This document shows positions 1 through 64,000 of a stretch of 64,000 nt of DNA, one piece after another. Source of the DNA: an uncultured virus (IMG/VR IMGVR_UViG_3300027659_000028) (taxonomy: Duplodnaviria > Heunggongvirae > Uroviricota > Caudoviricetes). How positions within the stretch are numbered: position 1 is the first letter of the stretch; the number at the start of each line of letters is the position of its first letter. The stretch lies in IMG/VR virus record IMGVR_UViG_3300027659_000028; one strand, given 5' to 3'. Both the position numbers and the translations under genes were made by a program. The notes beneath the pieces are model-generated. The model had not been told where the DNA came from. It was given only the letters and a program-made list of their open reading frames with translations, and did not search any database.

Positions 1-279
1 TACAGGGGCGCGGGTGGCGAATCTCGGCACAGCCAGCGCATCGAGGCTGGCGTTGACTTGCAGGCCCAATGCCGTGTTCGCGGCGAAGGTGGCGAGCGTA
101 GCAGGAATGTCGGCGTTCAGCACGGCGAGCAGGCGGTCGGTTGGGAGGCTCCAGAACTGCGCGTTGGTTGTTGCGAGCGTCGAAGCGAGATGGTGAGTTG
201 CCTCTCCAGCTTGCAGGACGAGGTGTTCCTTGGCCTGTAAGTCGGCTTCGGCGGTGGTGAGTTGGCGAATGATGGACAT
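1..279 (-). CDS. hypothetical protein downstream of tail fibre (partial, runs off window)
   Basis: ATG at 279, open frame MSIIRQLTTAEADLQAKEHL... to window edge; follows tail fibre stop by 8 nt. Confidence 0.7.
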   Translation of the reverse strand, partial: MSIIRQLTTAEADLQAKEHLVLQAGEATHHLASTLATTNAQFWSLPTDRLLAVLNADIPATLATFAANTALGLQVNASLDALAVPRFATRAPV

Positions 280-287
280 GGTATTGG

Positions 288-2852
288 TTAGTAAAGAATA
301 CAGACGGGGTGGGTAGCTGCCGAGTAGCTGGACGGTCTGCGGACTTCTGGACTACTCATGTCCGCTGGCAAGGAGCTGATCCCGCCAGTCGCAAGGATGC
401 CAAAGGCTCCGACGTTTGCACTCAGATCTCGCGGACACGCATTGAAAACCTCCCTAAATCCTGCATTGGCCCCAGCTTGATCTGTGGCCCTAACCACCAG
501 ATTGGTTCCATTGTTAGTTACCCATTCAGCAGCACCTTTCGACGGGAGCAATGCGACGTAGAACAATCCAGAAACTTGGCCGACATTGATGGTAGCCTCG
601 ACAAGGTTGGAGACACTTGCACATGACCATTGCCAAACATCTCCGAGCCGTGTTTTTGGGAATCCGCTCGCGTCTGGCAAATAAATACCCCCATATAAAA
701 CATCCGCCACACTCGTCCCAGCCGTGATGGCGATGGCGCATTTTGTGTAGGTGCGGATTTTTGCAATGTAAAACGGCACGAATACAACTCCCGCCGGATT
801 TCCGGCAGGGGACCCAAAGGAAAACGAATAAGTGCCGCCGAATCTGCCACCCAGTACCGGTGCTGTTGCCGTGTTCAGCGTCTGTTGCAAGACGACCGTT
901 TGCGGATCGAGATCGTATTTCCCGCGAGGGCCATACCTCGCGTCCCCATCCGCCCTAGTAATCAAGCTGGTCGCCGCTGGCGTCCCCGTGCCGCTGGATG
1001 TCGGGCGGGTGGTGGAGTCGAAGATCTGCGCCCCGCTGAACGTCTGTGTGCCGCTTGATGGGTTGGTCAGCGCGACCGTGCCGTCGGCGTTCGGAAACGC
1101 AATGGCGCGGTCATCGGTCGGGCTGTGGGAGAGCGTGGTGGTGTGAAAGCCGTTGAAGAGATTGAAGGTCGCGCGCGACTGGATGTATGCGTTGGCTCCG
1201 CTTGTGCTGATGAAGGCGTTTTCTCCGTTTGTGATGATGTAGGCGTTTTCTCCGTAAGTGGAGATGAGGGCGTCGCTTCCTAATGTGTAGATGGCGGCGT
1301 AGGTTCCGCCTGTGTTTATGTTTGCGTCGCTACCGCTTGTGGAGATATGGGCGAGTTCTCCGCTTGTGCTGATGGTTGCGTCGTCTCCGCTTGTAAAAAT
1401 ATCTGCGTTGCTCCCGCTCGTAGAGATGGAGGCATTGGTCCCGCTTGTGGAGATGGGGGAGTCGTCACCGAGTGTGTAGATTCCGGCACTGGCTCCGGTT
1501 GTGGTGATGCTGGCGTCGATTCCGCTTGTGCTGATGGTGGCATTGCTCCCGCTGGTGGTCACCGATCCGGTAAACACCGGCGAATCCAGCGGGGCCTTGA
1601 GCGCGAGGGCGTCGAAGACTGCGTTGCCGGAGACTGCATTGCTGCTACCGTCGATGACGGTGGCATCAACTGTGGCGGCAGGGGGGATATCGCTCGTCAG
1701 GGCGATGGTTCCGCTTGTGTTCGGACCTGTCAGGTTGCCTGTGCCTGTGGCGAAGGAGCCGCCAGCGCCAGTGGTGATTGATCCAGTTGCGCTTGTGGAG
1801 ATGCTCCCTTGGGCGTTGATGGTCTTGCCGTCTGCAATCGTCAGGGTCGCGTTGTTGGCGGGCTGGGTGATGCTGACCCTATTGATACTAGATGCCGAAA
1901 GACCACCTACTACATTGAACTCAACCAGCTTGCCAGCATCCGCTGCTCCGTTGCCTCCGGTGCTGCCGCTCGCAGAGATCACGCTGCCTGTGATGGAAAT
2001 GCCGTCGCCTGCGGTGAGGCTGGTGCCTTCGCCGGGATCGCCCTTGTCCGCAACCGGCGTCCACGACGCGTTGATTGCTCCGGGTGCGGGAGGGTATCCC
2101 GGATTGTTGGGATTTCCGGTTCGGTAATAAAACCCTCCGCTGTAAGTCACCGCGTCGCCGATAGCATAATCGGCTCCATTGTCATACGCGCCCACAAAGA
2201 CCCATGGCGGCGGTCCTTGTGGTCCGGTGACGCCGATGCCGTCCATGCCGGGTGAGCCGGGTGCGCCGGGTGAGCCGGGGATGCCTTGGGGGCCTTGGGG
2301 GCCGGGGATATTGGATGGTGCTCCGTTTTGACCGGCAAGGCCGGTAGGGCCGATAGGGCCGGTGTTCCCGATAGGCCCGATAGGGCCGATGGGGCCGATA
2401 GGGCCGGTGGCTCCGATGGCTCCTTGCGGGCCTGCGGGGCCGACGACTGAAATTTGCGGGTCTTCCACCACAAAGATGGGACCGGTGGGCCCGGAAAGCC
2501 GGGTGACGTCACGGTTCAGGGTGAGGGTGCCGGACGCTACGGTGCGCGTGTGGTTAGGCGCGGCGATTTGGTAGGCTTGAATGTCCCAGACATATTCCCC
2601 GGCGGTAGCCTCGAAGGCCGGACTATCTCGGAAGGTGTCGGCCCGGAATACCTCCACGTTGGCGGTGTTGCCGCTTACCGTGATCCCATAGGTAGATGTC
2701 TTTTGAAAGAGACGTTGCGCGTCTGTCTGCGAGGCGTTTGCCTTGACTGTGAACAGCAGCGTCCAGCCGGTTCCCGGCGCGAAAGGACGTCCATTCCACC
2801 GCAGCGGAACACTGTGGGTTTTAGAATCGCCGATGTTCTGGTAAAGAATCAT
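288..2852 (-). CDS. tail fibre / receptor-binding protein with collagen-like and 11-aa repeats
   Basis: 854 aa; G-X-Y repeats (GPIGPIGPI...), [19 protein letters not shown] carbohydrate-binding-like motif, tandem ISTSG-x6 repeats, structural-module context. Confidence 0.8.
1190..1560 (-). repeat. about 33-bp tandem repeats encoding 11-aa ISTSG units in the tail fibre
   Basis: recurring ccgcttgtg(c/g)..atg units; protein repeats ISTSGxxAxIx. Confidence 0.75.
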
Positions 2853-2869
2853 GGTTTAGCCGGGCTAAA

Positions 2870-2909
2870 GAAAGAGAGAGCCCGCCTTCGCTCTGGACGA
2901 AGACGGGCC
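2870..2909 (-). terminator. probable intrinsic terminator
   Basis: GC hairpin gcccgccttcg/cgaagacgggc followed on minus strand by a pyrimidine/T tract. Confidence 0.55.
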
Positions 2910-2916
2910 GGTTGGA

Positions 2917-3201
2917 TTACGTCGCAGTGCGATACCAGATGCCGCCGACAGCCTTGCAGGTGCCGGAGGTGTTCACAGCCACGGTTGCCAGCCCGACAAG
3001 AGTGTCGGGTGCGGTGACACCAAAAGTGGCTGTGCCGGATGTGGATACAATGGTAAACTCGTTCTTTTTCCCTTTGGAAGAAGGAAGAGTGTAGGTCGCG
3101 GTAGCAGTAGTCACCGTGACCTTACGACTAAGAGTTGCAGCGGCCCCAAGGGTGCTGATCTTCTTGTTGTAAGTGGTCAAAGACGGAACGATTTGTTTCA
3201 T
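2917..3201 (-). CDS. small Thr-rich structural protein (possible capsid decoration protein)
   Basis: MKQIVPSLTT... 94 aa, beta-rich composition, directly downstream of the capsid gene. Confidence 0.55.
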   Translation of the reverse strand: MKQIVPSLTTYNKKISTLGAAATLSRKVTVTTATATYTLPSSKGKKNEFTIVSTSGTATFGVTAPDTLVGLATVAVNTSGTCKAVGGIWYRTAT

Positions 3202-3227
3202 GATGATTTTAAGTAGGCCCGTTAAGC

Positions 3228-3263
3228 AGAAAACCCCGGCCCGGATGGGCGTCCGAACCGGGG
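3228..3263 (-). terminator. intrinsic terminator after the major capsid gene
   Basis: minus strand ccccggttcggacgcccatccgggccgggg followed by tttt. Confidence 0.65.
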
Positions 3264-3278
3264 ATAACACACTACTGT

Positions 3279-4784
3279 TTAGCCAAGCGAGCTGCCATCA
3301 ATGATGCGGCCGTCTGGGAGGGCTACTGCGAGGTGACGGATCACGACGCCAAACTCCGGAGAGTCGGGGCGGGTGCCGTTCGACCACACGCCACGGAACT
3401 GGCCGATGGAGCCGTCCGGGTTGTCATCGCGGTGTTCGTAGTTGGTCCAGCGGTAGTTGCCCGCGTAGTTCATCGCAGGGAAACTGGCTTGACCCACCGA
3501 GGTGATCGGCTTTGGAACCAGCGTGGTGCAGACACCTTGATGGAAGATGTAGCTGTCTTCCCAAGTGGCGGTGAGCCAAGCGGGGTTAGGGACGCGCTTG
3601 AGTCTTGAGGTGCCGTCACCGGTGGTTCCGGTTGTGGCGACGTGGAACTGGGGAACAGCATACCAAGCGGCGCAGGTGGCGGCGGCGACGACCGGGAAAG
3701 ATCCGGAGGCCACTGCTGTGCCATCTGCTCGTTTCACAAGGAGCGTTCCAGCACCAGAGCGAGTTGCAAGGTCGAACACTCCAGACTGAGTGAGACGCTT
3801 CGACACGACGTAGTCAAAAGAACCGATACGGATGGTGGTTCCTTTATAAGGAATGTATGGCGTAACGGTGTAAGACACAACTCCCGTGGCGGCGAGAGAG
3901 AACGAACCTAGCGAGCTTTGCTCCCAACGATTGGACTTCTCGTCGCAGGTGTGGACAAAGCCGTTGTAGCTGACCTTTTGGCCCATCGACTTGAGCAAAT
4001 ACTCGTTCTGCGAGCTGTAGCGGAAGTCCTCGCGGCGTTCCGGATCAGCCGTCACCAGACGGCGCGAAGAACGCGGCGAGGTGATGAGTGAGTAGCTGGA
4101 GCTGCCACCGGCTTCGCCGAGCGCACCCGCACCTGCACCTTGATGGTTCAGGTATTCGTAGATGAGGTCGGTGAACTCGTTGGTTAGGATGGAGGAGTCG
4201 GTTCCCGTTGGAGCAGGGAAAGCGACAGAACCATACAGACTGTTGGTCAAATTGAAGCCCGAGTCCAGAACGATGAGCTTGTCAGCCACGCGGGTGTATT
4301 CGCTGCGGCCACGGTTGATTTGCAGCTCGCGGCCTTGGTCGGCAAGGGCGTCGGTGCAGGCACCCATTTGCTTCACGCGCTGGAACTTGTCGCGAAGGTT
4401 GTTGGTGTTCATCGGTGGACCCCACACAGCTTTGTGTTGGAGGCGATAGTCACGGAGGGTTTCCGTGAAGGTGACGGTGTCCGCAGGAGGGAGGCCGTCG
4501 CCGTTGCCAGTGAGGTGGTTCGCTTCCGAGTCGTTGAGGGTGACGTCGGTGGCGACATCGGCCCAATCCACTTCTTCAACGAGATCAGCAGCAAGACCGG
4601 TTTCAGACAGCATAGCGCGGTCAAACTGCATGGTCTTTTGCTTGCTGGACATTTCATCGCCCCATGTTTCCTTTTTGCCAAGGGTGATCCAAGGGGTTGG
4701 ACGGGCCATGATCTTTTGGTTGATCATTGGTCCGATTTGAGGTGCTTGTTGGACCATGAGGTCCGTGACGGAATAGGTAGCCAT
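3279..4784 (-). CDS. major capsid protein (probable)
   Basis: 501 aa; order terL-portal-scaffold-this gene; strong codon bias; followed by terminator. Confidence 0.7.
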   Translation of the reverse strand: MATYSVTDLMVQQAPQIGPMINQKIMARPTPWITLGKKETWGDEMSSKQKTMQFDRAMLSETGLAADLVEEVDWADVATDVTLNDSEANHLTGNGDGLPPADTVTFTETLRDYRLQHKAVWGPPMNTNNLRDKFQRVKQMGACTDALADQGRELQINRGRSEYTRVADKLIVLDSGFNLTNSLYGSVAFPAPTGTDSSILTNEFTDLIYEYLNHQGAGAGALGEAGGSSSYSLITSPRSSRRLVTADPERREDFRYSSQNEYLLKSMGQKVSYNGFVHTCDEKSNRWEQSSLGSFSLAATGVVSYTVTPYIPYKGTTIRIGSFDYVVSKRLTQSGVFDLATRSGAGTLLVKRADGTAVASGSFPVVAAATCAAWYAVPQFHVATTGTTGDGTSRLKRVPNPAWLTATWEDSYIFHQGVCTTLVPKPITSVGQASFPAMNYAGNYRWTNYEHRDDNPDGSIGQFRGVWSNGTRPDSPEFGVVIRHLAVALPDGRIIDGSSLG

Positions 4785-5049
4785 AATTTTAGGTGGTTAT
4801 CGAGATTTGTTTAGCCCGGCTAAAGACGCATGGCGTCAGGTTGGTTAATGCCGGAAAAATGGAAAACAGAGCTGACGCATGGGCGCTTGCTCAACGGATG
4901 CTTTCTAACTAGGACGATAACGCACGAACTGGCGGACTAGGACCTTCTTTAGAACACGCCTTGTCGTTGTGTTCGGGAAGGTTTTGCCCTAATCCGCCAG
5001 AGGAGTCAACTACCAATGTTGAGAAATCTTGAAATTCCTCAAATCTTTA

Positions 5050-6258
5050 TTAATTCGTGAAGGCATAGTCGGCGGCCATCGCCTCCATGAAGTCCTTCGG
5101 CTTATTGCCGTCGGGCTTGGTGGCTTGCACCGAACCACCTGCTTTGGCGGCGGTGCGGACGCTCTTGACGTCTTCCTTCTCATACACGGACAGGCGCTTC
5201 TTGAGGGCGACCAGTTCTTTCATCGCGTGGGGCAGGGCGGACCCGGCGAACGCGGCGAACGCCATGTCATTTGCTTTAGCCCGGCTAAAGTCAATCGCCA
5301 GCCCCTTGGAGACCAGTTCCTTGAACTTGGGCGTCTCGCCGTCCTCGTCGACAAAACCGGGGATGACTTCCTTGTATTTGTCCCAAATCGACTTCTGGAG
5401 GGTTTGGACGCTGACGCGTTGGTCGGCCAGCAGCTTGCGCTCGGACTCGACGCGCTGAATTTTCTGACGCTCCAGCTCCTGCTCGGCGTTGGCCATCATC
5501 TGCTCGCGCTTCTCGACGAGGTCGCCAAACTTCTCGCCAAAAGACAACACCTTGGATTGGATGACAAGGGACGCCTCGCCGAAGTGGGTGGACATGAGTT
5601 CTTCTTGAACCACCGGGTCGCGCTCCTTGATGATTTGGCGGAGGATTTGGGGATCGAGCTGAAGGCGCTCCGAAAGCTGGTCGGCTTGGGTGAAGATGGA
5701 CGCGGCGGGCTGCACCACCTCGCGCTGGTAAACGTCTTCCGACTCCACCTTGAGCTTGGCGCTTTGCGAGCTGACGTCGGCAAGACGGGCTTTAAGTCCT
5801 TCGATCTCGGAGGTTTTCAACTCAAGCTCTTGCAGCTTGGCTTGCACCTCGGGGGTGACGGAGGATTGTTTGGCGGCTTTGAGTTCGGCCTTGAGGGCGC
5901 GGAACTTCTCACCGGCCTTGGCTTCCATCCCTTTCACCTCCTCCTCGGTTTGCTTGTCGAAAGCCTCCTCGTTGAAGTCGCCTTCCTTGACTGGCTCCTT
6001 GGTCTCTGTGGGCGTCTCTGGCGCGTCGGAGAAGAAGTCCTCCTCAATGACAGGGATGGTGTCTTCCGGCTCGTCCTTGGGCTCGTCAGAAGCTTGTGAG
6101 ACGGGTGTTACAGACTCGGGCTCGACATCCGGTGCGGAAGGTTGGGCTTCCTGACCAGCCTGCGGGCCGTCAAAAAACTTGTCCATTGCGGCCATGATGT
6201 CGCCATCGGGATTGCCCCAGTTTTCCGGGGCCAGTTCGTTTGTGTTTTCTTCAGACAT
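5050..6258 (-). CDS. capsid scaffolding protein (probable)
   Basis: 402 aa, acidic Pro-rich N-terminus, long coiled coil, between portal and capsid. Confidence 0.65.
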   Translation of the reverse strand: MSEENTNELAPENWGNPDGDIMAAMDKFFDGPQAGQEAQPSAPDVEPESVTPVSQASDEPKDEPEDTIPVIEEDFFSDAPETPTETKEPVKEGDFNEEAFDKQTEEEVKGMEAKAGEKFRALKAELKAAKQSSVTPEVQAKLQELELKTSEIEGLKARLADVSSQSAKLKVESEDVYQREVVQPAASIFTQADQLSERLQLDPQILRQIIKERDPVVQEELMSTHFGEASLVIQSKVLSFGEKFGDLVEKREQMMANAEQELERQKIQRVESERKLLADQRVSVQTLQKSIWDKYKEVIPGFVDEDGETPKFKELVSKGLAIDFSRAKANDMAFAAFAGSALPHAMKELVALKKRLSVYEKEDVKSVRTAAKAGGSVQATKPDGNKPKDFMEAMAADYAFTN

Positions 6259-6415
6259 AGTGTGTTTGGTTGGAGATTATTTCCATTGATTCTTGTTTGC
6301 GGCCAGCCAGTAACTTTTCCAGAACCAATAACGGCGAGGGCCATAAAGAAGTTGAAATCTCAATCGATCTTCAAAAGGAAGATTCTTAATCCATGGGTGA
6401 TTACTGATCATGATT

Positions 6416-6676
6416 TTAGTTGTTGGTCGGCTTGAGGCGGCGGGCGGTGGAGCCTTCAAAAGACGGCTTGATCTCCGCCAACGCGTAAAGCTTCAGCAAC
6501 ACCGCCACGGCCCCTTCGGTGTGGTTGTAGGCCATCGCGCAGGCTTCCAGCGTGGAGGCCCCGCGCTTGTCGCGGAACACCCCGTTGAGGGCTTCTTCGA
6601 TGGCTTTGCTGAACGTCTGACTGGAAAGCAGCGTCTTGAGGTCCTGCTGCTCTAGGACGGATAGTGTGTGTTTCAT
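6416..6676 (-). CDS. small hypothetical protein downstream of portal
   Basis: 86 aa; palindrome 5 nt upstream of ATG. Confidence 0.65.
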   Translation of the reverse strand: MKHTLSVLEQQDLKTLLSSQTFSKAIEEALNGVFRDKRGASTLEACAMAYNHTEGAVAVLLKLYALAEIKPSFEGSTARRLKPTNN

Positions 6677-6691
6677 GAATCTTTAGCCGGG

Positions 6692-9016
6692 CTAAACTTG
6701 CGTGGCCTTGAGGCGTTGGAGCTTGGCCTGCGCCTCGGCGTCCTTGGTGACCAGTCCGCTCATCGCCTTCTGGGCTTCCGCCACTTGCTTCCATTCCCCG
6801 GCCTTTTTGATGTTCTCCAGCTTGAGTAGGCCAATTTGCATTTCCTGCTGCATCTTTTGGCGGTGCTTCATGTCGCTCACCTGCATCTCTTGCTGGGTTT
6901 TCTGTTGTTGCTTCTGATCTTCGCTGAGCTCTTGCGGCTGGCCACCTTGTGGCTCCTGACCCTCTCCCTCTTGCGCCGCCTTGTTGATCATCTTCAAGCC
7001 GTTGACCACAATTTCGCCCACCTGTTGCACCGCTTGCTGGTGCATGTTCAGCTCAGGCTGCACGCTCTCGTGCACCACCGTGATTTCCAAGGTGGCGACG
7101 CAGTGGTCGTAAAGCATCTGGTGCTCCATGGTCCATTGCATGAGGTCCACCTGCCCCTCGTCCACACCCTGAAGACCTTCCTTGAGCTTGTTGATGTGGA
7201 TGGGGAGATGCACCATGTGGAGCTGACCGTCCTTCGGGTCCATGTAGTCGCCTTCAAGAAGTTGGAAGTTTTCCAAGGTGGCAATCGAGTCGTCGTAAGG
7301 AATCCGTGTTTCGTTCGGTGTTCCGGCGTAGCGGTCGGCCAAGTCTACCCCACCCAACATGATCAGGCGGTCGTAGTCGAAATTCTTGCGGCCCACCGCG
7401 TCCCACGTCGAATAACCTTGCTGGATTTGATCCATCAGCATGATCCGTGACGCACGTGATCCGGTGCCAATGATCCGGGTGGCCTGCACCCGCTTGAAGT
7501 CGATTTGCTTGAAGACGCTCTCAGGCACGCCACGGGCCACGCAGCGGGCCTTCATCTCGCGCACGCGGGCCGCAGCCTGCTTGTCCTTCTGCCTCACCGT
7601 GAACGCCCGACGCACCTTCTCCTTGGTGATTTTGTCGTAAGGACCGTAGAACAACGTGACAGCGAAGCTGTTGAGCTTGTTGATGAAATCGAGCTTGGAG
7701 CTCACTTCCAACTTGGTCTGACGGCTCTTGTCGTCGTTCATCATCATGTCGCCGGAAGCCAATCCGCCGGTCGCCCGGTTCAGGATGGAACGCGTCTCGT
7801 TGATGGCGGGCATCAAGGCGTTGTTCAAATTGATCCCCACCTGACGGTCGGGCATCTTCATGGTCGGCGGGATCATGATGGCCGAGCCGGAGTCGATGAG
7901 CATCATGTCCTGCTCGTCTTCCGTGGAAGCTGGCTGGAGAATCAACGACGACCCGACCCGGGCATTATCGAGCATCTTGCAATGGAGGATGTCCCCGGCG
8001 TTGCACAGCTGGAAGATCAAATATCCCAAGCCGCGCACCGTGTAGAGCCGCCCGCCGTTACCGACGCTGAAAGGAAAAATCTGGAACGCCTGATCCACCG
8101 AATCGTAGTGGCCGGGTGATTTGAAGATGAACTCCTCGGTTCCGCCCTCTTGGTTGGACAAAGAGTTTTTGGCGGAGATGTAATAAGACCAGCGCCCGTC
8201 AAACTCCCTCACCCACGAATGAATGACGGCGACCTCCTCGCACTGTGAATCGACGTAAATCTCGTTGGCCTTGATCTGGCGCTGCATCTCCTCCCAGTCG
8301 TTCCAGTCGGACTTGACCTGACGGGCACTTTGAAGGATGGCCTTGCGGATGGAAGCTTCGTTCCAACCACTGCCGCCAATCTTGCCAAACAACTCGGTGA
8401 CGCCGTAAGAACCCAGCGAGTGGGTTTGTTCGGTCTTGGAGCTGACGATGCCGCTTTTGCGCGGAAACTTGAAATGGTCGAGACCCGCCACCGAATACTG
8501 CATTGTCTCGTTGTCGTCGAAATAGGCAATGGCCACCCCGTGCTTGACGTAAGTGGCCGCAAGCTGAATGTGCAAGGCCAAGGCCCCGTCATCATCCCTG
8601 TCCATCACCGTGTATTCCTCGGCCAAAATCTGGCTCCACGTCAATGCTTGCTGCTTGTCAACCTCGGGGAGAAGCGGTATGTCAGCCAACACCTTCGGAG
8701 TGGTGTAGATGTCGACGTAGGCAGCTTGCGCCTCGGTCAGAATGGTGGCTCCCTCGCCGGTGGTGATGTTGAAACGGTCGCTCTGACCCTTGTTTTCCAG
8801 CTCGGTGGCGTCGTGTGGCGGCGTATAGTCGGCCAAGCCATCCACCAAAGACCGGTTGAACGAGCTGTCGTTGTCCGCCTCCTTTAGAAGCTCGTAGCTG
8901 TTGCGGGCGGCGGCGGGTGAACCCAACCTCTCCTTCGGCTCCTCCAGCGTTTCGGCGTCGAGGGTTTTCAAGTCGTCAAGCGACTTCTCCGATTCGCGGA
9001 AGAGGGAGGTGGTCAT
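6692..9016 (-). CDS. portal protein (probable)
   Basis: 774 aa, downstream of terminase, Gln-rich coiled-coil C-terminus as in P22-type portals. Confidence 0.75.
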   Translation of the reverse strand: MTTSLFRESEKSLDDLKTLDAETLEEPKERLGSPAAARNSYELLKEADNDSSFNRSLVDGLADYTPPHDATELENKGQSDRFNITTGEGATILTEAQAAYVDIYTTPKVLADIPLLPEVDKQQALTWSQILAEEYTVMDRDDDGALALHIQLAATYVKHGVAIAYFDDNETMQYSVAGLDHFKFPRKSGIVSSKTEQTHSLGSYGVTELFGKIGGSGWNEASIRKAILQSARQVKSDWNDWEEMQRQIKANEIYVDSQCEEVAVIHSWVREFDGRWSYYISAKNSLSNQEGGTEEFIFKSPGHYDSVDQAFQIFPFSVGNGGRLYTVRGLGYLIFQLCNAGDILHCKMLDNARVGSSLILQPASTEDEQDMMLIDSGSAIMIPPTMKMPDRQVGINLNNALMPAINETRSILNRATGGLASGDMMMNDDKSRQTKLEVSSKLDFINKLNSFAVTLFYGPYDKITKEKVRRAFTVRQKDKQAAARVREMKARCVARGVPESVFKQIDFKRVQATRIIGTGSRASRIMLMDQIQQGYSTWDAVGRKNFDYDRLIMLGGVDLADRYAGTPNETRIPYDDSIATLENFQLLEGDYMDPKDGQLHMVHLPIHINKLKEGLQGVDEGQVDLMQWTMEHQMLYDHCVATLEITVVHESVQPELNMHQQAVQQVGEIVVNGLKMINKAAQEGEGQEPQGGQPQELSEDQKQQQKTQQEMQVSDMKHRQKMQQEMQIGLLKLENIKKAGEWKQVAEAQKAMSGLVTKDAEAQAKLQRLKATQV

Positions 9017-9028
9017 ATTGTGTCGAAA

Positions 9029-9400
9029 TTAAACTGGATTCAAAAGAGCAAAAAACGGCTCAAACTCAACAGGCAGGTCGCTCCTGACATCGAATTCAAC
9101 CTCCATAGAGCTCCTCTCATGAAAAGCCTTGATGCACTCGGGGTTGACGCAGTTGCCATCGGGGCCTTTGCGGACCAGTCCAAACCCTTTGCATTTGGAG
9201 TCAGGACACTCGCGCAAGCCGTGAGCCATCGTGTAGGCCCTTTGTTTTGCCGCCATCAAGACGATGTCATGCAACACCCACGCCGCCTCTTTCCTGCCCC
9301 TGTAGAGAGGGACCCATGCTGCCTTGTGTTTCTTGTCGTCACTGATGACGGCTCGGAAGCAGTCGTCTTGCTCCGTAACGGTGAGTTGGAAGGCGTGCAT
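9029..9400 (-). CDS. hypothetical protein with Cys cluster
   Basis: 123 aa; CPDSKC...CVNPEC; palindrome 5 nt upstream of ATG. Confidence 0.6.
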   Translation of the reverse strand: MHAFQLTVTEQDDCFRAVISDDKKHKAAWVPLYRGRKEAAWVLHDIVLMAAKQRAYTMAHGLRECPDSKCKGFGLVRKGPDGNCVNPECIKAFHERSSMEVEFDVRSDLPVEFEPFFALLNPV

Positions 9401-9422
9401 GGGTGTTTAGCCGGGCTAAAGA

Positions 9423-9701
9423 TTAGCGTCCGCGCTCTTGCAGGGCTTCCGGATTGGCAATGATAATCGCAGTTCCCGTCACAGCGGTCACGACAATCGC
9501 CATTTCCGAGTGCGCCCCGTAGTTGATCACGGACTGTTCGGCTGTCACCGTCAGCGGCGTGGCAAACGCTTGGTAGGTTCCCGGCGCGGTCAAATACTTA
9601 ATCGTCGCGGTGATGGTGCCTGACGTAGCTAGGTGAAGCATGCGTCCCGGAGTGATGTCAACAAGGTAGGTGCCTGTCGCAGTGATGGTTAATTTTTGCA
9701 T
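9423..9701 (-). CDS. hypothetical small beta-rich protein
   Basis: MQKLTITATG... 92 aa between terL and portal. Confidence 0.55.
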   Translation of the reverse strand: MQKLTITATGTYLVDITPGRMLHLATSGTITATIKYLTAPGTYQAFATPLTVTAEQSVINYGAHSEMAIVVTAVTGTAIIIANPEALQERGR

Positions 9702-9764
9702 GGGCGATGAAGAAGTTGCGCGTTTTTCCATTAAATTAGCTTGATTGTCAAGCGTTCAAAATAA

Positions 9765-11531
9765 TCAGCGCATCTTTCTTCCACAAACCGTCGCCAAACT
9801 CCGCTTGCCGTGGAACTTCTGCCACCCCTTGTCCATCATCTTGGCCACCTTCTTGACCTCCTCGCTTTTGAAATGACCGAGCGTGATTGCCTTCTCCACC
9901 AACAGGTTGAACGTGTCCGCAATGTCGGGAGATCGTTTGAGGCGTTTCTTCGCCTCCTCCTTGCTTTCCACCCGGACCGTCCGCCCCTCCTTCTCGTGAT
10001 ATTCGCGCTCAATGAGTTCGGCAATGAGCGCCTTGCTGATTCCGGTGATTTGTCCCGACCGGATGAATTCCTTCGGCTGAATCCACATCTCGCTGTTCTT
10101 GTTGTAATAGCTGCAATCCTCGTTGCGAAAAACAATCGTCCGGTCGCTCGCTTTGCCTTGGAAGTTGACCTTTTGCACCGCCGAAGACCACTCCATGTCC
10201 ACGACATGACCAAATGGTGTTCCCGCTCCCGTGTTGTCCATGATGGCACGCGTCGGCTTCACGTCCCACTCCTCGCACAGCTTCTTCCAACCCCTCACCG
10301 TCTGGTGCGTCAGCGCTACTGCCTTGTTTAAGACGTCGTCCTCGATGGTCTGGTAGCAGCACAAGTGCAGGTGGTCCCTGCCGTCCACCTTACCCAGCTT
10401 GCCAATCAACGCCTGACTACGGTCGCCGCCACGGCTGTGCGCCGGGTCAATCGCTCCCAGCGTGCTTGGCGTGTTGTCCCAGATTGGTTCTCGCTCCTCC
10501 ATCGCCCCGGCGTTCAAAAACTCCACCTCCGAGTAAATCGAATTGCTCGTTCCGTCCGGACACCAGAACGCCTTCACAAACCGGTAATAGCCCCGACTGG
10601 TTTTTCCTCCCCGTTTCTCGGCGATCCGGTCGCAATACGCTTGATCCGTCATCCACTTGATGTGGCCGAACAGCTCTGGATGGGTGATGCGCGGGCATTG
10701 CTCCGCGTTGAGACGGATGCAGGCACCATACTTGGTCGTCCATCTTTCGTCGTTCTCCGTCACGCTGCGCCAGCCGTCTTTCGGCTCGCACAAATCCCCG
10801 AACGGGTCGGTCAACCGGTCCGGGTTGGCCATCCCCACAAACATCAACCTTTCATTGGAAGTCATGTTCTCATACGCCGTCGTCAAAATCCCGTCGGTCA
10901 AGTGGTTAAACTCGTCCGCCGCGACAATCACGTTCGGGTTCTTGATTCCAAGCAACTCGTCTGACGCCCCGTCCGAAGCGCTCCCCGCCGGTTTCAACAA
11001 AACACCCGAATTCCGGTCGGTCCCCATGCTCTGGTTCAACCCCTTGATGTAGCCGTTGGAATCAATCAGCTTCCCCGGACACCCCTTCTTCTGCGCCTGC
11101 GCCCACAACTGAGTGATACTCTTCCAAATCCGCGTCCGCGCCGCATCCTTGGTCGTCGACATCACAATGAAGAACGTCTCCGTCGGACGCGCCCAATACT
11201 CCATGAGTCCGTAAAGCGCTACCCCGTGGCTCTTGCCCGACGACGACGCCCCGGCAATCCCCAGAAACCGCTTGTCCTGCCAGCCGCCAATCATTTCCCG
11301 CACGATCAACTCCAACCACGGCGTCCACAACACCCGGCAAATGCTGCCCTCGCAGTTGAATGCCAAGTCCACCGCCGCCTTGAAATACCGATACCGGTCA
11401 TCCGGTTCAATCACACTCCCGTCCCCTTTTTCCTTCCCTAGCGAGAACATCCACAGCCAGCACACCAGCTCGTCTGCTCCCACTGGAAACTCGCACCCGT
11501 CAATCACAATCCCTCGTTTTGCAGCACTCAT
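9765..11531 (-). CDS. terL: terminase large subunit
   Basis: 588 aa; Walker A GASSSGKS, Walker B VAADE, MANP coupling motif, RNase-H-like nuclease AIDPA and SPDIAD. Confidence 0.9.
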   Translation of the reverse strand: MSAAKRGIVIDGCEFPVGADELVCWLWMFSLGKEKGDGSVIEPDDRYRYFKAAVDLAFNCEGSICRVLWTPWLELIVREMIGGWQDKRFLGIAGASSSGKSHGVALYGLMEYWARPTETFFIVMSTTKDAARTRIWKSITQLWAQAQKKGCPGKLIDSNGYIKGLNQSMGTDRNSGVLLKPAGSASDGASDELLGIKNPNVIVAADEFNHLTDGILTTAYENMTSNERLMFVGMANPDRLTDPFGDLCEPKDGWRSVTENDERWTTKYGACIRLNAEQCPRITHPELFGHIKWMTDQAYCDRIAEKRGGKTSRGYYRFVKAFWCPDGTSNSIYSEVEFLNAGAMEEREPIWDNTPSTLGAIDPAHSRGGDRSQALIGKLGKVDGRDHLHLCCYQTIEDDVLNKAVALTHQTVRGWKKLCEEWDVKPTRAIMDNTGAGTPFGHVVDMEWSSAVQKVNFQGKASDRTIVFRNEDCSYYNKNSEMWIQPKEFIRSGQITGISKALIAELIEREYHEKEGRTVRVESKEEAKKRLKRSPDIADTFNLLVEKAITLGHFKSEEVKKVAKMMDKGWQKFHGKRSLATVCGRKMR

Positions 11532-11762
11532 AATGGTTTAGCCTGACTAAAGAGTCTTGGGCGTGTTTACGTTCATTTGCCACCCATAGTCAAGCGTTCT
11601 TGATTTTCTGCCTGATAAAACACCTTGACTGTCAGGCTAAGTTGATTATTTAGGTGATGTAAGCAGGGCTGTAAGTCATTGATCCCGCTTCAAAAACAGT
11701 CCTCTTTTTTTTCAAAGGACATGTTTTGTTTCGAAATTTGGAAGCACAAACAACCTGAAATC

Positions 11763-12773
11763 ATGTCAGAACAAAAACAAAACTGGGGATCAGCGCTACA
11801 CGAGCTGAGCATCATTGAGAATCAAAAAACGAAGTCAGAAGCTAACGCAGAAAGAAAGAAGCTGCTTCAAATCATTGATGATCAAAACAACCAGCTTGAA
11901 GTGGCTCTGGCCATTCAGGACGGCAAATCGGGCAAGGCATTTTCCATGCCCTCACTCAAGTCGAACATGGGCGAAGCGGTTGCTTTTGCCATTGCCTCTG
12001 ACTGGCACGTTGAGGAAACTGTTGATGCCAAGACGGTCAACAACCTCAACGAGTTCAACCTTGGGATTGCCGAGAAACGGATCGAGCTCTTCTTCAAGCG
12101 GGTGGTGAAGATGACCGAAATCCAGCGTCAAGGAACTAAGGTGGAGACGCTGGTCCTTGGGTTGCTTGGAGACTTGATGACCGGATACATTCACGAGGAG
12201 CTTCGCGAGAGCAACGGGCTCTCTCCCACGGAGACCGTCTTGTGGTTGTCTGACCGGGTGGGCTCTGGCCTCAAGCTGCTCGAAAAAAACTTCGGTCGGA
12301 TCATCATCCCCTGCTGCTACGGCAACCATGGCAGGACCACTTTCAAATCCCGCCACGGCACCGGAGCCAAAAACTCCTACGAGTGGATGCTTTACCACAT
12401 CATCAAGAAGCAGTTTCCGCAGCACGAGTGGCAAATCTCCGACGGCTACCACAACTACCTTGAGGTGGACGGTCGGGTCATCCGCTTCCATCACGGAGAC
12501 GACTTGAAATACCAAGGCGGTGTGGGTGGGCTCACCATCCCCGTCGAGAAAGCCATCGCCCAATGGAACAAGGCCATCCCGGCCAACCTTGATATTTTCG
12601 GTCATTGGCACCAATCCCAGCAAAACCCAAAGTGGATTAGCAACGCCTCGCTGATCGGCCACAATGCTTACGCCATTGCCATTAAAGCGGGCATGGAACC
12701 CCCCACCCAAACCTTCTTCCTCATGGACAAGAAGCGAGGACGCACAATCACAGCCCCCATCTTCCTCGATTGA
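11763..12773 (+). CDS. calcineurin-like metallophosphoesterase
   Basis: motifs SDWH, GD, GNHG, HHGD, GHWH in canonical order; N-terminal coiled coil. Confidence 0.88.
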   Translation: MSEQKQNWGSALHELSIIENQKTKSEANAERKKLLQIIDDQNNQLEVALAIQDGKSGKAFSMPSLKSNMGEAVAFAIASDWHVEETVDAKTVNNLNEFNLGIAEKRIELFFKRVVKMTEIQRQGTKVETLVLGLLGDLMTGYIHEELRESNGLSPTETVLWLSDRVGSGLKLLEKNFGRIIIPCCYGNHGRTTFKSRHGTGAKNSYEWMLYHIIKKQFPQHEWQISDGYHNYLEVDGRVIRFHHGDDLKYQGGVGGLTIPVEKAIAQWNKAIPANLDIFGHWHQSQQNPKWISNASLIGHNAYAIAIKAGMEPPTQTFFLMDKKRGRTITAPIFLD

Positions 12774-12913
12774 TGGACATCTCCCTGACCATCATCCGAA
12801 TCCTGCTCACGCCGCTGGCCCTCCTCGGGCTCTTGTGCATCTGGATTTATGTGCTGCTCACCATGGGATACAGGCAAGCCAATGGAACCATCTGGAACAT
12901 CCTCGAACTATGA
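12773..12913 (+). CDS. small membrane protein (46 aa)
   Basis: MDISLTIIRILLTPLALLGLLCIWIYVLL...; TGATG and ATGA coupling to both neighbours. Confidence 0.6.
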   Translation: MDISLTIIRILLTPLALLGLLCIWIYVLLTMGYRQANGTIWNILEL

Positions 12914-13266
12914 TCAAAATCGCCTACATCGCCGGTCCCATGACCGGAGAGCTTTGCAACTTCCCTGCTTTTGACGAAGCCAGAGACACCCTCACCGAGA
13001 TTGGCTACAAGGTCATCTCGCCCGCCGACCTCGACCGCAAGGCTGGGTTCAACCCGCAATCCTCCACCGTGGACAAGAAGTTTCTTGATCAAGCCATGGC
13101 ACGCGACCTCGTCGCCTTACAGCTCGTCGACACCTTGTTCATGCTACCCGGCTGGAAGAAATCCACCGGAGCCACCGCCGAATACCACCTCGCACGATGG
13201 AGACACATCCCCATCTTCGAATACCCGTCCTTTAAACAAATCTCCAAACAACACCACACCTCATGA
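12910..13266 (+). CDS. DUF4406-family protein (nucleoside 2-deoxyribosyltransferase-like fold)
   Basis: YIAGPMTG...NFPAF...SPA...MLPGWKKSTGATAEY signature. Confidence 0.82.
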   Translation: MIKIAYIAGPMTGELCNFPAFDEARDTLTEIGYKVISPADLDRKAGFNPQSSTVDKKFLDQAMARDLVALQLVDTLFMLPGWKKSTGATAEYHLARWRHIPIFEYPSFKQISKQHHTS

Positions 13267-13652
13267 AAAACAATTGGATCAAAACCGTCGCTACCATCAA
13301 CCGAGAGAAATACACCATTCCTGATGGCTGGGACACCCGCGAGCAAGTGGCCGAATCCCTCGAATGCTCCCCAGACCGCGTCTCCGACATCCTCAAACAC
13401 GGCATCCAATCAGGACAAATCGAACGCCAAGACTTCCCTGTCTGGGACGACAACCGACGCCTCACCACCCGCGTCGTCTGCTACCGCATCAACTCCAAAC
13501 CCTCCCCGGACAAACCCGCCTTCATCCAATCCTGCGAACAGGAACGAGTGCTCCGCGCCCTCAAACGAAACGCCAACCTCTCCGACAACGCCATCGCCAA
13601 AAACTGCCGGACCAAAATCGGCATCGTCAAACAACTCCGCGCTCAGCTCTAA
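13263..13652 (+). CDS. hypothetical protein, HTH-like
   Basis: 129 aa; TREQVAESLECSPDRV and LSDNAIAKNC HTH-like segments; ATGA-coupled. Confidence 0.6.
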   Translation: MKNNWIKTVATINREKYTIPDGWDTREQVAESLECSPDRVSDILKHGIQSGQIERQDFPVWDDNRRLTTRVVCYRINSKPSPDKPAFIQSCEQERVLRALKRNANLSDNAIAKNCRTKIGIVKQLRAQL

Positions 13653-13699
13653 AACCGCACCCACCTAAAGAGACAGGGCCAACACAGCCGCGCAACGAG

Positions 13700-13732
13700 A
13701 AAACGGAAGGGGGAAACCTCTTCCGTTTTTTT
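13700..13732. terminator. bidirectional intrinsic terminator
   Basis: aaaacggaagggg-gaaa-cctcttccgttttttt between convergent genes. Confidence 0.85.
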
Positions 13733-13767
13733 GTCCCCACATCTACGCCTGAAAAATTTTTTTTTAG

Positions 13768-13803
13768 CCCGTCAATCACCGGACTCCGCTTGATAACACT
13801 CAT
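13768..13803 (-). pseudogene. vestigial copy of the terL 5' end
   Basis: encodes MSVIKRSPVIDG versus TerL MSAAKRGIVIDG; same palindrome 5 nt upstream. Confidence 0.7.
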
Positions 13804-13824
13804 ATTGTTTTAGCCTGACTAAAT

Positions 13825-14478
13825 TCACTGCCGACGTGTCAAATTCCTCACCAACCCCATCGTCCTTGCTTCCAAGTCCCAGTCCGGGTCTAAAGCTCTC
13901 CTTGCCGCTTCCAGTTCTCCTCTACGCGCAGCATCAGTAATTTGAACGTCTGGCACATCTTGATTTGCAAACAACTCACCCCTAACCCGCTTTTCCTCCT
14001 TTGCTATCGCCTCGTTCAATGGAGCCATATGCTCAGCCTCAAACGCTGCCTTCCCCTTCGACTCACGCGCAGCCCCATACTTCGACAACGCGTCCGCAGG
14101 ACTCACCAGCAAGTTCGCCGCCTGATACGCCAACGGCTCCTCCGCCAACACACGCCCAGCCTCCGAATGTCCTTCCCGCGCTCCCTCCTTCCCAATCAAA
14201 TAAGACCCTTTCCCAAGCTCAATCGCCGCTCCAAGCATCGGACTACTAAGCCCTCCAGCGAACTTCTGGACAAGCTCCTGAGACGCACCAGCTGCCGCCG
14301 CCCGCTTTGCAGCTCCCGGAACCGTTCCAATTTGAGCCGATCTCCGCGCCTTCTCAATTCCTATCAGACCTTTTACCACCTTGTGCGGGTTGTCTATCGC
14401 CCAGTCTCCAGCCAATCCTAATGCCAACTCCTCCTCATAACTCATCGACTTCTTTCCTTCACTTCGAGGCGCACTCAT
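13825..14478 (-). CDS. hypothetical protein (Ala/Gly/Glu-rich)
   Basis: 217 aa ORF co-oriented with the virion module. Confidence 0.65.
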   Translation of the reverse strand: MSAPRSEGKKSMSYEEELALGLAGDWAIDNPHKVVKGLIGIEKARRSAQIGTVPGAAKRAAAAGASQELVQKFAGGLSSPMLGAAIELGKGSYLIGKEGAREGHSEAGRVLAEEPLAYQAANLLVSPADALSKYGAARESKGKAAFEAEHMAPLNEAIAKEEKRVRGELFANQDVPDVQITDAARRGELEAARRALDPDWDLEARTMGLVRNLTRRQ

Positions 14479-14861
14479 ACCAACCTCTTACATGCAACAC
14501 ACCCTCACTGTCAAGCCTTCCTTCCATCACACCCTCTTTAGCCGGGCTAAAATTTTTTTATTTTTCTGGATGGGTTTTTTCATAAGTGACTGAAAATTAA
14601 TGTTTTTTTCACGATGAACCCATACTGTCCTTCTCTTCTGTGTGTAGCGATGGGGTGTTGAGGTGACACCCGTGGCCCCCTCTGAGGCTCTGTGAGCGTC
14701 AGTGAGGAGCCTACGCTACAGCCTGTGCCTTGCACCCTGTGCCTGCACTGCACACCCCTGTGTGCCACCCACTCTCAGTAGCCACTGCATCACGTTGATG
14801 TAGCCTACCACCTGAGCCAACACCAGCAGCGTAGCTCACTGCACTATAGAGACACACACAT

Positions 14862-15065
14862 ATGAAACCATACGTCAGCACCATGACCTGCCCACCAATG
14901 TCCGGTTTCCGGGTCTGGTTCGACAATTGCGGAGATGAGCCCCATTTCTACCCAGAAGTGGATGATGATATGATGGCCTCGTTCAGCGAGGTTCGTCCTT
15001 GGACAGCCGAGGATGACGAAGAACTCCGCCACTGGCTTGAATTTCAAGCGGAGTGGATCATCTAA
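14862..15065 (+). CDS. hypothetical acidic protein
   Basis: 67 aa, C/A-rich start context, followed by a strong hairpin. Confidence 0.55.
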   Translation: MKPYVSTMTCPPMSGFRVWFDNCGDEPHFYPEVDDDMMASFSEVRPWTAEDDEELRHWLEFQAEWII

Positions 15066-15174
15066 ATCCCCCGCTCGGGCGTCCCCTGCACTTCGGTGCG
15101 GGGGACCAAGCCTGAGCTCTCTAGGGATTCTAGAGACACGCACCAGCCGTGAACCAACGCTGGCTTTTGAAGAT

Positions 15175-15312
15175 ATGAAGACCAACCTCCTCCTCGCCTT
15201 GGCCCTTGTGGCTCTCGCCTTCGTCTCCTCCCTGTTCGGGGGGTGTGACGACGGGAAAGTCCGCGTCTTGAACGAGGACACACGTCTCCCACACGGTGTT
15301 CGCGGACGTTAA
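15175..15312 (+). CDS. small putative lipoprotein
   Basis: MKTNLLLALALVALAFVSSLFGG-C: signal peptide with lipobox-like Cys. Confidence 0.55.
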   Translation: MKTNLLLALALVALAFVSSLFGGCDDGKVRVLNEDTRLPHGVRGR

Positions 15313-15380
15313 ATCAGCATGGGTCTTTAGCCCGACTAAAGCGCGTGGTTCACGTCACGAACCAACCAACAAATACGACC

Positions 15381-15590
15381 ATGAACACGATACTAAGCAA
15401 CAAGTCGGGACTGTCGGACAAGACAGTCATCACCCTGATTGACCGAACACTGGGAGAACACGACATCGGTGTCTGGCACTTCCACATGTCGGAGCACACG
15501 GACCACCGGGATGAGACGTTCCCGTGCATCAACGACTTCGGTTGGCCATTGGACAACTACAACGTCGTCGTTGAGAACAAGGGTATTTAG
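15381..15590 (+). CDS. hypothetical protein
   Basis: MNTILSNKSG...; TAG stop lies within the palindrome at 15586. Confidence 0.55.
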   Translation: MNTILSNKSGLSDKTVITLIDRTLGEHDIGVWHFHMSEHTDHRDETFPCINDFGWPLDNYNVVVENKGI

Positions 15591-15619
15591 CCTGACTAAA
15601 GAGATAAACGTCGAGAGAC

Positions 15620-15702
15620 GTCAACACAGCCATCCATTGTGGATGCCGGTCCCAAGCCCGGAAGCCTGAAGGTCAAACGACCGTTGGGTGATGTGGAGGG
15701 TA
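15620..15702 (+). ncRNA. twister ribozyme (P1 degenerate)
   Basis: C|AA-CACA(P2)-GC-P3(catcca/tggatg)-CCGG-UCCCAAGC-CCGG-P5 hairpin-UGUG(P2')-GAGGG; matches the twister core and both pseudoknots; predicted cleavage 15622/15623. Confidence 0.75.
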
Positions 15703-15714
15703 GAATACACGACC

Positions 15715-16092
15715 ATGAAGACGACTATGAACCAACTCTGCGATCAACTCATTGCAGACATGACCAAGGAACAACAAGACACCGTGTTCCTCACAGGACA
15801 AGAGTCCTTCGACACCATCAAGGACGCCAAGACACTGGCGGCTGAACGTGGGCAGTTTAACGGCAAGGCAACCATTGCGTGGAATCGGCACGGTGAGTGG
15901 CTGGTGTTCTCGTTCAAGAAGGACTTGAGCACTGATTCCGGTTGGGTTGTCACCGCTCGCTGGTTGGCCGAGAAGCCCGCTTGGGTGGCGGTGCGGCCAA
16001 AGCCCGAGATGACCACCATCCGCGTTCCACGGTCGCTCGCCTACCAAGTAGAGCAATACATCAAGACGCTGTCTCAGGAGGTGGCACAATGA
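15715..16092 (+). CDS. hypothetical protein with C-terminal ribbon-helix-helix-like motif
   Basis: ends MTTIRVPRSLAYQVEQYIKTL; alternative start at 15727. Confidence 0.6.
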   Translation: MKTTMNQLCDQLIADMTKEQQDTVFLTGQESFDTIKDAKTLAAERGQFNGKATIAWNRHGEWLVFSFKKDLSTDSGWVVTARWLAEKPAWVAVRPKPEMTTIRVPRSLAYQVEQYIKTLSQEVAQ

Positions 16093-16220
16093 ACGTCGAG
16101 GACGACGGCTGGGTCAACCACTGCCTAAGCCTCATCTACGCCCGCGCACACCGAGACAGGGAGGAGACGTTGGAAGCCCAGCTTGTCGCCCATTTGCGAC
16201 CGGTTCGAGAGGAAGACTGA
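16089..16220 (+). CDS. small hypothetical protein (43 aa)
   Basis: ATGA-coupled to previous ORF; stop 5 nt before the hammerhead. Confidence 0.5.
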   Translation: MNVEDDGWVNHCLSLIYARAHRDREETLEAQLVAHLRPVREED

Positions 16221-16225
16221 AACAA

Positions 16226-16277
16226 GGACGAAACGCCGCGAGGCGTCCACCGCTAGGAAGGCGGTGCTGATGAGTCC
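16226..16277 (+). ncRNA. hammerhead ribozyme, type II
   Basis: GGAC-GAAA-CGCC-gcga-GGCG-UC|-CACCGC-uaggaag-GCGGUG-CUGAUGA-GUCC: complete core and three stems; cleavage after C16247. Confidence 0.92.
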
Positions 16278-16752
16278 CATCTGGTGCGGAGGTCGAGAAC
16301 TAGGTTCTCCCTCGCTGTGGCGGACTCTTGGGGAGGAGGCCCTAAATCCCTCCTCATTCCATCCATTTCCGCCCATTCTTTATTCCGTCGTCAATCGTCT
16401 GGGGAGGCGATGGAGGAGGGCTTTGTGTCTTTATTGCTGGTCGGCTGGGGATGATGGATCTAATTCATTTCAGCCGTAACTCACTCATACTAAGCATTAT
16501 CCTAATCCTTAGTAAACTACTCAAGTTACTTAGCTCTTGACCCTGTCAGCATTCTAACCTTTATAATCCTCCGCAGAGCGGCTTGATGCGTGTGAATCTC
16601 GCAATTCGTGTCGCCAATTCAACACGCGAGGAAGGCAAAACGGTGGGTTTGAGAGTGTGATCCCCCTTTTTGATACGATTTGGGTCTGACGGTGGGTGTT
16701 GGAAGAGGGTTGTGTTTAGCCGGGCTAAAGAGGAGCTGCCGCTCCATGTGGA

Positions 16753-17280
16753 TTAGACGTCGATGGTTTTGCGGGGTTGGAAGCCCTGAGTAGCGAGGAG
16801 TTGGATTGATACGTTGGATTGGCCTGATTGAGAGGCGTCCGGGTCGATGGCTTTGCTGAGGAGTTTATCGGCGGCGGCGGCTTCGGCGAAGGATTGCGGG
16901 ACGGGGGAGAGGGCGAAGAAACGTTGGAGGGCCTTGCTGGTTCCTTGGTAAAGGGCTTCGCGTTGTCCCTCTTTTCGGGAGGCCCAGAGGGCAGCTACGG
17001 CGGCAGCGGGATCGGATGTGTCTTGGTCGCCACGAGCGAGGGCATTTGCCACCCTTGTGGGAGTGGCCCAGCGTTCGTCGGAAGATCGTTCGTGAATGGT
17101 TCCTTTGGCGATGTTGAATTGCTTGGCGACATCGCGGGCGAGGGCTCCGGCTTCGATGAGGGAGCGGATGATGAGCCAGTCCTCGTCACTCACCTTCTTG
17201 TGAGGGCAGCGGGCCATGAGGACGGGCTTGAGAGGCACCGCTTGGGTGCTTGAATCACTTTCAGGGATGGAGTTGGACAT
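16753..17280 (-). CDS. terminase small subunit (probable)
   Basis: N-terminal HTH (ARDVAKQFNIAKGTIHERSSDERW), helical core, C-terminal NVSIQLL...TIDV tail; upstream of terL on the same strand. Confidence 0.6.
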   Translation of the reverse strand: MSNSIPESDSSTQAVPLKPVLMARCPHKKVSDEDWLIIRSLIEAGALARDVAKQFNIAKGTIHERSSDERWATPTRVANALARGDQDTSDPAAAVAALWASRKEGQREALYQGTSKALQRFFALSPVPQSFAEAAAADKLLSKAIDPDASQSGQSNVSIQLLATQGFQPRKTIDV

Positions 17281-17363
17281 GACTCTCCCTAAACACAATT
17301 TGCCGAGTTGGCAAGCACGGACACTGACCCGTTTTAGTCAGGCTAAAGAGAAAGACACACGTT

Positions 17364-17855
17364 ATGACACCAAACCAAAAGAAACTGAAGAAAGGTCTCC
17401 GTTGCCGGAAAGCAAACAGCGGAATGAATTATGTCAAACAGGTGCCCAAATGGGTCAATACCTCGCAAGAGATCAACCTACAAATCAACCTGACACTGCA
17501 ATCCTACGAATTGCCCAAAGACGTCACGATTGAAGACTTAGCGACCGCGCTGGCCCGTCACCTCAAAGATGACTCCAGTCACCATTACAACACGGCCATC
17601 GCTGCGCTGATTGGCCTTATGCCAGATCTGAATTACTTCGCGGAAAGAATCATTCAGCAAAAGATGGTCGAACGCTACCCCACCAAGATTCAACGCTCAT
17701 TGTTCAAGCAGGAGCCAAGCGGCGGTGGATGGACAAGCTCAATGGACTACAACCACCGCATTGCCGAAATGCGCGTGAAAAACTCCCCCGTTGTGTCGCG
17801 CATCAGCCTTCAGAACGTAATCGTCACACCAACCAACGAAACCAATGAGTCCTAG
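17364..17855 (+). CDS. hypothetical protein
   Basis: 163 aa, first ORF of the plus-strand arm. Confidence 0.5.
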   Translation: MTPNQKKLKKGLRCRKANSGMNYVKQVPKWVNTSQEINLQINLTLQSYELPKDVTIEDLATALARHLKDDSSHHYNTAIAALIGLMPDLNYFAERIIQQKMVERYPTKIQRSLFKQEPSGGGWTSSMDYNHRIAEMRVKNSPVVSRISLQNVIVTPTNETNES

Positions 17856-18168
17856 AAACTACCAACTGGTCAAAACAAACCACCTTACCATGGTGAAAGA
17901 AGCGCGTGCAGAGCTTGCTAAAGAACCACGCAATGCCGTCTTACGGCGCAAGTTAGCAAAGGAGTTGTGGCCTCTGCGGGCACTCCGCAACCACCACGAC
18001 CTGAATCAATACCTTTAGCCTGACTAAAGCCTGAACAGCAGAGCCCGCCAACCTTCACCGGTTGTCGGGCTTTGTCATTCAGGACTCCGGCCCGGATCGG
18101 CCAGCACGTTGCTGAGCCCTTCGGGCGGGAGACTGAAACGCTGGACAACCCAGCTAGAGACCAACGAC

Positions 18169-19902
18169 ATGACTACATCTGTAAAATCATACGGAACACA
18201 ACACGTCGAAGCCTTGGGAGTGGCAGAAACTACCCCTTTTGACATCGTCGCAGCGATGGAGGAAGCGTTCATGAACAACCGTCCGCTGCACACCCCAGTG
18301 CATCGGGAAACCACCCGCGAGCAAATCCTTGGCTCGGTTGAGACCGTCTTGTCCCCAATGGACGAGTTTGTCGCCAACCGCATCTTGGCGTCAGCTCGCT
18401 GGAAGCAGAAGACGATGCTCTTCACCAACTTCGGGCGCTGGCTCGAAGAAGACGAGAAGCGCATCGTCAACCAAGCCAAGGAAGGACTTGAGTCCGTTGA
18501 GGACCGTCTTGCCGCCGCGTGCTACGCAGTGGACAAGATCAAGTCGCGCAAGACTTGGAAGCTGGAGCAGAAGCGCAACGAGGCGGCATCCCACTTCGGT
18601 GAACGCGTGAAGGCGGCCAAAGTAGTAATTGACGGTAAAACCAAGTGGGACGACGCGCAGGTGCACGAGCTCCCGCCTGTCTCCCACGGCAAGGCCCACG
18701 AGTCCGCCTACTACGCGATCAAGCTGCCTGACGGAACGATGGTCAACCTCGGCAAGTCGGTTGACGGCTTTGCAGCGAAGCTCAACAAGTATCCGTCACA
18801 GGCGTTGCAGAACATCGCCGCACGTCTCGGCATCGAAATGCGTGGAGGCGACACAGCCATCCTCAACCACCTCTTGGGTGCTGAGCAAGTGGTCAACGTC
18901 AACGACAAGGGCGAAACCGAATCCAACTACAAGTGGCTCCCAAGCTACACCTCGGTGTGGCAGGGCGTCTGGATTGTCTATGTCGGCTGGCGTCTCAACC
19001 CGAAAGTGTCGGATTCAAGCTACTGGCTGAACGACAGCAACGAGCTGACCCAGTTCAACCCGAACTACCAAATGACGCCGGAAGACGAAGGCTACCAAGC
19101 CCCGCTGACGTTGTCCCAGCTCGACTACCACCTGTTGGCCGAATCGTCGGACCTCGCAGTGGAGAACGAAGACGGTGAAACCGTGGAGTTCATGAACGAG
19201 GAAGAGGAGTTTCTCACCTTCGCGCCCCAGCGTGAGTCCGGCGAGACGTTCATCAACTTCAGCAAGTATTGCGACGACGACGCGGAGATGGAGCTTTTCG
19301 GAGCTTGCTCGGCTGTCATTGAGCGCAGCGAAGGCGGCGTCACCCTTGGAGACCTCGAAAGCTCCCAGTTCATCGACGGCTACATCAACCAAGGCATCTT
19401 CCGCACCGAGCGGAGCTTGCGTCAGATGCGGGCAGTTCAAGACCCAGATGAAGACCTGCTCGCCACCATCGCAGGCATGGAGGACCATTTAGCCCGGCTA
19501 AACAGGCTCGACGGCTTGTGGAACGACTTCGTTGGAATCCACTACGACGAGCCAATGCCCAAACAGGCGACGTTTGGCGCGAAGGGCGACTTCCGTGAGC
19601 CGCTGAAATGCCAGCCGTTCATGTCCCTGATGCCCCACAACACCATCGAAGCGCCGTTGGCGCGTGAGGTGGATGTCATGCCTGACATGACCGCTACGTC
19701 ACACGCTTGGAAAGGCGGACATCCCGTAGGCACAACACCCAGCAAGCTGCTGTCTTGGCACTTCGGACTGTCTCCGAAAGTTGTCGACAAGCGGATGCGT
19801 GAAGCCCGCAAGGGTCAGGTGCTGCGTGCAATCGAAGAAGGCACGCTGAAAGTCCAGCTCGCCTTCTCCTCGGCGTTCGAAGAAGCGCTTCGCGCTGGAT
19901 GA
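18169..19902 (+). CDS. large hypothetical early protein
   Basis: about 577 aa, strong codon bias, structured 5' leader and 3' hairpin; no family recognised. Confidence 0.7.
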   Translation: MTTSVKSYGTQHVEALGVAETTPFDIVAAMEEAFMNNRPLHTPVHRETTREQILGSVETVLSPMDEFVANRILASARWKQKTMLFTNFGRWLEEDEKRIVNQAKEGLESVEDRLAAACYAVDKIKSRKTWKLEQKRNEAASHFGERVKAAKVVIDGKTKWDDAQVHELPPVSHGKAHESAYYAIKLPDGTMVNLGKSVDGFAAKLNKYPSQALQNIAARLGIEMRGGDTAILNHLLGAEQVVNVNDKGETESNYKWLPSYTSVWQGVWIVYVGWRLNPKVSDSSYWLNDSNELTQFNPNYQMTPEDEGYQAPLTLSQLDYHLLAESSDLAVENEDGETVEFMNEEEEFLTFAPQRESGETFINFSKYCDDDAEMELFGACSAVIERSEGGVTLGDLESSQFIDGYINQGIFRTERSLRQMRAVQDPDEDLLATIAGMEDHLARLNRLDGLWNDFVGIHYDEPMPKQATFGAKGDFREPLKCQPFMSLMPHNTIEAPLAREVDVMPDMTATSHAWKGGHPVGTTPSKLLSWHFGLSPKVVDKRMREARKGQVLRAIEEGTLKVQLAFSSAFEEALRAG

Positions 19903-20073
19903 GAGATTGTCAGGAGGGAATCGGCCAACCCGGTCGGTTCCCTCTCTTGCAAACGGTTTGTGAAATGAACCGGACACTAGGTCAAATCACACACGCAACA
20001 CATACAGACAGACAGGGGGCGCGTCCTGAAGCCCAACGCGCACCAACACCAAACCAATAGAAGTCCAAACCAA

Positions 20074-20517
20074 ATGAATACCAACGAAACCACCGAAGCC
20101 ACCATCGCCAACGCCACCCTGACCACCCCAGTCACCCGCCTTCAACCCGGCAACCACCCCGCAACCATCACGGGCGCGGCGATTGTCCGCAACCACAACG
20201 GCAAACTCAACGTGGAGCTCGACTGCGACCTCAACGGACGCCGTCTCCAGCACAACATGTATATGACCACGCCAGCGGGCCAAGCCAACACCGCCAAGCA
20301 GCTCAAGAACGCCTTCGGCATCGAATCGTTCAAAGACGTGCCAAGCATCGTTGGACAGTCCTGTGTCCTCCGCATGGAGAACGAGGAATACAACGGACGC
20401 ACCAGCCTGAAAGTGGCCTACGTCAACCCGCACAGCTCGGAAGTTGCCGCCGACGTTGACTTCGACGCGCTCGACGCGGGCTTCACCGCACCTGCCGAAA
20501 CGGAAGTGGTCTTCTAA
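20074..20517 (+). CDS. DUF669-like single-stranded DNA-binding protein
   Basis: LQPGNHPATI...IVGQSCVLRMENEEYNG pattern; acidic tail ending in Phe. Confidence 0.65.
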   Translation: MNTNETTEATIANATLTTPVTRLQPGNHPATITGAAIVRNHNGKLNVELDCDLNGRRLQHNMYMTTPAGQANTAKQLKNAFGIESFKDVPSIVGQSCVLRMENEEYNGRTSLKVAYVNPHSSEVAADVDFDALDAGFTAPAETEVVF

Positions 20518-20533
20518 TCTCCCCACAGCCCCC

Positions 20534-20584
20534 AAAAAAAAAGCGGCAAGCTCAACTTCGGTCGGGCTCGCCGCTCATTTTTTA
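20534..20584 (+). terminator. intrinsic terminator
   Basis: agcggcaagctc...gggctcgccgct hairpin flanked by A and T tracts. Confidence 0.75.
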
Positions 20585-20606
20585 TAAACACTTCAATCGT
20601 AACTCC

Positions 20607-20909
20607 ATGAAAACCAAAACATTACTCATTTTAACCGCGTCAATCGTGACACTGCAAGCCAGCACAGAACGTGACTGCGACCTCGAATGGTATGAACGTC
20701 AAGACGCCGAGCGCAACGCAAAACGCCGCCACGAAGAAGCCCAACGTGAACGCGGCTACCAAGAACAGCAAGAATGGATTGACCGCATCCAGCGGGATTC
20801 AGCCGCCAAGAAAGCCCAGCAAGCAGCCGACCGCGCCGCAGCAGATCAAGCTCGACAACTGCGCGACATCCAAGAGAAGCTCGAACGTCTCGAACGCAAC
20901 AAACCATGA
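20607..20909 (+). CDS. secreted coiled-coil protein
   Basis: signal-peptide-like MKTKTLLILTASIVTLQA then charged helix. Confidence 0.55.
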   Translation: MKTKTLLILTASIVTLQASTERDCDLEWYERQDAERNAKRRHEEAQRERGYQEQQEWIDRIQRDSAAKKAQQAADRAAADQARQLRDIQEKLERLERNKP

Positions 20910-21777
20910 CCGCCCACGAACAACACCAGCAAATGCTGGAAGACCATAAGCAAGCCAAGGCCAAGCGCCGCGAAGACCACAAGCGCAACGGCGGCCGCAA
21001 GTTCCGCTATCCGGGCCATCTGTTTTAGCCCGGCTAAATTCTCCGCGCAACGAGAGCCCTCGCTGACAGACCGGGACAAACGTCTGTCACTGCTTTCCCC
21101 AACGCTAGGGATCTGGCACCGCCGCCTCAGATGCCCGACTTCAAGAACGATGCTCCCGGCGGTTGCTAGCATCCCATTGTTCATCCTCTTAATTCCGAAC
21201 TACCAAAAACGCTAATGACACAATATGAAACCGACAAAGAACGCGCTAGTCTGCGCGCTCAAATCCTCATGGCTCGCAAACATGCTGGCCGAACCACCGG
21301 CAAGATGCGCGAGGCGAATCTTGGTCACATGAATGCCGCAATCGTGGCGCTCCGCGAAATCAACCGCCCGCAAGATGGGCGCGTCTGCCAATGCGAGGAC
21401 GCTCCATGCTGTGGGCATTATTCTCTCGGATGAACATCATGAAACGTAAAATCATCACCAAGAATCTGTATATCGACACCTCAATTCATGGAGGAAATAA
21501 CATTTACGTCATGTCGACATCACGTCTGCTAAAAACATACACCTTGATCGATATCGAGACAGGCACCGGTTACACCTCGCCACAAAAGACCAAAGCCAAA
21601 GCCTTTGGCGGTGATCGCGCCGACTTCGAGCGCTTCAGCAAGTTCAAAGTGAATCTCAAACTCAAAGACTAATCCTTTCACTCCGCAGACCGTCGGAAAA
21701 AACGCCAAGGTTTCCGACGTCTCAGGCCGAGCCGTGACCAACGCGGGCGGAGTGTCCCTTTCTCATAACGTGTGTCT

Positions 21778-21827
21778 GACGCGTCTTCATCCTGCCGGGT
21801 GGTAGGGCGGGGGCGCGTCTCTTTTTC
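21778..21827 (+). terminator. probable intrinsic terminator
   Basis: gacgcgtc...ggcgcgtc hairpin then tcttttt. Confidence 0.6.
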
Positions 21828-21845
21828 ATTTTAACCACATCAATC

Positions 21846-24348
21846 ATGAACAACCTCAAGCTTTATGTCTGGGAAGACGTTCTCAACGATTACACGTCAG
21901 GAATCGCCTTTGCCTTAGCGGAGTCGCCAGAACACGCCCGCGAGCTCATCAAAGAAAAAGGCTTGTTTCACATCGAACACCTCAACAGCGGGCCGCTGGT
22001 CGTCGACCAACCCGAAGGCTTTTACCTTTATGGAGGAGGCTAACCATGACCACCGAAGCAAAACAACGCGTCGATCTGCACTGGAAATGCCTGTTGCAGC
22101 GACCCTCCCACCTCATCTGGCACCTTCGCGGGATTGTCCGCGAGCTGTTCAATCTTTAGCCTGACTAAAATCATGACAACTCCGAAAGACTGGCTGTGCC
22201 CGTGCGGCTCCGGCCTCGCATGGTGGCGCTTGTTTGACGCGTCAGGCATCTACTGCTGCCGCGTGTGCGCCGGATGCGAAACCAAGCAAAAAGCCAAATA
22301 CCGGCCCGAGATTTTCACCGATTCAAATTACGAAACCAACGAACCCAAAGAACCCGAAGAATGAAAAACCAATACGAATACTTCTTCCGCAATATGCCGG
22401 AAGCTTTAGAAGAGCTCAAAACATTAGGCATTTCATTCCAAGCAGTGGATGTCGGCGAAGACGATTTATGGCCGGCCTTGATTCTACCGTCTGGAACTGC
22501 CTTGCTAATCATCGGCGACGACGAAGGTAACGGTCCCGGTAGCATCGAACCCGTAACCTCAATCGAATGAATGCTCCAGACATCATGATATGGACTTTGG
22601 TAATTTCCTTAGTGGTCTTTTCAATCATCCTAATTTTCAGTCCAGACCCGGAATGAGCACATCCTTTCTGATTGGCGTCATGTTCACCTGTACGGGCATG
22701 AGTTTGTTTATGGCACAGATAGCCACCGTCGAGCTTGCAAGAGCTTACAGAAGCCTCAAGAGCGCAATACACGAGCATTTTGGTCACGACACCAGTGTCT
22801 TCCCCGATCACGTCCAATGAAAACCGCTGTCAAAAAAAGATTTCCAGAAAACACAGGCTACCATCCAAAAACACGGTTGGAATGGTGGGGGACCATCATT
22901 GGAGACAACGCAAACGACAAATTCATGATCGCCGCCCCCACCCGCATCGAATGCGTCGCAGCTGCAAAAGCTTTTTGCCCTGAAGCAGTCGTCGATCACA
23001 TCCAATCCATCACGATCATTAAACGATGAAATCAATCATCACCCTTCTCATCATCCTCTCCGCGCTGCACGCGTGCCAATCAATCAGCGAGCGCTCCGCG
23101 CTAGGGGAAAAAAAGTCTCAGCAAAAAGAAACATCCAACCAAGAAACAACCAAATAAAATGAACACCGTTGAACCCGCCATCAGTCCAGACGAAGCTATC
23201 AAAGCACTCGAAAGCTTCATCAGCAGTTACACGCTCAACTCCATTCGAACCCAGCTGTTCCAGCACGACCACCAAGACGAGAAGCGCAACTTCGAGGAAA
23301 AATACAACTGCTGGTGCTACTGGACCAACCGTCAGGAAAAAACCCTGATCGCCAGCTCCAAAAGCTTTGACGACCGCGCAGCCGCGATGGCTTGGATCAA
23401 GGAAAAAGACTTGGGCGAACCCGAATTCAGCAAGTTTTCCTTCGCCACCAACAGCGGCGAGCCAAAGACCATGTGCACGCTCAAATGCGTCGGCGAGTTC
23501 GAAGGAGTTGATTTCGAGATTGAAGCCAACTACACCCGCGACGGGCTGCCCACGTCCAACTGCAAGGTAGTCGCCTCCACTAGCTACTCGGTGGTCTGCG
23601 AACTGAACGCATAATCCTCCACGGACCAAACAAGAAAATGAAATGTTCCCGCTGCGGTCACACCGTCTCCAATATCACCTGCTACGTCTGTTGGCAGGAG
23701 CCTGACGAGGGAGACGACTGTTTCAGCCGGACCAAGTCGTTCTCGCTCGAAGACGAGGGGTTCCTTTACCTGCCACAATTTCCTGCAAGCCCGTCAGACC
23801 CCTCAACGGGACACGGACAGCCATCCACGTTTGGCAGGCTTGCAGGTCCACTCCACACGCAAGAAACAGCACACCTATGAACCTCATCTGCAAAAACTCC
23901 ATGAGTTCCACTGAAACACCGCTCAAAACTCACGAAGAAATCACCGAAGCCCTCCGAAAAATCCTCGTCAGCAACGACGTCAAGGAAGGGACGAAAAAAG
24001 CCCGAACCATCGAGTGCTCGTTCATCCAAGGGATGTGCGTGGCAGAACCTCGCTACGCCAAAAACGCCTACCTCGTCATCTCTCTGATGTCGGGACGCTC
24101 CATACTTAACTAAGACCATGCCGCTCAAATCAGGAGACCACGTCATGACGCCAGACGGAGAAGGAGTCATCGAAGACTTCGAAATTCAACCGACAAGAAG
24201 TTCGAGAACGCCAACATACCACCTTCACAACGCGCCCAACACCCCGCTGCCGGGAGAGTACATCCGTTGCGGAGTAAGCGGTTGCCATCCCTACCTGAAG
24301 ACGGCCTACTACCCGCTCGACGAAATCAGCCAAGACCCCCAGCTTTAA
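21846..24348 (+). other. cluster of short, tightly packed hypothetical early genes
   Basis: ORFs 21846-22043, 22173-22364, 22361-22570, 22817-23029, 23159-23614, 23638-23880, 23877-24113, 24118-24348, many ATGA-coupled. Confidence 0.6.
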
Positions 24349-24362
24349 TCCGCAAAAACAAC

Positions 24363-25160
24363 ATGTCACCCACCATCCTGAAAAATGCCCAAGCTGTCGA
24401 AACTGAACTGCGGGCCTTGGTCCTGCAAGAGCTCAATCTATACCAAATCGCAAGGACCCTTGATATCTCGCCCGCAACGGCCCGGCGCTACATGAGCCAC
24501 CTAAAAATAAAGCCTTTCGAAAAACGAAAGAAACGCAACAACAAGCCCGACCATCGAATCGAAGAAATGGTTAAAATGAGGAAAAACGGACAAACACTGG
24601 ACGAAATAGGAACCTTCTTCAACATCACGCGGGAACGAGTGCGCCAAATTCTCCAGAAACAATGTCCCGACTTCGTGTTTCCTATTCGAATAGTCAAAAG
24701 CCAAACCTGCAACCACTGCGGAGTGTCATACGTGCCATCCGGACCCGGATCGCAGTTTTGCAATCAAAAGTGCATGGGAGTGGCAAGAAACCTCACTTTC
24801 AATCGAGACACCGCCATCAAGGTGATGCGCCAACGAGATCAAGGAAAGAAGTGGTCTGAAGTTGCCAATGAATTAGGACAAGGAGCATCGCATGTAGTGT
24901 TTCGCGCCCGCATCCAACGCTACAAACATTTTTTCAGCAGCACAGAACAAGAATTGTACTTTCCAACAAAAAACGAAAAACAGTTCAAAGCCAATAGCGC
25001 TAATGAATTAGAAGAAAATGAAACAAAAGTTAAAGGTCATGACTCTTTAATTACCAAGATGTTGCTTCCTCTTTTTAACTTGATCCGTTTACCATCCCAT
25101 GCTAAAAGCCCTGTTGAATCCAATCCACAGGGCACTGCTCACCGGAAAAGACAACCGTAA
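24363..25160 (+). CDS. HTH / sigma-70 region 4-like DNA-binding protein with Zn ribbon
   Basis: IARTLDISPATARRY; GQTLDEIGTFFNITRERVRQIL; CNHC...FCNQKC. Confidence 0.75.
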   Translation: MSPTILKNAQAVETELRALVLQELNLYQIARTLDISPATARRYMSHLKIKPFEKRKKRNNKPDHRIEEMVKMRKNGQTLDEIGTFFNITRERVRQILQKQCPDFVFPIRIVKSQTCNHCGVSYVPSGPGSQFCNQKCMGVARNLTFNRDTAIKVMRQRDQGKKWSEVANELGQGASHVVFRARIQRYKHFFSSTEQELYFPTKNEKQFKANSANELEENETKVKGHDSLITKMLLPLFNLIRLPSHAKSPVESNPQGTAHRKRQP

Positions 25161-25175
25161 CGTCAACTACCAAAC

Positions 25176-25215
25176 AAGACCCCGGACTAGGTGAAAACCC
25201 TGCCGGGGTCTTTTG
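25176..25215 (+). terminator. intrinsic terminator
   Basis: aagaccccgg...ccggggtctttt. Confidence 0.7.
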
Positions 25216-26207
25216 CGTCCACCGTCATGAAAAATAAGCGCAAGTGGACCAAGACCAGCCATTGGTCGTTTGACGAGAAGAAAGCGTCGAAGCCGACAAA
25301 GGTAAAGCGCCTCCGCAACGACCAGAAGCAGCCGGAGCTCGACGCCCACACGTTCGACGACTGGTCCGCCGCTGGCTACCGCATCTCCAAGGGGGCGAAG
25401 AGCCGCACGCGCAATCTCGACGGTGTCCCGTTGTTCGGTCTTGACCAAGTTTGGACGAACGACAAAAAAGCCCGTCCGCCTGTCTCAAAGCCTCCCACCC
25501 CGTCCGGCCCCACGTCATGTCCTCACGTCAAACCTTCACCGTCCAGCTGGTCTCAGCCCTCCGGGCTGGTGAAGGAAGTGTTGGCGAGGATGGAGGAGAA
25601 GAAGGAGGCGGAGGACGCGGCGCACATGCACATGCCTGAAAGCTTCGAACCCAACGAAGACGACTACAAAGATTTACCTTACTGACATGAAACAACCAAT
25701 CCAAGTGCGCTTGATCTGCGGCGAGCGAAGCAACATCTTTCGCAAACTCTACATTGATCAGGTGGGCAATTTCAACCGTGTCGCCTGTCGTTACGCCGGA
25801 AAAACCTACATCGTCCACTCCGAAGCCGGAGACTTAGGAGACCCGTTCCGGGCGAACCCAAGTTACTTGGACCGTCTTTTCATCAAAACGTGGGAACCCT
25901 GCCAGTGGTCTCTTTAGCCTGACTAAAACATGAACCAAGAACTCTCCGACGACAACGCAGGCTCCGCCGCCATCCGCTTGATTCTAGAACCTTATCACCA
26001 GCGCATCTACGAGCTGGAGGGCCGTCTCAACCACATCGAGCAGGCCTACATCCATTCAGACCGTCTCCGCACCGAATGCCAGCTCAAGCTAGAAACCCTC
26101 ACGAAAGCCGCTGAGCGCGCCCGAGATGCTCGCGGGCGCTTCCACACCCAAATAGCATTTGAAGCGCTCATAAAGCTACTGCAAGAGCAAAAAAAGCCCC
26201 CCCAGCC

Positions 26208-26783
26208 ATGAAAGTAACGGCAATCACTCGATACAAACACGGAGAGCTTTACCGCCTTCTTCGAAAACTTGGTTGGAGTCAAAGCGAGCTTGCGCGAAAA
26301 ACCGGTTACAGTGCCGGAGCCATTGGAAGGGTAATCAATCTTGAGTTCAGACCTTCCGTCGACTTTGCCAACAGCATCCAAAATGCCTTTGCTGAAGCCG
26401 GAGAATATTTCGATGTCCTAGAAGAATGGCCAGAAACATTTATCGGCATCGGAAAAGGATCGAAAGTGGAACAGACCATGGATGTCCCAATGGAGTCGCT
26501 TTTAAGCTGTCATGAGGCTATGAATCTTCCCGCGCCAAATCCTTACGAGGATGAGAAGGAAGATGAATTCGGACAAGCAATCGACTCCCTCAAACCGCAG
26601 CAACAAATAGTGATTCGCGCTCTTTACTTTGAAAACAAAACTCCCGTCCAAGTCAAAAAGGAAACCAAAATGAGTCTCTCTAGGATTCTCCAGATCAGAG
26701 ATGCCGCGCTACGTTCGCTACGTCATCCCTCAAGGATAAAGAAAATGGAAAGCTACTGGAATTCCAAATCCACCCAGCCATGA
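26208..26783 (+). CDS. XRE-type HTH fused to sigma-70 region 4
   Basis: LGWSQSELARKTGYSAGAIGRVIN plus LSRILQIRDAALRSLRHPSR (RpoD C-terminus-like). Confidence 0.75.
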   Translation: MKVTAITRYKHGELYRLLRKLGWSQSELARKTGYSAGAIGRVINLEFRPSVDFANSIQNAFAEAGEYFDVLEEWPETFIGIGKGSKVEQTMDVPMESLLSCHEAMNLPAPNPYEDEKEDEFGQAIDSLKPQQQIVIRALYFENKTPVQVKKETKMSLSRILQIRDAALRSLRHPSRIKKMESYWNSKSTQP

Positions 26784-27532
26784 GCGATCACTTCATCCGA
26801 GACGAACAAGGCCGCTGCCACACCATCATCACGATGCCCAACATCTACGAATACGGTGGATTCATTTTTGAGTTCCACCGTGCTTGCGGGCCGATGAAGC
26901 TGAAAAAAGACTGGAATCCAGCTGCCCGGGAAGGACGCAAGTTTTGGAAAACCATCGACGAATGGAGCAAGCTGACCGACAAGCAAAAAAAGAAAACCCT
27001 AATCTCGGAATGAATCTCAAGACCCAACCCGCCCACATTGAGTGGACGCTCTACCTCAAGTCCGGTCCGGTCGAGATTTGGGAAGGCAAGCCTGCACGCG
27101 GCTCATGGACCCAATGGGAATGCCGCAACGTCAAAAGCGGCGAGACACGTCCCGTTGACAAAAACAACGTCCTTCAAACTTTCGACCAGATGACCAACAA
27201 CCAAGAATGATGACCGTCACCGACCCCAGAGAACCCGTCTACCTCAAGAAAAACGGACGCTACGTAGCGTTCGCTTCGATGGAACAAGGCTTCGGCCGCT
27301 TCGACTCGTGGTGCGCCCCCGGCGTATGGCTGCACACCAAGGAGAAGGACTGCACCCGGATGCACCTCATCTCGACCCTCGACGAGCTTCCATGCTCGGC
27401 GGCGAGGTTCGCATCGGCGATGAAGCACCAGAGCCAACTCACCGATCTCCTTCGTGACCACCGGACAATGTCCACCAACGACCTCAGCAAACTGATCCTC
27501 GAATGGATCGCAACCAAAACAGACCACCAACC

Positions 27533-28009
27533 ATGAACACAACCGTCCTTATTCCCACACACATCCAGAACACCGCTCCCAAGCCAACCAAAAGCCAGAT
27601 TATCGAAGCATTAATGAACCGCGCCCGCAAGACGCACGGCCAAGCCGAAACCCTGAAGGCATCCAAGCGCGACCAACTCGAAACCGAAGGCATCGCACTG
27701 GTGCTGGAAGCTTTTAAGAAAGCCAAGCCCACCAAGGAGGATGTCAGTCTAGCCCATTCATGGAAATGGGATCGACCGGCCACCGTAGAGGTGAAAGTCA
27801 ATTCTCCTGCAATCCGGGCCATCCAGAAAAAGATCAACAATCTCAGCTCGTCCCGTTTCGATGAAGACGAAACCAAGAAGAAAATCCAAGAGGGGATGAA
27901 GGCCCCCAACCCACTGCTTGGCAACGACGCGGCGGAAGCGGCGCTCGACCAGCTACTCGCCACCATCATGAACACCCCACGGGTGATCGACCAGACGATA
28001 GACGTCTAA
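27533..28009 (+). CDS. hypothetical protein
   Basis: 158 aa, good codon usage. Confidence 0.6.
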   Translation: MNTTVLIPTHIQNTAPKPTKSQIIEALMNRARKTHGQAETLKASKRDQLETEGIALVLEAFKKAKPTKEDVSLAHSWKWDRPATVEVKVNSPAIRAIQKKINNLSSSRFDEDETKKKIQEGMKAPNPLLGNDAAEAALDQLLATIMNTPRVIDQTIDV

Positions 28010-28023
28010 AAAAGATTTCCTTC

Positions 28024-28510
28024 GACCGTTATAAGGTAAAACGGTCTGGTCGCAGGAAGCAACAAGCCTGCCGTTCAGCATGGGTCCGCCAGTCAGGTGC
28101 CATGTGGGCGATAGTCGTGACTGGTTCGCCCGCCGTGGGGCGTGTCAAAGTTCCACGGCATCCAATTTCTACTGCTCCAGCAGCGACCGTTCGCTACGGA
28201 AACTGTAAAGCATGGCTTACAACACTGGAGGAAGAAAGCCCCACAGCCCCTGTCTGGTAAATGCGGAAGCCCTTCTCGGGCGATCTATAGAAGGGATGAA
28301 ATCAGAGACGAGAATACGGACAAACGCTTGTGCCACTTGAAGCACACGGGCAAGGACGGAACCGCTGGGGCGTCACGCCAGCGTCGGAAACGGTAACCGA
28401 CACCTCAATGAAGCGGCGGAATAGCTTACCCAACGACGCCTGAATCATTCATGTCCTACGCTTGAAATCTTCGAAGACTATACAGCGTAATCCACGAAAA
28501 AAACAGGGCC
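28024..28510 (+). ncRNA. candidate structured non-coding RNA(s)
   Basis: about 490 nt with no credible ORF; many hairpins and a long-range gcccctgt/acagggc pairing. Confidence 0.5.
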
Positions 28511-28863
28511 GCTTCACCCCTTTCAGTCTGACCAAACACCATGAACACCCTCGAAAAAACACGTCACTTCCAACCCGACATCGCCATCACCGTGGATTGG
28601 AAATACGACCCGTCATTCGTCTGGGACGGGGACGGAGAAGATCCCAAAAATGATCGGAATTACCCACAGCATCCACATAATGTTACTGTCACAGCGTCCA
28701 TCATCCGCAAAGGTGTCCTCATCCAAGACAGCGTCTATCTCGGCGGCTGCTACGCGTTTTACAATGGCCCCTACGATGAGGAAGTTAACGGTTATCTCCC
28801 GCAAATGATCGACGACGCGATTCAATTTCTCGACTTGAAGCTCAAAGAAACCATCATCGAACC

Positions 28864-29721
28864 ATGAAAGACATCTCCAAAGAACTCCACAGTTTCCCAA
28901 GCCCGTTCGCCCGCGCCATCACTCGCGACCATTACGACGGAGGTACGTCGATGTTCAGCGTCACCACCCTCATCTCCCCACCCCAGCGCACCTACCTCAA
29001 GACGCTGGGTGAGGAAATCCGCAGCCCTTACGGATCGTTCGCGGCGATGCTCGGCACGGCGATGCACCACATCATCGAGCAGAACATCGACGAGGCGGCC
29101 GGAGAGATCGCGGAGCGCCGTCTCTACACCGACATCACGGTGGGCGGCGAGTCCATCTCGGTGAGCGGCCAAATCGACCACTGGGAGAACCGCACGCTGT
29201 CAGATTACAAGCTGACAGGAGGCGTGCAGGACAAAATGAAGGACCCTCACTTCCTCCAAGTCCAGATGAACGGCTATCTCGCCGAATGCAACGACATTCC
29301 CGTAGACTTTGTCAGCGTCATCTACGTGCAAAAAGACTGGAGCCACTTGCGGTCCACTTTCGACCCCACTTACCCGCAGACACCGTTCAAGGTGTATGTC
29401 CACCCCTTCGACCGCGAGCTGGCCGTCCGGACGTTCCAGACCACCACCACCGACCACTGGAACGCCAAGCAGGGCAATCCCCGTCCCTGCACGCCGGACG
29501 AACAGTGGCGCAAGCCCACCACCTACGCGCTGATGAAGCCGGACGCCAAGCGGGCGTCTAAAGTGTGCGACACGCGCAGCGAGGCCCAAGAGCTCCTCAA
29601 GCCCGGCCAAATGATTGTCGAACGTCCCGGCGAAGCCACCTACTGCCTTCACTTCTGCGGGTTTGCCCACCTCTGCCCGCAGTTCAAGCGCGAGCAGATG
29701 TCCAACACACCCGACCAATGA
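28864..29721 (+). CDS. Cas4-like / PD-(D/E)XK exonuclease
   Basis: GTAMH, SGQID, DYK, QMNGY motifs and C-terminal Cys cluster YCLHFCGFAHLC. Confidence 0.82.
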   Translation: MKDISKELHSFPSPFARAITRDHYDGGTSMFSVTTLISPPQRTYLKTLGEEIRSPYGSFAAMLGTAMHHIIEQNIDEAAGEIAERRLYTDITVGGESISVSGQIDHWENRTLSDYKLTGGVQDKMKDPHFLQVQMNGYLAECNDIPVDFVSVIYVQKDWSHLRSTFDPTYPQTPFKVYVHPFDRELAVRTFQTTTTDHWNAKQGNPRPCTPDEQWRKPTTYALMKPDAKRASKVCDTRSEAQELLKPGQMIVERPGEATYCLHFCGFAHLCPQFKREQMSNTPDQ

Positions 29722-30160
29722 ACCCCACTGAAGAACAAATCGTCAACGCCATGACGGAATATGGTGGGTCGTTCGTGCAGGCTCTTGCCAACGCCTTCCG
29801 TAAAGCGGACGACGGCAACGCGGAGCGCATCCGGCTGGCCTTCCCCGAGATCTGGACCATCTACACCAATTTAGCCCGGCTAAAATACGAACCCTACTCC
29901 AAAGATTGAGCCCTCCGGGCTGGAGACATTTTTGTCATGATTAAATCCCTACCGCAAAACATCCGCCGCGTGTTCGAAAAACACGGGCTTGAAGCCGACT
30001 CGCTGTCCTTTGACGACGCATCCCTTATTGTTGAATTCGACGATATTGAGGTGGCGTTCAAAGTCAGGGAAGCCATACTCGACCTTCACGCCTGCTGCCT
30101 CATCAACCGTGGCGGCAAGCCAGCACTACTCATCCACAACCTACTCGCCAACCAATAGCC

Positions 30161-30769
30161 ATGTCCAAATCCAACATCAAACTGCAAGAAATCCAGTCGA
30201 ACCTCAACGCTCCCAAGACGTTGGAAAACAAGTTCGGCGGATACAAATACCGGTCCGCCGAATCCATCCTCGAAGCGCTCAAGCCACACCTTGAAAAACA
30301 CCAAGCCACCCTCACTCTCAGTGACGAGATTGTGGAAGTGGGCGGACGTGTCTACGTCAAAGCCACCGCTACGTTCAGGACTGATGACCAGATCATCTCC
30401 ACCACCGCGTTCGCTCGCGAAGCCGAAAGCAAAAAAGGTATGGACGACGCGCAGGTGACCGGAGCCTGTTCATCTTACGCCCGTAAATACGCTCTCAACG
30501 GCTTGTTCTGCATTGACGACACCAAGGATGCAGACGCCACTGAAACCCACGGCAAGACGGAGCCGGTTTCCAAGCCCGCTCCGACCGCAGCCGCCAAGCC
30601 CACACCCAAGCCAGCCGATGACATGGTCAATACCATCGTCACCGTAATGCGCGCGCAAACCACTCTCAGCGATCTTGAGGCCAAGATGGACAAAGCCAAA
30701 GGGACTCCCTACGGCACCAATCCGCTGATCCTCGCCGCCTACACCGAAACCAAAAACAACATAAAGTAA
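30161..30769 (+). CDS. erf: ERF-family ssDNA annealing protein
   Basis: GGYKYRSAESILEALKP...GACSSYARKYALNGLFCIDD signature. Confidence 0.9.
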   Translation: MSKSNIKLQEIQSNLNAPKTLENKFGGYKYRSAESILEALKPHLEKHQATLTLSDEIVEVGGRVYVKATATFRTDDQIISTTAFAREAESKKGMDDAQVTGACSSYARKYALNGLFCIDDTKDADATETHGKTEPVSKPAPTAAAKPTPKPADDMVNTIVTVMRAQTTLSDLEAKMDKAKGTPYGTNPLILAAYTETKNNIK

Positions 30770-31053
30770 TGTCACAGACATATGAAATCAAAGGAGCCGT
30801 CAAATTTGTCGGCGAAATGGAAACCCTCGGAGCCAAAGGCTTCACCAAACGCGAGCTCATCGTCACCACCCCCGACGAGAAATACCCGCAAGACCTCAAG
30901 ATCGAGTTTGTCAAAGACAACTGCTCGAAGCTCGACGACATCAGCGTTGGCGACGAAGTCACAGTGGGTGTCAATCTCCGTGGCAGCGAATACAACGGCA
31001 AGTATTACGTCAGCCTGACCGGCTGGAAAATCGACAAGGGCGAACCTTTCTAA
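30769..31053 (+). CDS. DUF3127-family OB-fold (SSB-like) protein
   Basis: GFTKRELIV...KYPQDLKIEFVKD...NLRGSEYNGKYY. Confidence 0.85.
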   Translation: MSQTYEIKGAVKFVGEMETLGAKGFTKRELIVTTPDEKYPQDLKIEFVKDNCSKLDDISVGDEVTVGVNLRGSEYNGKYYVSLTGWKIDKGEPF

Positions 31054-31056
31054 GTC

Positions 31057-31527
31057 ATGGCAACACTCCATCAAGTCAGCACGGCCAAGGATGGAGAAAG
31101 CTTCACCGCCATCGGCGTTGTGGTTGTTCACAAGCAGTTCAACCCCAAGGTAGCGAAAAACGGCAAGCTGTTTTCCAGCGTCATCCTCAAGAGCGCGGGC
31201 ACAGAAGTGTTCATGACCTTGTGGGAGGACGCTGCGAAATGGAAGCTTCCGATCAACACCGACATGATCCTGCGTGGCAAGTTCACAAAGAATCAATACA
31301 ACGGCGCGGCCAGCCTCAAATGCGAGGAACTGGCCGTGCCGGAAAACGCAACGGAGTTCAAGCAAGATGAAATCCAAGGCGAGCCTGAAAAGCCAAAGAT
31401 GAAGGACTGCCTCGACGCGGGTCTCAGAGCGGCGGACTACATGGTCCGCAAGGAACGTCCTGACCTCGCGTCAGCCGCCTTCACCTTCGCCGCCAACGCC
31501 TTCATGCAGGGCGTCCGCATGGAATAA
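31057..31527 (+). CDS. OB-fold protein
   Basis: KNGKLFSSVILKSAGTEVFMTLWE...NQYNG OB-fold-like pattern. Confidence 0.55.
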   Translation: MATLHQVSTAKDGESFTAIGVVVVHKQFNPKVAKNGKLFSSVILKSAGTEVFMTLWEDAAKWKLPINTDMILRGKFTKNQYNGAASLKCEELAVPENATEFKQDEIQGEPEKPKMKDCLDAGLRAADYMVRKERPDLASAAFTFAANAFMQGVRME

Positions 31528-31531
31528 TTCT

Positions 31532-31880
31532 CCGCCCCCGGCGTTAACCGGTTGGGGGACAGATCCGGGGAAACACGGTTGACACATCGGAAAGACGGTG
31601 CCTTACGCATGAACTTTGGTCAGTAGTTGTATAGCTAAATCCCAAACCATGGAACCGTCAGTAGCGTCAAGCTGACACCGGATACGGTAACCGGACTCTT
31701 TTGAGCATGAGAAGCGCCTCGGCGTTAAGCGTAGAAAGCCGCCTCGCGAACGGCCATGCTCACCCACTCTCCGGCGCGTGTGCGCAGAACCCATTCCAAT
31801 CCTGTGGAACCGATAGCTAAGGGGCTTGCAGGATCACCGGGAATGTTCGTTCAAATGTCGGGAAACCGAGCGCGTCGGAC
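31532..31880 (+). ncRNA. candidate structured non-coding RNA(s)
   Basis: about 350 nt intergenic, nested stems (gagcatg/catgctc; tccggcgcg/cgcgtcgga; atcctg/caggat). Confidence 0.5.
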
Positions 31881-33559
31881 CTCTTTCTTTAGCCTGACTA
31901 AAACCAATGAACACCCGCACCATCTACCTCATCTACGTCCGTCCCACAGGGTCGGAAACATGGACCCAGCACATGAAAGAATCGGGCGTCCCGTGGCGCT
32001 CCAGCAAACCGTCCACCGCCGACGAATACGCCGTCACCCTTGCCAACAGCAGCAAGTATTGCACCAAGGTGGTGGCAGTGAAGCTGCCGAAAGACCCGGA
32101 CGACATCGACCATCCGAAATACGCAGTGCTCTCGGACGGAGACACTCTCTACGTCGCCAACCCGTTCTAGGTCATGACCTTTCTCGTCGATCCCGAGTCT
32201 GGCAACCGCAATGGTGACAACCTCACCTATTGTGAAGACGATGAATACGACGAGAACGCCTGCTTCAACTGGGTGAACCACCCGGTGAGACAACTCTACG
32301 ACAATCCCAAAACCCAATCCCATCCATCCAACTCCTACGACCATGAAGATTCACCGTGGATTCCCTCCGAAACTGGATTGGATCAAAATCGAAGAAGCCG
32401 GAAAAATGATCAACATGACCACTCACGGCCACAGAATCAGCCTTGCACTCTCGAAGAATGGAAAGCAGCAACTGGTCGGATGGTTTGATTTCAAGACCAT
32501 TTACGACGCGCTAATGACCATTGATCCAAACCAATCAAAATACTGATGAAAAACTGGAGAGAACAAACCAAGCTTGAAATCCAATCGCTTCACCAGCAGT
32601 TGATCCAAGCTCAAAAAGACCGCGACTCAACATGGGTTGAGCATCTCAGGAATCAAATTTCAATGCTTCGAGCAATGCTTGAAGAAAACTCATGAAAACA
32701 CCACTCGCTGAAATCACCGTCAAGTGCTCTGAATGTGGAGAAGAAACCCGCGCCGACGACGTAAACGCCGACAACGTGCGTTACCACACTGGAAATGGCC
32801 ACATGGTTCGGTTCCCGTCAATCGGCCTTGGTCCGGCAGACATCACCAAATTGAACGCAATGTATTTGCTTTGTGAATGTTGTCAGGAAGAAGCGGAGGA
32901 AAACTCATGAACACCTCATCCAAACCCCATCCTTTATGTGACATGGAAAAACCGTGGGGTGTCATCCGTTTCATCCACAAAGGTTCCGAACGGGAGTTTT
33001 ACACCATGATCAACACAATGACAGGCGACAGGATGACCGCTTTTGACAACGACCCTCCAAGCATCAACGATCCCGTGAAATGGATCAAATCGGTTTTCCG
33101 CGACATCCACAAAAGATCCGACAAGGTATTGAACCAACAAGGAACAAAACACTTCAAATGAAAAACCACATGCTCGATGTCGCGTTCATCGTTGAGGGAC
33201 CATGGGATGAAATAGAAGACATCCCCGTTGAACACCTCCTTCTCGGAATGCAAGAACGGCTGTCCTACCTAATGAGAGCCCATTTACTCAAAACCGAAGA
33301 CATCACCGAAGCTTTTGGCTGGTGCGACTCTTACGACGTATGAACACCATCCTTGAAGAAGTATTCCTCCATTCCGACGTGCGGGGCGGCTATTCCGTCG
33401 GCTTCCAGACATACGGCGCTGGAGACGTCGGAGACAGGATTGGCTACATAGTGAAGCACCAACATCTAGGACACGTCCTAGGCGTCACGGAGGGACTCAA
33501 TACGCCGTATCTCTCGCCTTCGCACTTGAAGACCATCGCCAAGCGGCTACAAACCCTCA

Positions 33560-33652
33560 ATGAGCGCCAAGAAAAAGCCCGTCAAACGCCGAACTGACAT
33601 CACCCGTCCTCGAAACGGTGGACAATGGTCAGAAGCGATAATACAGGCTTGA
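33560..33652 (+). pseudogene. orphaned 5' fragment of the HNH nuclease gene at 34114-34581
   Basis: MSAKKKPVKRRTDITRPRNGGQWSEA...; RPRNGGQWSEA duplicates RPYNGGQWTRA at 34201. Confidence 0.7.
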
Positions 33653-33683
33653 CTGGAGCGAAGCTGTTCTTTACATCATTCAA

Positions 33684-34211
33684 ATGATCACCAATGAAAT
33701 CGCATCCATTTATTTCTCATACAATCCGGAATCAGGAGTGATTACAAGGATTGCTCCAACGATCCGGAAAAATGGAAGGTCTCATTCACAAGGAATAGGA
33801 CAGCCATGCGAAGCCATAATGAATAATGGATATTTATACACATCCATATCCCATGAAGGGAGAAAATGGAGAATCCTTGCTCATCGTTTAGCGTGGTTAC
33901 TCCATTATGGAGTTCATCCTGAAAATCAAGTTGATCACATCAACGGAAAACGCGACGATAATAGAGTCTCAAACTTAAGAGCCGCAACCAACAGAGAAAA
34001 TCAATGCAATCGGCACAAAAAAGTAGGCATGAGTAAAGATTTGCCAATCGGAGTCTACAGAATCACTCGAAAAGGAAGACCCGGAATCTGGTATGCAGTT
34101 CACCTAGAAATCAATGGACAAAGAAAAAGCACTTCAAAAAGATGCCTCCAAGCCGCGATTGAAACACGCAAAGACTGGGAAAAGAAATACTTCAATCGAG
34201 AGGCCGTATAA
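33684..34211 (+). CDS. HNH homing endonuclease
   Basis: LAHRLAW...VDHINGKRDDNRVSNLR...N motif, AP2-like C-terminus, AT-richer than flanks. Confidence 0.9.
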   Translation: MITNEIASIYFSYNPESGVITRIAPTIRKNGRSHSQGIGQPCEAIMNNGYLYTSISHEGRKWRILAHRLAWLLHYGVHPENQVDHINGKRDDNRVSNLRAATNRENQCNRHKKVGMSKDLPIGVYRITRKGRPGIWYAVHLEINGQRKSTSKRCLQAAIETRKDWEKKYFNREAV

Positions 34212-34581
34212 TGGAGGACAATGGACTCGCGCCAGAATGACCTCCTTCATTAAAAGCGCCTTGCGAGGAGCCCGCTGGCCACAAAAATACGAGTGCATCA
34301 AGGCGGCGTTCGTCGAACACGGGATCAATCCGGCCACCGGCCACAAGTGCAAGCTGCACAAATGCCCAGAATGCCAAGGGTTGTTCCCGCAAAACATGAT
34401 GCACGCCGACCACATTGTTCCCGTCGTTGGACCGGAAGGTTTCAAAACATGGGACCTGTTCATCGAGCGGTTGTTTTGCGAAGCAGACGGCTTCCGCGCC
34501 CTCTGCAAACCCTGTCACAACCTCCAAACCTCAAAGGAACGCGCCGGACGCACCTTCGAAAAGCTCCTCTTTCCCCTTTAG
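34114..34581 (+). CDS. phage HNH/Zn-finger endonuclease (start uncertain)
   Basis: NGGQWT..R..FIKSALR...CPEC...DHIVPV...RLFCE...LCKPCH. Confidence 0.8.
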   Translation: MDKEKALQKDASKPRLKHAKTGKRNTSIERPYNGGQWTRARMTSFIKSALRGARWPQKYECIKAAFVEHGINPATGHKCKLHKCPECQGLFPQNMMHADHIVPVVGPEGFKTWDLFIERLFCEADGFRALCKPCHNLQTSKERAGRTFEKLLFPL

Positions 34582-34659
34582 CCCGGCTAAAGCCTTTCGG
34601 GCTTGGAACCATTTTGTATTCTCAGAACACCAACCAACAACCAATAGAAGACCAACAAT

Positions 34660-35667
34660 ATGCCAGCAGGAATCACTGAAAGAGACAAACAAGTGGGAAA
34701 GAGCCAAGCATGGCACGGACTCACCATCATCGAAGACGGACCGATCACCCGTGAGATCGCTCATCCGTTCGAAATCATCGAGTCTCCCATCTACTACAAG
34801 ACCACGGCCACCGACGTGTTCGGGATCAACCACGACACCTTCATTGAAAGCCCCACTTTCAAGCAGTTGCTCGCCTCCGACGACTTTTTGCCGGTTGGAG
34901 ACCCTTATGCCGATTCATACAACCCGTCCTCCATCGCGACGTTCTGGGAAATCCTTCGCAAAGGCTTGGGCGACACGCCATACGAAGTGGTGTCGGCAGG
35001 CACGGTTGACAACCGCTGCAAGGTGTTCGCCTCCATCAAGGTGAGCGACGGCTTCCGCATCGGCGACCGAGAGTTCAAGGACTTCATCACCCTGCTCGAC
35101 TCCTACGACAAGAGCACCAGCCTGCAAGCCCGCTACAGCAACGTCTGCGTGGTCTGCGCCAACACCTTCGCCGCCGTGATGAACGACGGCAACACCATCG
35201 GCAAAGCCAAGCACACAGCGATGATCGAGATGAACATCGGACGCCTCATCGACGCCATCGACGCGTTCGTCGGCACCAGCGCCGCCTTCCAAGCGATGCT
35301 CACCGAAGCCTACCTCAAGCCGTGCAGCCGCGACGAAGCCCGCGCATGGATTACGGGCATTGAAACCCGCAACTCCGACCGTATCACCAACGGCATGCTG
35401 CAGAAAACCGCCCGCATCGTCGAATTGTTCGACGCTGGCAAAGGCAACGAAGGCCGCAACCGTCTGGACGCGTTCTCCGCCATGACCGACTTCCACAGCA
35501 ACGAGTCGACCAACCGCAAAGGCCACAACGCCCAGTTCTACACCAGCGAGTTTGGTTCGTCCGCGCAGGTCAAGAGCATGGTAGCCCGCAGCTTCGCCAA
35601 CGAATGGGACGCCAACGTCCGTCGCGGCGAACGGATGCTGGACAAGGACGTCGCCCTCACCGCCTAA
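34660..35667 (+). CDS. DUF932-family phage/plasmid protein
   Basis: AWHGL, SAG...KVF, LLDSYD, VVCANT, KHT motifs. Confidence 0.85.
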   Translation: MPAGITERDKQVGKSQAWHGLTIIEDGPITREIAHPFEIIESPIYYKTTATDVFGINHDTFIESPTFKQLLASDDFLPVGDPYADSYNPSSIATFWEILRKGLGDTPYEVVSAGTVDNRCKVFASIKVSDGFRIGDREFKDFITLLDSYDKSTSLQARYSNVCVVCANTFAAVMNDGNTIGKAKHTAMIEMNIGRLIDAIDAFVGTSAAFQAMLTEAYLKPCSRDEARAWITGIETRNSDRITNGMLQKTARIVELFDAGKGNEGRNRLDAFSAMTDFHSNESTNRKGHNAQFYTSEFGSSAQVKSMVARSFANEWDANVRRGERMLDKDVALTA

Positions 35668-35671
35668 TCTT

Positions 35672-35983
35672 ATGAAAGCCACCATCAACTCACTCACCTA
35701 CAACACCGACACCGCTGACGAGATTGCCTCAGACAGTGGCGGCGGCTACTGCAATGACTTCCGTCACTGGGAAGAAACCCTCTACCGGACTCAAAAAGGA
35801 AACTACTTCCTGCATGGAACCGGTGGAGCAATGTCAAAATACGCTGAAAAATACGGAAACTCCTACGGCAGCGGCAGCGGCATCGTCCCGCTCGGCGAAA
35901 CAGAAGCCTTGGAGTGGTGCGAAGAGCACGACTGTCAGTTGACCATTGACGAACATTTCACCCATCTGACTGAAGAAGCATGA
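35672..35983 (+). CDS. conserved phage hypothetical protein
   Basis: YNTDTA...EETLYRTQKGNYFLHGTGG. Confidence 0.65.
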   Translation: MKATINSLTYNTDTADEIASDSGGGYCNDFRHWEETLYRTQKGNYFLHGTGGAMSKYAEKYGNSYGSGSGIVPLGETEALEWCEEHDCQLTIDEHFTHLTEEA

Positions 35984-36583
35984 ACAAACCAACCATACCA
36001 CCCTACGGATTCGGCGACGCTCTTCACCGGGTGCGTATGAAAATCATAGACTATCAGGACTGCTTCGATGAAAGCACCGAGCAATACCAACAAAACGAAA
36101 AGCTGCTAAAGATCATCGACGCCGCCTGCGCCCCCAAGGCCAAGGCTCCCCGAGGACTCATCGCGCTGGTCTTCATGGGAAATCCAGCAGACAACTTCTT
36201 CATTGAATACGCCCCGGAAGATCATCCCGAAAAATGGATTGGGCGTTTCGTCAACAGCGTCGAAGAGGTTGAATTTGTCGAAGTGTTCCAACGCGGCGAG
36301 CCCCACGCCTACTGGTCCAACCCCAACTCCAACCCTGAATCATGAAGAAATACGAAGCCGTAAGGCACGCCGAAGACTGTGTCACCCTGCTTTCCGACCG
36401 CAAGGAAGGGGGCTGGGGGTTTAGGTTCAGGGAGACGCCCGAATCGCCGTGGCACACTTCTCCGGGGTTTCCACGAGTGGAGGCGCTGCAAGTGCGGCGC
36501 GAGCACCTGATCCGCCATGCAAGACGCCTCCTTGGCAAGTCCGAGGAGTATAAGGAAAGAAAGAAAGACTGGACCTCCCACCT

Positions 36584-36853
36584 ATGAACACTCACACCCC
36601 CGGACCTTGGATTCGCAAGGGAGACTGGATTCACGGAACGCCAGAAAGCGGAGCCTCACAGGGGATCGCGCAGATTTTGGGAAACTGCGGATGCACTGAG
36701 ACAACCGAAGCTAACGCCCGCCTGATCGCCGCCGCACCCGAAATGCTCAGCTATCTTCAGTGGATAGAACGAGTAGCCCATGATTCCAAAAAATGGGCTT
36801 TACGGAATCTGGCTCGCGAAGCCATCGCCAAAGCCACCGGACAAACTCCTTGA
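36584..36853 (+). CDS. conserved phage hypothetical protein
   Basis: HTPGPW...EANARLIAAAPEML. Confidence 0.7.
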   Translation: MNTHTPGPWIRKGDWIHGTPESGASQGIAQILGNCGCTETTEANARLIAAAPEMLSYLQWIERVAHDSKKWALRNLAREAIAKATGQTP

Positions 36854-36886
36854 CACCTGTTCACCCTTTAGCCTGACTAAACACTC

Positions 36887-38002
36887 ATGACCACACCACA
36901 CACCGTCTATTACAACGAAGCCCCCGTCGACCAGTCCGACTACCCCTCCCTCGCCGAGAAGTTCAAAATCCCCTATGAAGTGGTGTTTCGCTGCGTCGAA
37001 GCGCTGGAAAAAACCGGAGACATTCCAGTGATGGCCTTTTCAGGTCCCACCAGAGAGCGCGTGAAGGCTTTGGCGTTGTCTTTGAGCACTGAGTCGCCGA
37101 AAGTCGCGCAAGACGCGCCACAAGAGCCAGCGGAAGCCCTTGCGGAGCCACCTGTGGAGATTGTCTACAACTCTACCATGGAAGACACAATTTTCGAGGA
37201 ATCCGAAGCCGCCCAAGCAGTTTCCCTCATCCCTTCACGCGACGATGACAACGAGTTCGACCCGGAAGAAACCACCGAGCGCGACGAGATTGTCGAGCAT
37301 GCGGCCCACGGCCTAATGGCGGCGTTCTCCGATTCCGACGGTTGTTTCATCATTTCTGATGATGGCTGTTGCCGGATCAATCCTGACAAGCCGCCAACGC
37401 TCCAACACTCACTGGTCGTTGTCGCCAACGTCCTCAAACTGAAAGACCTTGGCACCGCAGTGGATGACAAAAGCTCGTGGATGCTCGGCTCGATCATTTC
37501 CTCGCTGGAAGAGTTTCACGGTGAAAACTTCTCAGTGTCGCAGGTGTGCGACTCCACCACCAAAGCTTACAACACGGTTGTCACTGCCGTCGGTGTGTTC
37601 AACGCGTTCAAGCTGAAGCGTTACAAGCTGTCGTTCTCGTCGCACAAGGAAGCCCACTACGCCAAAATCCCCGACTCCCACAAAAAGCTCATCCTCCACA
37701 AAGCGGAAACCTACAAAGTGGGGCCAAAGTCGATCCGGGCGCTGTGCTCCATCGCCAAAACCATGGAGGACGACACCACCATCCGCAACATCCGCAGCCA
37801 AAAGCAAGCGCTCGACCTCATCGCCGCCTACAAAGAAGCCAAAGTCACCTACATCGTCTATGACGAAGGCGAATGGACGCGGGTGAACGGACTGGCCGGT
37901 GAGCCACCTGAAGGCAAGATTGTTCTCAACACCAAAGAGTGGACCGCGCAGGCCGGAAACCAAATCCTTCCCATCGCCAAGCGCAGCACCCTCAAGTCAT
38001 GA
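36887..38002 (+). CDS. hypothetical protein
   Basis: 371 aa; palindrome 5 nt upstream of ATG. Confidence 0.7.
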   Translation: MTTPHTVYYNEAPVDQSDYPSLAEKFKIPYEVVFRCVEALEKTGDIPVMAFSGPTRERVKALALSLSTESPKVAQDAPQEPAEALAEPPVEIVYNSTMEDTIFEESEAAQAVSLIPSRDDDNEFDPEETTERDEIVEHAAHGLMAAFSDSDGCFIISDDGCCRINPDKPPTLQHSLVVVANVLKLKDLGTAVDDKSSWMLGSIISSLEEFHGENFSVSQVCDSTTKAYNTVVTAVGVFNAFKLKRYKLSFSSHKEAHYAKIPDSHKKLILHKAETYKVGPKSIRALCSIAKTMEDDTTIRNIRSQKQALDLIAAYKEAKVTYIVYDEGEWTRVNGLAGEPPEGKIVLNTKEWTAQAGNQILPIAKRSTLKS

Positions 38003-38355
38003 CCGAACCCCTCATCCCCCCCGAAAAAGACATCACTCCGCTGGTCAAATACTTCAAGAAAACCAACGAAGTAACCGGAGCCATTCAGAAAGACATCAGC
38101 ATCGCCCTGCTTCGCGACCCCGCCATGCAGAAAAAAGTGTCGGACCAGTTGAAGATGTCGGAAAACGACGCGCAGCTGGAAACCGACAAGGTAGTGAAAG
38201 CGTTCATCGACGAAATGCCGAAAGCAACGCTAAACGGATACAACCTGTTCAGCAAGGTGTTCGCCATGCACGCCAACATTACAGGCGATCCGACCATGCA
38301 CGACGTCTTTGACGAGGTGAACCAACAGGTGTTCGCTGAGATGAAAGACTACTGA
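37999..38355 (+). CDS. hypothetical protein
   Basis: ATGA-coupled, 118 aa. Confidence 0.6.
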   Translation: MTEPLIPPEKDITPLVKYFKKTNEVTGAIQKDISIALLRDPAMQKKVSDQLKMSENDAQLETDKVVKAFIDEMPKATLNGYNLFSKVFAMHANITGDPTMHDVFDEVNQQVFAEMKDY

Positions 38356-38424
38356 ACAACCAGCTCACGGACGCCTGAGCGTTCCGTGCAGCGTTCTGTT
38401 CAAAACTTTAGCCTGACTAAACCT

Positions 38425-39042
38425 ATGGAAACCATGACAGACACACCAGAAACAGACCAAGCCGAGTGCGAGTCAATAGCGGCATACATCGAGAGCTACG
38501 GGCCGGACGCCGTGTTCCCGTGCGACGGCTACGACCACGCCCGCAAGCTGGAACGCGAGCGGGACGAGGCGCGGGAACACGTTGCCAACTTGGAAGTATC
38601 TCTGACCGCTGCGATCCGTTCGGCAAACATGTGCCAAGATGAAGCCGAGAAAGCGACCGCTGGGAAAGAAAGACTGGAACGCGAGCGCGATGATGCACGG
38701 TCGGATTTAGAATTTCGGCGTGACCTCTATAAGCTCCAGTCTGAGCGTTTAGAAGGAATCGAACGCGAGCTCGGCATCTCGACACGAACGCTCGGCGAAG
38801 TCAGGGAGATACTGTGTGATGCCCTGCCGAACGAGAATCAGTTGACGAGTTTCATGGCTGCTACGCTCGTCAAAGAGCGCGACGAGGCTTGGGTGCTTGC
38901 GGACAGGCTGGCTGCATTGCTGCAACGAACCCGCGACTACTGTGGAGGGCAAATAGTTGACCCAGAGTGCGGCTGCTTCGACTGCGAATACCTGCGTCCA
39001 ATTGACGAAGCACTCGCTGCATGGAAGGAGGCGCGGAAGTGA
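38425..39042 (+). CDS. coiled-coil protein with LERERDEAR repeats
   Basis: three ERERD(E/D)A repeats; palindrome 3 nt upstream. Confidence 0.65.
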   Translation: METMTDTPETDQAECESIAAYIESYGPDAVFPCDGYDHARKLERERDEAREHVANLEVSLTAAIRSANMCQDEAEKATAGKERLERERDDARSDLEFRRDLYKLQSERLEGIERELGISTRTLGEVREILCDALPNENQLTSFMAATLVKERDEAWVLADRLAALLQRTRDYCGGQIVDPECGCFDCEYLRPIDEALAAWKEARK

Positions 39043-39683
39043 ATCCTGAACAACAACGAATCGCCATCGCGGAGGCTTGCGGGTGGGTCCGTGAATACTC
39101 CGACGTCCCTACGTGGGATACCTCCCTCAACAGTTACAAACCCGTTCGCACCATGCTTTTCAGGCGGAAGGAAAAGTGCTTTCGTGCGGAGAACCTACCC
39201 AACTACCTCAACGACCTCAACGCCATGCACGAGGCTGAGCAGGTTATTCGTAAAAGTGCTGACCGCGTAGATTCCTACCTTGATCAACTTGACGGCGCAA
39301 TGAGCGGCGTTCACGCAACCGCAGCCCAACGCGCAGAAGCATTTTTGAAAACACTGAACCTATGGAAACCATAACTCCACTCACCGAATACACAAAGAAC
39401 CAATACCGGTTCAACCTCGTCCAGCGCAAAGCCAACTGCGCCATTTTCGCGGGAACCAAGCCCGGAGTCAGAGCCGTCAACTACGAGGTGGTCAGACTGC
39501 TTATCACCCCGTCAGGCTCCCGCGTCGTTCACAATCCCAAGACCAACACCGACACCCCAATCCACTGGGACGCCCATGAGCGCCTACCGGGCGACCGCGA
39601 ATGGGGAAAGAACGGCTTCACCTGCACCACCCTCGAAACCTCCATCGACAAACTCAACACCCTCATCCAACAATCACCCACAC

Positions 39684-41537
39684 ATGAACCAACGCGACCA
39701 ACAATTCTTTGACCTTCAAGCCATCCGCGACGCCCTTTCCGGGCGCATCGACGAATTCTGCCTCAACCTGTTTCCGGAAGCCAAGCGCGAGAGCGCCTGC
39801 TACATGATCGGCGGCATCGACGGCAGCAAGGGACGCCGGATGATGGTGAGCACCCGCGCCAACAACCCCGGCTACTACCTCGACTTCTCCGACCCCTCGA
39901 TCAAGGGCGGACCTTGGCGGCTGGTCTCGCTGGTCAAGGGCATCACCCTCAAAGAAGGAATTGCTTGGTTAGCCAAGTTCTGCAACGTGCCTCCCATCCA
40001 AAGCTTCGGCACCATCAGCCAAGCTAAAGACCCCGAGGCTCTGGCCCGGACGATGAAGCCGCTGTCAACCACATCCATCGAGTTTGCCGCAGCTCGCGGA
40101 ATCACCGAAGAAACTCTGCGCAAATATGGCGTCGCCACCGATGTCCGCGACGGGATTTTGTTTCCCTACTACGACGCGTTCGGCAACTTGGGAATGACCA
40201 AGCACTGGGGTCACAAGTTGAAAGCTGACGGCAAAAAAGACACTTGGGTGAGTTCCGACCCTGTCATCTCCATTTTCGGCAAGGATGTCTGCGACCCCGA
40301 GACCGGTCTTCAACGACTCGTCATCTGCGAAGGCGAGTGGGACGCAATGGCGTGTTGGCAGGCTGGCATTCCCGCAGTGTCCATTCCGATGGGCGCGTCC
40401 AACATGAACTGGATTACGGAAGACTACCAATACTTGTCCCACTTCGACGAGATCGTGTTGTTGTTCGACAACGACGAGCCCGGCAAGAAAGGAGCCCGCG
40501 AGGCTTCCGCACGACTAGGCAGCGACCGTTGCCTGACCGTCCGCCTGCCGCTCAAGGATGCCAACGACATGCTTCGCGCCGGACGCGGGGCGGAAATCCT
40601 CAAGTGCATCGAAAGCACCACGCGGGAGCCGATGGCCGAGATCGCCGACCCCCATTCGATGAAGGAGACCGTCCGGTCTTACATGAAGGGCGAGCACCTT
40701 TCGGACGGCGACGCGTTCTTCCTGCCCAACTTCGACCTCACGTTCCGCAAGCACGAGATGACGCTGTGGTTCGGGTTCTCGTCTCACGGAAAGTCACAAG
40801 CCGTTCAGAACCAAGTGGCGTCGTTGATGGGTCAAGGCAAAGTGACCTGCGTCGCCTCGTTCGAGCAGCCACCAGAAATGACCCTGTCCCAAATCCTCCT
40901 CAACTTCACCGCCTATCCCAACCTGCCGTTCCACGAGGAGTTTGACCCTGCCTACGCTTACATGGCCAAGAACGTGTTCATGTATAAGGCGCGGAAACGG
41001 GCCGACCCGAAGCACCTCATCCAAACCTTCATCCACGCCCACAAACGCTACGGCATTGACACCTTCGTCATCGACAACGTCATGACCATGGACATTGACC
41101 GTGGCGACAACACCGCGCAGGCCGAAGCGGCCGATTTAGTGCGTGTCTTCGTGGCTGAATACCCGGTCCACGTCCACGTCGTCGCCCACCCCCGCAAGCC
41201 CCCGGAAAACACCGGCAAAGTTCCGGGCATGGCGGAGATCCGTGGCGCGTCCGAATGGGGCGACATCCCGAACAACGTCATCGCCATCTGGCGTGACATG
41301 CCAAAGGCAGAAAAGATTGCGGAAATGGAAGACCAAGGGTCGGAGCAGTCGGAGATCGACCAGTTCTGGGCGTCCACCCCGTGCGGCAAGATTGTGGTCA
41401 GGAAACAACGGGCAACCGGCAACCTGCCGATGGCGTCGTTCTACTTCCACAAGCCCACCATGCGCTTCATGAACCGGATCGGCAAGCCGTCGGCGATGTT
41501 CAGCGAGCAGCCGTGGATTTCACCGGAAACCAAATGA
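39684..41537 (+). CDS. DNA primase-helicase (T7 gp4/Twinkle-like)
   Basis: TOPRIM EGEWDA and FDND; SF4 helicase GFSSHGKS, VIDN, VAHPRK, IRGASE. Confidence 0.92.
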   Translation: MNQRDQQFFDLQAIRDALSGRIDEFCLNLFPEAKRESACYMIGGIDGSKGRRMMVSTRANNPGYYLDFSDPSIKGGPWRLVSLVKGITLKEGIAWLAKFCNVPPIQSFGTISQAKDPEALARTMKPLSTTSIEFAAARGITEETLRKYGVATDVRDGILFPYYDAFGNLGMTKHWGHKLKADGKKDTWVSSDPVISIFGKDVCDPETGLQRLVICEGEWDAMACWQAGIPAVSIPMGASNMNWITEDYQYLSHFDEIVLLFDNDEPGKKGAREASARLGSDRCLTVRLPLKDANDMLRAGRGAEILKCIESTTREPMAEIADPHSMKETVRSYMKGEHLSDGDAFFLPNFDLTFRKHEMTLWFGFSSHGKSQAVQNQVASLMGQGKVTCVASFEQPPEMTLSQILLNFTAYPNLPFHEEFDPAYAYMAKNVFMYKARKRADPKHLIQTFIHAHKRYGIDTFVIDNVMTMDIDRGDNTAQAEAADLVRVFVAEYPVHVHVVAHPRKPPENTGKVPGMAEIRGASEWGDIPNNVIAIWRDMPKAEKIAEMEDQGSEQSEIDQFWASTPCGKIVVRKQRATGNLPMASFYFHKPTMRFMNRIGKPSAMFSEQPWISPETK

Positions 41538-41781
41538 CCCCCATCGACCAAACCCGCGAGCTTCTCCAAGATTTGAACCACCAGTTTCCCAACGGGGTCA
41601 CCACCATCAGTCCATGCCGCAACGGCTGCGGCGAACCGGCGCGTGGCGGAAAAGAGTGTCCGGACTGCCTGACCCTTCGTCTTGGGAAGTTGGTTGGAGA
41701 AGACCTCGCCCGCCGCCACCTCGTGGCAATGAAAGTTTACAAGTCGCTCCACAACAAGATCATTTCAATCGCACAAACCAA

Positions 41782-41994
41782 ATGAACAACCCGCTCAGCA
41801 CTCAAGTCGACGGCAACCATTACAAAGACCACGTCATCCAGCCGGTGGAATACTGCCAGAAAAACCAACTGAATTTCTGTGAATCATCAGTCATCAAATA
41901 CGTCACCCGACACCGCGAAAAAAACGGACGCAAAGACATTGAAAAAGCCATCCACTTCCTCCAACTCCTCATCCAACTCGAATACGAACCATGA
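41782..41994 (+). CDS. DUF3310-family protein
   Basis: QVDGNHY...IQPVEY...VIKYVTR...KNG..DIEKAIHFL. Confidence 0.9.
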   Translation: MNNPLSTQVDGNHYKDHVIQPVEYCQKNQLNFCESSVIKYVTRHREKNGRKDIEKAIHFLQLLIQLEYEP

Positions 41995-42485
41995 AATCCA
42001 AGACACACCACATGGCGGAAGCCATCACCGCAGCCCTCGGCCCCATCTTTCACGCCAATCCGGACTACAAAACCATCACTGAAGCCATTGCGCTGACCGT
42101 AGCGCGTGTCGCCCAGTCCACCCCGGACAAAGGCAACGAGGAAGAAGAGCTTGAAATCATCATGCAAATCGCAGCCAATGCCCTCAACGTATTCCTCAAT
42201 GAAGAGCAAGCCATCCAAGAAGCCAAAGCCAAGGTCTTGGCTAAAGGAGTTGACGGATTTGCAGAGATGTGTGGACCCGTCAACGGGCTCGCCGCCATCA
42301 ACGGAGGAGTGTCTCCCGAAGCCTGCGCGAAAGCCGAAGAGTTTGCAGGACAAGACCATCCCGAAGAAAGCTGGTCGAACAGCCCCATCCACCAAGAAAT
42401 CGCCCGGTTTGAACAAGAAAATCCAAATGTCGGTCCAGACGGCGACCCCGGATACAACCCGGACGGACCAAGAGCTTATTTATGA
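41991..42485 (+). CDS. hypothetical protein
   Basis: 164 aa, ATGA-coupled. Confidence 0.6.
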   Translation: MKSKTHHMAEAITAALGPIFHANPDYKTITEAIALTVARVAQSTPDKGNEEEELEIIMQIAANALNVFLNEEQAIQEAKAKVLAKGVDGFAEMCGPVNGLAAINGGVSPEACAKAEEFAGQDHPEESWSNSPIHQEIARFEQENPNVGPDGDPGYNPDGPRAYL

Positions 42486-42873
42486 ACGCCCCAAGGCACC
42501 AAGGAAGCGTCGGAAGCCGTCGCTCGTCAGTGTGTCAAGGAAGGGTCTCCTCGTGGCCTACAGGCAGGCCGGGGAAGCAATACCGGCTGGTCCTCAATGT
42601 CCGAAGTGCGGGCTACCGGTCCATGCGGGAGAACGACACCACCCCGCAGGTCGCCGCAAAGCCGCCTTTCTCTTCACCGCCATGGTCCACAAAACCTGCC
42701 ACGACTGGATTCACGCCAACCCCAAAGACGCCGAAGCCGTCGGCCTCCTGTGGTCCGGTCGCAACTCCAAAACCCTCACCCTCGCCGCAGCAACTGAGCT
42801 GGTGGTAAGACAACGGTTTCCCGCCATGTATTCCATTGACATCCTGAAAACCTTTAGCCTGACTAAACCATGA
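42427..42873 (+). CDS. HNH-like Zn-finger protein (start uncertain)
   Basis: CPKC...ERHH..GR...CHDWIHANP. Confidence 0.6.
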   Translation: MSVQTATPDTTRTDQELIYERPKAPRKRRKPSLVSVSRKGLLVAYRQAGEAIPAGPQCPKCGLPVHAGERHHPAGRRKAAFLFTAMVHKTCHDWIHANPKDAEAVGLLWSGRNSKTLTLAAATELVVRQRFPAMYSIDILKTFSLTKP

Positions 42874-43373
42874 AAACACCTGAAGAATGGATGTCTGAAT
42901 ACGAACGCATGCAGATCAACTACTTTGAGAATTTTGACGAATTCATCGAAGCCATCCAGCAAGACGCGCTCTCGGACCCAATGGCGCAAACCCTCGACCA
43001 ACACGAGCTTGAACTGGTGAAGGACATCGCAGACAACCTCCAATACCAGCTCGAAGTCAGAACCGCAGAGCTTTGGGAGATGCGAGAGAAGTGGCTGGAG
43101 GCCCGTAAGCACCTCCGCGCCGCCAACAAAGGGGCCGAACGCAACGCCCGGGCTCTTGAAATTTCCGTTACCCGTTACTGGGACCTCATCCATCGCGACA
43201 ACCAGATTAAAGAGCGCGACGAACACAAACACAAAACAGTGGTATGGAACTGGCTGCTCATGTCAGACGATGAATACCGACTGAAGTGCGGCAAGCTGTC
43301 GTCCCAAGACCTCCGAAACATCCGAGCCGTGCTCAAAGCCATGCTCGGCACCTCTCTCATCAAACACCTGTAA
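42870..43373 (+). CDS. hypothetical coiled-coil protein
   Basis: 167 aa; palindrome 2 nt upstream. Confidence 0.6.
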   Translation: MKTPEEWMSEYERMQINYFENFDEFIEAIQQDALSDPMAQTLDQHELELVKDIADNLQYQLEVRTAELWEMREKWLEARKHLRAANKGAERNARALEISVTRYWDLIHRDNQIKERDEHKHKTVVWNWLLMSDDEYRLKCGKLSSQDLRNIRAVLKAMLGTSLIKHL

Positions 43374-43385
43374 ACCACCACAATA

Positions 43386-43814
43386 ATGCGTCCAACTTAC
43401 GAAAAGCAAAATGACCGGGTAAATCAATTCGATGTCGCCAAGTCCTACCTAAAAAAAGGATATGAGATTGAAGAGATGCCTCCGTTCTTTGGCTTTGATG
43501 TGGGTTTTTCCATGAACAAAGAATTGAAAGCTGTGGCGGAAATCAAATGCCGAACCCACAAGCACGGGACATTTCCAACCTACATGATCTCTGCGGAAAA
43601 ATACAACAAGCTCTGCGTGTTTTCCCAATACAGCAAGATCGTGACACTGTTGATCGTGAGATGGTCGTGCGGAACAATCGGGCACGTCTCCCTACCAACT
43701 GATGCCTCGTTCTTCATAGGAGGACGAAATGACCGCAACGACCCAAAAGACAAGGAGATCGTCGCTCACATCCCAATCCACAAATTCACCATCAAAAATC
43801 AATCACACCAATAA
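43386..43814 (+). CDS. PD-(D/E)XK-type nuclease-like protein
   Basis: FDV...AEIKCR motif; AT-richer. Confidence 0.6.
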   Translation: MRPTYEKQNDRVNQFDVAKSYLKKGYEIEEMPPFFGFDVGFSMNKELKAVAEIKCRTHKHGTFPTYMISAEKYNKLCVFSQYSKIVTLLIVRWSCGTIGHVSLPTDASFFIGGRNDRNDPKDKEIVAHIPIHKFTIKNQSHQ

Positions 43815-43816
43815 CC

Positions 43817-44287
43817 ATGCCATTCCAACACGCCATCGAACGTCTCGAAACCGACGAGCAAGCCATCCGGATTTTTGCCGCCATGCCGCAAGGACCTGAC
43901 AACGGAGACCAGCTTCGCCGTGCCGACGAAATCGCCAACGCAATCACCTTCCTCAAGGTGGCCAACCTCGGAGGCATGTCAGCTCTCGTCTCGCTGGTTC
44001 GCCAGTGGGGCGTTGACCGGAACATCACCGGCCCCAGCGCCAAGGCCACCGTCCACACCCAATTCGAGAAACTCCGCGAGGAGTTTCTGGAGCTTGAGGA
44101 CGCCATCTCCCGCGAGGATCAGCACGAGCTCATCGACGCGGTGGGTGATATGACGGTGGTGCTCATCTTGTTGTCTGAGCTGGCAGGAGTGAGGTTCGAG
44201 ACCTGTCTTGTCGCCGCGTTCGAAGAGATCAAAGATCGCAAAGGTTCCATGATTGATGGATGCTTCGTGAAACAACCTTTAGCCTGA
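43817..44287 (+). CDS. MazG-like nucleotide pyrophosphohydrolase
   Basis: VRQWGVDRNI...KLREEFLEL...DAVGDMTVVL...EIKDRKG...FVK. Confidence 0.85.
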   Translation: MPFQHAIERLETDEQAIRIFAAMPQGPDNGDQLRRADEIANAITFLKVANLGGMSALVSLVRQWGVDRNITGPSAKATVHTQFEKLREEFLELEDAISREDQHELIDAVGDMTVVLILLSELAGVRFETCLVAAFEEIKDRKGSMIDGCFVKQPLA

Positions 44288-44311
44288 CTAAACCAAACCA
44301 ACCAACCAAAC

Positions 44312-44827
44312 ATGAGCGCCAAGAAAACCGCCAAGAAGAAACCCGCCGCCAAGAAGGCCGCGAAGAAAGCCGCGAAAGTGATGGCCGACGTGATGGACTC
44401 CATCATCGAAACCGTCGAACCTGCTTCCATCCCCGTCCACGAAGTGTTCGAAGAAGACGACTACAACGAGTTTGCTCCCATAGCAGCCCCAAAAGGCTGG
44501 GCGTCCACTCCGGAAGAAGCGTCTTCGGATCGAGAAATGCAAGGAATCATCGCGCCGCCGGAAACGCCAAAACCTGACCCCGTAGCCACCCCCTCAACAC
44601 CTTCTGACAAGCCCGTCAAAGCACCCATCGTGAAACCAAGTCCAGAAACATCCATTGATGAGCTCACGAGCGACGCCGTAATCATCCAACGACTCATCAA
44701 CGGCATCAACCACCTGTATGGAATCGCCCGCCTGACCAAAGGAATCCGTGGACCTCAACCAGAAGCCCTCGTCCGCATCCAAAGCAACATCCTCGCCGCC
44801 AAGGACCTCATCGCCCGCTTGTCATGA
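44312..44827 (+). CDS. hypothetical protein with Lys/Ala-rich histone-like N-terminus
   Basis: MSAKKTAKKKPAAKKAAKKAAK. Confidence 0.65.
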   Translation: MSAKKTAKKKPAAKKAAKKAAKVMADVMDSIIETVEPASIPVHEVFEEDDYNEFAPIAAPKGWASTPEEASSDREMQGIIAPPETPKPDPVATPSTPSDKPVKAPIVKPSPETSIDELTSDAVIIQRLINGINHLYGIARLTKGIRGPQPEALVRIQSNILAAKDLIARLS

Positions 44828-45218
44828 CCCCAACTGAAATCTCGCTCTGCATGAGCTTCTTCTCCATCGGCGTCAGCGTCACCTTCATTGTCATGGTTTT
44901 CACCAAAATGTAATGAACCGACCCAAGCACCGCAAAAACAAACGCCTGCTCGAACTGCTGGGCTGCGACCCCCATGAGCCGGTGCCCACCTTCGAGGAAG
45001 CCCGCGACTCGGTCCCCCGGGAAAAACTCCCCGAACGAATCATCTGCCCCGCCTCCGGCAAGCACTCGTTCCCCTCCCAAAGCACCGCCCGCCAAGCCGC
45101 CACCAACCGGATGAAAAAAGGCTCGGGAACCGGCGCGGTCAGACAGTATCTCTGCCCCGACTGCTCGATGTGGCACCTCTCGTCCTCCTTCCACCGATAA
45201 CCTTTAGCCTGACTAAAC

Positions 45219-45584
45219 ATGATCAAGAAAATCACCATGTGGATGACCACCGACGGTCAGCTGCACGAAGAAAAAGACTCAGCGAAGGCGCGGCAGAAGC
45301 GTCTCGACGACGTGCGGGCCATCAACGAGAAGATCAAAGCCGGAGAGATGCTCGGGCCGTTGTTCGGCGGCTTCTTCCACGACCAATACACCATCCTTGA
45401 CAGCGTCAACACCGACACTCCCATCGTCCTGAGCCACCTGTCCCAATACCAATACCACGTCGAGGAGCTGCTCGCGGACGGACGCGTCGTCTTAAGGCTC
45501 AAGCATTACAACGAGGAGTCGGTCACTATGAGCAAGACCGAGCTCTGCTTCCGAATGAGACACCCCGCCAACCAACCGACATGA
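45219..45584 (+). CDS. hypothetical protein
   Basis: 121 aa; palindrome 1 nt upstream. Confidence 0.6.
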   Translation: MIKKITMWMTTDGQLHEEKDSAKARQKRLDDVRAINEKIKAGEMLGPLFGGFFHDQYTILDSVNTDTPIVLSHLSQYQYHVEELLADGRVVLRLKHYNEESVTMSKTELCFRMRHPANQPT

Positions 45585-45992
45585 AAACAGACTTCACCTG
45601 CACCACCCTCCACTACAAAACCGAGGATGTCGCCACCCTCAAGACCATCCTCGAATGCAACAACCGGCGGATCAGCGCCGCCCTGAGCATCGCGATCAAC
45701 ACTCTGTTCCTGAGTATCCCCAAGCAACTCAGAGCCGTCTTCATCGTCGAGAAGTGTGAGGACATTATTTCCGGCAAACCCGAACCTGAAGGGCCGGAAG
45801 TCAAGGAATTCACCTTCACCCGACATTTCACATCTTGAAAAAAGAACTACAAGAAGCTGCATTCACCCGTGAGATCGAGAAACGCATTGATCAGCTAGCA
45901 ACCGAGTTCGACCTGTCCTATTCGTTCGTCGTGGGGGCCCTCAGCCTGATCCTCCACGGGATCAAGGCTGAGTATTTTGAGGACAATGAAGA

Positions 45993-48900
45993 TTAGTAGC
46001 TTTCCCTTTTCTCTTCTTTGACCGGCTTTCTAAGAACAGATTTGAAGTGACCGCGAGCGTCTCGCATAAATGGAGCCAGCTCAGTCAGCGCATACATCGC
46101 CGAATTGCTTGCAGAGCTCATCCGGTTGCTGGCCGCTTCATCCGTCATGTTGTATTCGGCAAGAAGCTTCATCGCTGAGCTCATGTCGTAAACCGCGCTG
46201 GTCGCCGCCGTGACACCCATCGCGTTCTCGAAAGCCCCCGCTTCGTATTGACGAGCCATGACACCATCGTCGTCGAAGTAGAAACGAGACTTCTCAAGCA
46301 TCTCGTCATTTCCTGTGATTCCACGATAGCCATTCGTGACCATCGTCACAATGCTTTCCGCAGCGTCGTTGGTAATGAACTTTTCAAGCAAGTTGCTCAC
46401 CGGAGAGTAACCCGCCGCAACTCCACCGACAGGAATCATCGTCGCGCTCTCTAGCAAAGTTTTGTTGAAAATCTCGGCAAGAGCAGAAGCAAACGCTGCG
46501 TCAGGTTCCAAATCGGACCTAAACAACTCGCGTTCTTTTCCAACCGCTACAATCTTCAGGAAGTTGGCGACAGCGTTTCCATCCTCCGAAGGAGCAAGAA
46601 TGTTGTTCGCCATCTCCTGCGCGTGGATCACCGCCTCGTCCTCGTCGTCTCCCATAAAGACCCGTGCGATCACCCAAGAAACGATTGAAACTGCAACCTT
46701 CCACTTCAAGATGGGGAACAAGGCGTTCTGGACAAATGTCGCAACGACGTTCTCCAGCGCCTCTTTGTGAGTGGCTTCGTCGATCACCTCGATCTTTTTG
46801 AATCCTGCCTTGCGAAGCAGCGGGTTGATGGCTTGCGGGAATTGCACGGACATGTTGCTTGCCGTGGAAGACGTGTGGTTCGAGAACAACGTCAACGCCT
46901 TCCAAAGCGCCGAAACAAACGGGCTGTGGTCTCTGGATTGGAACATCCAAGCCTTGTTGCTGTGGTCCGACTGGCCGAACATCTCGTTCACTTTGAGACG
47001 TGAATTGACAATGTCCATGTCCTGAAGACTGACGTTTCCTTTGAACAACTCGTTCTCGTCGGTGACGTTCGTATGGTCCATCAACTCGGCAATGAACACG
47101 GACGTTGCCAAAGCTCGTTCCATCTTTCCAATCGTAAAGTCCAAAGCGTCTTCACCAACCTTTTCGTAAGTGCGGATTGCTTTGCCAAGAGTGTTTTTGA
47201 CCACCTTGCTGCCATAACGCTTTTGACCACGCGTCACATCGCGCAGCACTTCGCGCCCATCCAGCGAGCGGTAATAAACCATGACGTCGTTGTCCATGAC
47301 CAGTTGGCGGGCTTTCTCCCTGAACTTGGAGTCGGTCAAATACTTCGCCACCAGCCTGAAGTAGTTCTTCACCATCCCCGGTTTGCCCACCGCCAGCTTG
47401 CCAAGAGTGTAGCCAATGGATGGTCCTACCGATTGGTCGGTGATTTGTTGGACGGAAGCCAAGCTGCGGACGATGAACGCCGAGCTCAGGAACCTGAGCG
47501 TTTCAGATCCCCCGGTATTTACGGCTCCAGTTTGGAAGTCATTCCTAATCGCCACTTCAAGCTCGTTGGCGACAAACGCCAAGGCCGTGGTGGCTGCGAC
47601 GATGTTTTGTTTGTGCTCGTGCTCAGCCTCGCGCAACTCACGATTTGGAAGCAACGGATCTGGTTTTTGAGCTTCAAGAATGGCAAGCATCCCGCTGTCT
47701 TCAATGTTCAACTGCCCGCTGACGTCCTTTACTTTGCCAATCGAACGACGCAGCACCTCGTAAGTTGGAGTGACGTTCAGGCGGTAGATGGCGTCGTCAA
47801 CCAGCGACTGCGGAGCGGACAAGCCGTTCACCGAAATCGGACGGAACACGCTCTTGTCGTCAAACAACCGGGAAGAATGACCAATCCCACCGAAAAACGA
47901 CGCCTCGTCAAACGAGACAATGTCCATCGGGTCGGAAACGTATTCGCCTTGGCGGATGTCTTCCTTGCCAGCCGGGTTGCCCGCGTAGGCAATGCTCATC
48001 GGGACCGACGAGTAGGTGGTCTTGTAAGCGTTGAGCTTCTTGTCCCGCCACTTGCTGCTGGTGGCAAAGTCGTCAGCGCTCTCCGGCTTGGAAAGCATTG
48101 CCTGCGTGAAGTGCATGGCGCTGTCGATGTCTCCAAGGACGTCACCAATGGTCTTGGCGTAGTGATCAACCGCTGCTTCCTTGCCGCTTGAGACATTCTT
48201 TCTCAGCGTCGCCTTGATCTTCTCAACCTCAGCGCGAGCCTCAACATCATCGGTGAAAGTGGCGTTGACTTTCGCGGAAGTGAGGATGGAGCGCATCTTT
48301 TCCGTCAACTCCCGGTCGCGGATCAAATCAAGATGCCCTGCATTCCAGTAGCGTGAAATGTCGTTCTTGCCGTAGTAGTCGTCTTGCGCTTGGGCAAACT
48401 CATCGTATTGAGCAAAGCCGGTCTTGGCCTGCTTAATCCACTCGTTAAACGCCTTCGCGTAAGTGAGACCGTGTGCGTTGACCAGCCCGTCTAGAAGCGC
48501 GATGAAGTAGCCAATCGACTGGTCCTGCGCGTTGTGACCCACCTGCTTGGCCGCTTGGGCAATTTCCTCCTGTGCCACCTTCTTGCTTCGCTCGTAACCG
48601 TGACGACCGCTTTTGCCGTCAATCCCACGGTCAAGAAGCGTCCGCAAGTGAATCGCCGCCTGACGCCCAGCACGAGTCTTTTGGAAGCGCTTCTTCATCC
48701 GTGCGTCGTGGTGATCCAAATACTCCATGAAGAACAAAGACGTCTTGGAGTTGTGGATGGTCATTGAGGTGGTGAGACGCTGAAGGATCAGGTCCGTCTC
48801 CACCTCCATGAACACCTTCGAGAAAATCTCCTCGGTCTTGAACCCAATCATGTTGTCCACATCCCATCCGGCTCCCCACTGCTTGGCCGCAGCAATATTG

Positions 48901-51900
48901 GTAAACGAACGACCGTCATTCTCGCTGATGCTTTCAAGGAACGCCTTTACGGCCTTCTTCGTGTCATCGCTCAACACTCCGGCGGAGTCGTTGTAGGCCA
49001 TGACAATCCCTTCGATCTTGTGGATGGCACCGGCAAGAGCCGCTTGGGAGACGCGGCGAGACATATCCACCTTCTTCGTCCCGTCCGCTTTCATGTCGTT
49101 GCGGATGCCGTCGAGAAACACCTGCATCTTGCGGGTGAACTCATTGGAGAATGTCTTGGCAGCTTGATCCTTGGTCAGCGTCTTGCCTTTAGTCAGGCTA
49201 AACTCGTCCGAATTGAAACTCTCGCCCTTGATCCCATCCATGGTGTCCATGAAGTAGGAATGGTCGTCGGCTGCAATAGCCAGAGCGTGCGAAGCTATGT
49301 GCCCTAAAACCGTGTTGGAATTGCGCTTGGTCACCCTACTAGGGAAAGACCTCATAAGCTGCTCACGGGCCGTTGTGGCCACCATGATGACGTCCTGCCC
49401 TTCCTGACTGAACAACGAGCCAATCTTCTCCGACCGCTCCTTCATGCTCTTGGGCATGTTGAGGATGGTGAGACGGGTTTGCTGGTTGGGGGTGAGCAGT
49501 TGGAACTCAGCGCTCGCAGGGTCCACCAGCATCGCAACGTGCTCCGCTTCAAGACCGCGCATCATCGCTTGCTCCGCATCCGACCTCGCTTGTCCCATGT
49601 TGTCCCTCAAAACCACCTCCTCCACCTCGGTCATTTTGATCGCTTGGCGAATCACCTTGAGTGGGTTGAAGTTTTGGAAGTTGTCTTGGGTGTTGCGGGC
49701 GATCTTGTAGTTGTCGTCGATGTGGTCTTTGGAAAGGTTGGTCAACGCGTTGAGGACCGCCGTCTCCTTGATGTAGTGCTCTTTTCTACGAGCCTTGATC
49801 TCCGCGTCGGCCATCGACTCATCCGAAGATAGGTCATTCCATTTCGTCTTGTCACCACCTACGGTGTTGGTTCCGTCAGCGTTCTTGCTCTCCGTAAATT
49901 CAGGCGTGAGGAAGAGATGGAAGCCAATGGTGCGTGAAACAGGCTCAACCCCCTCCGACACCAACACATCCCCCTTTGTCACCCGACCCACACCAATGTC
50001 CCCCTTGAAGAACGACTGCCCGACGTAGGAGCCACCGGTGTAGTTCTCAACCTTGGAAAGTTCTGCGTTCACCGCACGGAGGTCTTTCTCCACCCGTGCG
50101 ATTTGACGGTCCAAGACGCGAAGCTTTCCAGCCAAGACCACCGACTCCGCCTTGGCGAGTTCGGCGTTCTCCCTGCTCATCGCGTTGCTCATCACATCCA
50201 CGCTGAGCTTCTTGCCGTTGCGCTTGCCGTTCTTGTCGGGAAGAGCGCTCTCGGTTCCGGCCCAATACTTCCTGACGTTCTCGGCGTTGAGGACAACAGC
50301 CTCGGCACGGGTTGTCTTTAGCCCGGCTAAAACCTCCTCGAAGCGGGCCTTGTTGTCTTCATGGCTCTTCACCAAAGCGCGGGCTTCACGCTCGGCAATC
50401 TCCATGGCGTTGCGCGGAAGCGCCACCTTCAGGTCGGCGATCAACTGGTCATTGACCACCACGTCCAATTCCTGATGACCAAACTTCATGTCTGCCATCG
50501 AATCGTTCGGCTGGTTGTGAGTCTTGTTCTCAGCCGCCTTGGCAAGCAACGCGTTCTTGATCGACAGCGTCATTTGCTCTTCAACCATCGCCTCAACACT
50601 TCCCGTGTTGTAGAGAAGTCCGGCGTTGATCCGCTTGATCCGTGTCCCGTAAAACCCGGAGGTCAGACGCGTGCGCCCGTTCGCGTTCGGCATGGTCAGC
50701 GTCAGAGCCGATCCGACGTAGATGCGTGCCACCTTTTGCATCCGGGTCAATTCCTTGGCCGGGCCAGTCGACTTGTCCTCCTTGGAGTTGGTCTTAATGA
50801 CAGGACTGGAAAGCATTTGAAGCTCCTTGTTGTTTTTGTCAGTGTAAACCCGCTTCCCTTGGTCCCTTAAAATCTCATTCGTGCTGCGACCTTTGCCGTC
50901 AGCGCGGGTGCGGAGCTCATCCAAGAACGCGTCGCTCTCCACTCCGTTGAATTGTTTGCCAGCAAGGACGATGGAAGCAAGGGCGTTGTAGAGGAGGTTG
51001 TCGCTCCTGTCGTTCTGGCTGAAGTCGGCTTGAGACATGACGGTCCGGGCCTTGTTCTCTTCCTCTCCAATCTCATTCATTTCCCGTTGGAATTCATCCA
51101 GCTCGGTATTATCGAACAATCCTGAAAGCTCATCATTCCTTTCCGTGGCATCATCAATCTCGATCATTGCGTCCGGGCTGGACGTGCTCGCATTTTCCTC
51201 GTCCATTTCATCCTCTTCAGAATCGACAGGTTCCTCTTCAACCTCGTAAATAGAGTTTTCGGTTTCATCACCAAAGCGGCCCGGATCATCCAGCTTGCTT
51301 TGACGGATCGACCAGATGGCTTTCATCAGGTCGTCCTGAATCTGGACTGGAAGCGTGGTTTCCAGCTTATCCTCCCTCGTCTTGAACGACTCGTCCAAGA
51401 ACGTCTTGGCTTTGTCATCTGTAAGGAACGCGGAGATGGTGATGATGGCGTCCGCCGTGGCAGGCTCAATGTCAGGAAAAGACAGGCTTCTTGAGACAAT
51501 GTCAAAGTCGGCGCGAATCGCCGCCATCCTGTCCAAAGCATCCAAGACTTGCGACTTGTTTGCGACAAACGTCCGTTTGCCCGGCTGTGAGCGGCGTGTG
51601 ATCACACGACCCTCAACCACTGCCACCGGCTTTAGCTCAGTATCAATCTTTAAGGCCAGTTCAATCAACGTCGTCTTCACCGAGGGGTCGTTCTCCGCCG
51701 AGATGGAAAGCAGCTGGGAAATGACACTACGGGCTTTGTCTTTGGAGACATAGGGTCCGTTCTGGTTCAACGGAAGAATGACAACGTTTGGCGTGGCGGG
51801 TGTCTTGGCCTTCTTGTCAGCGGGTTTGCCTTTGAAGATTTGAACGCCCAAACTCTGCAGTCCATTGCGGTTGGCGACGTCCGACTGGATGTGGGCGACA

Positions 51901-54900
51901 ATCGTCCGACCGGCAAGGTTGTCCACAAGATGGTCGATGATCGCATTGCCTGTCCCGTGTCCCATTCCAAGACGGGAGTCCTTGAACCAGAAGTTCTCAC
52001 TCACCATCGACTCCTTGATGGCCGCTGTGATGCGCTCCGACTCTTCAGGGCTGACGAACGGGTTGCCGTTCTTGATCGCCTCATACGCCACGGCGACATC
52101 GTCTTGGTTCTTGAACCGGTCCGCTTCCACCACCTCGCGCTCAAACTTCATCTTGAATTCAAGCAGGTCCATGATGAACCGCTCGGAATCCGTGAAGCGA
52201 TAGCCGTTGGTCTCGGACATCTTGTTGCCGTATTCGCTGAGGAACGCCGTGTAAATCTGCCCGTGCATTTCGTCGTTGGTGTGACCCACGGCAGGGAATA
52301 GGCCTTTCAACCCTCTCTTCACCAGCTCTTCCGTCATCGCGCCATTGAACGCGTTGAACAACTCGCGGTTGACCGCTTTCTGATCATACGGGTTGGCTTC
52401 GTTGAAATCCAAGTCCTCGTTCATCCGATCTTCCATTTCGCGGATGTCGTTGTCGCTGATGCGTGGGACATCGAGACCCGTGGCCGGATCAGTGACCATG
52501 CCGCCAAATGATCTCATGCCTGTCGGATTCAACGCTTCCCTACGCTCGCGCTCGGCAATCACCTGCTCGGCATTGAACCAGCCAGCATGACGCTCGGCAC
52601 GCATGACGTCGAAGTGGAACTGCTGGCCGTCGGCAGACGAGCGACCGTTCGGTCCGTTGCTTCCAATGAACATCGCCGCAGACGTCACGCTCATCGCACG
52701 GTTGACCGCAGGACGACCAAAGGCACGCTCCGCGCTCTCACTCGGGGTTGACGCCCGACCTTCGTTGTAGGTGTCGTTGTAGCCCTCCATGGTAGGTGAG
52801 CTGGCGTTCATGAAGGAGTTGGCGACACGAGGATCGTCAGGGCTTCCAGAGAAATCGTTTGGATTGATCACCTCATCCGTGGAGCGAAGTTGGCCATCTG
52901 ATCCGGGTTTCACCCTCACGTAAGGCATCCGGCCCTCTCCATAGCTGCTCCGGTTGATGCTGTCGTAAAGCTCGGACGCCCACGTCGATCCGTAGATGTA
53001 ATTCCGGTCTTCTTCAAAATACTTCAACGTCCACGCCAACCGGTTCACAACCCGAGCGTCCGACGTCATCTCCTTGAGCTTCAGGAACGCCTTGTTGTCC
53101 GGCTCGAAGGCGGGGTCGCGCTGGTAGCGGTTGCCTTCGTATTCCACGTTTCTGTGCCACTTGTCGTTCTGGAACGCCTTCAGAGACTTCTTCAGCAGCT
53201 TGACGCCACGAGTCGCGTTCCTGAATCCCCACGGAAGGAATTGGCTCCCCTGTCCGCTGACGATTGTATTGTAGAGCTTGTTGTTGATGTCGGCCACCTT
53301 CATGGTCGAAATCTTAATCAAGTTCCCATTCTCCAGCTCAAAAAAGTCCATGAAGTCCACCTTGTCGGAAGGCATCTGGAACACCCCGTTCACGTTGTAT
53401 TTCGACTTGGTCTTGTAGTGCTGCTTGAGGTCGTTCATCACCACCCTCATTTCGTTCTGAAGGTAGGAGTCCAAGCCTCCGGTCATCTCAAACGATGTCT
53501 CGCCCGTCAGGCTGTTCCTTGTTTCCTGAAGCTTTCCAAACAACCCTTGAAGCATCGGAGTCATCCGGCCTGCAAAGCTTTGCTCGCCACCCACGGTGTC
53601 CGTGATCCGGCCTTCATACTTGCTCTTGATCTTGGCGGTCCATGAATTGATCCCCTGATACGCCTTGAGCAGAGCCAAGATGGACCCCGACTTGTCGGAC
53701 TTGCTCAGCGCGTGCTTTGCGGAGCCAAACTCCTCGCCGTCAAAATCAGGGAACGCCGAGTCCAACGACTCAAACTCCTCCTGATCGTTGTCGTTGACCT
53801 CTTTGTTGAAAAGGAAACCGCCCGTTCTTTCGTAGTCGCTGGCGCTGGTTCCAATCTCAAGCTTTCCAAGCTGGGAACTGACCCAGTAATTCAGGAACAG
53901 GTTCTTGCCCACGAAGTCGGCGTTCGACTCCATCGTTTGTTGGTAAATCTCAAGACCAGCGTTCCAGTCCTCTTGCTCTTGCGTCAGAGTTTTCCCGGCC
54001 TTTGGCCATACCGCTTTGGCTCCGTAACTGTAAACGCTCTCGCCAGCCATCAGTCCCTTGAAGACATCATCCGACCCATAAGCGTGCTCCAACGTATCAG
54101 ACAAGCTCTTGAACTCAAGCGAGCCAGCCTCACCCGTCGGGACGTTCAAGTCCGCCAAGTTGATCCCGAAGTCCTCGCTGCTCTTCCAAAACTCACCGAC
54201 GGAACGGTTTTTGACGAATTGGATGGAATCGTTGTAGTCGTCAACGGCTTGCTGAAACTCCATGTATTCCCTGTAAACCGCTTGGGCCTTGGCGCGGGCT
54301 TCAGGGTCTTGGTTCTCGTCACGCTCAAAGACGTTGTCCTGACGCTTATGGCTGATTTCCTTCTTCTTTTGAGAAGCGTCAAACTTTTCTTGAGAATAAG
54401 CACGGAGCTTTTCAATCATCTCCGTCATCTCCGCCACCTTGGACTCCTGTTCCTTTAGTCGGGCTAAAGAGTCAACCACTGGTCCTGAGAAGGTTTTCGC
54501 AAACCGCTCGTGCAAATCACCGGTAATGTAGTTCTCGGAGACAAGGAGGGATTGGAGAATAGACGTCTTGTAAGACTCAAGAGCCGCCGCAAATTCTTCT
54601 GGATTGGCCCGTTCAAGACGCTCACGTGGAGACCACTCAACAGACTGATCCACACTTGCAACCAAGGGAGACAACGCGATATTTGTCTGATCGGTGGACT
54701 TGCTTGGTCGCTTGAGATTTCCAACCGGGCGAGCAACGTCGTCAATCTCAAGATTCGTGGAGACCTTGTATTTGCCGGGCTTGAGATTCTTCCTGAATCC
54801 AACGCTGGTCAAACGTCCCCACTTCAAGAGCTCTTTGATTGACGCCGAGCCACTGACCTTGGTGTCGATGTCTTGAACGGCACGAATGGCGTGAGCATAT

Positions 54901-57900
54901 GCCTCGTTTGCCGTGCGGTTCATCTCGTCCACCGCAAGACCTCTGGCTTCCATCAAAGGAGTCAAAGGGCGCGTTGAAGATTCCTCCGCAGGCATCCCGT
55001 CCAGAATGGTGCGCCACAGCAACATGCGCTTCGCAGCGTTGGCCTCCTTGCGTTGGGTTGGGGACAGGTCGGGGTTGTTGTCGTCGCGGATGGTGTCGAA
55101 CAAATCAAGTGGATTGAAGGACAGGCTGTCCCGTCTCATCTCCATGACCTGTTGCTTCATGAAGGCCACCGTCATCGCCTGCTGGTAAGCCGGTGCCTTC
55201 CCACCCTTGTCATTCAGGTCGAACAAAAACCCTTCCACCTGCTCCATCTCCTCATCAGTCAAGGTCTTGTATTCCGCAATGTGAGCCTTGATCCGTGGAT
55301 GGAGATCCAGCGTCATGGTCTCGTGGTCGACGACCAAGGACTGACTGAGGTTCATGTGACCAAACTGCCTGCTGATCGAGCGCAGCTTCATCGCGGTCTT
55401 CGACTGGAGACGGGCAATCTTCCCGACCTCCTCCTTGAATGCCTTCTCGTAAACATCACGACGACGTTCCGCCTCCTTGGTCGCCTCGTCATAGCCGTAG
55501 TCCACGTCTCCTTGAATGCCCTCATTCCGGTAAGCCCGGTTCATGCTTGCCAACATTTCACGCGCCTGTGGCGGCAGGGTGCCTGTCTGCCACTTCATCC
55601 AGAGAATGTTCCTGACCCGTTCGGCATAGCGGCGGATCATGTGTCCAATGACGCGCAGAGGACTTTTGGAGAGGCTTCCTTGCGTCTCGTTGGCCTTGTC
55701 AAAGGCGTCCCCGTAAATGGCGTCCTGAAGCTGGCGGGAGAGAGCTGTATCGCGCTCCGTGGTCGTCCCCTTGGTCGCCATCTGGTGAAGCTTGCGGATC
55801 AGCTCCGTTGCCACCGTATAGGTGATTTCCAGTTCTTTGGCGTCCGCTCCCACCGAATCATCCATGTCCGCATCGTCAATTGACGCGTCGAGCGGCCTAC
55901 CATTGGTTCCAGTCGGAAAGCGCTCTTTCAACGTTTCTTTCAAAAGACGGGTGAACTCATGGTCCGATCCGTCTTTGTTCTTAGGCAGGTCGAGAATAGC
56001 TTTGTAAAACGACCGAAGTTCGTCGGCGGAGAAAATCTTGAATCCAATCAAGTGGGTGAGCTCTTCGTCAATCCATGCTGAAATAACCCGAGCGGCATCC
56101 ATCCCGAGCAGCGTGTTGGACGCGGAATCGTTGGTGTTGGCTGTCCGGTAAATCTTGGCGAGCTGCACAGCCATCTTGGCGTAGTCCACCTTGATCGTGC
56201 CATACTCGGTTGAATCGACGTTTGGCTCAGCGTAAAGGAAGCTGTCACCGCTCATCTCCTCCTTGACGACCTTGAAGGTCTTCTTCGGAGACACCACCTT
56301 CATCACCTTGGCGAACAGCTTCTCCATGTTCTCTGGAGTGATGTCTCCTTTGGCAATGCTCTTGAAGTGTTTCTGAACCTCCTTGGCAACGTTAGCAAGC
56401 AAGGAGCGGGTGTATTTGTTTCCTTGGTTTATCAGACCTTTGTCGGTGATGAGGTCGCCAGCAGCTTCGGCAGTGGTTTTCTTGGAGAACTCCCAACGTC
56501 CATTTACCACATTCGTCACCTGAAGAAACTCGTCAGGCTTGCCCTCAATCGCCACCACCTCGCCAATCGACAATGACAGCGAGCTGCCAGTAGGCGGACG
56601 GTAGCTGTAAACAACCTCCTTGGTTTCCGAGACGTCCATCGTCCAGTTGCCGCCAATCGAGTCGTCACCTCCCTTGATCAACTCCGGGTCGGCGACGTAA
56701 ACCACATCCTGATAAACCGTCGAAGCCGCATTGTCCGCTGTCTTGTCCTGCGTCTTCAGGGCGTCGGCTTTGGAATGGCCAGCAAGACGGGCCTGCATGG
56801 ACTTGATGGCGACAGAACGAGTGCCGCCCCCCTTGGACAACTCATTGTCAATCGCTTCGTCGGTGACGTAGGTTTTGCCGTTCTTGGCGACGGGTTTGAA
56901 GACGCCGTTGTCATGGATGTAGTTCGGATCGTTTTCACCCAATGGCGGAAGCCCGCGCTGGATGTCGCTTCCAAGCTTGTTGCGGACCACCTCCCGGTCG
57001 TTGTTGGTAGGTGTGGCTGGAGCTGCCGGGGTGGATTCCTCGGCAGCTCCTTCGTTCAGCAGCCCTTGCCTTTTGGCTTCGACATCGGCATCGGCTTTCC
57101 TTTTGGCATCGGTTTCGCTTTGGTTTTCATCGGTTGGTGGTGTTGGTTTCTTGGTTTCTTCCGCCGGAGTGGCGGAAGGAGTTGGGCCGGTCGTCGGGGC
57201 GTCGGGTGAATTCGTTTCTTTTCTCGCGGTTTTGAGTTTTGTGACCTTGCCCCCGAATATCGTGAGAACCGTTCTTGGTGCATGACTACCTCCAGTTGCA
57301 AACTTCCCGTCACCAATACTCCACCATACCACGCCTTGCTCGTCGATGATTTCTTCAGCCTGCGAAGCCTGTTCTAGTATCTGTGCTTCGAACGATTTCC
57401 GCTTTTTACTTAGTTCCACCGCCGCCTGTTCACGGGTAAGGCCTTCCGCCATTCGCTTTTTGGTATATTCGCGGCCGTCTTTCAGCTCATTGGGTAATTG
57501 TGGGACAGCATCCCCGATATTTAATGGCGTTTGTGGCGTGGCGGAGGGAGCTTCTTTAACCGGGCTAACTTCAGATGGAGATAAGTCAATTTCGTTGTCG
57601 CTCAGCCCTTCACTAGATGCCACAGCGCCTGCGCTTGATGTCTTGAGAGATGCGCCAGCACTTGCAGCTTCGCCACCGCTGTTTCCTTCGGCATCTCGAA
57701 CATCGGCCAAATCTTCTTCGCCGGTAACGGTGATTTCTGCATCAGTTGTTGGATTTGCTCCATCTTGTTCGGACCATTCATCGTGGTAGGTTGTGTCGTT
57801 TGCATTGGTTGAAAATTTATCTGACCATCGTTTGGCCATGCTGGCGTCTTTCGGCTTGATCACCTGCTTCACCGTTCTGAGCGCGGTGGCGGCTTGAGGC

Positions 57901-60539
57901 GGACTGAGATACTCGGTAGTGACGGTGCCGTCTGGATTGACCGTTTCCTTCTTGGCGGCGACGTAGGTGGCCAAGCTCCGTCCTTCCCCGGACGGGACAG
58001 ACATCGGAGTGATGGTGACGTTGTTGGCAATCTTCAATGGCGTCGCACCTTCGGTCGGGACCATGGCGATATCCGCCCGCCATTTCTTGCCAGTGGGGGC
58101 GGTGATGCTGGAAGAACTCAAGACATCGCCAAGTGTGCCCACTGGAGGGGGTGTTGCTGCGACTCCCTGTGCCGCAGGAGGCTCTTGAATTGGATTGGTG
58201 GCACTTGGTGCCGCAGGTGGCGTCGTGGTGGCAGACGTGGGCTCTGGTGCCACGGAAGGGATTGGAGCTGTTGTGGGCGTTACAGCGCCAACGAAGTCCG
58301 CGTTGATCGACTGGCCGCGTGCTAGAGCCAACAACGCCTTTGACTTCTGCTCCACCGACACCTTGTCGTCTGGCATCGCAATGTATTCCGCCATGTTCTT
58401 GGCTCCTGACGCAGTGCCCTTGAACTCGTATTGGTCCAAACTCTGGAAAGTTTCCACCTTGGTCTTTAGCTGGTCCCACGCGGCCTTCTGGATGTCGTAG
58501 CCCTCGCTTTTGCCGAAGGTTCCCTTGGCATCCATCACCGTCCCGGACGCATCCCCCATCGCACCACCCACCGCACCCAAGATACCGGCCTTGACGTATT
58601 CCTTCCACTTGGTGCCGATGTTGCCCCAAACGTCTTCGGTCCACGTCTTGGAGTCGTCGAGCATCGAGCTGATGACGTCGGAGATGATCTCGTCAGAGGA
58701 CTCCTCCACCGCTTCAGCGCCCATGTTGCCGAGCACTCCAACACCTTTCAAACCAAGCTGTTTGGCGGACGTGTTCATCACGCCTTTCAGATCCTTGGCG
58801 AACTGCGTGCGAAGAGAGGCTCCCGCATCACCACCCAAGTCGGAGATGGTTTTCTGGACGGCCTCCATGCTCTCACGAGTGAGGGCCTTGTTCTTGAGAT
58901 TCTGGATGAACCCACCACCCACTGCGCCATCACCCATCCCGAACGCCTTGCCCATACCGGGGGCGACACGGTTCATGACACTGGTGGCGATGAACGCACT
59001 GAGACCGTCTGACGTCGCTTCGATGTTCGCCGCCTTTAACGCCTTCTCGCGGTCGCCGTGAAGGTTCATCTCTTGGTTGAACGTCTTGCCGAAGCTAGTA
59101 CCTGACGCCTGAAGCGAGCCAAGCCACACCTCCGGATCGGTGCCAATAGATTTTAGCCCGGCTAAAGTCTTTTCCCCGAGAGTGCGTGTTCCGGCAGCGG
59201 CAGCGGCTTCGGTCTTGGCGACCGTGGACAGCAGGACACCCGCCTCGTTGACCGCATAACGACTCGCGCCCGCAGCCCCAACCTTGGTCAAACCCTTGCC
59301 CGCCAACGCGCCCATCCCACCCATCGCGACGAACGAGCCAATCTGTCCGGTGAGCTCGGTCAAGTCGCGGCGATTGATGTCAACGCCAAACAACTCGAAC
59401 GCCTTACCATTGGAGTAAGCACCCGCCGTGTCTTCGGCCAAACCTCCCCAAGCTTCCGCAGGCGACGTGTAGTTGCCCGCAGACGCCAGCCACAAGGCAC
59501 CAGTCCCCGTCGCCATCATCGCGTCGCGGAACGTCGCCGCGATCTCGGAGCCGACGCCGTAGGAGTCCTTGTCCATCCGGTCCTTGTTGGCCTTCAAAAA
59601 CTCGTAGCCACTGGCTCCGGGCTTCTTCATCGCCTCCATGAACTCGTCCCGCAGCGGAGAGCTCACGATGGAGCCCAAGACGCCCGCGTCCGCCGCAGCG
59701 AACTGGTTGACCGTCTTGCCGATGTTCTCCTCCACCTTCGAACGGTAGTCGATGAGCATCATCTTCTTGTCCGCAGCGGAAAGGTCCAAACCGTTGATGG
59801 CGGCTTCCATCTTGTCGATTTGGTTGAAATTCTTCGGGTTCATCACATACTGATCCCTGACCTTACCAATCATCACCTCGTCACCCAACGACGACGGGTC
59901 AAAGGTGCGCTTCGCCGACTCGGCGTAGAACGCTTTCTCCATCTCCTTGTTCTCAGGATCAAGGTGGGCCTCGCCGTTCTTCACCTCGGCGTTGGCGAAG
60001 TCGGTGTATTCCTTGTAGGTTAAAGACGGGGACTCCCCCTCCTTGGTGATCTTCTGCCTCTCTTGGATGTAAGCTCCCATGTCCGAGAACCGGTCGGGCT
60101 GCTTCTCTCTCTTCTGTGTGAGAATGTTTTCAAGAGCAGGGTTGACCTCCCACTCCCGAGTTTCAGGGTTGCGTCTCACGCCACCACCCGGCAATGAAGC
60201 CGCCACTTCCAAATACTCTTTAGCCCGGCTAAAACGTTCCTTGCCATCCTCCGTCAATCCTCCAGCAGTATTGAACATGGGGACCTCAGCCTCCACCTCC
60301 TCGGAGACACCCGCATCGTTTTTGCGCCGAACCAGCCCTTTGATTTTTTTGGTCTTGTCCGCTTCTTCAGTTGTCGCCCAATCCAAAAACCCTTCCCCTG
60401 CCGTGGCTTTTTGATCCAAGCTGTCAATGTATTGAGCCGAAAGGAGGTAGTCGTTCAAAGAGGACGTCAACTCGTTCTGCACCGGAGAGTCGGTGGGAAA
60501 AAGAGACTCGTCGCCGGTGTTCAGATTGTTGAAATCCAT
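45993..60539 (-). CDS. giant (4848 aa) probable internal virion / ejection polyprotein
   Basis: single 14.5-kb ORF, last of three consecutive genes in the T7 gp14-16-like position; Gly/Ala-rich hydrophobic helices near the N-terminus; EELTH zincin-like motif. Confidence 0.75.
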   Translation of the reverse strand: MDFNNLNTGDESLFPTDSPVQNELTSSLNDYLLSAQYIDSLDQKATAGEGFLDWATTEEADKTKKIKGLVRRKNDAGVSEEVEAEVPMFNTAGGLTEDGKERFSRAKEYLEVAASLPGGGVRRNPETREWEVNPALENILTQKREKQPDRFSDMGAYIQERQKITKEGESPSLTYKEYTDFANAEVKNGEAHLDPENKEMEKAFYAESAKRTFDPSSLGDEVMIGKVRDQYVMNPKNFNQIDKMEAAINGLDLSAADKKMMLIDYRSKVEENIGKTVNQFAAADAGVLGSIVSSPLRDEFMEAMKKPGASGYEFLKANKDRMDKDSYGVGSEIAATFRDAMMATGTGALWLASAGNYTSPAEAWGGLAEDTAGAYSNGKAFELFGVDINRRDLTELTGQIGSFVAMGGMGALAGKGLTKVGAAGASRYAVNEAGVLLSTVAKTEAAAAAGTRTLGEKTLAGLKSIGTDPEVWLGSLQASGTSFGKTFNQEMNLHGDREKALKAANIEATSDGLSAFIATSVMNRVAPGMGKAFGMGDGAVGGGFIQNLKNKALTRESMEAVQKTISDLGGDAGASLRTQFAKDLKGVMNTSAKQLGLKGVGVLGNMGAEAVEESSDEIISDVISSMLDDSKTWTEDVWGNIGTKWKEYVKAGILGAVGGAMGDASGTVMDAKGTFGKSEGYDIQKAAWDQLKTKVETFQSLDQYEFKGTASGAKNMAEYIAMPDDKVSVEQKSKALLALARGQSINADFVGAVTPTTAPIPSVAPEPTSATTTPPAAPSATNPIQEPPAAQGVAATPPPVGTLGDVLSSSSITAPTGKKWRADIAMVPTEGATPLKIANNVTITPMSVPSGEGRSLATYVAAKKETVNPDGTVTTEYLSPPQAATALRTVKQVIKPKDASMAKRWSDKFSTNANDTTYHDEWSEQDGANPTTDAEITVTGEEDLADVRDAEGNSGGEAASAGASLKTSSAGAVASSEGLSDNEIDLSPSEVSPVKEAPSATPQTPLNIGDAVPQLPNELKDGREYTKKRMAEGLTREQAAVELSKKRKSFEAQILEQASQAEEIIDEQGVVWWSIGDGKFATGGSHAPRTVLTIFGGKVTKLKTARKETNSPDAPTTGPTPSATPAEETKKPTPPTDENQSETDAKRKADADVEAKRQGLLNEGAAEESTPAAPATPTNNDREVVRNKLGSDIQRGLPPLGENDPNYIHDNGVFKPVAKNGKTYVTDEAIDNELSKGGGTRSVAIKSMQARLAGHSKADALKTQDKTADNAASTVYQDVVYVADPELIKGGDDSIGGNWTMDVSETKEVVYSYRPPTGSSLSLSIGEVVAIEGKPDEFLQVTNVVNGRWEFSKKTTAEAAGDLITDKGLINQGNKYTRSLLANVAKEVQKHFKSIAKGDITPENMEKLFAKVMKVVSPKKTFKVVKEEMSGDSFLYAEPNVDSTEYGTIKVDYAKMAVQLAKIYRTANTNDSASNTLLGMDAARVISAWIDEELTHLIGFKIFSADELRSFYKAILDLPKNKDGSDHEFTRLLKETLKERFPTGTNGRPLDASIDDADMDDSVGADAKELEITYTVATELIRKLHQMATKGTTTERDTALSRQLQDAIYGDAFDKANETQGSLSKSPLRVIGHMIRRYAERVRNILWMKWQTGTLPPQAREMLASMNRAYRNEGIQGDVDYGYDEATKEAERRRDVYEKAFKEEVGKIARLQSKTAMKLRSISRQFGHMNLSQSLVVDHETMTLDLHPRIKAHIAEYKTLTDEEMEQVEGFLFDLNDKGGKAPAYQQAMTVAFMKQQVMEMRRDSLSFNPLDLFDTIRDDNNPDLSPTQRKEANAAKRMLLWRTILDGMPAEESSTRPLTPLMEARGLAVDEMNRTANEAYAHAIRAVQDIDTKVSGSASIKELLKWGRLTSVGFRKNLKPGKYKVSTNLEIDDVARPVGNLKRPSKSTDQTNIALSPLVASVDQSVEWSPRERLERANPEEFAAALESYKTSILQSLLVSENYITGDLHERFAKTFSGPVVDSLARLKEQESKVAEMTEMIEKLRAYSQEKFDASQKKKEISHKRQDNVFERDENQDPEARAKAQAVYREYMEFQQAVDDYNDSIQFVKNRSVGEFWKSSEDFGINLADLNVPTGEAGSLEFKSLSDTLEHAYGSDDVFKGLMAGESVYSYGAKAVWPKAGKTLTQEQEDWNAGLEIYQQTMESNADFVGKNLFLNYWVSSQLGKLEIGTSASDYERTGGFLFNKEVNDNDQEEFESLDSAFPDFDGEEFGSAKHALSKSDKSGSILALLKAYQGINSWTAKIKSKYEGRITDTVGGEQSFAGRMTPMLQGLFGKLQETRNSLTGETSFEMTGGLDSYLQNEMRVVMNDLKQHYKTKSKYNVNGVFQMPSDKVDFMDFFELENGNLIKISTMKVADINNKLYNTIVSGQGSQFLPWGFRNATRGVKLLKKSLKAFQNDKWHRNVEYEGNRYQRDPAFEPDNKAFLKLKEMTSDARVVNRLAWTLKYFEEDRNYIYGSTWASELYDSINRSSYGEGRMPYVRVKPGSDGQLRSTDEVINPNDFSGSPDDPRVANSFMNASSPTMEGYNDTYNEGRASTPSESAERAFGRPAVNRAMSVTSAAMFIGSNGPNGRSSADGQQFHFDVMRAERHAGWFNAEQVIAERERREALNPTGMRSFGGMVTDPATGLDVPRISDNDIREMEDRMNEDLDFNEANPYDQKAVNRELFNAFNGAMTEELVKRGLKGLFPAVGHTNDEMHGQIYTAFLSEYGNKMSETNGYRFTDSERFIMDLLEFKMKFEREVVEADRFKNQDDVAVAYEAIKNGNPFVSPEESERITAAIKESMVSENFWFKDSRLGMGHGTGNAIIDHLVDNLAGRTIVAHIQSDVANRNGLQSLGVQIFKGKPADKKAKTPATPNVVILPLNQNGPYVSKDKARSVISQLLSISAENDPSVKTTLIELALKIDTELKPVAVVEGRVITRRSQPGKRTFVANKSQVLDALDRMAAIRADFDIVSRSLSFPDIEPATADAIITISAFLTDDKAKTFLDESFKTREDKLETTLPVQIQDDLMKAIWSIRQSKLDDPGRFGDETENSIYEVEEEPVDSEEDEMDEENASTSSPDAMIEIDDATERNDELSGLFDNTELDEFQREMNEIGEEENKARTVMSQADFSQNDRSDNLLYNALASIVLAGKQFNGVESDAFLDELRTRADGKGRSTNEILRDQGKRVYTDKNNKELQMLSSPVIKTNSKEDKSTGPAKELTRMQKVARIYVGSALTLTMPNANGRTRLTSGFYGTRIKRINAGLLYNTGSVEAMVEEQMTLSIKNALLAKAAENKTHNQPNDSMADMKFGHQELDVVVNDQLIADLKVALPRNAMEIAEREARALVKSHEDNKARFEEVLAGLKTTRAEAVVLNAENVRKYWAGTESALPDKNGKRNGKKLSVDVMSNAMSRENAELAKAESVVLAGKLRVLDRQIARVEKDLRAVNAELSKVENYTGGSYVGQSFFKGDIGVGRVTKGDVLVSEGVEPVSRTIGFHLFLTPEFTESKNADGTNTVGGDKTKWNDLSSDESMADAEIKARRKEHYIKETAVLNALTNLSKDHIDDNYKIARNTQDNFQNFNPLKVIRQAIKMTEVEEVVLRDNMGQARSDAEQAMMRGLEAEHVAMLVDPASAEFQLLTPNQQTRLTILNMPKSMKERSEKIGSLFSQEGQDVIMVATTAREQLMRSFPSRVTKRNSNTVLGHIASHALAIAADDHSYFMDTMDGIKGESFNSDEFSLTKGKTLTKDQAAKTFSNEFTRKMQVFLDGIRNDMKADGTKKVDMSRRVSQAALAGAIHKIEGIVMAYNDSAGVLSDDTKKAVKAFLESISENDGRSFTNIAAAKQWGAGWDVDNMIGFKTEEIFSKVFMEVETDLILQRLTTSMTIHNSKTSLFFMEYLDHHDARMKKRFQKTRAGRQAAIHLRTLLDRGIDGKSGRHGYERSKKVAQEEIAQAAKQVGHNAQDQSIGYFIALLDGLVNAHGLTYAKAFNEWIKQAKTGFAQYDEFAQAQDDYYGKNDISRYWNAGHLDLIRDRELTEKMRSILTSAKVNATFTDDVEARAEVEKIKATLRKNVSSGKEAAVDHYAKTIGDVLGDIDSAMHFTQAMLSKPESADDFATSSKWRDKKLNAYKTTYSSVPMSIAYAGNPAGKEDIRQGEYVSDPMDIVSFDEASFFGGIGHSSRLFDDKSVFRPISVNGLSAPQSLVDDAIYRLNVTPTYEVLRRSIGKVKDVSGQLNIEDSGMLAILEAQKPDPLLPNRELREAEHEHKQNIVAATTALAFVANELEVAIRNDFQTGAVNTGGSETLRFLSSAFIVRSLASVQQITDQSVGPSIGYTLGKLAVGKPGMVKNYFRLVAKYLTDSKFREKARQLVMDNDVMVYYRSLDGREVLRDVTRGQKRYGSKVVKNTLGKAIRTYEKVGEDALDFTIGKMERALATSVFIAELMDHTNVTDENELFKGNVSLQDMDIVNSRLKVNEMFGQSDHSNKAWMFQSRDHSPFVSALWKALTLFSNHTSSTASNMSVQFPQAINPLLRKAGFKKIEVIDEATHKEALENVVATFVQNALFPILKWKVAVSIVSWVIARVFMGDDEDEAVIHAQEMANNILAPSEDGNAVANFLKIVAVGKERELFRSDLEPDAAFASALAEIFNKTLLESATMIPVGGVAAGYSPVSNLLEKFITNDAAESIVTMVTNGYRGITGNDEMLEKSRFYFDDDGVMARQYEAGAFENAMGVTAATSAVYDMSSAMKLLAEYNMTDEAASNRMSSASNSAMYALTELAPFMRDARGHFKSVLRKPVKEEKRESY
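57056..57130 (-). CDS. candidate overprinted basic peptide (24 aa)
   Basis: MKTKAKPMPKGKPMPMSKPKGKGC in an alternative frame of the giant gene, C/A-rich start context. Confidence 0.45.
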   Translation of the reverse strand: MKTKAKPMPKGKPMPMSKPKGKGC

Positions 60540-60557
60540 AGGGGTGTGTTGAAAATA

Positions 60558-61892
60558 TTATTTGCGGGTTTTGTCGAATCCAGTGGATGAGGTTTTCAGG
60601 GTTTTCTCGGCAGCGGATCTGACCTTGTCCGCTTTTGCGCTGATCGCTTCAGGTGACCCCGTGAGGTTTTTCGGGTCCTTGTAGAAATCAATCATGATTT
60701 GCTTGATCGCTGAGTTGGCCTTCTCTTCTTTTTCTTGCTGGAACCTTTGGCGGGCCAGCTGGGAATCCCCCTCGCGATCCCCGATCTGACTGTTCGTGTT
60801 GCTTGCGGCAAGATCTGCTTTTTTCCTTTCGCGTTCAAGCTCATCCTCTTTTTGGCGGGCACTAAAGTCCATCCAATCCTTGTCGATCCGGCCAACCAGC
60901 GGACGCATGTGCGCGTTCATCTCGGCCATCTTCACCTTGAACGCATCTTTGGTTGCCGGGTCTTTCATGTCCAAACGCTCCGATGCAATCTTAAGGAGAT
61001 TGTCCGAAAGTGCCTTGCGGGTGGAGGTGGCTTGATAAAGGGACGCGTGAGCTTTCACGGCAGACTCAATCGCCTTGTCTTCAGGAGATCCTTCAGGAGC
61101 CACGTTGCGAGCGTTACCATATTGGATTTCAATCTCCTCTGGAGAAAGATCATTACTTAGGTTCACTCCCTTGCCTTTGAGGCCGTTGATGATGGGTTGG
61201 ATCTGGTCGATGATCTTCTTGTTGTATTTTTCAAGATTGGACGCCTTGCCCAATCCCTCAACCATCATGCCCATCTGCCTGACATCCGAAGCCATGTCGG
61301 GATCATTGCCGTAATGCTGGCCCCATCCAGCCAGCTGGACCGAGAGATCATGATGGTCATCGCTGATTTGACCGGACAGCTGGTAAAGGTTGTTCACCGA
61401 GTTGGAATCGACATCATCTTGTAAAATCTTGTTCTGGCTCGAGAGGAGACGTCCTGACGACAACGCGTTATCCATATTTAAACTAGCAAGCTCTTTCCTT
61501 TTAGGTTCATTGGCATCCCACTCGTCCATGGCGGTTGACTCCGCTTTCATCTTCCTTGCTTTGTGCGTAGATTCCGAAGCGTTGGTCAGGGCGTCTGCCG
61601 CCTCCTTGATCCGCTTGTTGCCGGGATTGCGCATCTGAAGCTGGGCGAGCACCTTGGCGTTGCCCTCGTAGTCGTCAGGAGCAATCCCCATCTTCCTGTA
61701 TTCCTCGTCGAACGCGTCAAACTGCTGGGATTCTTTCTCCTCCTTGGCCGCGTCTCGCTTCATCTTGTCAATCCCAAGCGCTCCAGATTCATTCCCTTGT
61801 CGCAACCTAATCAGGTTCTCTACCGCCATGCTTTCGGGCAGGACGTTAAAAGCGGAGACCGCTGTGTCGTAATCGGAGGAAGAGTAGGGCAT
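60558..61892 (-). CDS. probable internal virion / ejection protein
   Basis: 444 aa helical, directly upstream of the giant gene. Confidence 0.6.
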   Translation of the reverse strand: MPYSSSDYDTAVSAFNVLPESMAVENLIRLRQGNESGALGIDKMKRDAAKEEKESQQFDAFDEEYRKMGIAPDDYEGNAKVLAQLQMRNPGNKRIKEAADALTNASESTHKARKMKAESTAMDEWDANEPKRKELASLNMDNALSSGRLLSSQNKILQDDVDSNSVNNLYQLSGQISDDHHDLSVQLAGWGQHYGNDPDMASDVRQMGMMVEGLGKASNLEKYNKKIIDQIQPIINGLKGKGVNLSNDLSPEEIEIQYGNARNVAPEGSPEDKAIESAVKAHASLYQATSTRKALSDNLLKIASERLDMKDPATKDAFKVKMAEMNAHMRPLVGRIDKDWMDFSARQKEDELERERKKADLAASNTNSQIGDREGDSQLARQRFQQEKEEKANSAIKQIMIDFYKDPKNLTGSPEAISAKADKVRSAAEKTLKTSSTGFDKTRK

Positions 61893-61918
61893 GGGCGTGT
61901 TTAGTCAGGCTAAAGTTA

Positions 61919-63550
61919 TCAGGCGTATCTCTGAAGGAAGTTGGATCGTTCACGGACTTCGTTGATCGGGGCTTGGTAGGCAGCGGCCCGCTGCTGGAGC
62001 TTGTTGTCTATGGAGGCTTGGTCGGGTGATCTTGCCTCTTTTTTAAGGGAATCGTTGGTTTTGCTTATGATACGATTTCCAGTAACACCAGTAGCCATGT
62101 CATCGTAAGTATGCTCTTTTGATCCATACTCAAGATTTTGAGCGACTCCGTCGAGGTAAGCGATCCTGCTTTTTCGAGATTCCTGTTCTTTGTCTGCAAT
62201 CTCAATCTCAGTTTTCCTGTATTCAGCGGACTGTCTTGATGTTTCTTCCTTTTCGATTTGTTCTGGAGACTTGGCTGAAGGAGACTTGATCTTATCCGCC
62301 AAAGCCTTCATGGCGTTGATATTCTCATCGCCAAGACTGGGGAATTTTTCAGAAAAGCTTCTTCGGCTTTCCTCAAGACGTGATTTCTCCGCTTCTTCTG
62401 GGGTTGGCTCCTTAGCGGAAAGCGTCGGCATCCGGCTGTCCGTCTGCGGCTCCGCCAGCTGATCATTGGAGGCTTGATACAGGGGGTCGATGGAGTCGCC
62501 TTTGCCTGTGTTCTTCGACAAAGACGCAACACCTTTGTCAATCTGCTTGAGCATCTGATCCTTGGTTATTCCAAGGCTTTCCCCATAAGCATAAAGCTCG
62601 TCGTTTGGAGTTCCAGAAAGATGTTCTTCAGGGTTTTTTCGGTTTTTGTCCACTGGTGCGCGGCCAAGTTCGAGCAAATCTTTACCGAGCTTCTGTCTCT
62701 TGAAAACATTCGCCTGCTCTTCAATCGCGTTCTTGCGCTTCGTCTCCCACTCCATTGGTGCTGGCTTGCCCTTTCCCGCCCCACCCTGTGCCACAGGAGG
62801 CGTCGTAGCGGGGACCGGGGCACCTTGTCCCACAGGCTCGCTCGGAGCGCTCACAAGGCCATTCTCGTCCGTCGTCGGAGGAGTAATCCTAGTCCCGCCC
62901 GCAGGCGCAGCTGGATAACCATCTACGCGAGTGCCAACCTCCCCAGTGGATGCACCGTCGCGTTCGGGGATGTAGTTTAAATTTGAGCGAGGCTGGGCGC
63001 TGCCGGGACCGTATTTATCGGTGTTCGTAGCGCTTATGGACGGCTTTGCGTTTGAAGTTGGAGTATCAGCTTGTGATGTTCCCAGCTTTGAATTCCCTCC
63101 GTCAGCGGTGGACGTTCCAATTTTCGAATTCGTTCCACCATCAGCCGTAGCGACACCAACATTCTTGTTTACAGCGTCAGCCTGACCGGCAACCACATCG
63201 GCTGAATTCTGTTTGCCTTGGAGCCGTAGGCCCTCTTTCGTGAAGTTGTCCGCCGTTTGACTGTCTTGATTCCGGTTTTGTTCCGCGTCCCTTATTCCGC
63301 GACCGTTGATATATCCCGGCGTGTCTCTTCGATTTTGCTGCTCTTTGGCCGCCGCAATTCTCACGGATGCTGGCTGGCTGGAATCGCGCATCGTCTTCGA
63401 CAGCATCCGGTCAGAAGCAGCCTGATCCATCCTGTCTGCTTTTGCCGCCCGCTCACCAGCGCTTGGGGCCGCCATGCTATACTTCCTGCTTCCCGTTGGC
63501 TTATCCAGCGAGGAGGTTCCGTTCATTCGTCTTCCGTCTCCGAGTCCCAT
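61919..63550 (-). CDS. probable internal virion / ejection protein (low complexity)
   Basis: 543 aa, disordered composition, virion operon. Confidence 0.55.
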   Translation of the reverse strand: MGLGDGRRMNGTSSLDKPTGSRKYSMAAPSAGERAAKADRMDQAASDRMLSKTMRDSSQPASVRIAAAKEQQNRRDTPGYINGRGIRDAEQNRNQDSQTADNFTKEGLRLQGKQNSADVVAGQADAVNKNVGVATADGGTNSKIGTSTADGGNSKLGTSQADTPTSNAKPSISATNTDKYGPGSAQPRSNLNYIPERDGASTGEVGTRVDGYPAAPAGGTRITPPTTDENGLVSAPSEPVGQGAPVPATTPPVAQGGAGKGKPAPMEWETKRKNAIEEQANVFKRQKLGKDLLELGRAPVDKNRKNPEEHLSGTPNDELYAYGESLGITKDQMLKQIDKGVASLSKNTGKGDSIDPLYQASNDQLAEPQTDSRMPTLSAKEPTPEEAEKSRLEESRRSFSEKFPSLGDENINAMKALADKIKSPSAKSPEQIEKEETSRQSAEYRKTEIEIADKEQESRKSRIAYLDGVAQNLEYGSKEHTYDDMATGVTGNRIISKTNDSLKKEARSPDQASIDNKLQQRAAAYQAPINEVRERSNFLQRYA

Positions 63551-63569
63551 ATTTTAGTCAGGCTAAAGG

Positions 63570-64000
63570 TTAATTGAATTGGCGCGGCTTTCTCCGCAGG
63601 CTGGAATCCATCCCCAGATTGAACTTCTTGGGACCGTGCACCTGTCTCTCCGACAGCTTGATGAACTGGTCAAAGCTCTGCCAATGGCCCATCGCTTCGG
63701 CGTCGTTGCCGACCACCTCCGCGCACACGGCCCGGATGGCACATTTAAGCGCCCCGGAGCTCTCGACGGGGATGACGGAGTCCTCGCTCAACACAGGGGC
63801 TTCCAGCTTCATCAGGACGTAGTAAGGACCGCCCGTGGGAGCAAACCCCAGCGGCATCCGGTATTTGCGGACCAGAACCTCGTCCACCTCCACCGTCCCC
63901 ATGTCCACCACCGACAGGTCGCCGCCGTTCACCCCGTTCTTGAACAGGATGGTCTGGTCCATGATCGACCAGCCTCGCGACTGGTTCCTGAACCCCACCA
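63570..64000 (-). CDS. probable tail adaptor / tubular protein (partial, starts beyond window)
   Basis: open frame to window edge; position upstream of ejection-like genes. Confidence 0.45.
   Translation of the reverse strand, partial: VGFRNQSRGWSIMDQTILFKNGVNGGDLSVVDMGTVEVDEVLVRKYRMPLGFAPTGGPYYVLMKLEAPVLSEDSVIPVESSGALKCAIRAVCAEVVGNDAEAMGHWQSFDQFIKLSERQVHGPKKFNLGMDSSLRRKPRQFN

Follow-up and report, generated by a model that had tools for sequence, protein, structure and literature searches.

A genome-wide palindrome in a family of uncultured Caudoviricetes phages and a possibly ParB/KorB-like protein that may read it

The 64,000-nucleotide stretch of uncultured-virus DNA analysed here (the window; IMG/VR record IMGVR_UViG_3300027659_000028) repeats one 15-bp palindrome from end to end, which raises the question of what reads it, and to what purpose. 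The original prediction, made from the letters alone, counted 32 copies in three variants (16, 14 and 2), about one per 2 kb with no gap above about 4.7 kb. Our scan reproduces each of these figures: there are 32 exact matches, from 2855 to 63567, and none in 100 dinucleotide shuffles of the window; the recount of variants is identical; gaps average 1,958 bp and reach at most 4,698 bp. Allowing up to two mismatches adds only two two-mismatch matches (chance mean 0.35), no copy in the window is off by a single base, and all TTAG-N5-CTAA occurrences are the 32 palindromes. TTTAG-N4-CTAAA and TTTAG-N6-CTAAA do not occur in the window, and neither does TTAG-N3-CTAA, the KorB-type centre; every site is N5. 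The asymmetric variants mostly follow the direction of the nearest gene, with TTTAGCCTGACTAAA on the coding strand in 14 of 16 cases. The sites, for which no strand is assigned, are located as follows.

2855..2869, site 1, 2 nt upstream of the start of a minus-strand tail-fibre-like gene
4810..4824, site 2, 25 nt upstream of a 501-aa gene (putative capsid, from gene order)
5275..5289, site 3, within a 402-aa gene
6682..6696, site 4, provides the stop of a 774-aa gene (putative portal); 5 nt upstream of an 86-aa gene
9406..9420, site 5, start codon 5 nt after
11537..11551, site 6, 5 nt upstream of the terminase large subunit start
13809..13823, site 7, intergenic
14537..14551, site 8, in a non-coding region
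15326..15340, site 9
15586..15600, site 10
16715..16729, site 11, directly 3' of the probable terminase small subunit gene
17333..17347, site 12, in the gap that separates the probable terS from a divergent plus-strand block
18014..18028, site 13
19488..19502, site 14, within a 577-aa gene; the G002 version differs by one substitution
21024..21038, site 15, intergenic
22155..22169, site 16, start codon 3 nt after
25913..25927, site 17, on a stop codon; start codon 2 nt after
29870..29884, site 18, within a short gene
31888..31902, site 19, start codon 4 nt after
34577..34591, site 20, between an HNH gene and a DUF932 gene
36867..36881, site 21, 5 nt upstream of the 371-aa candidate reader gene
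38407..38421, site 22, start codon 3 nt after
42853..42867, site 23, TTGACA 11 nt upstream; start codon 2 nt downstream
44278..44292, site 24, on a stop codon; start codon 19 nt after
45203..45217, site 25, start codon 1 nt after
49188..49202, site 26, within the 4,848-aa gene, in frame
50317..50331, site 27, within the 4,848-aa gene; rare codons TTA and CTA
54454..54468, site 28, within the 4,848-aa gene; rare codons TTA and CTA
59152..59166, site 29, within the 4,848-aa gene; rare codons TTA and CTA
60219..60233, site 30, within the 4,848-aa gene
61900..61914, site 31, 7 nt upstream of a 444-aa gene
63553..63567, site 32, upstream of a 543-aa gene

Sites in the window are evenly spaced (P=0.005), and even spacing is found in 9 of 13 records; it is not significant in G007, G008, G012 and G014, nor in G548 and G549. 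Start codons attract them: 16 of the 32 lie just upstream of one (4% expected), with a peak 1-5 nt before the ATG, and the 86-aa gene is preceded by a site in 10 of 13 records. Five sites fall within the 14.5-kb gene for the 4,848-aa protein. Even spacing persists inside this giant gene (14-18 kb) at positions that mostly differ between genomes, and mid-gene sites are found in both orientations. The arms favour mismatched inner pairs (CA 97, CG 93, TG 58, TA 28; P=0.006), C-C and G-G among them. The even spacing, the placement both at start codons and inside genes, and arms that are not selected to pair together point to a site for a protein on double-stranded DNA. A -35-like hexamer at a conserved offset accompanies only 5 of the 160 sites preceding start codons, so most sites are not classical operators; no general -35 enrichment was found upstream of sites.

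The site is one of a family of words, TTTAG-YY-N(0-2)-RR-CTAAA, which 15 of the 18 related phage records read here contain. Its centre is 0, 1 or 2 bp depending on the lineage, and spacers are mixed inside single genomes in G007, G008, G011 and G548. The results support the earlier proposal that the palindrome may be a genome-wide site for a dimeric protein. The nearest record, G001, aligns to the right part of the window. G550 and G551 have no TTAG site and carry another palindrome in 7 and 19 copies (null means 0.7 and 2.5), and their homologue of the 371-aa protein has an altered third motif; the switch in these two counts as one event. G552 has 3 sites in 73 kb and otherwise only tandem repeats. 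No cultured relative was found (terminase best matches 24-32%), nor any prophage relative of the portal in GTDB.

Verrucomicrobiota are weakly inferred as hosts, and another host phylum is therefore possible. The proposed search of candidate host genomes found the word nearly absent from the sampled Verrucomicrobiota: it is missing from 126 of 151 Akkermansiaceae genomes and from 386 of 401 Verrucomicrobiota genomes, the others (25/151 and 15/401) mostly have a single match, and a reversed-word control matches as often or more. The first reading had not recognised the word as a chromosome-organising site of the parS, matS or Noc types, and, if the host lies in Verrucomicrobiota, the lack of repeated chromosomal copies agrees with it and also speaks against a host regulon site of the LysR or DtxR types. 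One Akkermansiaceae genome carries an unrelated, integrated satellite-like element with five copies in both spacer forms, clustered 3' of a 353-aa gene; the candidate reader gene was not found in that genome. A search for further elements through the 353-aa gene gave one weak relative in 301 genomes. A metagenome scan returned 119 loci, 7 with at least two sites and 2 with phage-family matches, none resembling the element.

Judged from sequence and a structure model, the best candidate reader of the palindrome is a 371-aa protein encoded beside a 118-aa helical protein, its possible partner.

36850..36855, plus strand, TTGACA -35-like hexamer, 11 nt upstream of the site at 36867
36887..38002, plus strand, 371-aa candidate reader: N-terminal helical domain (1-70), acidic disordered linker, predicted ParB/KorB-DBD-like and LmbU-like helical domain (about 165-295), C-terminal beta domain
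37999..38355, plus strand, 118-aa helical protein, overlapping the candidate reader stop codon and adjoining the reader in relatives

The site at 36867 covers the expected -10 position of the candidate reader gene's putative promoter. The gene is present in 9 of 9 near-complete relatives and in G548-G552. A site lies no more than 60 nt upstream of it in 7 of 12 records, and among 16 core genes tested it is the only non-virion one with more than one such record. The NCBIfam LmbU model (NF038070) matches 5 of 12 family members, at best with E 3e-5 and far below its curated cut-off of 125 bits; it does not match the window's own protein.

The structure model (pLDDT 76) has among its best 14 structural neighbours ParB-parS 6s6h (Z 6.7, rmsd 4.6, 110 aligned), Spo0J 1vz0 (Z 6.4, rmsd 4.5, 103 aligned), KorB 8qa8 (Z 5.6, rmsd 3.5, 94 aligned), KorB 1r71 (Z 5.3, rmsd 4.0, 97 aligned) and SopB 3mky (Z 5.0, rmsd 4.0, 100 aligned), all five aligned over residues 165-296, with Z of 5-6.7 below 8 and in the range that the tool calls common for helical folds. 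Counting against the reader fold, the Rubisco factor Raf1 ties with ParB (Z 6.4). Foldseek gave nothing significant on the model (Spo0J E 0.61, Noc E 1.0), and there is no sequence similarity to R751 KorB (probability 0.2%). No Pfam family was detected on the protein or on 30 distant homologues, and no N-terminal CTPase (ParB/Srx) domain was found; upstream of the HTH domain the model has just the 70-residue three-helix domain and the disordered linker. The small modelled C-terminal beta domain (pLDDT 69; best neighbour Z 3.8), placed where ParB/KorB clamps have their dimerisation domain, has no solved-structure match, and the C-terminal domain of KorB is not among the matches listed, which excludes nothing.

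Residues N229-T230, S251, E255, K281 and R284 are conserved in the 12-member alignment. Against the assignment, two site-bearing records, L441 and L469, do not retain K281, and G552, with only 3 sites, does. Site class changes 4 times on the tree of the 371-aa gene, 4 on that of the portal and 3 each on those of the capsid and primase; with equal or fewer changes on the other trees, co-variation does not single out the 371-aa gene. Other universal proteins (DUF932, 577-aa, 118-aa and 86-aa) are also candidate readers; the DUF932, 577-aa and giant proteins have no solved-structure match. Searches with the reader domain gave nothing in annotated phages and matches no better than chance in plasmids, and a search for loci of the most diverged group of homologues found none.

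The closest known likeness, which the original prediction missed, is the IncP plasmid operator OB of KorB, TTTAGC(G/C)GCTAAA (PMC13768133), whose outer half-site TTTAGC/GCTAAA is the same. In the IncP plasmids RK2 and R751, replicons of 50-60 kb, about a dozen exact palindromes are scattered through intergenic and coding DNA alike (11 KorB-type sites in 50 kb in R751). KorB has a ParB-type HTH domain, to which the modelled domain of the candidate may correspond, and, like the candidate, a site near its own gene. The TTAG/CTAA centre, however, is 3 bp in OB and 4, 5 or 6 bp in the phages; the phage grid has 12-32 sites and a reader in which neither a CTPase domain nor sequence similarity to KorB was detected; and the replicon is that of a phage, whose window shows no integrase. 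No match to ParA/IncC or KorA was found among the 81 window ORFs (the window omits about 10 kb of the genome, for which relatives were partly scanned).

Among phages, Cluster O mycobacteriophages are described, in the accessible part of PMC4351075, as having more than 30 invariant copies of a 17-bp palindrome, TGTTCGGNNNCCGAACA, in a roughly 70-kb genome, intergenic and intragenic, few near promoters and assigned no function there. Many invariant palindromes throughout the genome are thus common to both, but the Cluster O sequence and host phylum are different and that part of the source names no reader, whereas our sites are tied closely to start codons and evolve in spacer and half-site across the clade. 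The same portion describes Cluster A stoperators as asymmetric and serving lysogeny; these and the Cluster K start-associated sequences are likewise numerous, genome-wide, transcription-oriented and near start codons (PMC4351075), whereas the present site is palindromic and its window shows no integrase. LmbU, in the accessible part of PMC6510168, binds a palindrome as a homodimer via an HTH and was modelled on Spo0J. NF038070 covers the HTH region of the family members that it weakly matches and has no match in the Cluster O phage Corndog or in R751. LmbU differs in binding CGCCGGCG at few Streptomyces promoters, and the candidate has extra N- and C-terminal domains.

We put at roughly even odds (about 0.5) the reading that the palindrome is an operator bound by a dimer that the phage itself encodes, with the 371-aa protein the likeliest candidate, and that the occupied grid is a KorB-like global regulator or organiser of the infecting genome. 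Each subunit would read one TTTAGYY half-site through a ParB/KorB-type helix-turn-helix domain, and dimer geometry would set the centre (0, 1 or 2 bp), which would drift among lineages. Since no CTPase clamp domain was found, the candidate should not slide as KorB does; a site kept every 2-5 kb may take the place of sliding. By occupying the site at its own promoter the reader would keep its own production in check, occupied sites at gene junctions would dampen or order transcription as roadblocks, and the grid would mark phage DNA as distinct from host DNA. A bolder version is at present speculative: a CTPase-less ParB/KorB module may have been turned into a genome-wide self-marking grid, with half-site and spacer evolving with the protein (four site classes are seen) and site density replacing clamp sliding, so that the phage's own DNA would be treated differently from host DNA and integrated satellites might have borrowed the word as a means of hijacking or jamming the protein.

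Replication initiation is the main rival, if an unlikely one: the 371-aa protein would start or restart replication, its 118-aa neighbour would load the helicase, and the phage primase-helicase would use the sites as dispersed origins or restart points. In the window and in most relatives the gene pair is indeed flanked by DUF932 and the primase-helicase, the G550-G552 homologue lies within about 1.5 kb of a primase-helicase match, and no DNA polymerase was found among the 81 window ORFs. The Akkermansiaceae element's cluster also fits, as satellites often keep iterons in such a position; the 353-aa gene, at most a putative replication gene, has no Pfam match. Initiators, however, mostly bind repeats that are clustered next to an AT-rich tract, whereas the window sites are single and evenly spread, and G011 and G012 keep the gene pair and the sites without this primase-helicase. 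It is improbable that the sites are self-recognition marks by which a virion or packaging protein (terminase small subunit, portal-side proteins or the giant injected protein) chooses, condenses, protects or pulls in phage DNA. Even spacing, also at shifting positions in the giant gene, and rarity in the sampled chromosomes of the inferred host phylum would suit density-dependent marks of this kind, and so would an element with five copies and no reader gene found in its genome. Against them, sites crowd at start codons and the giant protein is only 26-48% identical between relatives, with no database match; the probable terminase small subunit was rejected as reader, its putative recognition helix varying freely while the half-site is fixed.

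Quite improbable, too, is a host reader (a LysR-, DtxR- or ParB-type regulator, or the KorB-like protein of a resident plasmid), exploited or titrated by the phage. In its favour, the 13-bp core agrees with the LysR form T-N11-A and with the E. coli GcvA box ATTAG-n5-CTAAT given in the accessible part of PMC5002191, spacers are mixed inside single genomes, and the unrelated element carries both spacer forms; but T-N11-A does not accommodate the 4- and 6-bp spacer classes, a different palindrome takes over in distant relatives, and the sampled host genomes mostly lack the word. We regard as very improbable a hairpin or RNA signal (a virion RNA polymerase promoter, a processing or translation signal) or a recombination boundary. 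The peak before the ATG, variants that follow the coding strand, a Shine-Dalgarno-like motif in only 4 of the 81 window genes and the presence of a giant virion-type protein speak for an RNA signal; mid-gene sites in both orientations speak against it. No paired stem of the N4 hairpin-promoter type is favoured, and the giant protein has no RNA polymerase motif or match, though a very diverged enzyme would escape. The boundary between gene modules suggested in the original prediction is not supported: alignment breaks fall at 10/16 site-bearing and 28/65 other gene starts (P=0.18), and at 5/11 and 16/53 in a second comparison (P=0.48).

Genome-wide palindromes without a reader or function were already known in lytic-looking phages, as the accessible part of the Cluster O paper shows (PMC4351075), and a search of the literature, largely its open-access part, gave nothing relevant on this motif or on a phage KorB-like system. 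Here such a repeat has a named candidate protein, occurs naturally in variants of specificity and spacer, and has its word in common with a host-integrated element, so that a single purified protein and a handful of oligonucleotides could test the question. If the operator reading is true, it would bring phages, and a form without a clamp, into the ParB/KorB story, provide a natural series of 3, 4, 5 and 6 bp centres around one half-site for the study of dimer geometry and operator co-evolution, and offer orthogonal repressor-operator pairs for Verrucomicrobiota tools.

The palindrome is real, under selection and a trait of the whole phage family. Its predicted 32 copies between 2855 and 63567 were recovered as exact matches, against 0 in 100 shuffles, and a re-count of the variants gave the same 16/14/2 tally. 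In the window, copies with a single mismatch are absent and just two have two mismatches (chance mean 0.35), and every TTAG-N5-CTAA in it is one of the 32. TTAG-N5- or -N6-CTAA is present in 38/38 loci around portal relatives (51-100% identity), although several of these loci share a record and lone matches in AT-rich ones may be chance; a motif search of related phages found the word in 13/13 closer records scanned at full length.

Sites fall into classes by the number of base pairs between TTAG and CTAA. Like the window, G002-G004, G006, G009, G010, G014 and G015 carry the 5-bp class; G012 (15 copies) and G013 (30 copies) carry the 6-bp class, and G007, G008 and G011 both. Two more distant records, G548 (10 copies) and G549 (11 copies), have a 4-bp class. 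The form common to all three classes is TTTAG-YY-N(0-2)-RR-CTAAA. Between the window and G002 orthologous sites are kept and change by substitution, not insertion. The TTAG word is absent from G550 (L498-L499) and G551 (L500-L502), which carry a different genome-wide 14-bp palindrome, TT(T/G)(T/C)G-N4-C(A/G)(A/C)AA, in 7 and 19 copies (simulated means 0.7 and 2.5, an optimistic null because the pattern was picked after viewing their repeats), evenly spaced in G551 (P=0.004). One of its forms is the 4-bp class word changed at a single mirrored position. The 73 kb of G552 contain the word three times and no palindrome that clearly replaces it; both ends of this record carry 12-15 bp tandem-repeat arrays (L503:319-448; L506 near 71.5-72.7 kb).

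Features of the window and of one bacterial contig
9765-11531, terminase large subunit
16753-17280, HTH protein, probable terminase small subunit, with sites on both flanks and the gene for the large subunit 5 kb away
18169-19902, 577-aa protein present throughout the family, its gene the first large one in the plus-strand block
36887-38002 (+), candidate reader, 371 aa, with a conserved central domain
45993-60539, giant 4,848-aa ORF
L315:3001-4265 (G016 contig 94, Akkermansiaceae genome), satellite-like element integrated at a tRNA

The window covers most of the genome of an uncultured tailed phage; G002 is a complete relative with end repeats (73.9 kb). Genes in the window also include a primase-helicase, ERF, exonucleases, HNH genes, DUF932 and a tail-fibre-like gene, with portal, scaffold and capsid putatively assigned by gene order and size, without database matches. 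A scan of the 81 ORFs showed neither an integrase nor a DNA polymerase. The 577-aa protein has no family or structure match, and the giant ORF none in Pfam, PHROG or PDB; versions of the latter in relatives (4,650-5,980 aa) share merely 26-48% identity, and its product is probably an injected virion protein. One protein (26208-26783), absent from the relatives compared, matches both Xre-type HTH and sigma-70 region 4.

By our own gene caller, 16 of the 32 sites lie within 30 nt 5' of a start codon (4% expected), the distance from 15-mer to ATG peaking at 1-5 nt, while 8 are intragenic and 8 elsewhere. Gene junctions may be merely cheap places for sites, since the word holds stop codons and an A-rich end and a Shine-Dalgarno-like motif precedes only 4/81 genes. 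Gene leaders across the whole window are A/C-rich. Spacing is more even than random (CV 0.63, P=0.005), as in 9 of 13 records (exceptions G007, G008, G012 and G014). Of the five sites within the giant gene, three rely on the codons TTA and CTA (about 3% of leucine codons apiece), with codon probabilities, for the encoded protein, between 1e-6 and 1e-3. The giant genes of most relatives also contain several sites, at mostly different positions. A -35-like hexamer stands at a fixed offset from merely 5/160 sites, among them that 5' of the reader gene.

The word is probably not a host-chromosome word. Two weak hints point to Verrucomicrobiota as host: the Akkermansiaceae element and, for the probable terminase small subunit, its neighbours in Atlas, few of which carry a phylum label. 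The proposed search of candidate host genomes, the host itself being putative, gave any match in 25/151 Akkermansiaceae and 15/401 Verrucomicrobiota genomes, mostly one copy. Among 120 matching stretches listed from a GTDB scan (scattered taxa), only L315 had five copies. This single case holds both 5- and 6-bp forms in 1.3 kb, its main variant identical to that of G013, with integrase and HTH_17 genes before the contig ends; near-identical terminator-like hairpins follow two of the five sites by about 30 nt. That genome yielded no homologue of the reader; across the Akkermansiaceae, 3/301 genomes have distant ones only.

Sixteen genes are common to 9/9 near-complete relatives. The 371-aa protein is probably the site reader. 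Its central domain weakly matches the LmbU regulator model (5/12 members, best E 3e-5), and LmbU is reported to bind a palindrome via an HTH modelled on Spo0J (PMC6510168). The top 14 structural neighbours of its AlphaFold model (pLDDT 76) include ParB-parS, Spo0J, KorB (twice) and SopB over residues 165-296 (Z 5.0-6.7), a likeness that is suggestive only, because Raf1 ties, Foldseek gave no significant match and profile comparison with KorB returned nothing. For the C-terminal domain, structural comparison gave no clear neighbour. In 7/12 records the reader gene has a site in the 60 nt preceding it; the other core genes with an upstream site belong to the virion module. In G550 and G551, where the palindrome has changed, the homologue keeps the helix and second motif and changes the third. 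Against the pairing of reader and site stand exceptions at residue 281 and gene trees that do not favour the reader over portal, capsid or primase. The family is modest in size (157 representatives at 50% identity, 49 with E below 1e-30). Homologues P0180-P0193 (500-1,240 aa) have long N-terminal repeats of an unrecognised domain without Pfam match. The probable terminase small subunit was rejected as reader, its recognition helix being variable. The DUF932 protein (34660-35667), as conserved as portal (56-81%) in TTAG-site relatives and not found in G550-G552, is an alternative candidate for reader or partner.

A clue independent of protein structure comes from the KorB operator of IncP plasmids, TTTAGC(G/C)GCTAAA (PMC13768133; PMC11790492), present in 11 copies in the 50 kb of R751: its outer half-site is identical to that of the phage word, whereas its centre is 3 bp rather than 4-6 bp. 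The likeness extends to site form and layout; the phage system stands outside KorB/OB in its other centre, its lack of sequence similarity and its reader, for which neither Pfam families nor the AlphaFold model show a CTPase domain. The Cluster O mycobacteriophage palindrome is alike in number and layout but unlike in sequence (PMC4351075), and a search of Corndog gave no LmbU-type protein. Resemblance to the GcvA box, as reported (PMC5002191), is confined to the 5-bp class. Neither this motif nor a KorB-like grid in a phage was described in the literature searched.

We consider a KorB-like global regulator and organiser grid the most likely working, at a probability of roughly 0.5. The same 371-aa protein might instead initiate or restart replication, which is rather unlikely; that the sites are a self-mark for virion or packaging is less plausible still, and reading by a host protein improbable. 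Least of all do we favour a signal in RNA, a hairpin or a recombination signal. Mismatched pairs are preferred at the inner positions (P=0.006), where C-C is also tolerated, which argues for two half-sites on duplex DNA and against a hairpin. The suggested role as recombination boundary for gene modules is not supported, module breakpoints showing no significant enrichment at the sites.

In the KorB-like reading, a dimer of the reader would sit on each palindrome. KorB is described as sliding, driven by CTP, from a small number of sites to promoters far away (PMC13768133); a reader without a clamp would need many, in keeping with the even grid. The site over the reader's own putative promoter would limit reader level, and junction and intragenic sites would serve as roadblocks and anchors. 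The predicted phage grid would be KorB/OB-like with features of its own and, once bound, would order expression and mark phage DNA.
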